This document shows, piece after piece, positions 1 to 38,034 of a stretch of 38,034 nt of DNA. Every line of letters begins with the position of its first letter. Positions within the stretch are counted from its first letter, which is position 1. The notes beneath the pieces were generated by a model. That model had not been told where the DNA came from, searched no databases, and saw only the letters and a program-made list of their open reading frames with translations. A program made the position numbers and the translations under genes. The DNA is taken from assembly GCA_020833025.1 (NCBI GenBank), contig JAJHRB010000005.1, positions 1-38,034 on the forward strand, written 5' to 3'. Origin of the DNA: Thermoproteaceae archaeon (lineage in GTDB: Archaea > Thermoproteota > Thermoprotei > Thermoproteales > Thermoproteaceae).

Positions 1-211
1 CGAGATTCCACTCCCTCGCGAGCCTCTCTACTATCCTGCGCACAGGCGTCACGTCGACGTCTGCATATGTCAACACGGAGATGTCTCCTACTCCAGCGGC
101 GCAGACCTCGGCCGTGACCCTCAGCGATATTGGAAACGCCGCGCCGAACCCCGTGGCTATTGCATTAATTACAGTGCCGCCGCCGTAGGCACACGCCCTC
201 TCGCACCTCAC
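1..211 (-). CDS. aroK: Archaeal GHMP-family shikimate kinase, 5' part only (runs off the left edge)
   Basis: Manual translation from GTG at 211: MRCERACAYGGGTVINAIATGFGAAFPISLRVTAEV. This matches the GxxTxINAIATGxGAAF N-terminus of archaeal shikimate kinases, and aroD is adjacent. Not in the ORF track because it is truncated. Confidence 0.85.
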   Translation of the reverse strand, partial: MRCERACAYGGGTVINAIATGFGAAFPISLRVTAEVCAAGVGDISVLTYADVDVTPVRRIVERLAREWNL

Positions 212-549
212 GCCACCGAGCTAGCGGGGGGAATTGTGCTTGGCCCTCCTGGCCCGCCGCGAGACTCTTACGATTCCTCTTTTGAGGCCCCCAGGCCCTG
301 ACGCTGTCCCTCCGCCAGTTCTCAATCACCTCCGCCGCGGCCTGCGCCTTTAAACTCTGCCCGAATTCCGGCATTTGTAAATTGTCGTGCGGCACCCGCT
401 TTGCACTGATAGGGGCGGCGCCGGCGCGAGCCTGCCGAGATGCACTACTGCAATTGTCGAGGGCGCGCCGCGGTAGAGCTCCTGATGCGGGAGGCGCGGC
501 CGGAGGGCCCTGGATCTCAAGAGGAAGGGCTGGAAGGGGCGCGAAGTAC

Positions 550-555
550 TTTAAG
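550..555 (+). promoter_or_regulatory. Candidate TATA box of aroD-CM
   Basis: TTTAAG lies ~20 nt upstream of GTG 575, the spacing of a leaderless archaeal transcript. Confidence 0.5.
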
Positions 556-574
556 CCCGGCCGGCCGGCCTGAC

Positions 575-1474
575 GTGGCGCCGCTTGCTTGCGGCGCGGT
601 TCCCGTGAGGAGGGGGCACGAGATCTACAGAGCGCTGAGAAGCCCCTTGCGGTGTCTCGAGCTGAGGCTGGACTACCTTGAGGTAGGCTTGAGTGAGGTC
701 CGGGCGGCCCTCGAGAGGGCCGCGAGCGAGCGAGTGGTAATCTTCACGGTGAGGCGGAGGGAGGAAGGTGGTGCGTGGCGCGGCAGCGAGGAGGAGCGGG
801 CAGAGCTGTACGCGAGACTCGTGGAGCTCAGGCCCAGCTACATCGACGTGGAGGTCGACTCGCCCATCGCCAGGCGCGTCGCCAGTCTGCGGGAGCGCGG
901 CGTTAGGCTGATAGCGAGCAAGCACGACTTTAGCGGTACGCCGCCCCTCGAGACGCTGGTTGAGTGGGCCAGGAAGGCTGCTGAGATCGGGGACGTGGTG
1001 AAGGTAGTGACGTACGCGCGCGAGCCGCGCGACGGCTTGCGCGTGCTGTCCATCATAGGCGCTGTCGACAAGCCCACCGTCGCGTTCGCCATGGGGCCAG
1101 CCGGCGTCTACACGAGAGTCGCCGCGGCGGTGCTGGGGAGCCCCATAGTTTACGTGTCGCTGGACGAGGCAACGGCGCCCGGGCAGATTCCTGCCGGGGC
1201 CTATTACGCGGCGCTTCTCGGCCTGGGCGTGGCGCCGGAGGGAGAGGGGCTAGACGCCATGAGGGAGGCGATTGACTGGGTGGACTCCGCGCTTGTGCAC
1301 TTGCTCCAGAGGAGGCTGGAGATATGCCGCGAGATCGGCAAGTTAAAGAGGGCGGCGGGAATTCCGCTGCACGACGACGCAAGGGAGGGCAGCGTGCTGG
1401 AGAGGGCCAGCCCCTTCAGGCAGCTCTTCGAGATCGCGGTCCAGATGTGCAAGGCGGTCCAGCTAGTGGCGTAG
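575..1474 (+). CDS. aroD: Type I 3-dehydroquinate dehydratase fused to a C-terminal AroQ-type chorismate mutase domain
   Basis: ELRLDYL, YIDVE, ASKHDFSGTP, VKVV and AFAMGPAGVYTRV are DHQase I motifs. The C-terminal LDAMREAIDWVDSALVHLLQRRLEICREIGKLK...DDARE is a CM_2 domain. Start moved from 440 to GTG 575 using the TATA position. Confidence 0.85.
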   Translation: MAPLACGAVPVRRGHEIYRALRSPLRCLELRLDYLEVGLSEVRAALERAASERVVIFTVRRREEGGAWRGSEEERAELYARLVELRPSYIDVEVDSPIARRVASLRERGVRLIASKHDFSGTPPLETLVEWARKAAEIGDVVKVVTYAREPRDGLRVLSIIGAVDKPTVAFAMGPAGVYTRVAAAVLGSPIVYVSLDEATAPGQIPAGAYYAALLGLGVAPEGEGLDAMREAIDWVDSALVHLLQRRLEICREIGKLKRAAGIPLHDDAREGSVLERASPFRQLFEIAVQMCKAVQLVA

Positions 1475-1590
1475 GCTCACTCCCCTGAGACCTGCCGCCT
1501 GCCTTCACTCCCTTTCAGGCTCTCGCCCCTGCTCCCGGCAGCGTGTTGACGGGAGCGCAAAAATGTAAATAGAGAGGGCGCGAGCCCGTC

Positions 1591-1911
1591 ATGGGCGTCG
1601 ATCTCACGTCAGCAATTTACGGCATGCTGAGGAGCGCGGCCGAGGAGGCGCTGCAGAAGGCCCTGAGGGGGAAGAAGCTCAGCGGCGAGGACGTGTTCCT
1701 GCTGTACCTGAGCACTCTGCTCAGCGAGGCCCAAGCGCTCAGGGCTGAGGTGGCCAAGCTCAACGAGAGACTCGGGAGAATAGACGCGGCCGCGGCGGAG
1801 CTCCAGAGGCAGCTCGCGGAGTTAAGGTCGGAGCTGGAGAGGCGCACCGGTATGCTGCCTGCGCTTGTCTCTGACATCTCCCGCCTGCTCTCGGGGCTCG
1901 TCAAAAAGTAG
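1591..1911 (+). CDS. Small coiled-coil hypothetical protein, resembling Pyrobaculum paREP15-type repeat proteins
   Basis: N-terminal GKKLSGEDVFLLYL segment followed by a heptad-rich helix. AT-rich promoter-like sequence at ~1559-1570. The family resemblance is from memory only. Confidence 0.6.
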   Translation: MGVDLTSAIYGMLRSAAEEALQKALRGKKLSGEDVFLLYLSTLLSEAQALRAEVAKLNERLGRIDAAAAELQRQLAELRSELERRTGMLPALVSDISRLLSGLVKK

Positions 1912-1944
1912 CCTGCACTTATATCGCGGGGCCTCTTAGCTGGC

Positions 1945-2688
1945 GTGGTCACGTTGTTCTTTCTCGGGCCTGCAGGGAGCGGCAAGACGACTCTAGTCTG
2001 GGCCTTCGGCAGATACCTAGAGCGTGAGGGATACGCCGTCAGCTACGTGAACCTGGACTGCGCCGCGGAGACGGTGCCCTACAGCGCGAGCTTCGACGTG
2101 AGGAGGTGGTTCACCCTCAGCGACATCATGAAGAGGTACGGACTGGGGCCCAACGGGGCGATGGTCAAGAGCCTCGAACTCATTCTGGAGAGGCTTGGCG
2201 CGGTCAGAGAGATCTTCGGCAAGCTCGAGAGGAGCAGCGAGTACGTGCTGGTGGACACGCCGGGCCAGCTAGAGCCGCTCGTGTTTCATAACGCGGGCCC
2301 GCTAATACTGCGCGGGGCGTCGAGCTCGGGAGTCGGGGTGTTCCTGGTGCCCGTAGACGTCCTGAAAACGCCCAGGGACGCCGTCTTCCTGACGCTGACG
2401 GCTCTCAGCATTAAGTACCGCCTGGACATACCGCTCGTCACGGTGTTCTCCAAGCGCGACCTCGCGACAGAGCCTCCCGACATCGACTCCGTGTTCAAGT
2501 TCGACGTGTCGAGTTTTTCCGGGCTGGGGGTCGAGGGCGAGCTCGCCTACAGGCTGATGCAGGTGATCAGGGAGTACGGCGCGCTGAGGCAGAGGCCTGT
2601 TTTCGTCTCGTCGCTCACCGAGGAGGGGCTCGACGACCTCCTCAGCGTGATCCACGAGGTGGCGTGCACGTGCGGCGACATGAGGTGA
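1945..2688 (+). CDS. GPN-loop GTPase
   Basis: GPAGSGKTT (G1), NLD, GLGPNGA (GPN motif), DTPGQ (G3), FSKRD (G4), C-terminal CTCGD. Confidence 0.92.
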   Translation: MVTLFFLGPAGSGKTTLVWAFGRYLEREGYAVSYVNLDCAAETVPYSASFDVRRWFTLSDIMKRYGLGPNGAMVKSLELILERLGAVREIFGKLERSSEYVLVDTPGQLEPLVFHNAGPLILRGASSSGVGVFLVPVDVLKTPRDAVFLTLTALSIKYRLDIPLVTVFSKRDLATEPPDIDSVFKFDVSSFSGLGVEGELAYRLMQVIREYGALRQRPVFVSSLTEEGLDDLLSVIHEVACTCGDMR

Positions 2689-2689
2689 A

Positions 2690-3190
2690 ATGCTCGTGGC
2701 AGGAGTCGACCTCTCCGTGCGCAGACCGTCAGCAATTGCAGTGCTCGACGGCTGCGAGCTCGCGTACTTCGGGCTGGCGCGGGGCGACGACGAGATACTC
2801 TACGCCGTGTCGCTGCTGAGGCCCTCCGTAGTGGCAATCGACGCGCCGCTGTCCTACCCGCCGGAGGGCAGGGCGCTGAGGGACGTGGAGCTGGAGCTCG
2901 CGAGGCTAGGCTATAGGCTGCTGCCGCCGCTAATGGGCGCGATGAGGGAGCTTGCGGCGCGCGGCATCAGGCTCAGCAGGCGGTTGCAGTGCGAGGTGAT
3001 AGAGGTCCACCCGACGACGAGCCTCAAGGCGATGGGGATCTCGAGGGAGGAGCTCGGGCGGGCCGTCGGCCTGAGCAGCAGGGACCTGCTAGACGCGCAT
3101 GCCGCCGCGCTGACTGCAGTGGCCTACGCGAGGGGGCTCTACAGGAGGTTTGGACCCTTCGTGCTGCCCACCGCAAGAGTCTGCGTGTAG
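2690..3190 (+). CDS. DUF429 family predicted RNase H-fold nuclease
   Basis: AGVDLS, AIDAPLS, RDVELEL, IEVHPTTS and DAHAAAL acidic motifs. Starts 1 nt after the GTPase stop. Confidence 0.82.
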   Translation: MLVAGVDLSVRRPSAIAVLDGCELAYFGLARGDDEILYAVSLLRPSVVAIDAPLSYPPEGRALRDVELELARLGYRLLPPLMGAMRELAARGIRLSRRLQCEVIEVHPTTSLKAMGISREELGRAVGLSSRDLLDAHAAALTAVAYARGLYRRFGPFVLPTARVCV

Positions 3191-3608
3191 CCGAGAGACC
3201 AGACGTGCGCAGAACTAGGCAGTAGCCAGCCTGAGTACGCCACGTACGGCACGTAGGGATCCTCATAGAGAGCCATAAGGCTGCTTTCTTTCCTGGGCTA
3301 GGCAGCGGGAGTTATCTTCGGCGCGAATCACAAAGTCGTTAACGTCAACCCCCTCTAGCCCCTCTCTGAACTCATTCAGCAGAGTTTTTCACCTCGCCTG
3401 TGTAGTGCTCTGCGACTCTCAGCTGACCCGCAAGGCAGTCCTCGCCACGTCGTCGATCCTGGCGCGGCTCAATAGAGGATCTCCTTCCACCTCAGCAGCA
3501 ACTCCCTCCATGGTGGAGGTCTGGCCTGCTCTTAATAATTGAATGGAGGGGCTTCTAATGAAGCGCCGTCCACCGCAAGCAGTAAAATCTCAAGAGGAGT
3601 AGGGTCGC

Positions 3609-3878
3609 GTGGTCAACCCGATGAAACAAGTCTTTAACAAGATAAAGTGGACAGGACGGAGGGGCTACTTCCGCTACATCGACAGGGGCAGCCCGGGCGG
3701 GGAGGCCGAGTGCCCGACAGACGCCATCGTTGAGATAGGGGCCGGCGGCGTGGTCGTGTCGTCCGGGGGCGGCGTCAAGTACATCCCCTACCACAGGATA
3801 GTTGAAATAAGGCTTGAGACGGGCGAGGTGCTGCTCTCGCGCAGGAGAGGCGGCTTCACGCAACGGCAATCCCGTTGA
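3609..3878 (+). CDS. DUF504/UPF0248 family small protein
   Basis: NKIKW, YIDRG and IPYHRIVEI signature. An alternative ATG lies at 3621. Confidence 0.8.
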   Translation: MVNPMKQVFNKIKWTGRRGYFRYIDRGSPGGEAECPTDAIVEIGAGGVVVSSGGGVKYIPYHRIVEIRLETGEVLLSRRRGGFTQRQSR

Positions 3879-4782
3879 CGACCAGAGGCCCCTCTCGCAT
3901 TACCGTGCCAATCACAGCAGGCCTAAGCGACTCCAGCTCGCGCAGCGCCTCCTGAACGCGGTCCCTCTCGGTGTATACCACCATTCCGACCCCCATGTTG
4001 AACACGCGGTAGGCCTCCTCGGGCTCAACGCCGCGCCTGACGACCTCCCTGAACAGGCACGGAACCTCGAACGAAATCTCGGCGCCGAGCTCCCCGAGGG
4101 CCTTCTTGAGCTTCCTGAGGCCCCCGCCGGTTACGTGAACGGCGCCTGCCACCGCGCCGGACTTCATAGCGCCGAGCACCGCGCTGTAGTCCGCGACCTC
4201 AGCCAGGAGGAGCTCCGCGGCGCTGCTGCCGCAGATGCTCTCGTCGCGCCTGAAGAGGCGCCTCAGCAGGCTGTAGCCGTTGGCGTGGGGGCCGGTCGAC
4301 GGCAGGCCTATCAGCGCGTCGCCGGGTCTCGGGGGCCTCGTTCTCGCCGCTCTTACGCCGAGCACCGCGCACACCACGTCGATCCCGGTTATCACGCCGG
4401 GGAGGATCGCGGTCTCGCCTCCCAGCAGCGCGATCCCGAGCTCCCCGGCCTTTGATGCCGCGCCCGACACGAGTCTCGGGACTTTCTCGAGGTGCTGGGG
4501 CTCCACCGCTATGTAGTCGACCGCGGCAACGGGCTTGAAGCCGTCGCACACGAGATCGTTCACGTTCACGGTAATGCAGTCCCTGCCAATCACCTCCAGC
4601 CTGTCCGCCTCCAGCGCCAGGATTGCCTTAGTGCCCACGCCGTCCACGTGCAGCGTCACCTCGGCGCCGGAGAGGCTCATCCAGCGCGTGTACAGCCCCC
4701 TCTCGCCGCTTAGGAACCTTGCAATCTCGCGGTGGACCGCCCAGTGCCTGTCAATGTCAACCCCTGCGTCCCTGTATCTCAT
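3856..4782 (-). CDS. purM: Phosphoribosylformylglycinamidine cyclo-ligase (AIR synthase)
   Basis: YRDAGVDI, DGVGTK, NVNDL, GGETAILP, GPHANGYSLLR, HVTGGG, YRVFNMGVGM. Confidence 0.96.
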   Translation of the reverse strand: MRYRDAGVDIDRHWAVHREIARFLSGERGLYTRWMSLSGAEVTLHVDGVGTKAILALEADRLEVIGRDCITVNVNDLVCDGFKPVAAVDYIAVEPQHLEKVPRLVSGAASKAGELGIALLGGETAILPGVITGIDVVCAVLGVRAARTRPPRPGDALIGLPSTGPHANGYSLLRRLFRRDESICGSSAAELLLAEVADYSAVLGAMKSGAVAGAVHVTGGGLRKLKKALGELGAEISFEVPCLFREVVRRGVEPEEAYRVFNMGVGMVVYTERDRVQEALRELESLRPAVIGTVMREGPLVVNGIAVA

Positions 4783-5900
4783 CGCTCCCGCCTCATGCAG
4801 AGCGTGCAGACCTGAAGGCCGGTCTCTCCGAGCGCCGCCTCGAGCTCGCCGGGCGTCAGATAGACAAGCCCGTCAACCTCGAGCACGTGCATTGCGTCGG
4901 CGGGGCCTACTGCGTTGAAAAGCATGTGGCTCTCTGGCGGCATCTTTAAGCCGTGCGGGCACCTCCTCCTGAGAGGCGGCGCGGCTATTGCCGCATAGAC
5001 CTCGAGAGCCCCGGCCTTGTGGCGGAGCAGCTGGGATGCGAGCTTGATCGTCATGCCGCTTATCAGGCTGTCGTCGACTAGCAGCACGCGCCTGTCCCTC
5101 ACGGCAGACTCGATTATACCAGCCTTCAACTGCGCCGCCGCCACCCTCTCCAGCGTCTCGTCGAGAAGCGCGCTCCTGCCGCGCTCTGTTACTACAAAGG
5201 CAGGCACGTACGGCTTTCCCAGCGCCGCGGCGAGAGACGCTGCGTAGTACGCCCCCGTCTCTGGAATTCCCGTGACCACGTCAACATCAAATGTTATCTT
5301 GCTGGCCAGGAGTCTGGCTGCCCTCTCCCTGGCGGCTGCCACCTCCACGCCGTCTATTCTGCTGTCGGGTCTCGATGTGTATATCAGCTCGAGCGCGCAG
5401 AGAGGCCCCGAGGTGTCCTCGCGGCTTGACCTCACGTACATCTCGCTTATCTCCACGGTCTCGCCCGGCAGGAGACTCCTCCTGAGGCTCCCGCCGAGAA
5501 TCTCTATTGCCGCGCTCTCCGTGGCGACGACTATGAAGTCAAATCCGTGAGCGCCGAGTGCCAGGTGCCACAGCGGCGTGCCCCTTCTCGCGATCACGAC
5601 GCCATCTCTCCTGAGCTCCACGTACGTGCCGCTGCCCGCAACGGCGCACCTGACGCCCCCGGGACTCTCGGCACAGCAGCCGCCGTCAGGAGACACGCAG
5701 CCGACTGCGGCAGTTCCGCGCGCCGACACTCTCGCCTCCCTCGCCAGCCTGACGTTCACCTCTCTCACTCCTGAGCTAGTAAGAACGTAAGCCTCTGCGC
5801 GCTCGCCGCGATTCAACATTGCCTTAAGGCCGTAGTGCACGAATGGACCGAGCTCGGCGGCCCCGCTCGCGCTGTACACTGCGAGAAGCCCCGCGGACAT
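4779..5900 (-). CDS. PurF paralogue lacking the catalytic N-terminal Cys (amidophosphoribosyltransferase-like)
   Basis: The true start is ATG 5900, 2 nt after the purQ stop: MSAGLLAVY. Retains CALELIY, the PRPP loop LLVDDSLISGMT, RRCPHG and CTLC. The ORF track's extension to 6290 overlaps purQ. Confidence 0.88.
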   Translation of the reverse strand: MSAGLLAVYSASGAAELGPFVHYGLKAMLNRGERAEAYVLTSSGVREVNVRLAREARVSARGTAAVGCVSPDGGCCAESPGGVRCAVAGSGTYVELRRDGVVIARRGTPLWHLALGAHGFDFIVVATESAAIEILGGSLRRSLLPGETVEISEMYVRSSREDTSGPLCALELIYTSRPDSRIDGVEVAAARERAARLLASKITFDVDVVTGIPETGAYYAASLAAALGKPYVPAFVVTERGRSALLDETLERVAAAQLKAGIIESAVRDRRVLLVDDSLISGMTIKLASQLLRHKAGALEVYAAIAAPPLRRRCPHGLKMPPESHMLFNAVGPADAMHVLEVDGLVYLTPGELEAALGETGLQVCTLCMRRER

Positions 5901-5902
5901 TG

Positions 5903-6544
5903 TCACTCCTTGAGCCAGAGCTTTAGGCTGAGCCAGAGCTTCAGCCCGCCGGTGCCGTTTCTCGAGACGTCGCGGTCCACCGCGCGCTCGGGGTGCGGCA
6001 TGAGGCCGAGTATGTTGCCGCGGCTGACTCCCGCCGTGTTGCCGTGAGACCCGTTTGGATTGTCTATGTAGGCCACCGCGCGCGTGTAGGGGCCTGTCGG
6101 AATGTAGCGGCCCTCCGCGTGGGCCACAGGCATGTAGACAACCTCGCCGGGCTCGTACAAGTGCGTGAACGGAGTCTTTACGTCCAGAACCGAGACCCGG
6201 ACCCACTTGCACACAAACCCCGGGGGGTCGTTGGGCACGAGCGCGCCGGGCAGCAAGCCAGCCTCCGTCAAGACTTGAAAGCCGTTGCATATGCCGAGCA
6301 CCGGCACTCCACTGTCCGCGTCCTCCCTCAAGTGCCCGACGGCGCTAGTCTGTGCCGCGATGGCGCCTGCCCTGAGATAGTCACCGTAGCTGAAGCCGCC
6401 GGCGATCACGATCGCGTCGTAAGTCCCGCTTCTGTAGTCTCTGTGCCACACGACCTCGCCGCGCAAGCCGACTATCTCCAGAGCCCTGAGAACGTCATAC
6501 TCGCAGTTCGTCCCGGGGAACTTTAAAATTGCCACCCTATGCAT
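5903..6544 (-). CDS. purQ: FGAM synthase glutaminase subunit PurQ
   Basis: VAILKFPGTNCE, GGFSYGDYLRAGA, GICNGFQ, AHAEG, MPHPER. Start set at ATG 6544. Confidence 0.97.
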   Translation of the reverse strand: MHRVAILKFPGTNCEYDVLRALEIVGLRGEVVWHRDYRSGTYDAIVIAGGFSYGDYLRAGAIAAQTSAVGHLREDADSGVPVLGICNGFQVLTEAGLLPGALVPNDPPGFVCKWVRVSVLDVKTPFTHLYEPGEVVYMPVAHAEGRYIPTGPYTRAVAYIDNPNGSHGNTAGVSRGNILGLMPHPERAVDRDVSRNGTGGLKLWLSLKLWLKE

Positions 6545-6791
6545 GCTGGACTCTGACAACCTCTATCACGTGCACGTTCGGGTTCCCGAGTCTCACGTCC
6601 CACGCGAGCTTGAGCGCCCTCTCCTTAGCCTCCTCCTCGCTGCTCGCCTCGAGCAGCAAGACGAGACACTTGCCCGCCCTAACCTTCACGCCTATGCCGC
6701 GCCTCTCGAATATCTCCTGCTGAATAGTCTCTCCCTCGGGATCCCTGATTCCCGGCTTGTAGGCGATGTTCAGGTATACCGCGTACCTCAT
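6537..6791 (-). CDS. purS: FGAM synthase subunit PurS
   Basis: MRYAVYLNIAYKPGIRDPEGETI...VRAGK...LGNPNV (84 aa). It is the C-terminal part of the track ORF 6537..7511, and its ATG overlaps the purD stop (ATGA). Confidence 0.93.
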   Translation of the reverse strand: MRYAVYLNIAYKPGIRDPEGETIQQEIFERRGIGVKVRAGKCLVLLLEASSEEEAKERALKLAWDVRLGNPNVHVIEVVRVQHA

Positions 6792-8224
6792 AGCGAGTAC
6801 TCTGTCACGCCCGCTCCCGGCTCCCACACCAGCACCCTGCCGCCGAGGCCGCGCGCCCTCCTCCACTTGTAGACGCGCCTGGCCTTCTCCGCCGCTGCTG
6901 CCATCGCGAGCATGTACTCCGGGGACCCTATGTCGCGTCGGTAGAACACCCCGTCCCCGTCGACGGCCGACACGCACCTTTCTACCCTCTCGTAGGCCTC
7001 CCGCGGCGAGGCTCCCGCGGCGAGAATCTCCAGCGCGCGGGAGCCGAGGGTCACGTAGGCGCCGCCGCGCTCCTCGACCGACGCAAAGAAGACGAGACAC
7101 CCGGCCTTCCTCACGGCGTTCCAGTCGACGTGCACGCGCCTGCCCCGGGCCAGGTCTCTCTTGAGGGGGTACCCGACCGGCGCGACGGCCTTGACTATCG
7201 TGAACTCGCTCTTGAACCTCTGCTCCGCCTTGTGGAGCTTGCCGTCCGCCGCCAGACTGAAGAGCTCGTATGCATCTCCCTCGTACAGGTAAAGCGCATT
7301 GACGGCCTCGGGGTCTCCCAGCCTGCTGTAGTACTCGATAATGACCGGGCCCCTTGCCGTGAGCATCATCTGCCCGCTCACGACTCCGACGTACCTCTCG
7401 CCAGTCTCGCTCTGCAGGGCCCTGACCGAGGCCTCCACCGCGCGCCGCGACTCCTCGACCTCCTCCGGCTCTAGGAAGGGGAGCGGGGATATCGAGCCCA
7501 TGCCGCCGCACTCGGGCCCCACGCCGAACTCGTACGCATGGGGGTTGTCCTGAACTGGCGGGAAGAAAAAGAGCGTCTCGCCGTCGCTAAGCGCTTGAAT
7601 TGTGAACTCGACGCCCCACACGGCCTCCTCGACGAGAACCGCGCCGTCGGCGTCGCCGTACTGCAGTACGTGTTTCAGCACGTCTTCAACACTCCTGCGG
7701 TACGCATCGTCCAGATCCAGGTATCTAACATCGCCGTGGAGCACCCTCACGCCCTTGCCTCCTGCCTGTCTGACGGGCTTTATTGCCACGGCGCCGAGAT
7801 ACTTGCTGTACTCCCGCGCCTCCTCCGCGCTCTTGAACACCCTGTAGATCAGCCTCCCGGGAATTCTGTACTTCCACTGGAGGGACCTCGCAAAGTCCTT
7901 GCGCATTTCAATGAGCGCCAGCCTCTTGGAGGCGCCGATGACCCTGAAGCCCCTCTCGCGCAGCGCGTCGGCAACGCCCGAGAATAGCGGCTCCTCAGGC
8001 CCTACTATGACAAGCTCTGGTGAGAACTCCTCCGCCGCCTTAACCGCAAGCCCGGGGTCCGTGACCTTGCCGAGGAAGAGCCTGCCGCCGGTTCTCCTCG
8101 CGACGCCCTCCAGACCTGGATTTACGTGGGATGCCAGCGCCCCGACCACGGCGCCGGATCTCTCCAGCGCCCACGCTATTGCGTGCTCCCTAGCGCCGTC
8201 TCCAATCACCAAGACGCGTCTCAC
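6788..8224 (-). CDS. purD: Phosphoribosylamine-glycine ligase
   Basis: VLVIGDGAREHAIAWAL, VGPEEPL, QAGGKGV, QDNPH, GGMG, EYYSRLGDPE. Start GTG 8224 lies ~22 nt from TTTAAA. Confidence 0.96.
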   Translation of the reverse strand: MRRVLVIGDGAREHAIAWALERSGAVVGALASHVNPGLEGVARRTGGRLFLGKVTDPGLAVKAAEEFSPELVIVGPEEPLFSGVADALRERGFRVIGASKRLALIEMRKDFARSLQWKYRIPGRLIYRVFKSAEEAREYSKYLGAVAIKPVRQAGGKGVRVLHGDVRYLDLDDAYRRSVEDVLKHVLQYGDADGAVLVEEAVWGVEFTIQALSDGETLFFFPPVQDNPHAYEFGVGPECGGMGSISPLPFLEPEEVEESRRAVEASVRALQSETGERYVGVVSGQMMLTARGPVIIEYYSRLGDPEAVNALYLYEGDAYELFSLAADGKLHKAEQRFKSEFTIVKAVAPVGYPLKRDLARGRRVHVDWNAVRKAGCLVFFASVEERGGAYVTLGSRALEILAAGASPREAYERVERCVSAVDGDGVFYRRDIGSPEYMLAMAAAAEKARRVYKWRRARGLGGRVLVWEPGAGVTEYSL

Positions 8225-8341
8225 GGCGCGCTCGCGCCGGCTCACTTTAAAAGCTTGCGTAAATTCACGCGCGTAATACAGCCCGCGCTGCGGCCGCAAA
8301 TTAAAGCAAAGCGTTAAAAGAGGGCCAGGGCATTCGCAGCA
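8225..8341. promoter_or_regulatory. Divergent purD/purC promoter region
   Basis: AT-rich boxes (TTTAAAAG at 8246-8253; TTAAAAG at ~8314-8320), each ~20-25 nt from the respective start codon. Confidence 0.6.
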
Positions 8342-9058
8342 ATGAGGCCCCTCTACGAGGGGAAGTCAAAAGTCATTTACTTACTGCCGGAGGGCAGCCT
8401 GCTGCTAGTATTTAAGGACGAGGTAACGGCATTTGACGGCGCCAGGCGCGACGTGGTGCCTGGCAAGGGAGTGCTGGCGGCATCGCTGTCTGCGCTGCTC
8501 TTTGAGTACCTGAGGGGCGCCGGCGTGGACAATCACTTCATAAGGCAGCCCGGCGGCAACGCCATAGAGGCCCGCAGAGCCGATGCAATACCGCTGGAGG
8601 TCATCGTGAGATTCAAGGCGTACGGCAGTTACCTCAAGAGAATGCCCCTGGTCAAGCCGCTGCAAACCTTCAGGGAGCCGGTAGTTGAGTTTCACTACAA
8701 GAGCGACGAGCTTCGCGACCCCCTACTCCTGCCGCGCGATATACTCGAATCCGGGCTCATGAACGAGGCGGAGCTGGCAGAGGCAGAGAGGCTCGCCGTT
8801 GCGGCGGCCAGGGCGCTGCGCGAGCTTTACGGCCGCGTGGGATGCGACCTCATCGATATCAAGTTCGAGGTGGGGAGGCTCGGAGGGAGGCTGCTGATAA
8901 TAGACGAAATAAGCGGCGACACATTCAGGCTCCTGTGTGACGGGGAGCACCTCGACAAGGAGTACTATAGGAAGACCGGAGACGCGGGCGGGCTCCTCAA
9001 GCGCTACGAGGAACTGCTACGCGTGACCAGAGAGGCCCTGGGTCTCGGCAGGCAGTAG
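8342..9058 (+). CDS. purC: SAICAR synthetase
   Basis: YEGKSK, FKDEVTAFDG, IPLEVIVR, EFHYKSD, DIKFEVG, DEISGDTFRL, DKEYYR. Confidence 0.97.
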   Translation: MRPLYEGKSKVIYLLPEGSLLLVFKDEVTAFDGARRDVVPGKGVLAASLSALLFEYLRGAGVDNHFIRQPGGNAIEARRADAIPLEVIVRFKAYGSYLKRMPLVKPLQTFREPVVEFHYKSDELRDPLLLPRDILESGLMNEAELAEAERLAVAAARALRELYGRVGCDLIDIKFEVGRLGGRLLIIDEISGDTFRLLCDGEHLDKEYYRKTGDAGGLLKRYEELLRVTREALGLGRQ

Positions 9059-9991
9059 CTCGGCGAGCGCTCTCGGCGGCAGCAGACGCGCGGCAATTAC
9101 GCGCGTTGCAATGACGAGGTTTTTTACCAGGCGGGCCCTGGTGGCGAGCCCCACGCCGCCGATGTTGGGCGTGAGATAGGAGGCTCTCTCCGCGACGGTC
9201 CTCTCGTCGACATCAAAGTACCACCTCCTCGTGATGGGGTCGTACTTGCCGCCGATCCCGACGACGACGGCGCCAGGCTTGATCATGTCTCCCGTCAGTC
9301 TCCACGCGCCCTCTCTGTAGAGCTCTGGCGGTCTCCCCACGGCGGATATCACTATGTCAGCATTTTTAATGTAGTACAGTTTATCCTTGCTCATGATGTG
9401 AAGGACTGTCACTGTTGCGTCAAGCTGCATTAGCATTATTGCCAGCGGCAGCCCGACGAGACTGCCCTTGCCGATGATGGCTACGTCCCTCCCTTTGACG
9501 CCCACGCCGTAGAGCCTGAAGAGCTCGAGCACTCCCGCGGGCGTGCACGGCAGGATGTCTCGGTTGAGGTCGAAGCCCGCCAGCAGCCGCCTCCTAGTGC
9601 TCGTGGTGAGCCCGTCCACGTCCTTCGCGGGCGGTATCGTTTCAATTACCCTGCTCTCGTTGATAAACGGCGGCAGTGGCTTCTGCACGAGTATTCCAGT
9701 GACGTCGTCGCGCGCAGCCAGCCTCTTCACTAGCCTCAGCGCCTCGGCCTCCCTTCTCTCCGGCGGTACCCTGTATAGTTCGTGCACCTCTATCTCGCCA
9801 CCCACTGCCCTGATGTCCCGCGCCTTGAGGCTCACGAACTTTGCCTGAGTCTCGAGCTCCACAGGGTCGTCGTTGAGCAGTAACACTGAGAGCTTTGGCG
9901 TTATGCCATACCGCTCGAGCTCTACAACCTGGCGCCTGGCCCACTCTATTGTCTCCGCGTGTAGTCTGTCCCCCCTAATTAACACAACCAT
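9017..9991 (-). CDS. folD: Bifunctional methylene-THF dehydrogenase/cyclohydrolase
   Basis: GILVQKPLP, KDVDGL, PCTPAGV, IGKGSLVGLPLA, ADIVISAVG, TPNIGGVG. Confidence 0.9.
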   Translation of the reverse strand: MVVLIRGDRLHAETIEWARRQVVELERYGITPKLSVLLLNDDPVELETQAKFVSLKARDIRAVGGEIEVHELYRVPPERREAEALRLVKRLAARDDVTGILVQKPLPPFINESRVIETIPPAKDVDGLTTSTRRRLLAGFDLNRDILPCTPAGVLELFRLYGVGVKGRDVAIIGKGSLVGLPLAIMLMQLDATVTVLHIMSKDKLYYIKNADIVISAVGRPPELYREGAWRLTGDMIKPGAVVVGIGGKYDPITRRWYFDVDERTVAERASYLTPNIGGVGLATRARLVKNLVIATRVIAARLLPPRALAELLPAETQGLSGHA

Positions 9992-10808
9992 CGGGACATA
10001 TCAAGTGCATGGGCTTTCCTGACTCGGCCCACTCTCTGAGCTGGTGCTCTACGTATGCTCTCTGCCTCTCCCTCCAGTCCCTCAGCCACGAGTCGCTCAC
10101 CCTAAGCACGGCGCGCGTGACCTCTAGCTCTTCCTCAACGTACTTGATCCGGCCGCCCTCCTCGGCCACTCTCGGAACCCTAACGCGCTCTACACTCACC
10201 TCGAGAAGCCCGTCCGCCACGGCTTGGAGAACGCGCGAGTAGAGCCTGTGCTCGTACACCAGCACTCTGTCGGCCAGTATCTGCAGCTTCTGCTCGTACG
10301 GCAGGTCCATCTTGTAAATATCCCCGATGTACACCGGCCACTGATCGACAATGGGACCGCTGTCGACCGACTCATCGACGAGGTGTACAGTGGTGCCGCT
10401 CACCCTGACGCCGGCCTTGTAGACCTCGGCATGAACTCTCATGCCGTACATGCCCTTGCCGCCAGCAAAGGGCAGCAGCGAGGGGTGAATATTGAGGATC
10501 TTCCACTTGAAGCGGTCAATAAAGTGCGAGCTCAGTATATACTCATACCCCGCCAGCGCCACGACATCAACGCCGTGACTGGTCAGAACCTCCGCTAGCT
10601 CTAGCTCTCTCCTCGCCCTGAGAACTCCCCTGTGGCGTACAAACACGGCGTCAATTCCGTAGCTCTCAGCTATCTTCCTGACGGGGGCGCCCTCGTCCGT
10701 GTAAATTATCACGGAGGGCTCGACGCCGCGCAGCACGCCAAGCCTCACATGATCGAGAATGGCCCTTGCGTTGGAGCCCCTCCAAGAGGCGAGTATTCCA
10801 ACGCGCAC
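9975..10808 (-). CDS. purN: GAR formyltransferase (folate-dependent) with a C-terminal extension
   Basis: VGILASWRGSN, LAGYEYIL, LNIHPSLLP, GTTVHLVDESVDSGPI, EHRLY. Start GTG 10808. Confidence 0.93.
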   Translation of the reverse strand: MRVGILASWRGSNARAILDHVRLGVLRGVEPSVIIYTDEGAPVRKIAESYGIDAVFVRHRGVLRARRELELAEVLTSHGVDVVALAGYEYILSSHFIDRFKWKILNIHPSLLPFAGGKGMYGMRVHAEVYKAGVRVSGTTVHLVDESVDSGPIVDQWPVYIGDIYKMDLPYEQKLQILADRVLVYEHRLYSRVLQAVADGLLEVSVERVRVPRVAEEGGRIKYVEEELEVTRAVLRVSDSWLRDWRERQRAYVEHQLREWAESGKPMHLICPDGCVN

Positions 10809-10885
10809 GTGCCCCTCTATTAAGCAAAGAATATAAGCATTGGGCCTACTCGCGCAATTCAGCGGTATTATTTTTAAGTATGCCA

Positions 10886-12151
10886 TTAAATGGAGCGCGC
10901 CGCGAGCCGCTCCGCCCACTCGACGTCAATTTCCTGCGGGTACTCTCCAGTGAAGCAGCCGAGACACGTCCCCCCGCCCAGCACCGCCCGGAAGGCATCT
11001 AGCGAGATGTAGCGCAGAGTGTCAGCGCCCACCTCGGCCCGAATCTCGTCAACGCTCCTCCTCCACGCTACTAGCTCCCTCCTGCTCTGGAAGTCCATGC
11101 CGTAAAAGCAGGGCCACCTAATTGGCGGCGACGCTATCCTCACGTGGACCTTGCTGGCGCCCGCCGCCCTCAGCAGCCTGACTACGACCCTGAGATTCGT
11201 CCCCCTTATGAGCGAGTCGTCGACTAGAAACACGCGCCTCCCGCGCACGTACTCCTCAACTACCCGAAATGCATCCTCCGCATCCCGCTGGAACGGTGGC
11301 TTCAGGAAGACCCTCCCGGCGAACCTGCTCTTAACCACAGCGTCAGCAAGCTTGAGCCCCAGCCTCTCAGCAAAGCCGGCTGCGATGTGGCGGGCGGTCT
11401 CGGGCACGTAAGCGACAACGTCTGCCTCCTCTCTCTCGCCCTCAGCAAGCGCCACGCCCAGTGCCCTCCTGACGTCGACCACAAGGCGCCCGCAGAGTCT
11501 CGACGCTGGGTGCGCGAAGTAGACGTACTCAAGCGCACATAGCTGCAGGTCTCCGGGCGCGACTCGCCACGTTTTTGTCGCGCTGCCGTAGAGTAGCGCC
11601 GTTCCCGGCGGCAGCTCGGTGCCGCCGCGTATCGCGACAGTCTCCGACGCCGCCCTGAAGGCACCGCCCTCGAGACTCACCGCCAGCGGCCTCACTCCCC
11701 TGGGATCTCTAACTGCGAGGAGCCCCCACGGCGTTATGGCAATGAACGATGCCGCCCCCACAATTCTCCCGCACGTCTCACGCACGCCGTCCTCGAGCCC
11801 GAGCTCCCAGATCTCTCTCGCCAGGCACTTGGCGAGGGCCTCGCCGTCAAACGCTGCATCTCTGTCAAGTTGCTTGTAGTTAATCGCCGTGCCGTTGAAG
11901 GCGAGGGCTATCTCCAGGTCCCGGTATTTAGCAATGACGGGCTGTAGTGCGGCGCCGTAAGGCCCTGACGTCGAGTACCTTGTGTGCACTAGCGCTGCCT
12001 GCGCGTCTTCGGGCGGCGTGCCGACTCTAAGCGCTCCGTCCCTCAGGTACGCGTAGCCGACGCCCTCCTGCCCTCTGTGCATAAGCCACGGAGTCATTCT
12101 CATAACGATGCCGCCAGCGCCCTCGCCCCACGCGCCGCCTATTCCGCACAT
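10886..12151 (-). CDS. purF: Amidophosphoribosyltransferase (catalytic copy)
   Basis: Start ATG 12151 gives MCGIGG (Cys1). Also HRGQEG, HTRYSTSG, RDPRGVRPL, VDDSLIRGT, and four Fe-S Cys (CALEY, PCFYG, CLGC). Confidence 0.96.
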   Translation of the reverse strand: MCGIGGAWGEGAGGIVMRMTPWLMHRGQEGVGYAYLRDGALRVGTPPEDAQAALVHTRYSTSGPYGAALQPVIAKYRDLEIALAFNGTAINYKQLDRDAAFDGEALAKCLAREIWELGLEDGVRETCGRIVGAASFIAITPWGLLAVRDPRGVRPLAVSLEGGAFRAASETVAIRGGTELPPGTALLYGSATKTWRVAPGDLQLCALEYVYFAHPASRLCGRLVVDVRRALGVALAEGEREEADVVAYVPETARHIAAGFAERLGLKLADAVVKSRFAGRVFLKPPFQRDAEDAFRVVEEYVRGRRVFLVDDSLIRGTNLRVVVRLLRAAGASKVHVRIASPPIRWPCFYGMDFQSRRELVAWRRSVDEIRAEVGADTLRYISLDAFRAVLGGGTCLGCFTGEYPQEIDVEWAERLAARSI

Positions 12152-12153
12152 GG

Positions 12154-14235
12154 CTACAGGGCCATCATTCTGGCAATCTCCTCTACCCTGCGCCTGTAGA
12201 CTGCCGCGCTCCCGCACCTTATCACGAACTCGTCGCCTTGCGCCCTGCCAATGGGAGCGCCAGGCCCCTCCTCGCCCGCCGCTACGAACCTGCCGTTCGA
12301 CTCGCTGAAGAGCAAGAAGTCCAGTCTTGAGGTCTCGGAGGGGGCCTTGCACACGTCAACGTCGCAGCCGACGCCGCTGTTGGCGGCCATCTTGGCAAGC
12401 GCCGTTATGAGACCGCCCACGCCCACGTCCGTGGCACCGCTCAGTCTCCCGAGCCACCTCTGCACGACGCTCACGATCTCCCTCTCGGCGCTGTAGTCAA
12501 CCTCAGGAGGCCTCCCTGCGACAATGCCGTGAACGCGCTTTAGATACTCGCTGCCGCCCACCTCCCCGCGCGTCACGCCCCACACGAATATGCTGTCGCC
12601 GTCGCGCCACACTGCCTTATTTGCCTTGGAGACGTCGTCTATCCTACCCAACACCACGACGGTCGCCGTCGGCTTCACCGGTCTGTTCGTGTACTCGTTG
12701 TACAGGCTCACCTTACCCCCGACGATGGGCACGCCGAGCGCCTCTGCGGCATCTCTGAGGCCCCGGACCGCTTGGACGAACTGCCAGTACACGCGCGGCC
12801 TCTGCGGGCTGCCCAGATTTATCGAATCAACGGCGGCTAGCGGGATCCCGCCGGCGACTGCCACATTCCTATATGCCTTGATGAGCGCGTTAGCGGCACC
12901 GAGATATGGGTCTAGGTATGTGTAGCGGGGATTCGAGTCCCCCTTGACAACTATTCCAAGCTGTCCGTATTCATATATCTTCAGCACCGCGGCGTCGCCC
13001 TCGCCGGGCTTGACCACCGTCCTGACCCCCACGTCGTAGTCGAATCTCACATACACGGACTCCTTCTTAGCCACGTTTGGAGAGGACAGCACTGCGTCTA
13101 CCGCCTTCTCCAGCGGCGGCTCTGGAATCTCTAGCAGCGCGGGTGGCTCGTAGGGCTCCTGAGGCCACTCAAAGTCCGGCGCCCCGTCTGCTAGCTCCAC
13201 TGGCACGTCGACGAGGAGGGAGCCCCTCCAGTACACCCTAATCCTGCCGCCAGCGACGAAGCGCCCTGGCACTGAGTAGGGAATGTCGTATTTGTCAAGC
13301 ACTGACGTCAGGCACCTTAGGCTCTCGGGGGACACGACAAACACGAGACGCTCCTGAGTCTCGCTGATGAGGAGCTCCTCGGGCGCCGCGGCCTGGTCGC
13401 TCACGTGCAGCTTGTCGAGGTGGAACTCCACGCCCAGGGAGAGCCAGTGCGAGAGCTCGGCAAGCGCCGTGGCCAGCCCGCCGCCCCCTAGGTCCTTTAT
13501 GTACTTAATACAGCGCCTCGCCTCCCTCACCGCGTCAATGAGCCTCTTGCCCATGAGGGGGTTTGCCACCTGAACCGCGCCCAAGTCCTCGCCCCCTTCA
13601 AGCGTTTTGCTCGCGAACGCAGAGCCGCCGAGCCCGCTTCTGTCAGCGCCGAGGCCGGCGACAACGATGAGATCTCCCGGCGAGGCGCCGCCGGGCGGCA
13701 CCTCCTCTGCCCTGACAATGCCGATGCACGTTGCGAGCACGATGGGCGTGTAAGTGAAGTCGTCGTCAAACCACGTCTCTCCCCCCACCACAGGCACGCC
13801 AACTCTGTTGCCGTAATCCGCTATTCCCCTGACGACATTTGTGAATATCCACCGCGCGTGGCGATCCTCGGGGGGGCCAAAGTGCAGATTCACCAGCAGC
13901 GCAATGGGCGTGGCGCCGACCGTGAGTATGTCCCTTATTATCCCGCCGACGCCTGTCGCCGCGCCGTTGTAAGGATCCACAGCGCTGGGGTGGTTGTGCG
14001 ACTCGATCTTAAAGCTCACGTAGAGCCCCCGTGCCACCTCGACGAGCGGCGCGTCGGTGCCCCTCCCCCGCACGACCCACGGGGCGGAGCCGGGCAGGTC
14101 GCGCAGGTACCTCCTAGTGGACTTGTAAGAGCAGTGCTCCGACCAGTGAGCCGTGAAGAGTGCAAGCTCGGCAGGCGTGGGCTCCCTCCCGAGGCCGGCC
14201 TTGATCAGCTCCAGCTCGCGCGACGACAGCGACAC
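12154..14235 (-). CDS. purL: FGAM synthase subunit PurL
   Basis: [64 protein letters not shown]. Start set at GTG 14235. Confidence 0.97.
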
Positions 14236-14372
14236 TGCTGTGCTCCAGGCGCGACTAAAAAGTTTAACCGACACGTTAAATTGGCGTGCCGGCAGCATTT
14301 ACACTGCCTCCGTATCTCTACTCGAATGCTTAAAGTATTACGGCGCAACTCTCTTAAATTACAGCTCGGCGC
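14236..14372. promoter_or_regulatory. Divergent purL/purE promoter region
   Basis: AT-rich boxes near 14256-14267 (minus strand) and TTAAAT near 14354-14359 (plus strand). Confidence 0.55.
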
Positions 14373-14870
14373 GTGGACGTGCGCGTTGCCGTCGTGATGG
14401 GGTCTCTCAGCGACTTGGAGGTGATGAGGGAGGCCATGGAGGTGCTGGAGGCCCTCGGGATACCGTACGAGGCTAGAGTAATAAGCGCGCACAGGACGCC
14501 GGATCTCGTCGCGGAGTATGCAAAGAGGGCGGAGGGCGAGTTCGACGTGATAATAGCCGGGGCCGGCGGCGCGGCCCACCTCCCCGGTGCCGTCGCCGCC
14601 TACACCACGCTCCCCGTGATAGGCGTGCCAATTCCGACCCGCCACCTAGGCGGTCTCGACTCCTTGCTGTCAATGACGCAAACGCCGCGCGGGGTGCCGG
14701 TGGCCGTGGTGGCAATAGGGGGGGCTGCCAACGCCGCGTTGCTGGCCGCCAGAATTCTTGGCATCAGACACGCCGGGGTGAGAGACAAGCTGAGGCAGTA
14801 CGCAGAGCAGCTCAGACGTGAGGTGCTCTCGAGGAGCTTAATTAAGGAGTTCAGGCCCGAGTCCGTCTAG
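14373..14870 (+). CDS. purE: N5-CAIR mutase / AIR carboxylase
   Basis: [43 protein letters not shown]. Confidence 0.97.
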
Positions 14871-14876
14871 TCCGGC

Positions 14877-15926
14877 TCACGTGACTATCTCGGAGAGCCT
14901 CCCCTGCTCTAAGGCCTCCCTGACTTCTATTGCGATGCGCCTGCCCATCGATATTGGCTTGCCGAAGTAAAGCTTTGAGTACTGGCCGCCAATGCCCAAG
15001 TAGACATTCGTCCCGCCCCCAATTCTCGGCGCCACGTCGTACGTCACGATCTCTAGCTGCGGCGTGACTATGAACTGCAGTGTGAACGGGCCTATCACTC
15101 CGGGCGGCACGAGCCTTCTCGCTGCATCGACAAAGCGGTGGCCTATGTCGAACACCTGCTCCAGCAGCGACTCTCTTATTGTCGCGGGCTCGTGCCCCAC
15201 CTCAACGTACCTTACATCAATGTCAAGCTCGTGCTGCTCGCGCGCCGGCAGGCGGTAAACGCCGTCAAGGTTGCTCTGAATTCTCCTGTCAATGCTGTGC
15301 AGCTCGAGCCTCCGCCTCATGACGGAATAGAAGTAATTCGCGTTGAAGTGCGCGCCAATTACGAGCTCCTCTACTGAGGCGCTCTCAAGGTCCTCCATTT
15401 TTATCACGCCGCGCTCTGCAAGCACTCTCGCCTTCTTGTAGAGATCGTCGCGGTCCCGCGCAATGAAAAAGCCCCTTTCTGCTCTCCTTCTCGCCTCTGG
15501 TATCTTGACTATAACCGGGCGGTCGACCTCGTCGGGCCTAAAAGTTCTCGGCCTCCTGATCCCCGCTTCGTCGAGAAGCTTGTAGTAGTTGCACGGGCCT
15601 GTTCTCTCCTCCCACCGGAGCATGAACCTATTGCCGAACACAGGCACGGAGAAGTGCTTCTCTATTGCGTCGTAGCCTACATAGACTGCAAATGATCTGT
15701 TCGGCACGAAAATCGCGTTCTCGGCTCTTAGGACGTCAGCTGCCCCGAGTATGTCCTTGTAATCGTCCAGGACGATCAGCCTGTCCACGACGGGAAACTC
15801 TCTGTACGCTCTGTCACGCCCCCTCCTCGCCACTGCCACAGTCCTGAACCCCTCTTCCTTGGCGCCGTCCAGCACATCGAGCGCGCTGTGCGATGCCAGC
15901 ACTGCGATTGACGCAAGCGCCCGCAC
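14877..15926 (-). CDS. purP: PurP-family ATP-grasp formate:AICAR ligase (DUF1246/DUF1297)
   Basis: [68 protein letters not shown]. Confidence 0.88.
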
Positions 15927-16003
15927 TGCAGCTCTGCGGAATTCTGAATTAAATACATTGAGCGCGCCGGCCTCCAGACTCCTGCCTTCCGGGGTGCCCC
16001 CGG

Positions 16004-17380
16004 CTAGCCCAGAAAGCCGCGCACCTTGCCGAGCGCTATTACGTGCGCGTGAGTCTCGGCGTTAGATAGCAACGCCGCGTAAACTTCATTGATCTCGGGC
16101 TTCACGCCGAGAATGTCAAATGCCATCTCTACTTCTCTGATGGCGGAGCCTCCCAACAATTTCTCAACTCTCTTTCTGCAGTAGTACGCAGAGTCGTACT
16201 CCCACTCGCGTACGAGCGCGGGGAGGGCCTTCACTACCTCGTCCAGCGCATCCCTCTTGTAGGCCCACGCTATAAAGCGCGCGTCAAGGAGGGTGGGTGG
16301 GAGTCCCGCGAAATACCACGCGGCCGTGTAAACTATTGCACGCGGGACCCGAAGCCCCTCAATGTCCCTCCCGTACTGAGTCCAGCTGACTCTCTCCCGC
16401 GTCGAGGGCACCAGCGACGCCAGCTCTGCAATTTTTGCGAGGTACGGCTTGACGAACTCCCTGTATAGCTCCGACGCAGTAGCTATCAACTCTACCTTTA
16501 TTTCAACTCTCCGCGGGCCGCCGTGCCGCGCGAGAGCCTCCCTCACCTTTGTAAACTCGGCGTGGGAGATATCATATCTGACGGCCGACTGCAAGGTGAC
16601 TGTGTGAAATCCGGCGTATTGCTCCGCCTCCACGGCGGCGAGATATGAATTATTCATGCCGCCTCTAAACGGCGGCGAGCCAGAGCCCAGAATTGGCCAC
16701 ACGGTGTACTCCGAATTCCGGTTGATGTCATTAATTTGCTGGAGCGCGTGGACTATCGCGAGAGACGAGGCAATGTGCCCGTGCCGGACGGCGGAGTCTG
16801 AAATGCCCAGAAATACCCTGACGTGCTCAGCGCGGCGCCCCGACCGCGCTGAGGCCGACGCGACGGCCTCCACAAACTCTCTAACGCGCAGCTGCGCGAA
16901 TGCATCCTCTATGAGCGGGACGAGCTCTACGGGCTCATCCCTGCTCGTGGCTTTCAGCTCCGCAAGGCTCCTCACCTTGAGGTCAAGCGCCTTGTAGACG
17001 AACATGAGAGTCTCGAAGTCCTCTACCATCGGCAATACTATCCACCTGACTGCGTGCACTCCCGCAACGCGCGCCGAGTAGCCGTTCGCGAGCACGGAGG
17101 CCTCAAGGGACAGCATGCTGCGCTCTAAGTCCTCAAGCCTCGGGCTTGGAATTCTCGGCGTGATGAAAAACCTCCTCCCCAGAGGCAGCCCGAGGGAAAT
17201 GAACCTAGCCGCTATGTCGCGCGGCTGGGAGTAGGGAGTTGCCTTCCCCTCGTAGTCCACCATCACCTCATCGCAGCCGAAAGCAATGTGCCCGATTACT
17301 GCCTCGTCGACCTCCTCTGCAGCTGTCACGCGCGTTGTCGAGTCAGGGTGCTGCGTGCACATGAAGCGTGGGATGTGCAT
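16004..17380 (-). CDS. ppcA: Archaeal-type phosphoenolpyruvate carboxylase
   Basis: [58 protein letters not shown]. Confidence 0.95.
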
Positions 17381-17421
17381 TGCACGCGCCTCTCAGACCG
17401 TTAAAAGCATTGCTCCCGCGC

Positions 17422-18366
17422 TCAGCCCCTCAGCTGCACGCAAGTGCCGCCGGCTGCCGCGCTGGCATCGAGCCCGAGCCTCCTCAAGTACCGCGCGAAC
17501 CTCTCCCTGAGCCCGTACGCAACGTAGACGCGCTTCGGCAACGCGCGGAGCGCGAACTCCACGAGCCCGCTGAAGTCGCTGTGATCGCTGAGCGGTATTC
17601 CGTGAATCCCGCGTCTTGCGGCCTCCCGCCTGACAGCCTCGCTGGCGTACCACCCGCTCACCGCGACTCTGAAATAGCCGTAGGGTGCGTGCCGGGCGCC
17701 CGGCACTATCACTACGTTGCTGCGCCCGCCGGCGTGAAATCCGAGCGCCCTGTTATACTGCGAGATTGCGCTGTGAGTCATCACATTAGGCCCCAGCAGC
17801 CTGAAGACCTCCTGCGCCTTGCCGAGCGGGTAGGCTATCACGGCCACGCCGCCGTTCCTGGCGCGGTCCTCGACGAGATCCATCAGCTCGCTGTACACCT
17901 CAGCCCTGTTCGGGAAGATATAGGCAGGGTCGCCGTAGGTGGCCTCCATTATCAACGCATCAGGCCTCTCGACAGGCTCTGCGGCGTCTGCGAGTATGCT
18001 GCCTGCAGTGTTAAAATCTCCGGTGAACAGCAACTGCACGCCGTCTATCTCAACCAGGTACATGGCGCTGCCGGGTATGTGCCCGGCCTCGAGCACTGCC
18101 ACATGAACTCCCTCAATCTCAATCACGTCCCCCACCCTCACCGTGATGACCCTTGCTGGCGGCCGCCCGAACCTGACCGAAATAGCAGCCGCGGTCTCCC
18201 TCGTTGCGACAAGGGGGAGGCTGAGCGCGTCCCGCGTGACGTGATCGCTGTGCGCGTGCGTGACGAGGGCGAAGTCAACGCGGCGGCTCACCCAGCCGGA
18301 CGGGTCCACTGCGAGGCTCGCGCGGCGCCCGGCGACATAAATGCCGCCACCGAAGCACACGCGCAC
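17422..18366 (-). CDS. Metallo-beta-lactamase / beta-CASP family nuclease (COG1236-like)
   Basis: THAHSDH, AGHIPGS, FTGDF, MEATYG, YPLGKAQE, LSDHSDF. The start is uncertain (GTG 18366 or ATG 18396). Confidence 0.85.
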   Translation of the reverse strand: MRVCFGGGIYVAGRRASLAVDPSGWVSRRVDFALVTHAHSDHVTRDALSLPLVATRETAAAISVRFGRPPARVITVRVGDVIEIEGVHVAVLEAGHIPGSAMYLVEIDGVQLLFTGDFNTAGSILADAAEPVERPDALIMEATYGDPAYIFPNRAEVYSELMDLVEDRARNGGVAVIAYPLGKAQEVFRLLGPNVMTHSAISQYNRALGFHAGGRSNVVIVPGARHAPYGYFRVAVSGWYASEAVRREAARRGIHGIPLSDHSDFSGLVEFALRALPKRVYVAYGLRERFARYLRRLGLDASAAAGGTCVQLRG

Positions 18367-18430
18367 GGCACCGGGTCCCCCCACCTTTTCAAGCATGCCG
18401 CATTTTTTTAACATAGAGGGTCTGAGCCGC

Positions 18431-18721
18431 GTGCGTATCGAGCAGGCGCTTGAGGAGGCGAGCAAGTGTGCGTTCTGCGGGTTCTGCGAGTTCGCGTGCC
18501 CGACGTACAGAGCACTGAGAGTGAGACACATGGGGCCCAGAGGCCGCGTCACGATAGCCAGGCTCCTGGACGGGCGGCTGACCTCCACGGCCGCGGCTAG
18601 CATCATGACGTGCCTCGCGTGCGGGGCTTGCGAGGCGAGGTGCCCCCTCGGGCTTAAGATAGCGAGCATATTGCGGGCGGCCAAGGCGCGCGTGACCGCC
18701 CTTCTCGCCGGGACAACTTAA
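18431..18721 (+). CDS. Small 2x[4Fe-4S] dicluster protein (GlcF/LutA-type N-terminal module)
   Basis: CAFCGFCEFACP and CLACGACEARCP. GTG 18431 lies ~20 nt after TTTTTTTAA. Confidence 0.85.
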   Translation: MRIEQALEEASKCAFCGFCEFACPTYRALRVRHMGPRGRVTIARLLDGRLTSTAAASIMTCLACGACEARCPLGLKIASILRAAKARVTALLAGTT

Positions 18722-18746
18722 AGGCCGCTTGCGTGATGCTACGCGC

Positions 18747-19682
18747 ATGGAGCCGAGCCCCCGGTGGATAGCTGCGTTGAGGGATCTGGTGCTCTCATCG
18801 CTGAGGGAGTACGGGCTGCCGCTGCCGCTCGATAAAGGAGTGTGTTCCGAGTGGAGGAGGGGGCTGCCGAGCGGGCCCTCGCGCCGCGTGCTTTACACGT
18901 CGTGCATGTACCAGCTCGCGCCTGCGATCAGCAGGGCTGTCGGCGCGATCGAGAGGGCGGGAGCGGCGGGCGGCGGGCTCCGCGCCGCGCTCGCGTCAAT
19001 CGGCGCGAAGATTTTCGGGAGGCTGGTCGTGAGACCCGACGAGAGAGAGCTAGAGAGGACCGGCGCAATACTGCGCAGTATATACTCTCTGCTGAGGAGG
19101 GGCGGAGTTGAGTTCGGCCTGCTCGACGACGAGCCTTACTCCGGGGCGCTGCTCTACGAGCTCGGCTTTGTTGACGACTTTGCCCGGCACGCGAGAGAGG
19201 TCTACGCGCATTTCAAGCGCGCGGGCGTGAGGGAGGTCATAACGGTGGACCCGCACACTCACTACGTGCTCGAGAGGGTCTACCCCCAGTTTATTCCCGA
19301 GTTCGACATAAAGGTTGTCAGCTACATTGACCTCATTGACCCGGCCGCCGTCAAGGTTAGGGCCAGGCATTTTGTAATTCACGACTCGTGCCTATACGCC
19401 AGATTCCTCGACAGGCACGCCAGAGTGAGGGAGCTGCTGGCCAGCGGGGACCCCGTGGAGGATCCGCTAGTGACGGGCAGGGAGTCCTCGGGCTGCTGCG
19501 GCGGGCCGATCGAGTCCGTGGCCCCGGCGCTGTCTGCAAAAATCGCAAGAGAGCGCGTGGAGAGGCTCTCAAGGCTCTCGCGCACGGTCGTCGTTATGTG
19601 CCCGATATGCCTGGCCAGCCTAGGGAGGGCGGGATCGGGGCTCGTTGAAGTGAGAGACCTCTCCGAGCTTCTTGAGCTATGA
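18747..19682 (+). CDS. CCG-domain Fe-S oxidoreductase subunit (LutA/GlcF-like)
   Basis: YTSCMYQ, TVDPHT, HDSCLYAR, GCCGGP, MCPICL. ATG 18747 preferred over TTG 18729. Confidence 0.8.
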   Translation: MEPSPRWIAALRDLVLSSLREYGLPLPLDKGVCSEWRRGLPSGPSRRVLYTSCMYQLAPAISRAVGAIERAGAAGGGLRAALASIGAKIFGRLVVRPDERELERTGAILRSIYSLLRRGGVEFGLLDDEPYSGALLYELGFVDDFARHAREVYAHFKRAGVREVITVDPHTHYVLERVYPQFIPEFDIKVVSYIDLIDPAAVKVRARHFVIHDSCLYARFLDRHARVRELLASGDPVEDPLVTGRESSGCCGGPIESVAPALSAKIARERVERLSRLSRTVVVMCPICLASLGRAGSGLVEVRDLSELLEL

Positions 19683-20830
19683 GCTGGCGAGAGGCAATTG
19701 AAAGGGCGTTTCTAAACGTCGTGCCGAGGACTTACGAGCTACTGTCGCGCTACCCGTACGTACAGGAGCTGGCGCGGGAGATCAGGAAGGTTAGGGAGGG
19801 AGTCGTGAAAAATCTCGACCGGTACATCGAGGAGCTGAGGAAGTCCGTCGAGAGGGCAGGGGGCAGGTTCTATCTCGCGGAGACTGCAGAGGAGGCCGTG
19901 GAGACCGCGGCCCGGATCGTAGGCAGGGGGAAGCTGGTTGTGATGGGGAAGAACAACGTTGCGGTGGAGACGGGGCTTAGGAGGAGGCTGGAGCAGGAGG
20001 GCAATGAGGTGTGGGAGACCGACCTGGGAATGTTTTTGTTGCAGCTAAGCGGCGACGAGCCGAGCTACTTAATATCGCCAGCGCTTCACATGACTAGAGA
20101 GACGGCGGCAGAGGTATTAAAGAGGCGTCTGGGCGTTGACGTCCCCCCAGACCCGGCGGCTGTAGCGCAGAGGGCTAGGGAGTTCTTGCGCGAGAAGATA
20201 GTTAAGGCTGACGTCGGCATAACGGGGGCAAACGCTATCGCGGCCGACACAGGCGCCGTCGTGCTGGTGGAGAACGAGGGCAACATAAGAATGGTGACTG
20301 CGATCCCGCCCGTGCACATAGTCTACGACGGCGTGGAGAAAATCGTCCCGACGCTCGTGCACGCGCTCTACGTTGCGTGCGTCCAGGCGGCTTACGCCGG
20401 CGCCTACCCCCCGACGTACATAAACGTGACGGCAGGCCCGAGCTCGACGGCGGACATAGAGAAGCAGCGAGTCTCGCCGGCACAGGGACCCAGGGAGTAC
20501 CACGTCGTGCTGGTAGACGGCGGGAGGCGCCGCGCGGCGAGAGATCCCGCGCTCTGGGAGGCGCTGCTCTGCATAAGGTGCGGCAGGTGCCATTTCCACT
20601 GCCCGGTCTACCGCGCAGTGGGGAGGGAGTTCGGCAGGCCCCCCTATACCGGGCCCATGGGCGTGATGTGGACCGCAATAACACGCGGCATTGAGGCGGC
20701 GGGGCCTCACGCATTCAGGTGCACTCACGCGGGCAACTGCAGGGAGGTGTGCCCAATGGGCATAGACACCCCACGCATAATTCATGAAATCAGGAGGAGG
20801 TACGCTCTCAGCGTTGCGATCCTGCGCTAG
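19679..20830 (+). CDS. lutB: LutB/LldF-like LUD-domain Fe-S protein (lactate-utilisation type)
   Basis: WETDLG, SPALH, ADVGITGANAIAADTG, ENEGN, TAGPSSTADIE, CIRCGRCHFHCPVY, CTHAGNCREVCP. Confidence 0.85.
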   Translation: MSWREAIERAFLNVVPRTYELLSRYPYVQELAREIRKVREGVVKNLDRYIEELRKSVERAGGRFYLAETAEEAVETAARIVGRGKLVVMGKNNVAVETGLRRRLEQEGNEVWETDLGMFLLQLSGDEPSYLISPALHMTRETAAEVLKRRLGVDVPPDPAAVAQRAREFLREKIVKADVGITGANAIAADTGAVVLVENEGNIRMVTAIPPVHIVYDGVEKIVPTLVHALYVACVQAAYAGAYPPTYINVTAGPSSTADIEKQRVSPAQGPREYHVVLVDGGRRRAARDPALWEALLCIRCGRCHFHCPVYRAVGREFGRPPYTGPMGVMWTAITRGIEAAGPHAFRCTHAGNCREVCPMGIDTPRIIHEIRRRYALSVAILR

Positions 20831-21452
20831 TAAGAGGCGCGCGGCGGCCCGGGCCCGTGAGCGGGATCACCAGGCGGCTCATAAGGAGGAGGCCTGCGAC
20901 GTGTTCGAGAGGCTGCCAATCGCCGAGAGGGAAAAAGCAGAACGTGCGTTCGTTCCCGCGGATGCCGTGGGTCTCGCCGTGATGTGCCAGCGATACGCGG
21001 TACACTACGCGTCAGAGCTTGAAATAGCGGCATTTGCGCGCTCGTTGCTCGACAGAGTGAGGTACGCAGAGCTCCTGAAGATTGCAGATGTAAGCGTGTT
21101 AAGCCTCTCAGGGCCGCGCGCGGGGGCAGAGGCGCGGTAAACTCTCTGCTTGAGGTGGGCAGCGGGCTCTCGCCAAGTTTCGATATCGTATGAGGGTATT
21201 CCCCGAGCTGCGGCGCGAGTTCGAGCGGTACAGCAGAGCTGCGAGGGGCCTCCCCCTCGCGGCCTCGGCAAGGGAGGCCTACTATTATTCTTACATCTAG
21301 CGGTTACGTCTACGTCTTCAAGTGTACAAGAGGCAGGCTTGAGTGTGGTTTAATGGCGTGATGCGCGGCGAAGTTGGCCGAGGGCGTGAGGAGTTTCGCT
21401 GGCAGCAGCCCCTGGCACCTGCTTAAAAAGCAGGAGTTTTGACTCCCACGCG

Positions 21453-22805
21453 GTGGTACCGCGCGTTGTAATCTCGGCCGTCAGGGGCATGTCCGGCAAG
21501 ACCATCGCCACGCTCGGCATCATCTACGGGCTTGTGAGGCGCGGGCTTAGAGTCGCGCCGTTTAAGGTGGGGCCCGACTATATCGACCCGACGTACCACC
21601 GCGCGGTGTCTGGCGTCTACAGCAGGAACTTAGACGTCGTGCTGATGGGAGAGCGAGGCGTCGTGATGCGGTTTGTGAAATACTCGCGGGGCGCCGACGT
21701 GGCTATCATAGAGGGCGTGATGGGCCTCTACGACTCGATCGACGGAGTGTCAGAGCTCGGCTCGACGGCCCAGGTGGCTAAGCTGCTCAAGGCCCCCGTA
21801 ATTCTAGTCCTCAGCGGGGAGAGAGTAAACAGGACGCTGCGTGCCGTTGTGAGAGGGCTTAAGTCATTCGACGCGCATGTTGAAATAAGGGGCGTGATTC
21901 TAACTGATGTAGTTCCAGGGCAGGCTGAGAAATTAAAACGGGGGCTGTCCGAGGAGGGGGTAGAGGTGCTCGGCACAATTCCGAGGTCGGGGGCCGTGAG
22001 CAGCGCGTTCGGCTACCGGCATCTAGGCCTCGTGCCCTTCGGCGAGAGAGAGAACGGCGCGGGACTTTTCAACGTGATAGAGAGCTACATCGCGCCGAAT
22101 ATTGACACAGATAGAGTGGTGGCCATAGCGAGAGAGGCCGGAGACCTTGAGTGCCCCGGCGATTGCGGCGAGAGCGGCAGTGAGCGCGCGGGGGGCCGCT
22201 GCAGGGTCGGCATCGTGATGGACAGGGCATTCACGTTCTACTACCCTGAGGTGATAGAGGAGGCCTGCAGGCTCGGCGAGCCCGTTTTTGTAAACTCGCT
22301 CAAGGATCCCGAGCTGCCGCACGTTGATGTTTTAATGATTGGCGGCGGGTTCCCCGAGGTCATGGCGGAGGGGCTGGAGAAGAACAGGTCGTTTAGAAGG
22401 TCCGTCCTTCGTTACGTGGAGGGGGGCGGGAGGCTTTACGCTGAGTGCGGCGGCTTGATGTACATGACGTCATCCATAATAGTCGACGGGTCTGAGTACG
22501 AGATGGTCGGCGCTGTGGATGCGGTCACGGTTGTCTTGAGGAAGCCTGTTGGCAGGGGTTACGCGTGGGGCAGAGTCGTCGCCAGGACGCCAATCGCGCC
22601 GCCCGGCACCGAGCTGCGGGGGCACGAGTTCCACTACTCGAAAGTAATACTGCGGGAGAGGCCGGCGCTGGCAATAAGGCTTGAGCGCGGCGTGGGCATC
22701 GGCGGCGGGTGGGACGGCATTGTCAAGGGCAACATGCACGCGCAGTACCTTCACATACACCCGGAGACCTACAGCGCTCTCGGGGCGCTATGCCGGTCTA
22801 TGTAG
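21453..22805 (+). CDS. dsrN: Cobyrinate a,c-diamide synthase family amidase; in this context the probable siroheme amidase DsrN
   Basis: SGKT, FKVGPDYIDPTYH, IEGVMGLYD, AFTFYYPE, GGGFPE, YAECGGLMY, GHEFHYS, YLHIH. It lies next to SUMT and dsrAB, and there are no other cobalamin genes in the window. Confidence 0.85.
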   Translation: MVPRVVISAVRGMSGKTIATLGIIYGLVRRGLRVAPFKVGPDYIDPTYHRAVSGVYSRNLDVVLMGERGVVMRFVKYSRGADVAIIEGVMGLYDSIDGVSELGSTAQVAKLLKAPVILVLSGERVNRTLRAVVRGLKSFDAHVEIRGVILTDVVPGQAEKLKRGLSEEGVEVLGTIPRSGAVSSAFGYRHLGLVPFGERENGAGLFNVIESYIAPNIDTDRVVAIAREAGDLECPGDCGESGSERAGGRCRVGIVMDRAFTFYYPEVIEEACRLGEPVFVNSLKDPELPHVDVLMIGGGFPEVMAEGLEKNRSFRRSVLRYVEGGGRLYAECGGLMYMTSSIIVDGSEYEMVGAVDAVTVVLRKPVGRGYAWGRVVARTPIAPPGTELRGHEFHYSKVILRERPALAIRLERGVGIGGGWDGIVKGNMHAQYLHIHPETYSALGALCRSM

Positions 22806-23482
22806 TTGGCGCCGGGCCCGGCGACCCCAGGCTGCTCACGCTGAGGGCCGTCGAGCTGCTACAGCAGGCTGACATAGTCGCCTTCGGCGAGCTGGTCCCC
22901 GATGAGATTGTCAGGCTCTACGCGCCGCGGGCGCGCGTCGTTAAACTGGGCCACAGAAGGGCCGAGCACGATGCTGTAATTGACGCCCTTATTGAGGAGG
23001 CCGGGCGGGGTCTCAATGTCGTGGTGCTGAAAAACGGCGATCCAGCAGTGTTCGGCCGCGGCGTGCAGATATGCGCGAGGGCCGAGAGCAGGGGAGTTCC
23101 GTGCGAGATCGTGCCGGGAGTCCCGGCGTTTGCCGCAGCCGCCGCGCTCTTTAAAATAGAGCTCACAAACGGCAAGACTTTAAGGCACGTCTCGCTGTAC
23201 TCCTTCCCCCACTTCAGCGCGGAGACTCTCAGAAGCGCGGCGACGGATACCGTGGTCGTGCACATGATGGGCAATAGACTGGACGTCGTGAGACGCGCAG
23301 TAGAGCAGGGCTGCAGCAGCGAGGCCGAGGTGTTCGTCTGCTACGCGGTATCTCTCGGCGGTGAGTGCCGCCGGGTCGCGCCAAGCGAGCTCCTCAATTA
23401 CAAAAACAAGAGGCCCCTCTTGGTCATAGTCCGCGGGTGCAGGTCGGGCTCAGGCGCAAATGTAAGCCCGAGCTGGCGATAG
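22790..23482 (+). CDS. cobA: Uroporphyrinogen-III C-methyltransferase (SUMT; siroheme pathway)
   Basis: VYVVGAGPGDPRLLTLRA, LKNGDPAVFGRG, EIVPGV. ATG 22790 overlaps the dsrN 3' end. Confidence 0.85.
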   Translation: MPVYVVGAGPGDPRLLTLRAVELLQQADIVAFGELVPDEIVRLYAPRARVVKLGHRRAEHDAVIDALIEEAGRGLNVVVLKNGDPAVFGRGVQICARAESRGVPCEIVPGVPAFAAAAALFKIELTNGKTLRHVSLYSFPHFSAETLRSAATDTVVVHMMGNRLDVVRRAVEQGCSSEAEVFVCYAVSLGGECRRVAPSELLNYKNKRPLLVIVRGCRSGSGANVSPSWR

Positions 23483-23899
23483 CTCGTGAAGCAGGGCCTT
23501 GACCTCGGGGATGTGGCTGTTCAAAACGCACCACCCCACGAATTCCATCAGACTGCGGGGGAGCTTGCCCCCGCTTATAATGGCGTCCAGTACCGGCCTT
23601 AGAGTCTCCTCCCGGAGCCCTAGCTTGCGCGACAGTAATCTCTGAGCGTAAACCTTAGAGCTCCCGTCGAGTTTGTACAGGAGGAGTAGCCCGTAAATCG
23701 TGAGCGTGCACCGGCTGCCGCGCGCGTGCCTCTCGCACTCGATTATGCCGAGGCTTTCAAGCCTCTTTATGAGATTGTAAAGAAACGACGGGTAGAGGCT
23801 CATCTCCTTCATTATTTTGTAGGGAGAGGGGCCGGCGCCGTAAGAGAACTCTTCAAGCGCCACGGCTCTGAGGATGCTGAGGGAGATTGCGTCGAGCAT
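23450..23899 (-). CDS. Winged-helix DNA-binding-like protein
   Basis: SPYKIMKEMSLYPSFLYNLIKRLESLGIIEC...CTLTIYG shows a helix-turn-helix-wing pattern. Confidence 0.65.
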   Translation of the reverse strand: MLDAISLSILRAVALEEFSYGAGPSPYKIMKEMSLYPSFLYNLIKRLESLGIIECERHARGSRCTLTIYGLLLLYKLDGSSKVYAQRLLSRKLGLREETLRPVLDAIISGGKLPRSLMEFVGWCVLNSHIPEVKALLHELSPARAYICA

Positions 23900-23953
23900 G
23901 GAGAGTTGGTTTGCATGAGAATATACACTTTCTTCCTACGACGCGTCGAAAGT

Positions 23954-24607
23954 CTAAAGCCTGTAGATCTGCTTTACGCTAGGGCGTGGCGAGTGCTGGC
24001 GGCGTGCGTACCCGGCGGCATTACTGCAAAGATAAATGCTCCACACGCTGAAGCGCGACAGGAATTTCAAGCTGTTGCTCAGCACTGCCTGGTCCACAGG
24101 GTCTGTCCCTTTATCTACGAGATACGTCAGAACGTAGGAGGTCGAGGCCGCGGGGCTGCAAATGAACGCCTCGCGTATATTAAACCCGAAGTGTCTAATA
24201 GCCCGGCCGAGCAGTATCAAGTACGCTACAAGCATCTCGCTGTCGACATTTAGGGACCAGATACTCTTTACGCGGTTCAAGTACTCCAAGTTTTTAGTGA
24301 GCGCCATCAGTGAAAGCGGGCCCTTAACTGTGGCCGCGTACCCCCGGCTGGATGCCAGCAGTACAAGTCTATTCTCGTTCAGATACTTCACGGCCTTGTA
24401 AACGGTTGACATGCTGTATTTCCTCACCTCCCTAGCGACCTCGTAAGGCGTGAAAGCCCGTGGGTAGTTCCTCACAAAGAAATCGAGAATGCACGCGTGC
24501 GTGTCGCTGAGAGGCGGCACGAGGGCTCTCCACGTCTCTAGAAGCTCCGAGACAAAACCGTGCCCAAGCTGCCCGCCACTCACGCGGGAGAAAAGCGTCA
24601 AAAACAA
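23954..24607 (-). CDS. Winged-helix DNA-binding-like protein
   Basis: FTPYEVAREVRKYSMSTVYKAVKYLNENRLV...YAATVKG shows a helix-turn-helix-wing pattern. The start is uncertain (TTG 24607 or GTG 24583). Confidence 0.65.
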   Translation of the reverse strand: MFLTLFSRVSGGQLGHGFVSELLETWRALVPPLSDTHACILDFFVRNYPRAFTPYEVAREVRKYSMSTVYKAVKYLNENRLVLLASSRGYAATVKGPLSLMALTKNLEYLNRVKSIWSLNVDSEMLVAYLILLGRAIRHFGFNIREAFICSPAASTSYVLTYLVDKGTDPVDQAVLSNSLKFLSRFSVWSIYLCSNAAGYARRQHSPRPSVKQIYRL

Positions 24608-24648
24608 AATTTAGGGTTATTAATACATGCTTGTTACTAGCTGGCGGA

Positions 24649-24984
24649 CTAGACGCAGCCGGTGGGCTTAGGCGCGCCGGCAATCTTACAAGCGCCAGAC
24701 GCGGGGCCCGACGGGAACAGCTGGTAGATCTGCTCCAGCGTGAAGCCAGTCTCCTTGAGCAACATTTTAATTGGCGGGCACACGCCGTAGGTCTCCCAGT
24801 ACTCCCTCAGGTACTTAACGACCTTCCAGTGATCCGGCGTCATCTGCTGTATGCCCTCTATCTCGCGGGCCATCCACTCGGCGACCTTCTCGTTCCAGTT
24901 CTCTGGATTCTGCATGAAGCACTCCTCGTCAAGCACAACGGTTGTGTCGTCGACCTTGTACTCTCCCGGGCACTTTATTGGCAT
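24649..24984 (-). CDS. dsrC: Sulfur carrier DsrC
   Basis: HWKVVKYLREY, LFPSGPASGACKIAGAPKPTGCV with both C-terminal Cys. The N-terminus closely resembles Pyrobaculum DsrC as I recall it. Confidence 0.97.
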   Translation of the reverse strand: MPIKCPGEYKVDDTTVVLDEECFMQNPENWNEKVAEWMAREIEGIQQMTPDHWKVVKYLREYWETYGVCPPIKMLLKETGFTLEQIYQLFPSGPASGACKIAGAPKPTGCV

Positions 24985-25027
24985 GTGACCCCCTTGTTCG
25001 GTAGGATAAAAGAGTTATTGCGACGAG

Positions 25028-25466
25028 TCAGCGCAATAGCTGGCACTCCACGCCGTATTTCTCCCTCAGGCGGCTGAGCAGCCCTGGCAGCTCCTCCTCA
25101 AACACCCTGGCAATTATCCTGTCCCAGTCGAGCGCTATGTCGCTGACGCGCAGCTTGATCTCCAGCGACGGCAGCGCGAGGTTTTTCGAGCAGTCAAAGG
25201 GCGCCAGCCCGATCACGAGCGTTGTTGTCATGCCGGCCCACGGGAAGTTCCTCTTAGTGACGGGAATGCCAGCGCTCGAGAGCTCCTCGCAGCGGCCGCT
25301 CACTCTGACCTTTCTGTCGAGGACGAACAGGAGGAGGTAGCCGTCCTCAAGGAGTCTCGAGAGCACCAGCAGGCGGTAGTCAGGGACGAAGAAGTAGTCC
25401 TCCTCGGAAGTCTGCTGGGCGAGGAAAAAACTTCAGGGTTCCCGGCCTGACGACTCTAAATAGCAT
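25028..25466 (-). pseudogene. Frameshifted hypothetical gene between dsrB and dsrC (~145 aa if repaired)
   Basis: ATG 25466 overlaps the dsrB end and reads MLFRVVRPGTLKFF. Removing one T from the T6 run (plus-strand A6 at 25425-25430) fuses it in frame to LAQQTSEEDYFFVPDYRLLVLSRLLEDGY... through to the stop at 25028. Confidence 0.7.
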
Positions 25467-26619
25467 CCCTGACGCGCCTCCAGACCCACTCGCCGCGCCA
25501 CCTGTACGCCATGAACGTGCGCGCGTGCTCCGGCATGTACATGTAGTCGGCCGGGAGCCTCGGGAGCCCGAGCAGCTCGGTGAATCTCGCCCAGCTTATT
25601 CTGTCTATTAAGTCGCCTATTCTCTCGCCCGGCCTTGCGTTCTGGCGCCAGACCTCCACTATTTTCTTGACCACGGCAACCACCTCGGGGTATCTCGGCG
25701 GGTTGGACGGCAGCCACGGAATCAGCATGCGCCCAACTCTGGGCCCGCTCCCTGTGTTCGACAGCCTGCCCCCGACGATTATGCCCCAGCCCACCTCCTC
25801 CGGCTCGTAGTCGAAGGCGTCGCAGTTGTCCTTGCACCTGACGCAGTTGATGCACCGGGCCTCTATAAGCTCGAGCGTAAACTTCTCGCCAACTCTCTTA
25901 ACCCTGAGAGCACCCACGGGGCATACTTGCACCATGAACACCTTCGACTCCGGTATCCTGGCGAGAGCCTTCGGCGGCGGTATGCACACCGGCAGTATGT
26001 CCTCTCGGATTATCGGCGCGGCGCCCCACACGCCTATAATTGATATATCCATTGCCGTGCCGCCAGCGCAGGCGTTCGGGCAGCCCGACACGAAGACTCT
26101 GAGCTTTGCCGGCAGCGGGATCTCGCCGGTGAAGTACGGCTTGAGCTGGTCGCCAATGGCCTTCGCCAATGATACCGCATCGGTAACTCCAATCTGGCAC
26201 GTGAGGAATGCCGTACACGCGTTGATGCCCCACAGTGTGTTCCTCCATCCGCCGACGAGGAAGCCGAGCTTCTCCACTTCCTCCTTTATTTTGAGCGCCT
26301 TGTCGAGCGAGTCCGTGATGAACTCGACGTTAGCCGCCGTGGTGATCCTTAACGCCCCGATGCCGTACTTGTCGGCAATGTCGCAGAACTTCAGCAGGGT
26401 GTCAGCGCTGAACCTAGCGTTTGGCGTGCCGGAGACCTTGATAGTGAATACCCTCTCTCCGGTCTCCGATATGTGCTCGATTATGCCGTAGCCGTGGAAC
26501 CTCCTCTCCTTCCACTTGCCATAGTTGCGCCTGATTACATCTGGCAGCCAGTACTCCAGGCCCTTGTGCGCCGGGAATACCAGCTCTATTGCCCCCCTGC
26601 CAGCTGGCGGGGCGCTCAT
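25456..26619 (-). CDS. dsrB: Dissimilatory sulfite reductase beta subunit
   Basis: LPDVIRRNYGKW, FCDIADKYG, RITTAANVEF, CTAFLTC...CPNAC, ferredoxin CPVG...CINCVRC, GERIGDLIDRISW. Confidence 0.95.
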   Translation of the reverse strand: MSAPPAGRGAIELVFPAHKGLEYWLPDVIRRNYGKWKERRFHGYGIIEHISETGERVFTIKVSGTPNARFSADTLLKFCDIADKYGIGALRITTAANVEFITDSLDKALKIKEEVEKLGFLVGGWRNTLWGINACTAFLTCQIGVTDAVSLAKAIGDQLKPYFTGEIPLPAKLRVFVSGCPNACAGGTAMDISIIGVWGAAPIIREDILPVCIPPPKALARIPESKVFMVQVCPVGALRVKRVGEKFTLELIEARCINCVRCKDNCDAFDYEPEEVGWGIIVGGRLSNTGSGPRVGRMLIPWLPSNPPRYPEVVAVVKKIVEVWRQNARPGERIGDLIDRISWARFTELLGLPRLPADYMYMPEHARTFMAYRWRGEWVWRRVRDAI

Positions 26620-27869
26620 ATCCCTAGCTCTTGCTTGACTTTTTTAGCATACTCGGCGTAAACCTGGCGCTCCTCCGGCGGCAGTATCCTGTACGGCACA
26701 TCGTCTGGCATCTTTTCATAGAATGCCGGCATCTCTATCAGGAACTTGTCAAGCTCTGCCTCCTTTACGAACCTCTGTATGCCCAGGTATATTATTACAT
26801 CGGCGATGCGCTGCTTCGGCATCCCGTACTTGTCCCAGACCTCCCATATCTTCTCCATCATGTCAACTACGCGCTTGGCGCTCACGTCTGGGGGCAGGTA
26901 GCCGACGAACCAGCCTAGCTTCACGCCGTAGTACCCCTTGTTGTTCCCGCCGAGGAGCACGGCAATTCTCTTCTCTCTTCCGGGCTTTATTGCAGGGTGA
27001 GCGAGCCTTATGCACTCCATGCACTTCACGCACCTCTTCTCGTTAATTCTCAGCTCCTGCCTGACGGGATCCCAGGATATTGCGCCGCTCACGCACCCTC
27101 TCTCCAGCTCGCGCGGGTCAACCTCGCCGCGCTTGACCTTCTCCCTAAGCAGCTCCTGATCGACCTCCGGCGCGCCCTTCCACGTGCCCAGCAGCCCGAG
27201 ATCTCCTCTGTTGGCTCTGGCGCAGTCAAACGGGCAGCCCGATAGCTTAGGCTTGAACTTGTAGTGGAAGTTAGGCGCCCTTATGTTCTCGTGAACTCTC
27301 GGGTCGAGGTGTAGGTCGCACCACAACTTCAGCGTATCGTAACACGCAAACTCGCAGAGCGCGGGGCCCACGCACGCGGCCAGTGCCCTAATGGCGTCGG
27401 CGCTCCCGCCGACGTCGGTGCCAAGCTCGCGCAGCTTGTCAGCCACTACCTCGGCGTACTCCTTCTTCGTGATATTTATGATCATGTTGCCTGTCTGCCC
27501 TACCACCTCCAGCAGGCCAATTGCGTACTCTCTAATTGCGTCGAGCAGCTTGCGGAACCAGTCCGTCTTGAGGAATCTGCCCGGCGTGTGGAAGACTCTC
27601 AGGTGTATCTCCTCGCCCGGCAGGCCGAGCCACGGCCTTGCAATTCTGGCCATTGTCCCCGTCAGGTACCTCGTCCTGACGGCGCTTGGTGCCCACGGGC
27701 TCTTGCCCACCACGAGACCGGCGCCGTAAACGTGCAGCGGATAGCCGGTCTTTCTCAGCTCCGTGACGTGACTGGGCCACGGACCCTTCTCAAGCTCCTT
27801 CAAGTACTGCTCGGCCAGCTCCTTCAGCTTGTCGGGCGGCGGAACCCCACGCTTTGGGGGATACGCCAT
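26616..27869 (-). CDS. dsrA: Dissimilatory sulfite reductase alpha subunit
   Basis: LEKGPWPSHVTEL, HLRVFHTPG, DVGGS, CVGPALCEFACYD, YKFKPKLSGCPFDCAR, CVKCMECI. Confidence 0.96.
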   Translation of the reverse strand: MAYPPKRGVPPPDKLKELAEQYLKELEKGPWPSHVTELRKTGYPLHVYGAGLVVGKSPWAPSAVRTRYLTGTMARIARPWLGLPGEEIHLRVFHTPGRFLKTDWFRKLLDAIREYAIGLLEVVGQTGNMIINITKKEYAEVVADKLRELGTDVGGSADAIRALAACVGPALCEFACYDTLKLWCDLHLDPRVHENIRAPNFHYKFKPKLSGCPFDCARANRGDLGLLGTWKGAPEVDQELLREKVKRGEVDPRELERGCVSGAISWDPVRQELRINEKRCVKCMECIRLAHPAIKPGREKRIAVLLGGNNKGYYGVKLGWFVGYLPPDVSAKRVVDMMEKIWEVWDKYGMPKQRIADVIIYLGIQRFVKEAELDKFLIEMPAFYEKMPDDVPYRILPPEERQVYAEYAKKVKQELGI

Positions 27870-27908
27870 GGTTACAAGTGCAGGGAGATATTAAAAATTA
27901 TATTACAT
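27870..27908 (-). promoter_or_regulatory. Candidate dsrA promoter
   Basis: The minus strand reads TATAATTTTTAATAT ~20 nt before the dsrA ATG. Confidence 0.55.
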
Positions 27909-28682
27909 TTAAGAGCGTAACCCGGCCTCCCTCGACCCTGTGATTTTGTATGGCGCCATTGTAATTGTGGGCTCGAAGAATATAGCGAATGGGTGTACCA
28001 TCTTGCCGAACGGCACGTAGAGCATGAGAATCTCGGCAAGCAGCACGTGCACCTTAACCATTACGTGCGCCTCGGAGATGTACCTGGCTGCCTCCATTAT
28101 ATTGCCGCTGAGGAGGTTTACAAGCCACGGCGTCACAGTGTGAACGTAGTCCGGGTGTATCACCGTTGTGTTTATCGTGCCTATTATGACAATTATTGTA
28201 ATCAGCGTGAGTGCGAACCAGTCATCGAGGTACGAAATAGCCCTAACATCTCTCCTGCCGAGCCTCCTCGCCCAGAGAATTGCAAGCCCCGCGAGTATTA
28301 TGAGGCTGAACGCCGCGCCCATGTAAACGGCCAGCTCCTTGCGCAGCTCGTACGGCACGCCCATGGCCTCCAGCTGCTCCGGCGTGATGAATAGAGCTGT
28401 GTGCCCTAGAAACAGCGTCAGGAAGATTCCCCAGTGGAACAGGAACGCGCCCCAGAAGAGCGACCTGCTGGCATACATGAGCGTGTAGAAGGTAATAATG
28501 CGCCTCACGACCTCGACGGCTCTGCTGGCAATTCCCCAGTGGTATGAAATAACGGAGACGGAGGCCAGGCTGGTCAGGCCGCCGGGGGACACCCACGTTA
28601 TTATCCTGTATACAATGCCCACCACCATTACCGCGAGCGCGATGAGCCCGAGCGCACAAAATAGCGCGAGATCCAGCAGCAT
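27909..28682 (-). CDS. dsrM: DsrM/NarI-like diheme cytochrome b membrane anchor (copy 1)
   Basis: About five TM helices. Four His at FHWG, GHTA, VHVL and MVHP, plus DDWFAL and YVPFGKMVH. Confidence 0.82.
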   Translation of the reverse strand: MLLDLALFCALGLIALAVMVVGIVYRIITWVSPGGLTSLASVSVISYHWGIASRAVEVVRRIITFYTLMYASRSLFWGAFLFHWGIFLTLFLGHTALFITPEQLEAMGVPYELRKELAVYMGAAFSLIILAGLAILWARRLGRRDVRAISYLDDWFALTLITIIVIIGTINTTVIHPDYVHTVTPWLVNLLSGNIMEAARYISEAHVMVKVHVLLAEILMLYVPFGKMVHPFAIFFEPTITMAPYKITGSREAGLRS

Positions 28683-28789
28683 AAGAACGTGTTTCCCTGA
28701 CGGCTTGATATATATTATTATGCTGAGTGTAGTAATTTGCGGGCTGCCAGCTGAGAGGGAAAAACTAAAACTCCTGAGCCGCGCGCGGC

Positions 28790-30130
28790 ATGCTGCGGGA
28801 AGTTGACGTGTTAATTATTGGCGGGGGCCCCGCGGGAGTTGAAACATACCGCGCGCTCGCCGCGCTCCGCAGGAACAAGAGCCTGAAAATTGAGCTCGTG
28901 CGCAGGGAGGAGAAATCGATAGTCCCGTGCGGCATACCGTACACCGGCGTGTCAGTCCCGCTGGATCGTAACGTGATTCCCGACGCGAGGCTCGGGATCA
29001 GGGCTGCAATCGATGTCGTGACGGAGGTGGATCCAGATAGAGGAGTTGCGCGGACGGCGGGGGGCACGACCTACAAGTACAGGCACTTAGTGCTCGCCAC
29101 GGGCTCCGTCAGCACGGAGCCGAGATTTGAGGGGAGCGACAGGGCAGGAATTTTCAAAGTTGTCAAGGATCTCGAGTACTTGAGGCGAATGTGGAATTAC
29201 ATTAGGCAGGCCCGCCGCGTGGCTGTTGTGGGCGGCGGGCCTGTGGGCATTGAATTTGCCGACGAGCTCAGGAGAATGGAGAGGGAGGTCGTGCTGATCG
29301 AGCTGATGCCGCGCCTGCTCCCGACGGCCTTCGACCCCGAATTTGGGGAGCTCGCAAGGGCGCAGCTCGTCGAGCTCGACGTGGACGTGCGTCTCGGCAC
29401 GGCTGTCGTCAGGGCCCTCGGCGAGGGCAGAGTGGAGGCAGTGGAGCTGGGCGACGGGCAGAGGATTCCCGTAGACGCCGTTCTATGGGCAGCCGGCATG
29501 AGACCAGACACCGCGCTGGCAGCCGCCGCCGGCATTAAGCTTGGCCCGACGGGCGCGATTGCCGTTGACAGGCGGATGGAGACGTCGCATTCCGGCGTGT
29601 ACGCCGTGGGAGACTGCGCCGAGAAGGCTCATTTCATAACGGGGAGGCCCGTGTGGTTCGGCTCGTCGTCTCTCGCGGCGCACGAGGCCAGAATTGCCGC
29701 CGGCAGTATACTTGGGCTGGAGTGGGAGGGCGGGGGCGCGCTCTGCGCGCTGATAACGGTTGTCGGCGATATTGCACTCGGCCGCGTCGGCGTGACGGAG
29801 GAGGAGGCCAGACAGGCCGGCATTAAGGTTGCTGTCGGCAAGGCGTCTGCGGTCGACAAGCACCCGCCGGAGCTCCCCGGCGCGAGAAATATCCTCGCGA
29901 AGCTGATATTTAATGCAAGCGACGGGGGGCTCATCGGCGCGGAGGTCGCCGCTGGGAAGCACGGCGGCGAGATTATCAACATTCTCGCCGCGCTCGTCCG
30001 CAGGAGGGCCACGGCGAGGGAGGTGTACCTCGGGCAGTTCGCAACTCAGCCGTGGGTCACCGCCAGCCCGATAGCGTATCCCATCATCAGGGCAGCGGAG
30101 AACGCCATTGTGACACACGGGCTCCGCTAG
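28790..30130 (+). CDS. FAD-dependent pyridine nucleotide-disulfide oxidoreductase (Nox/CoADR-like, single Cys)
   Basis: IIGGGPAG, IVPCGIPY, LVLATGS, VVGGGPVGIEFA, YAVGDCAE, and a dimerisation domain ending TQPWVTASP. Confidence 0.88.
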   Translation: MLREVDVLIIGGGPAGVETYRALAALRRNKSLKIELVRREEKSIVPCGIPYTGVSVPLDRNVIPDARLGIRAAIDVVTEVDPDRGVARTAGGTTYKYRHLVLATGSVSTEPRFEGSDRAGIFKVVKDLEYLRRMWNYIRQARRVAVVGGGPVGIEFADELRRMEREVVLIELMPRLLPTAFDPEFGELARAQLVELDVDVRLGTAVVRALGEGRVEAVELGDGQRIPVDAVLWAAGMRPDTALAAAAGIKLGPTGAIAVDRRMETSHSGVYAVGDCAEKAHFITGRPVWFGSSSLAAHEARIAAGSILGLEWEGGGALCALITVVGDIALGRVGVTEEEARQAGIKVAVGKASAVDKHPPELPGARNILAKLIFNASDGGLIGAEVAAGKHGGEIINILAALVRRRATAREVYLGQFATQPWVTASPIAYPIIRAAENAIVTHGLR

Positions 30131-30191
30131 GCGGCATTCCTCGCAACTAAGAAACAGCTTTTTTAAAATGTGCCCCCAGGACGTCGTGTCC

Positions 30192-31079
30192 ATGTGTCCC
30201 CTGGCCGTTTTCATGTACGTGGCAGTGGCGCTTTTCATTGCAGGCATTGCCAGAATGGCGCGCAGGTATGCCACGATGCCCATGCACTTAAGGTGGGAGC
30301 TGTACCCCGTGCCGCACGAGGTTGGCCACGAGCACGGCGGCTCGTATCTTGAATACGTCGAGTGGTGGAATAGGAAATTCCCCAAAAACAGACTGGCGGA
30401 GATCTCGGAGCTTCTCAAGGAGCTGCTATTTATAGTCAGGCTGTACAGGGGCAGGCGCACTGTCTGGTGCTTCAGCTTTCCATTTCACGGCGGGGTCTAC
30501 CTGCTGCTGCTCTGGGGCGCGTCGCTGGTACTGCTTGCTGTCTCCGGCGCCCTCATCCCGGCAGATCTACACTCCGCGGTGAGCGCCGCGTCGCTGGCGC
30601 TCGGATACCTGGGCGCCGCCGCCGCAACGTTCGGCATAGCCGGCCTGACCGCGTTGAGGCTGACGAGAACAATGAGAATGTACACAACGCCCCTCGAGTA
30701 CTTCAACAACACTTTCATACTCGTAGTTCTCGTGTCCGGCTTTCTCGCGGCGTCGCAGGACCCGTCGTTCTCAACGGCTGTCGCCTTCGTGAGGCACATG
30801 CTCGGAGGCCCCGCCCCCGAGCTGCCGCCCCTGGTGGCGGCGCACGTGATACTGCTCGGGCTGCTGGTAATATACATCCCGTATACGAAAATCGCTCACT
30901 TCATAGGCAAGTACTTCACGTACCACAAGGTGCTGTGGGACTCAGAGCCTCTGAGAATTGGAGGTGCCGTGAACGAGCACTTAAATAGGAAAATATTAGA
31001 AGCGCTGAGCCGCCACGAGATCACGTGGAGCGCGCCGCACATACCCCGCGGCAGGAAGTGGGCGGAGGTGGGGGCATGA
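30192..31079 (+). CDS. dsrM: DsrM/NarI-like membrane subunit (copy 2; one heme His apparently missing)
   Basis: MHLRWELYPVPHE, FHGGVY, AHVILL, YIPYTKIAHF. ATG 30192 is preferred because the TATA-like TTTTTTAAA abuts ATG 30168. Confidence 0.8.
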   Translation: MCPLAVFMYVAVALFIAGIARMARRYATMPMHLRWELYPVPHEVGHEHGGSYLEYVEWWNRKFPKNRLAEISELLKELLFIVRLYRGRRTVWCFSFPFHGGVYLLLLWGASLVLLAVSGALIPADLHSAVSAASLALGYLGAAAATFGIAGLTALRLTRTMRMYTTPLEYFNNTFILVVLVSGFLAASQDPSFSTAVAFVRHMLGGPAPELPPLVAAHVILLGLLVIYIPYTKIAHFIGKYFTYHKVLWDSEPLRIGGAVNEHLNRKILEALSRHEITWSAPHIPRGRKWAEVGA

Positions 31080-32683
31080 GCGCCGAGAGCGTGATTAGGC
31101 TGCTCAGCCGCGAGGACGTCAAGCAGGTCGTTAAGCTTGACGTGTCAAAGCTGCTCCCGCTCGACCCGCTGCCAGACGAGCCTCCGATTGAGGAGCCGCC
31201 GGCTAAGCTCGCCGAGCTTTATGACTTCAGCCTCGACGGCCACGTCGCGGTGGGAATACCCAGGCCCAAGACAGAGGAGGAGAAGAGGAAGCTTGTCCAG
31301 GGGTTCCTCGAGGGCCTCAGGAAGCTGATAACGAGAGGCGACAACTGGACGTTCCTCCAGCCGCTGCTGCTAACGCTCGAGTTCTGCGCCAAGTGCCAGG
31401 CGTGCGCCGAGGCCTGCCCCATTTACCTGGCCAGCGGCAGGCAGGAGGTCTACAAGCCGATAGTGCGGGCCGAGGTCCTCAGGAGGATTTACAAGAGGTA
31501 CTTCACGAGGCCGGGGAGGCTCTTCGGCAAGTTTGCCTCGGGCGACGTAGAGGTGAACTGGACGCTCGTCTACAGGCTGATCGAGCTGGCCTACAGGTGC
31601 ACGCTGTGCAGGAGGTGCGCGCAGGCGTGCCCCATGAGCGTGGACAACGGCCTCATAAGCAGGGAGATCAGGAAAATTGCGAGCCAGGAGCTAGGCTACG
31701 CCCCCAAGGAGGTTCACGAGAAGGGCACCGTCCAGCACCTCAAGGTCGGCTCGTCAACCGGCATGACGCCCAAGGGCTTGCTAAAGACCGTGAAGTTCCT
31801 CGAGGAGTACATCCGCGAGAAGACGGGCAAGAGCATAAAGATTCCGGTGGACGAGAAGGGCGCCGACATACTACTGGTGCACAACGCCGGCGAGTTCCTC
31901 TCGTGGCCCGAGAACCCCGCGGCGTTTGCCATAATATTCGAGGAGGCCGGTATGAGCTGGACAATGTCGAGCGAGCCCTTAGGCTATGACATCGTCAACT
32001 ACGGGGCGTGGTATGACGACGTGCAGCTGGCTAAGATAGTGCTGAGGCAGGTAGAGGTCGCGAGGAAGCTCGAGGTGAAGAAGATCGTCATAGGCGAGTG
32101 CGGCCACGCAACAAAGGCTCTGATCGTCGTGGCCGACAGAGTACTGCCGAAGGAGCTCAACATCCCGAGAGAGTCTGCGCTGCCGCTGCTGGCGGAGATC
32201 GTCGAGAGAAAGAAGCTCAACCTTGATCCAACGCGCAACAACTTCCCCGTGACCCTTCACGACCCGTGCAACGTGGTAAGGCTCTCCGGCATAGTCGAGC
32301 CGCAGCGCAGGGTCCTCAGGGCAATAGCTCCGCAGTTCAGGGAGATGGAGCCGCACGGCGTGTATAACTACTGCTGCGGCGGCGGCAGTGGCTTTGCCAT
32401 AATGCACTCGTACAACTTCGACCAGTGGAGGAACAAGGTGTCGGCCAGAATGAAGGTGAGGCAGATACTCAACGCCTTCCGCGACGTGCTCGACCCGTCG
32501 CGCTACCCCTTCAAGTACGTCTGCGCCCCGTGCAGCAACTGCAAGGGCGCGATCAGGGACGCCATAAGGCACTACGGCCTCTGGGAGCGCTACAGGATAA
32601 ACTACGGCGGGCTCGTCGAGCTCATGGTAAACGCGATGGCAGACCTGCCGAAGCCCTACATCGACTACAGCGAGTTCCACTAG
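31076..32683 (+). CDS. dsrK: DsrK/HdrD-like Fe-S subunit (copy 1)
   Basis: CAKCQACAEACP, CTLCRRCAQACP, GECGHA, HDPCN, CCGGGSG, CAPCSNCK. Its ATG overlaps the dsrM-2 stop (ATGA). Confidence 0.9.
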   Translation: MSAESVIRLLSREDVKQVVKLDVSKLLPLDPLPDEPPIEEPPAKLAELYDFSLDGHVAVGIPRPKTEEEKRKLVQGFLEGLRKLITRGDNWTFLQPLLLTLEFCAKCQACAEACPIYLASGRQEVYKPIVRAEVLRRIYKRYFTRPGRLFGKFASGDVEVNWTLVYRLIELAYRCTLCRRCAQACPMSVDNGLISREIRKIASQELGYAPKEVHEKGTVQHLKVGSSTGMTPKGLLKTVKFLEEYIREKTGKSIKIPVDEKGADILLVHNAGEFLSWPENPAAFAIIFEEAGMSWTMSSEPLGYDIVNYGAWYDDVQLAKIVLRQVEVARKLEVKKIVIGECGHATKALIVVADRVLPKELNIPRESALPLLAEIVERKKLNLDPTRNNFPVTLHDPCNVVRLSGIVEPQRRVLRAIAPQFREMEPHGVYNYCCGGGSGFAIMHSYNFDQWRNKVSARMKVRQILNAFRDVLDPSRYPFKYVCAPCSNCKGAIRDAIRHYGLWERYRINYGGLVELMVNAMADLPKPYIDYSEFH

Positions 32684-32714
32684 GCGCCCCCGCAAACCCT
32701 GCTCCCTTTTTCCT

Positions 32715-33698
32715 GTGATAGTTCAGGTCGAGATCTCCAGCGCGTGCAACGCGCGCTGCGCGTACTGCCCCGCGGCCGTGCTGCGCGGCGAGTGGGTGCC
32801 CCAGCTGATGAGCGAGCACCTCTTCAGCGTGCTGGTGCGGGAGCTACATGGCCTGCAGCCTGAGTACGTGCACCTCCAGGGGTGGGGCGAGCCACTGCTC
32901 CATCCGGAGTTCGACTCCTTTGCCGAGATGGCACTGGAGGTGTCCAGGGCCGGCGTGACCACCAATGCAACGCTTATCGACAGGCACCTCGACGCGGTCT
33001 CGGGGCTGGACCTAGTCGCCGTGACTTTCGCCGGCGCGAGGCCGGGGACTCACAATTTCTACAGGCCGGGCTGCGACTTCGACAGAGTTGTGAGCAATGT
33101 TAGACTGCTGGCAAGGAGGAGGCGCGGCAGGATGGTGGCAGTTTACATGCTCCTCGGCGACAACTACAGGGAGCTCCCGGAGTTTGTCAGCCTGGCAGCC
33201 GAGCTCGGCTTCGACGAGGTGAAGGCAAGCAACGTGAACTACCTGCCGACAGCCGAGGTCGCCGCGATGAGGGCGTTCTCCGACCTATTTGAGCCCCCGA
33301 GGCGCGACGTCGAGAGGGCGCTGGAGGAGGCCGCGGGGAGAGCGGAGAGGCTGGGGCTCTCGTTCAGGTCTGATCTCGTCGTGCCGAGCGAGCTCGCCGA
33401 GTGCCCCGAGCGGCCGACGAATGCCATATTTATCGGCGTGCGGGGCGAGGTCTCGCCGTGCGTTTACCTGAACCTCCCGACGCGCAGCGGCACCATAAGG
33501 CGCGTCTTTAACGGGAGGGAGGTGACAGTCGAGAAGGTCGTCCTCGGCAAGGTTGGCGAGAGGCCGCTGAGGGAGGTGCTCAAGAGGGCGAGAGAGTTCG
33601 CGCGGAGGTTCGAATATAGGAGATACAACCTGGATGTCGGGAACCCGGCGGAGCCCCCTCGCGCATGCCTGACGTGCTACAGGCTCTACGGGGTGTGA
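32715..33698 (+). CDS. Radical SAM protein with a C-terminal SPASM/Twitch-like domain
   Basis: CNARCAYC, HLQGWGEPLLHP, TTNAT; auxiliary Cys in ECPE, SPCVY and CLTCY. Confidence 0.9.
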   Translation: MIVQVEISSACNARCAYCPAAVLRGEWVPQLMSEHLFSVLVRELHGLQPEYVHLQGWGEPLLHPEFDSFAEMALEVSRAGVTTNATLIDRHLDAVSGLDLVAVTFAGARPGTHNFYRPGCDFDRVVSNVRLLARRRRGRMVAVYMLLGDNYRELPEFVSLAAELGFDEVKASNVNYLPTAEVAAMRAFSDLFEPPRRDVERALEEAAGRAERLGLSFRSDLVVPSELAECPERPTNAIFIGVRGEVSPCVYLNLPTRSGTIRRVFNGREVTVEKVVLGKVGERPLREVLKRAREFARRFEYRRYNLDVGNPAEPPRACLTCYRLYGV

Positions 33699-33717
33699 TT
33701 ATCTTTACCTTCTTTCA
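33699..33717 (+). terminator. Pyrimidine/T-rich tract after the radical SAM gene (convergent intergenic region)
   Basis: TTATCTTTACCTTCTTTCA directly follows the stop codon, consistent with archaeal U-rich termination. Confidence 0.4.
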
Positions 33718-33790
33718 ACCCCTCCTGAGGTTTCGTCACGCTTAAAACGGCCGGGACTTCGGGAGGCCTTATGGCGCGCAAGAACCGGCT

Positions 33791-35233
33791 TTACTTCCTC
33801 TTGGGGACTATCGCCCTGTAAACTAGGTCCATCAGCCCCCCGAATGTTATGTTCTTGCCGTACATCTTGTTGAGGTCCATCATTATGCTGTTTAGCGTGC
33901 CCTTGCACATTGAGCAGGGCCTGACGACGTGCTCCGCGCCCACCTTCAGAGCGCACTCGTACCACAGCCTGGCGTACTGCAGCCTGAGCGGCTTCATTTC
34001 GTCTGCCAGCATTCCCGCCTGCCCGCCGCAGCACCAGTTCAGCTGGCGGTTCTGCGGGCACTCGGCCCACCTCTTGACGACGTGGTTCATGATGAACCTG
34101 GGCTCCTCGTAGAGGTCCCCGCCCCTGCTGTACTGGCACGGGTCCTGGTACATGTAAACCTTGTCGGGGTTCTGCGAGGGGTCCAGCGCTATTGCGTTCT
34201 CCTTTATCGCCTTGACGACCAGGTGGTGTATGTGGTATGTCCTTATGCCGCGCCTCTCAAGCTCCGGCGCGACGACGTTCTTCCACGCCCTCCACCCGTG
34301 GCCGCACTCGCCGAATATTCCAACCTTGACGCCCAGCATCTCTGCCGCCTCGATGTACCTCTGCGCGCAGTGCCTCAGGATCCTCTCGTGGCTCCAGACC
34401 CCGAAGTTCGCGACCTCAGTGTTGTACGTGTTTACGGCGAACTTGACGCCGTACTCGTGCAGGAACATGATGTAGCCCTTCAGAGTCTCGGTGTTCAGGA
34501 ATAAGTCCGCCGAGGAGGGCCAGAGAATGGCCTCCGGCCAGTCGGGGTCTCCCGGCGAGAGCTCGCGGACTGGCTTGCTCCCCTTGAATAATATCATTTT
34601 CTTCTTGTCGTGCCTGTAAATGCAGAACTCCGGCGACACGCCCTTCTCGCTCTCTATTTCCTTCACGAAGTACGTTATGATGTTCTCGACGGCTGCCGGC
34701 GTTATCCTCATCAGGTTGCCCGTCTCGATGAACCCGTCGATGGACATGAGGGCCCACCTGCTCGCCAGCCCTGCCTCCAGCAGCACCCCGCGGACCGCCC
34801 TCGTGATGTCCGCCTGGTCCACGCCGAAGGGACAGACGTAGCCGCAGCGCCTGCACGTCAGGCACTGCCAGTAGTAGGTGTAGAGCAGGTCGAGCGCCCT
34901 CTCGTCCGCCCGCTTCCTGCGCTTGATCACGTCACGCAGCAGCTCGGCGCGCCCGACTGGGGAGTTCCTCACGTCCCGCGTCGCCAGATATGTCGGGCAC
35001 GCATCGATGCACGCGCCGCAGTGGACGCACGTGTCGACGGCAATTCTTATGTTTCTGTTGCGCGCGTATTCCTCCCTGAGCCTCCTCTCGACGTACCCGT
35101 ACCTGTCAGCCGGTATGCCGCCCAAGCCCGCTGCTTTGTGTACCTTCAGCAGCAGGCTCTCGGGCGCCTTAATCGGCTTGATGTTTGACGTGTCGCCCGG
35201 CCTGAATTCGGGAACGGCGTGGCCGTGCGCCAT
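33791..35233 (-). CDS. dsrK: DsrK/HdrD-like Fe-S subunit (copy 2)
   Basis: CVHCGACIDACP, CLTCRRCGYVCP, GECGHGWR, QDPCQ, CCGGQAG, PCSMCK. Confidence 0.85.
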   Translation of the reverse strand: MAHGHAVPEFRPGDTSNIKPIKAPESLLLKVHKAAGLGGIPADRYGYVERRLREEYARNRNIRIAVDTCVHCGACIDACPTYLATRDVRNSPVGRAELLRDVIKRRKRADERALDLLYTYYWQCLTCRRCGYVCPFGVDQADITRAVRGVLLEAGLASRWALMSIDGFIETGNLMRITPAAVENIITYFVKEIESEKGVSPEFCIYRHDKKKMILFKGSKPVRELSPGDPDWPEAILWPSSADLFLNTETLKGYIMFLHEYGVKFAVNTYNTEVANFGVWSHERILRHCAQRYIEAAEMLGVKVGIFGECGHGWRAWKNVVAPELERRGIRTYHIHHLVVKAIKENAIALDPSQNPDKVYMYQDPCQYSRGGDLYEEPRFIMNHVVKRWAECPQNRQLNWCCGGQAGMLADEMKPLRLQYARLWYECALKVGAEHVVRPCSMCKGTLNSIMMDLNKMYGKNITFGGLMDLVYRAIVPKRK

Positions 35234-35317
35234 CGTCAGCTTTGTATTCGTGCTTTTAAACGCTGTTCCACGCAGGCGAGGAAGAACGTTTATTAGAGAC
35301 GCTCGGGAGGGCGGAAC
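35234..35317. promoter_or_regulatory. Divergent dsrK-2/yeiH promoter region
   Basis: Minus-strand TTTAAAAG ~20 nt before ATG 35233; plus-strand TTTATTA ~23 nt before GTG 35318. Confidence 0.55.
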
Positions 35318-36832
35318 GTGTCTCAGCAGAAGATCGACTGGTCCTCGATGTACAAGAAGGAGGACTGGTGGGCTCTGTGGATAGGCCTCCTAGTATTTTT
35401 CCTGTGCCTTGGCGTGGTCGGCGGTGCTGACTTAATGGGCTGGGTTAACCTCGTGGCGGGGAACTGGCTTGATCCCGCCAAGTCTGTCACTGTTACCACA
35501 AAGCAGTACTCGTGGCTGCACCCAGCAGCGTCCGTCATCTTGACGTATCTGTTCATCCTCGCGATATTCACAATAGGAGCGGCGGCGATGGGGCTCAACG
35601 TAAAGAAATACATCGCGGGCTTCACGTTCATCTACTGGGTCACGTTTCTCTGCTGGTGGGTGGGCTCTTGGGCCTACGTTGCCGCCACGCCGCCTGATTG
35701 GCCCAAGCTGAAGATCCCCTGGGCGCTCTCGCTGACGCCCGAGGCGGGCTTCATCTTCGCGCTGATACTGGGTCTCCTCATCGGCAATTTCGCCAGGGGG
35801 TTCACAGAGAGGATAAAGGAGGCGGCGCGCCCCGAGTGGTACATAAAGACGGCAATAGTCCTACTGGGCACGCTGATTGGCGTCAAGGCAATAATGATAG
35901 ACCCCAGAATTCTGGCGAATTATCTCTTCAGAGGCCTGTGCGCGATCGTCGAGGCGTACTTAATCTACTGGGCGCTGGTTTACGTCTTCGCGAGGAGGCT
36001 CTTCAAGTTCACGAGAGAGTGGGCGGCGCCTCTGGCGTCCGGCATCTCCGTCTGCGGCGTCTCCGCCGCCATAGCCACCGCGGCCGCAATAAAGGCGCAC
36101 CCGAGAATACCCATCATGGTCTCGTCCCTCGTCATAGTGTTCGCGGTGGTCGAGCTGTTAATACTGCCGTGGTTTGCCACGTGGGTGATGGGAGAGCAGC
36201 CGCTCGTGGCGGGCGCGTGGATGGGCCTGGCGGTCAAGACTGACGGCGCTGCCGCAGCCTCTGCGGCTATGACCGAGACTCTGATCTTCGCGAAGCACCC
36301 GGAGTGGGCGCCGTACCTCAAGGGCTGGATTCTGAACGCGGGCGTCGTTACAAAAATATTCATCGATATCTTCATAGGCGTCTGGGCATTCTTACTGGCA
36401 GTGATCTGGGTCACCAGCATCGAGAGAAGGCCCGGCGAGAGGGTGAGGAAGCTGGAGATCTGGTTCAGGTTCCCGAAGTTCGTGCTGGGGTACTTTGCCA
36501 CGTTCCTCATAGCAATGGCCGTCGGCTCCTGGCTCGTCTCGCAGTTTCAGGCGGCAGGCCTGTCGGCCGTTGACGCCGTTAAGAAGGCAAGTGCAGTGAT
36601 GGACGGCGGCCTGGCCAAGGAGACCGACGGGTTCCTGAGGAAGTTCTTCTTCGCGCTGACGTTCTTCTCGATCGGGCTGGTTTCGGACTTCAGAGTCCTG
36701 AGGCAGGAGGGCTACGGCAAGATGGCGCTCGTCTACTTCCTGGCGCTCTTCGGCTTCATCATATGGATAGGCCTGTTCATAAGCTGGCTGTTCTTCCACG
36801 AGGTGCACTGGCTGTTCATCGAGAGGACATGA
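35318..36832 (+). CDS. YeiH/UPF0324 putative sulfate(-ite) exporter family membrane protein
   Basis: Polytopic protein with KEDWWA, RPEWYIKTAIVLLG, ASGISVCGVSAAIA, GAWMG, RFPKFVLGY and FFSIGL. Confidence 0.88.
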   Translation: MSQQKIDWSSMYKKEDWWALWIGLLVFFLCLGVVGGADLMGWVNLVAGNWLDPAKSVTVTTKQYSWLHPAASVILTYLFILAIFTIGAAAMGLNVKKYIAGFTFIYWVTFLCWWVGSWAYVAATPPDWPKLKIPWALSLTPEAGFIFALILGLLIGNFARGFTERIKEAARPEWYIKTAIVLLGTLIGVKAIMIDPRILANYLFRGLCAIVEAYLIYWALVYVFARRLFKFTREWAAPLASGISVCGVSAAIATAAAIKAHPRIPIMVSSLVIVFAVVELLILPWFATWVMGEQPLVAGAWMGLAVKTDGAAAASAAMTETLIFAKHPEWAPYLKGWILNAGVVTKIFIDIFIGVWAFLLAVIWVTSIERRPGERVRKLEIWFRFPKFVLGYFATFLIAMAVGSWLVSQFQAAGLSAVDAVKKASAVMDGGLAKETDGFLRKFFFALTFFSIGLVSDFRVLRQEGYGKMALVYFLALFGFIIWIGLFISWLFFHEVHWLFIERT

Positions 36833-37029
36833 GCGGCGAGCACCAGCCCTGGCTCCCGGCAGAGACGAAGCTCATTGCAGTCTCGCTGATACTCGCGGTG
36901 GTGCTGCTAGGGCTGCTCTGGTGGATCGCGACACTGCTCATGCCGGCCGTGCCGTCAATTGTCGCGGCGCGGGACGGGCAGTACGCGAGAGCCCTGCCGC
37001 GTCTGCTTAGGAGGGAAGGCGGGAGATAG
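36829..37029 (+). CDS. Small single-pass membrane protein coupled to yeiH
   Basis: The ATG overlaps the yeiH stop (ATGA). MSGEHQPWLPAETKLIAVSLILAVVLLGLLWWIATLL forms one hydrophobic helix. Confidence 0.65.
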   Translation: MSGEHQPWLPAETKLIAVSLILAVVLLGLLWWIATLLMPAVPSIVAARDGQYARALPRLLRREGGR

Positions 37030-37038
37030 CCAAAGGGC

Positions 37039-37060
37039 GCGGGCAAACCCGCACTTTTTT
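37039..37060 (+). terminator. Hairpin plus T-tract terminator
   Basis: GCGGG-CAAA-CCCGC followed by AC and T6, 10 nt after the microprotein stop. Confidence 0.55.
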
Positions 37061-37178
37061 CTACTCCCCGCCTGCACTCATTACGAACCCGAGACGCCTG
37101 TGGAGCGACGGCTCCCGCCAGCCCGCTCTTGACCATCCGGTTCCGCCCCCTCACGATCGCTGCGTACTCACACGCTGA

Positions 37179-37600
37179 GGCGTTCTTCTGCCGCCCCTCA
37201 CCGCGGGGGCTCCCCTCGGCAGAGCCGCGGCGAGAGTCGCCGAGACTGAGGAGGACTACAGAGAGACTGTCAACCTCTTGGCCGGATCCTCGCGGATCGC
37301 CGAGAGGCCCGACGCCGTGCTTATGGCCAGGCTCGACTGGATGTTAAGGCAGAAGCAGATAAGAGCGGCGTCCCTCGCGCGGTCCCTGGCCGTGCTGTTC
37401 GAGATGTACGTAATAGCGGTCCAGCTCCTGCCCATACTTATAACTTAGTCATAATATCGCTGTCCCTCAGCCCCTCGGGCCTCTACGGATGGGGCCCCTC
37501 TCCCTCGACCCGCTGACCGTGCTAGCGGTCTCCGGCCTTACAGCCCGCTGGCGGGCGCAATATTCTATTTCGATTCCCTGAATTATTATGGCCGATCTGC
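37179..37600 (+). pseudogene. Degraded fragment resembling a type II secretion/pilus F-family (ArlJ/TadC-like) membrane protein
   Basis: The open frame 37179-37448 has no clear start: LTAGAPLGRAAARVAETEEDYRETVNLLAGSSRIAERPDAVLMARLDWMLRQKQIRAASLARSLAVLFEMYVIAVQLLPILIT*. Hydrophobic sequence continues in shifted frames (VIISLSLSPSGLY; PLSLDPLTVLAVSGL; PLAGAIFYF). The right boundary is approximate. Confidence 0.5.
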
Positions 37601-38006
37601 GTTTCGCGATCTGCCGGCGCGTAGCCCATCGGCGGCGCCTCACGCCGTCCGCGGGGAGCTCGCGCCGCCCCCTCCGGCGAGACGTCGTGTGACCTGATTC
37701 ATACGCATCCCGGCGCCCGGGCTGAAGGCGTACGCGTCCAGCTGGGCGTTGACCGACCGCTACGCGGCGATGCCGCAGGCCGGCTACTCTGCCGTTTTAT
37801 CCAGTTTCCCATTTCGCGGCCGCCGGGGAGGTCGCGCTTTACGGCGTGCAGTAGTCCAAAATCTCCATATACCGGGGCTGTGGCGGCCGCGGGTCTGAAG
37901 TGTATAGAGGTGGGGCGGCTCCTTTACTGGGCTGTGTCGGCGATGTTGGTGGCGTGCTGGGCCGGAGGCAGCGTGGATTTCGACTTTGGGGGGGGGGCTG
38001 GGAGTC

Positions 38007-38034
38007 ATGGGCCTCGACCTTCTCACGGCGCTTT
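38007..38034 (+). CDS. Possible start of a gene running off the right edge (MGLDLLTAL...)
   Basis: ATG preceded by GGGAG. Only 9 codons are visible. Confidence 0.25.

What the first reader, a model, noticed from the sequence alone, without database searches (positions are those of the whole stretch)
21453..37060. Expanded archaeal Dsr locus with a flavoprotein, a radical SAM enzyme and an exporter-microprotein built in
Seen: dsrABC and siroheme-tailoring genes (DsrN-like amidase, SUMT) sit together with two DsrM, two DsrK, a single-Cys Nox/CoADR-type flavoprotein, a radical SAM protein, YeiH plus a microprotein, and two wHTH proteins. dsrD, dsrEFH, dsrJOP and dsrL are not in the window. Known: DsrAB forms a DsrC trisulfide that DsrMK reduces, and Thermoproteales have a minimal, deep-branching Dsr set. 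Inference: this may be a distinct variant with two electron-entry routes to DsrC (membrane quinol and soluble NAD(P)H), its own cofactor maturase and a sulfur-oxyanion export valve. I do not know of this accessory set being characterised as a system.
Basis: partly seen in the sequence, partly recalled or inferred. Interest (0 to 1): 0.72.

Follow-up and report, generated by a model that had tools for sequence, protein, structure and literature searches.

The report
Pyrobaculum sulfite-reductase locus with accessory module
This is the usual sulfite-respiration gene cluster of Pyrobaculum-type archaea, but its radical SAM enzyme, YeiH-type membrane permease and tiny membrane protein turn out to be an unstudied unit that accompanies sulfite-metabolism genes in many archaea and bacteria.

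Summary
There are two corrections. The microprotein is a 66-aa single-TM protein at 36829-37029. A conserved gene between dsrB and dsrC was missed, and here it is frameshifted.

The accessory set is not peculiar to this genome. Two same-genus relatives (G007, G016) carry all of it except the flavoprotein beside dsrAB.

The rSAM and the long YeiH permease form a conserved pair. They stay adjacent in Thermoproteales even far from dsrAB. Neither gene was found in the 11 relatives without dsrA. In 47 rSAM loci from other phyla with full flanks, 30 have YeiH within 2.5 kb and 39 have YeiH, dsrAB or dsrK nearby. So the rSAM looks like a partner of YeiH or DsrM2K1 rather than a Dsr cofactor maturase.

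The microprotein is conserved after YeiH in Archaeoglobi and NC10. It is predicted to bind YeiH (ipSAE 0.68, best control 0.00).

The Nox/CoADR gene is found only in this population, so an NAD(P)H route to DsrC is unsupported. The two DsrMK pairs are about 25% identical and are not recent duplicates.

The scan's other notes on this stretch are sibling notes on the same window.

The parts
21453..22805 (+). DsrN-like sirohydrochlorin/cobyrinate a,c-diamide synthase (siroheme amidase by context)
   Evidence: TIGR00379, 420 bits against a 261 cut-off; PF07685 and PF01656. 64-72% identical copies lie next to SUMT in relatives' dsr loci.
22790..23482 (+). SUMT-like tetrapyrrole methyltransferase, overlapping the dsrN end
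   Evidence: PF00590, 142 bits. The cobA/cysG models score below their cut-offs. The DsrN-SUMT pair is conserved in 15 of 21 relatives' loci.
23450..23899 (-). wHTH1, a MarR/ArsR-like winged-helix regulator (149 aa)
   Evidence: No Pfam hit. Atlas features score 0.93 to ArsR/MarR clusters, and structure TM is about 0.5 over residues 1-82. Homologues lie in 6 relatives' dsr loci, and beside YeiH-rSAM in G017 and G006.
23954..24598 (-). wHTH2, a putative HTH protein (214 aa)
   Evidence: No Pfam hit. Atlas gave only weak HTH leads at 0.82. 28-41% identical homologues occur in 7 relatives' dsr loci.
24649..24984 (-). DsrC
   Evidence: PF04358, 115 bits. The C-terminus has two Cys ten residues apart followed by V. 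88-90% identical to the nearest relatives.
25028..25466 (-). orfX, a conserved small gene in the dsrD position. Here it is split by a +1 frameshift in a T6 run (25425-25430).
   Evidence: Relatives encode 131-161 aa with the start overlapping the dsrB end. The same T6 run is present in the independent contig L057. The family is tiny: 14 hits among 1.84e9 representatives. The model has pLDDT 93; the best structural match is a T3SS-chaperone/YbjN-like fold at Z 6.3 only.
25456..26619 (-). DsrB
   Evidence: TIGR02066, 430.7 bits against a 341.5 cut-off.
26616..27869 (-). DsrA (divergent, on a long branch)
   Evidence: TIGR02064, 384 bits against a 392.85 cut-off. At most 60% identical to any relative. 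Long branch of 0.53 in the tree.
27909..28682 (-). DsrM1, a NarI-type membrane cytochrome b and first gene of the dsrM1-A-B-orfX-C string
   Evidence: PF02665, 112.7 bits. It pairs with the DsrK2 type in G008, G024b, G038 and G027.
28790..30130 (+). Nox/CoADR-type single-Cys flavoprotein, a lineage-specific insertion
   Evidence: PF07992, PF00070 and PF02852. Cys47 aligns with the redox Cys of NOX 6ruz and CoADR 4fx9, and the C-terminal YAPP motif is replaced. There is only one near relative (98%, same population); the next are 43% or less. None was found at relatives' dsr loci.
30168..31079 (+). DsrM2, the second NarI-like membrane subunit (start possibly 30213)
   Evidence: PF02665, 22.8 bits against a 22.9 cut-off. 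41% identical in G007 and G016, and 29-38% in Chloroflexi loci. It is always next to the DsrK1 type.
31076..32683 (+). DsrK1, an HdrD-like Fe-S/CCG subunit of the widespread (bacterial-like) type
   Evidence: NF045796 DsrK, 329.8 bits (below the 400 cut-off); Fer4_8 and CCG domains. 67% identical in G007 and G016, and 57-60% in Dehalococcoidia and Anaerolineae. About 25% identical to DsrK2.
32715..33698 (+). radical SAM enzyme with one auxiliary cluster (twitch-like partial SPASM)
   Evidence: PF04055 and PF13186. Cys 11/15/18 plus 230/249/318/321, and an invariant LQGWGEPL motif. Model pLDDT 95.6; nearest PDB entries are DesII, BlsE, CteB, SkfB and anSME. It is adjacent to YeiH and/or dsrMK across domains.
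33791..35233 (-). DsrK2, the HdrD-like partner of DsrM1 (Thermoproteales type)
   Evidence: NF045796, 235.6 bits; Fer4 and CCG domains. 67-70% identical in the nearest relatives, and adjacent to DsrM1 in many of them.
35318..36832 (+). long YeiH-family permease (504 aa, about 13 TM)
   Evidence: PF03601, 67.5 bits. 57-65% identical in some Pyrobaculum and 60-62% in Archaeoglobi. Paired with the rSAM in most genomes that have it.
36829..37029 (+). 66-aa single-TM microprotein, translationally coupled to YeiH
   Evidence: ATGA overlap. It was called as a gene in L057. The TM motif LPxExKLxAxSLxLAxxLL is conserved after YeiH in Archaeoglobi, a Pyrobaculum MAG and NC10. Complex model: ipSAE 0.68 against a best control of 0.00.

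Best explanation
The stretch is the lineage-typical dissimilatory sulfite-reduction supercluster of Pyrobaculum. It is made of two layers plus one insertion.

Layer 1 is the archaeal core. It comprises the dsrM1-dsrA-dsrB-orfX-dsrC string, DsrK2, DsrN with a SUMT-like methylase for siroheme amide, and two winged-helix regulators. By homology, DsrAB reduces sulfite onto DsrC, and DsrM1K2 re-reduces the DsrC trisulfide with quinol electrons.

Layer 2 is a cross-domain accessory module. It comprises a second, bacterial-like DsrM2K1 pair, a radical SAM (twitch-type) enzyme, and a long YeiH permease with a single-TM subunit. I infer that YeiH plus the microprotein moves sulfite/bisulfite (or sulfate) across the membrane. 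I also infer that the rSAM matures or services a component of this YeiH/DsrMK module, with an unknown substrate, rather than tailoring the DsrAB cofactor.

The insertion is the Nox/CoADR-type flavoprotein, added only in this population. It most likely reduces CoA-disulfide, persulfide, polysulfide or O2 with NAD(P)H. Nothing shows that it feeds DsrC.
For: - Gene identities.
- Conservation of the set: G007 and G016 hold every accessory gene except Nox within 20 kb of dsrA. G005, G002 and G006 hold YeiH, rSAM, orfX and wHTH1 (G005 and G002 also wHTH2). The gene order differs between genomes while the clustering is kept.
- rSAM and YeiH are adjacent in 12 of the relatives searched, several far from dsrAB: G017 about 540 kb away, G031 about 275 kb, G025 about 970 kb. 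They are the only conserved neighbours in six such loci.
- Neither gene was found in the 11 relatives without dsrA.
- Beyond the order: of 47 rSAM loci with at least 3 kb on both sides, 30 have YeiH within 2.5 kb, 15 have dsrA/B, 16 have dsrK, and 39 have at least one. 7 of 10 genomes without dsrAB beside the rSAM have dsrA elsewhere.
- In a betaproteobacterial contig the order is aprBA, LysR, YeiH, rSAM, then sat and soxAZ.
- The microprotein is conserved, and the complex model passes: 0.68 against a best control of 0.00. That mark was reached by 58 of 80 solved complexes and 2 of 110 mismatched pairs. The runs agree in at least 73% of contacts, and partner pLDDT is at least 62.
- Nox: one near relative, then 43% or less. 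Relatives' paralogues are 31-35% identical and unlinked to dsr.
Against: - All functional links rest on synteny and co-occurrence. Related genomes are not independent samples, and the YeiH-rSAM cassette has probably moved horizontally (62% identity between Pyrobaculum and Archaeoglobi).
- There is no expression or biochemical evidence.
- The Salmonella YeiH is the short form, without an rSAM or a microprotein.
- G024 (same family) and G012 (same genus) have dsrABC without the rSAM. The rSAM is therefore not needed for Dsr as such.
- Nox sits 37 nt upstream of dsrM2-dsrK1-rSAM on the same strand. An unrelated archaeal dsr locus (L087) carries a CoADR-rhodanese flavoprotein between dsrB and dsrC. 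A real Dsr-linked role for Nox therefore cannot be dismissed.
- The complex prediction is a model, not a measurement.
Confidence: 0.68

Rival explanations
1. This is a distinct Dsr variant in which the Nox/CoADR flavoprotein gives a second, soluble NAD(P)H route to DsrC (or to DsrM2K1) beside the quinol route. The rSAM is the locus's cofactor maturase, and YeiH is an export valve.
For: - Nox lies 37 nt upstream of dsrM2-dsrK1-rSAM on one strand.
- It keeps the redox Cys but replaces the C-terminal YAPP motif of NOX/CoADR, which hints at another substrate.
- A CoADR-rhodanese gene sits inside another archaeal dsr operon, L087.
- DsrL shows that NAD(P)H-linked partners of Dsr exist (PMC7596348, listed; title and abstract only, not read).
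Against: - Nox was found at no relative's dsr locus and has only one near relative among 5.8e9 proteins.
- It is the genome's only member of the family; no orthologue of the paralogue present in all 17 congeners searched was found. It may simply be the housekeeping enzyme.
- It belongs to another family than DsrL.
- The rSAM tracks YeiH, not DsrAB, and is not Ahb-like.
Confidence: 0.12
2. The rSAM is a tetrapyrrole or Fe-S cofactor maturase for the Dsr machinery, acting for example on siroheme amide, DsrM heme b or the DsrK non-cubane cluster. Its adjacency to YeiH is then secondary.
For: - In Anaerolineae the order is rSAM-dsrM2-dsrK1-dsrN without YeiH (L142, L152, L158, L159).
- In Methanodesulfokora the rSAM is 113-133 nt from dsrC.
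- Genome-level co-occurrence with dsrA.
- The nearest NCBIfam families are putative metalloenzyme maturases.
Against: - YeiH is the commonest neighbour (30 of 47 loci), and the only conserved one where the pair stands alone.
- Betaproteobacterial genomes G041, G042 and G044 have the pair without a dsrA match over the cut-off.
- AhbD scores 20 bits against a 500 cut-off, with better Ahb-like genes elsewhere in the genome.
- G024 and G012 have dsr without it.
Confidence: 0.2
3. The accessory genes are only neighbours. They sit in a rearrangement-prone respiratory island and have no functional tie to sulfite reduction.
For: Gene order is shuffled between species. Pseudogenised rSAM or YeiH copies exist in G001, G002, G003, G004 and G030. 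The pair is often far from dsrAB.
Against: Clustering persists through the shuffling. Neither gene was found in any dsrA-lacking relative. The same association recurs in separate phyla and with a deeply separate DsrA clade. The chance of adjacency to a roughly single-copy gene is well under 1%, against the 64% observed.
Confidence: 0.07

Closest known systems
Minimal archaeal DsrABCMK(N) sulfite-reduction set (Neukirchen, Pereira and Sousa 2023, PMC10504309)
   Same: dsrA, B, C, M, K and N are present and clustered. There is no dsrD, no dsrJOP and no dsrEFH. The lineage is Thermoproteales.
   Different: The paper's text mentions no radical SAM gene or transporter. This locus adds a second DsrMK pair of another type, rSAM, YeiH plus microprotein, orfX, two regulators and Nox.
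   Same: Every gene of the window's locus except Nox lies within about 17 kb. dsrM1-A-B-orfX-C is in the same order.
   Different: Identities are only 41-90%, with DsrA at 59%. The order of the accessory genes differs. There is no flavoprotein. orfX is intact there and frameshifted here.
YeiE-YeiH sulfite-stress system of Salmonella (PMC12880088)
   Same: A PF03601 permease tied to sulfite. A regulator gene lies next to it: LysR in bacteria (also in L078), and wHTH1 beside YeiH in G017 and G006.
   Different: The window's YeiH is about 150 aa longer, has a single-TM partner and is paired with an rSAM. It sits in a sulfite respirer, where import is as plausible as export.
CoADR / NOX / Npsr single-Cys flavoproteins (PDB 6ruz, 4fx9, 3ntd, 8a56; Thermococcus proteins annotated as NADH:polysulfide oxidoreductase)
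   Same: Same domain set and the same redox Cys. 39-43% identity to Thermococcales, Thermotoga and metagenomic homologues.
   Different: It scores below every equivalog cut-off (CoADR 188 against 579). The C-terminal YAPP motif is replaced, and there is no rhodanese domain. Its position inside a dsr locus is unique to this population.
SPASM/twitch radical SAM enzymes (anSME, SkfB, CteB, BtrN, DesII, BlsE)
   Same: A partial TIM-barrel rSAM core plus a C-terminal auxiliary-cluster domain; TMq 0.60-0.66.
   Different: 11-18% identity. Only four C-terminal Cys. It belongs to no named family. The conserved partner is a permease, not a peptide or a sugar pathway.
DsrD (allosteric activator of DsrAB, PMC8794893)
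   Same: orfX occupies the same place, directly after dsrB and translationally coupled to it.
   Different: No sequence or fold similarity. DsrD is a winged helix of about 65 aa. The orfX model is an alpha/beta chaperone-like fold of about 145 aa. Any analogy rests on position only.

Membership tests
DsrAB dissimilatory sulfite reductase | Paired alpha and beta subunits matching the dsrA and dsrB equivalog models | tested here: met
   DsrB scores 430.7 against 341.5. DsrA scores 384 against 392.85, marginally under the cut-off, but over the full length and best against dsrA. It falls in the Thermoproteales DsrA clade.
DsrC | PF04358 fold with two conserved Cys in the C-terminal arm | tested here: met
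   115 bits. The C-terminus is C-x10-C-V.
DsrMK | A NarI-type cytochrome b next to an HdrD-like protein with two Fer4 motifs and a CCG domain | tested here: met
   Two such pairs by Pfam, with CCGG motifs in both K subunits. The NCBIfam DsrK equivalog scores 329.8 and 235.6, below the 400 cut-off, and DsrM2 is borderline (22.8 against 22.9). M1 and K2 are separated here but adjacent in relatives.
DsrN (siroheme amidase) | CobB/CbiA-type a,c-diamide synthase encoded with dsr genes | tested here: met
   TIGR00379, 420 against 261. Linked to dsr in 15 of 21 relatives' loci. Activity on siroheme was not testable.
YeiH / PF03601 permease | Match to PF03601 above the gathering score | tested here: met
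   67.5 against 24.5. The TIGR00698 subfamily scores only 26.8 against 232.6, so this is a distant, longer branch of the family.
CoA-disulfide reductase (equivalog) | Score above TIGR03385/NF007123, and the C-terminal YAPP(F) motif | tested here: not met
   188 against 578.8 and 171 against 458. The motif is replaced (alignment). The redox Cys is kept.
DsrL | NfnB/GltD-like iron-sulfur flavoprotein | tested here: not met
   The flavoprotein has Pyr_redox_2 plus the Pyr_redox_dim architecture, with no Fe-S domain.
AhbC/AhbD (siroheme-to-heme rSAM enzymes) | Match to TIGR04545 or TIGR04546 | tested here: not met
   20 bits against 500. Three better matches (198-267 bits) lie elsewhere in the genome.
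Tungsten-cofactor oxidoreductase rSAM maturase (TIGR04317) / TIGR04311 | Score above the cut-off | tested here: not met
   90.7 against 380 and 78.4 against 400. These are still the nearest families for all 18 aligned members.
SPASM-domain rSAM | Seven-Cys motif binding two auxiliary clusters | tested here: not met
   Only four conserved C-terminal Cys (230, 249, 318, 321). This is enough for one cluster, so it is twitch-like. PF13186 matches weakly.
DsrD | PF08679 match | tested here: inconclusive
   No match in the genome, but the search also stayed silent in all control genomes.

The most novel reading that the evidence does not exclude
The radical SAM enzyme, the long YeiH permease and its single-TM subunit form a dedicated, rSAM-dependent sulfite (or sulfate) translocation system. 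It would be a widespread but unrecognised accessory of dissimilatory sulfur metabolism in both domains. It would also be the missing oxyanion transporter of archaeal sulfite and sulfate reducers, which show no SulP or DASS matches (one weak DASS hit in one Archaeoglobus species) in the published survey (PMC5840216).
Probability: 0.3. Interest if true: 0.75.

Novelty: new variant of a known kind. Interest (0 to 1): 0.58.

Why it matters
Dsr-based sulfite reduction is regarded as one of the oldest respirations, and its accepted minimal archaeal set is DsrABCMK(N). How sulfite or sulfate crosses the membrane in archaeal reducers is unsettled. No radical SAM enzyme is part of any Dsr model I could find.

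A permease, microprotein and rSAM unit recurs beside dsr, dsrMK or apr/sat genes from Pyrobaculum to Dehalococcoidia, NC10 and Betaproteobacteria. That gives three concrete, testable candidates. A cultivable same-genus relative (G007, probably P. islandicum) and Archaeoglobus appear to carry the unit. The flavoprotein itself looks like a local curiosity.

Tried and rejected
- The 112-aa ORF at 25028-25366 as a complete gene: rejected. Relatives show about 35 more N-terminal residues. The first 14 codons lie in another frame here.
- The 88-aa ORF at 36763-37029 as the microprotein: the conserved product is the 66-aa version starting at 36829.
- The antisense ORF at 36816-37154: no family and no conservation.
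- Ahb-like role for the rSAM: rejected.
- Fusion proteins that might name the rSAM's partner: only one longer homologue, with no extra domain.
- aprA next to the stand-alone YeiH-rSAM pair in Thermoproteales: not adjacent.
- Conserved third neighbour of the pair: none.
- orfX fold: Foldseek against the PDB gave nothing, the Atlas gave nothing named, and VIA-align's best was Z 6.3, below the level that can be trusted.
- DsrD family search: uninformative because the controls were silent.
- Literature: no paper in the searchable library links a radical SAM gene or YeiH to dsr loci. Subscription papers were not searchable.
- Earlier scan notes searched by words and by sequence: nothing beyond sibling notes on this window.


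Full report
**What is there**

On the plus strand:
- a CobB/CbiA-type a,c-diamide synthase (DsrN-like, TIGR00379 at 420 bits) overlapping a SUMT-like methylase
- later, nox (28790-30130), dsrM2, dsrK1 (most likely from 31076, overlapping the dsrM2 stop) and a radical SAM gene. Spacers are 37, -4 and 31 nt.

On the minus strand:
- two small proteins with no Pfam family
- dsrC (24649-24984; PF04358; C-x10-C-V end)
- a small ORF, then dsrB, dsrA (4-nt overlap) and a NarI-type dsrM1
- dsrK2 further on, alone on the minus strand

A 504-aa PF03601 (YeiH) permease follows, with a 66-aa ORF whose ATG overlaps its stop codon.

The window is contig C24 of a 1.56-Mb, 94%-complete MAG. An independent JGI contig (L057) has the identical gene order, at 96-98% protein identity for the three proteins compared. 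The rest of the window holds purine and aromatic biosynthesis, PEP carboxylase and LutAB-like genes. No dsrD, dsrEFH, dsrJOP or dsrL was found among the ORFs of about 100 aa or more that were scanned.

**Is the accessory set linked to dsrAB in relatives?**

I cut 20-40 kb around the best dsrA match of 21 loci from the 40 nearest genomes and searched them with the window's proteins.
- G007 and G016 carry every accessory gene except Nox: wHTH2, YeiH, orfX, DsrM1, rSAM, DsrK2, wHTH1, DsrK1, DsrM2, DsrN and SUMT.
- G005, G002 and G006 carry YeiH, rSAM, orfX and wHTH1 (G005 and G002 also wHTH2).
- A same-family genome (G024, first locus) has the core, DsrN/SUMT and both regulators, but no rSAM or YeiH nearby.
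- Counts within 20 kb of dsrA, out of 21 loci: DsrC 18, DsrN 15, SUMT 15, DsrK2 15, DsrM1 13, wHTH2 7, wHTH1 6, orfX 6, rSAM 5, YeiH 5, DsrM2K1 2, Nox 0.

Gene order differs from genome to genome while the clustering survives. Equally, the locus is not a special variant of this genome.

**The radical SAM enzyme goes with YeiH**

Whole-genome searches of the 40 relatives show the two genes side by side in 12 genomes. These include genomes where the pair lies hundreds of kilobases from dsrAB (G017, G031, G025, and G033 on another contig). In six such loci they are the only conserved neighbours. In G017 and G006 a wHTH1 homologue sits next to them. Neither gene was found in the 11 relatives that lack dsrA. 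Among the 29 with dsrA, 20 have YeiH and 17 the rSAM. Related genomes are not independent, so this is a pattern and not a statistic.

The family is not confined to the order. It has an invariant LQGWGEPL motif and four conserved C-terminal Cys. A scan of species-representative genomes returned 559 relatives. In the 80 most similar loci I looked for the window's proteins. Of the 47 loci with at least 3 kb on both sides:
- 30 have YeiH within 2.5 kb
- 15 have dsrA/B within 10 kb
- 16 have dsrK within 10 kb
- 39 have at least one of these

Examples:
- Dehalococcoidia: dsrK-M-C-N-B-A, then rSAM-YeiH
- NC10 and a Chloroflexi MAG: rSAM, YeiH, dsrAB, dsrN, dsrC
- Geocrenenecus/Caldarchaeales: YeiH, rSAM, dsrBA, dsrKM, SUMT
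- Methanodesulfokora: rSAM directly before dsrC
- Anaerolineae: rSAM-dsrM-dsrK-dsrN
- Archaeoglobi: rSAM next to YeiH
- A betaproteobacterial contig: aprBA, a LysR gene, YeiH, rSAM, then sat and soxAZ

Seven of ten genomes without dsrAB beside the rSAM have dsrA elsewhere. The dsrA genes of these other phyla form a clade deeply separate from the Thermoproteales one. The association is therefore not inherited with one dsrAB lineage.

**What the rSAM is not**

- It scores 20 bits against AhbD, while three better Ahb-like genes lie elsewhere in the genome.
- It is far below the cut-offs of its nearest named families, TIGR04317 and TIGR04311.
- Its confident model (pLDDT 95.6) resembles generic SPASM/twitch enzymes such as DesII, BlsE, CteB, SkfB and anSME at TMq 0.60-0.66. 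This does not name a substrate.
- No informative fusion exists.

**YeiH and the microprotein**

YeiH is the main determinant of sulfite-stress resistance in Salmonella (PMC12880088). A published survey of sulfate transporters in sulfate reducers found no SulP or DASS matches in Caldivirga, Vulcanisaeta and Archaeoglobus, apart from one weak DASS hit in one Archaeoglobus species, and did not consider this family (PMC5840216).

The window's YeiH is a long form. It is 57-65% identical to some Pyrobaculum copies and 60-62% to Archaeoglobi copies, but only about 41% to those of G007 and G016.

A small ORF follows the long form in Archaeoglobi, a Pyrobaculum MAG and an NC10 genome. These share a TM helix motif (LPxExKLxAxSLxLAxxLL). 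The Archaeoglobi versions add an N-terminal four-Cys zinc ribbon that the window's copy lacks.

A complex prediction with both alignments passes. ipSAE is 0.68 against a best control of 0.00. That mark was reached by 58 of 80 solved complexes and 2 of 110 mismatched pairs. The runs agree in at least 73% of contacts, and partner pLDDT is at least 62. The helix packs on YeiH residues 200-235 and 488-492. This supports binding but does not show it. The direction of transport is open.

**Two DsrMK pairs**

DsrK1 and DsrK2 are about 25% identical, so they are not recent duplicates. DsrM1K2 is the pair found next to dsrAB throughout Thermoproteales. DsrM2K1 occurs among the relatives only in G007 and G016, and is 57-60% identical to the DsrK of Dehalococcoidia and Anaerolineae, where it sits beside the rSAM. 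I read DsrM2K1, the rSAM and YeiH plus microprotein as one mobile accessory layer.

**The flavoprotein**

It has the NOX/CoADR domain set and the redox Cys (PCGIPY). It scores below all equivalog cut-offs and replaces the C-terminal YAPP motif. Among 5.8 billion proteins it has one near relative (98%, the L057 population), and then nothing above 43%. The paralogues in all 17 congeners are 31-35% identical and lie far from dsr. This genome has no other family member. It could therefore be the housekeeping enzyme in a new place, or the housekeeping copy could lie in the missing 6% of the genome.

One independent parallel exists. An uncultured archaeon (L087) has a CoADR-rhodanese (Npsr-type) gene between dsrB and dsrC. 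A role in persulfide or polysulfide handling is thus plausible. An NAD(P)H route to DsrC is not supported.

**Other points**

- The gene between dsrB and dsrC (orfX) encodes 131-161 aa in relatives, and its start overlaps the dsrB end. In the window and in L057 the first 14 codons are out of frame because of a T6 run at 25425-25430. The family has only 14 detectable members. Its confident model has no trustworthy structural match.
- The genome also carries aprA and sat on contig C37.
- The window's DsrA sits on a long branch at the base of the Thermoproteaceae/Vulcanisaeta DsrA clade, with an uncertain placement.

**Verdict**

This is a known kind of system (DsrABCMK(N)) in its genus-typical extended form, with one lineage-specific insertion. 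The interesting part is the rSAM, YeiH and microprotein unit (with DsrM2K1). It is conserved across domains, tied by context to dissimilatory sulfite metabolism, and not described in any paper I could search.

Noticed in passing
window 25028-25466 (minus strand); T6 run at 25425-25430; L057 4104-4545: orfX, the conserved gene between dsrB and dsrC, is split by a +1 frameshift in a T6 run. The same run is present in an independent contig with 96-98% identical proteins. It is therefore either a real, fixed frameshift (pseudogene, slippage or internal restart) or a shared assembly error.
   Followed up: partly
L087 6203-7873 (minus strand): An uncultured archaeon carries a 556-aa CoADR-type flavoprotein with a C-terminal rhodanese domain (Npsr-like) between dsrB and dsrC. 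The same locus also holds rSAM, YeiH, the microprotein and dsrN.
   Followed up: partly
G000 contig C37 2619-5984: The window's genome has aprA (over the cut-off) and an ATP sulfurylase gene side by side. Together with the dsr locus, the full sulfate-reduction gene set may be present.
   Followed up: partly
whole genome G000: No orthologue was found of the NOX/CoADR paralogue present in all 17 congeners searched. The dsr-locus gene is the only family member in this 94%-complete MAG.
   Followed up: yes
window 26616-27869: DsrA is at most 60% identical to any relative and sits on a long branch (0.53) at the base of the Thermoproteaceae/Vulcanisaeta DsrA clade. By contrast, DsrC is 88-90% and DsrN and DsrK2 about 70% identical to the nearest relatives.
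   Followed up: partly
relatives G008, G017, G012, G004, G024 (second locus), G001: Many same-order genomes have a second type of dsr locus in which a further dsrAB-like pair (43-45% identical) lies next to the main dsrAB, divergently in most. These loci lack rSAM, YeiH and, except in G024, orfX.
   Followed up: no
L088, L089, L091, L106, L112, L135 (downstream of YeiH): In Archaeoglobi the YeiH-associated microprotein carries an N-terminal CPNCG...CxxCG zinc-ribbon domain before the conserved TM helix. The Pyrobaculum and NC10 versions lack it.
   Followed up: partly
G002 815697-816266 and 838048-839439; G004 C34 9229-10195; G030 1802613-1803633; G001 C14; G003 C1: Several relatives hold rSAM or YeiH copies interrupted by stop codons, so the module is decaying in some lineages.
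   Followed up: no
window 18729-21140: LutA-like (CCG domain) and LutB-like (LUD plus Fer4) genes and a 118-aa ORF lie directly upstream of the dsr locus. A homologue of the 118-aa ORF lies 3 kb from YeiH in G004 (L170).
   Followed up: no
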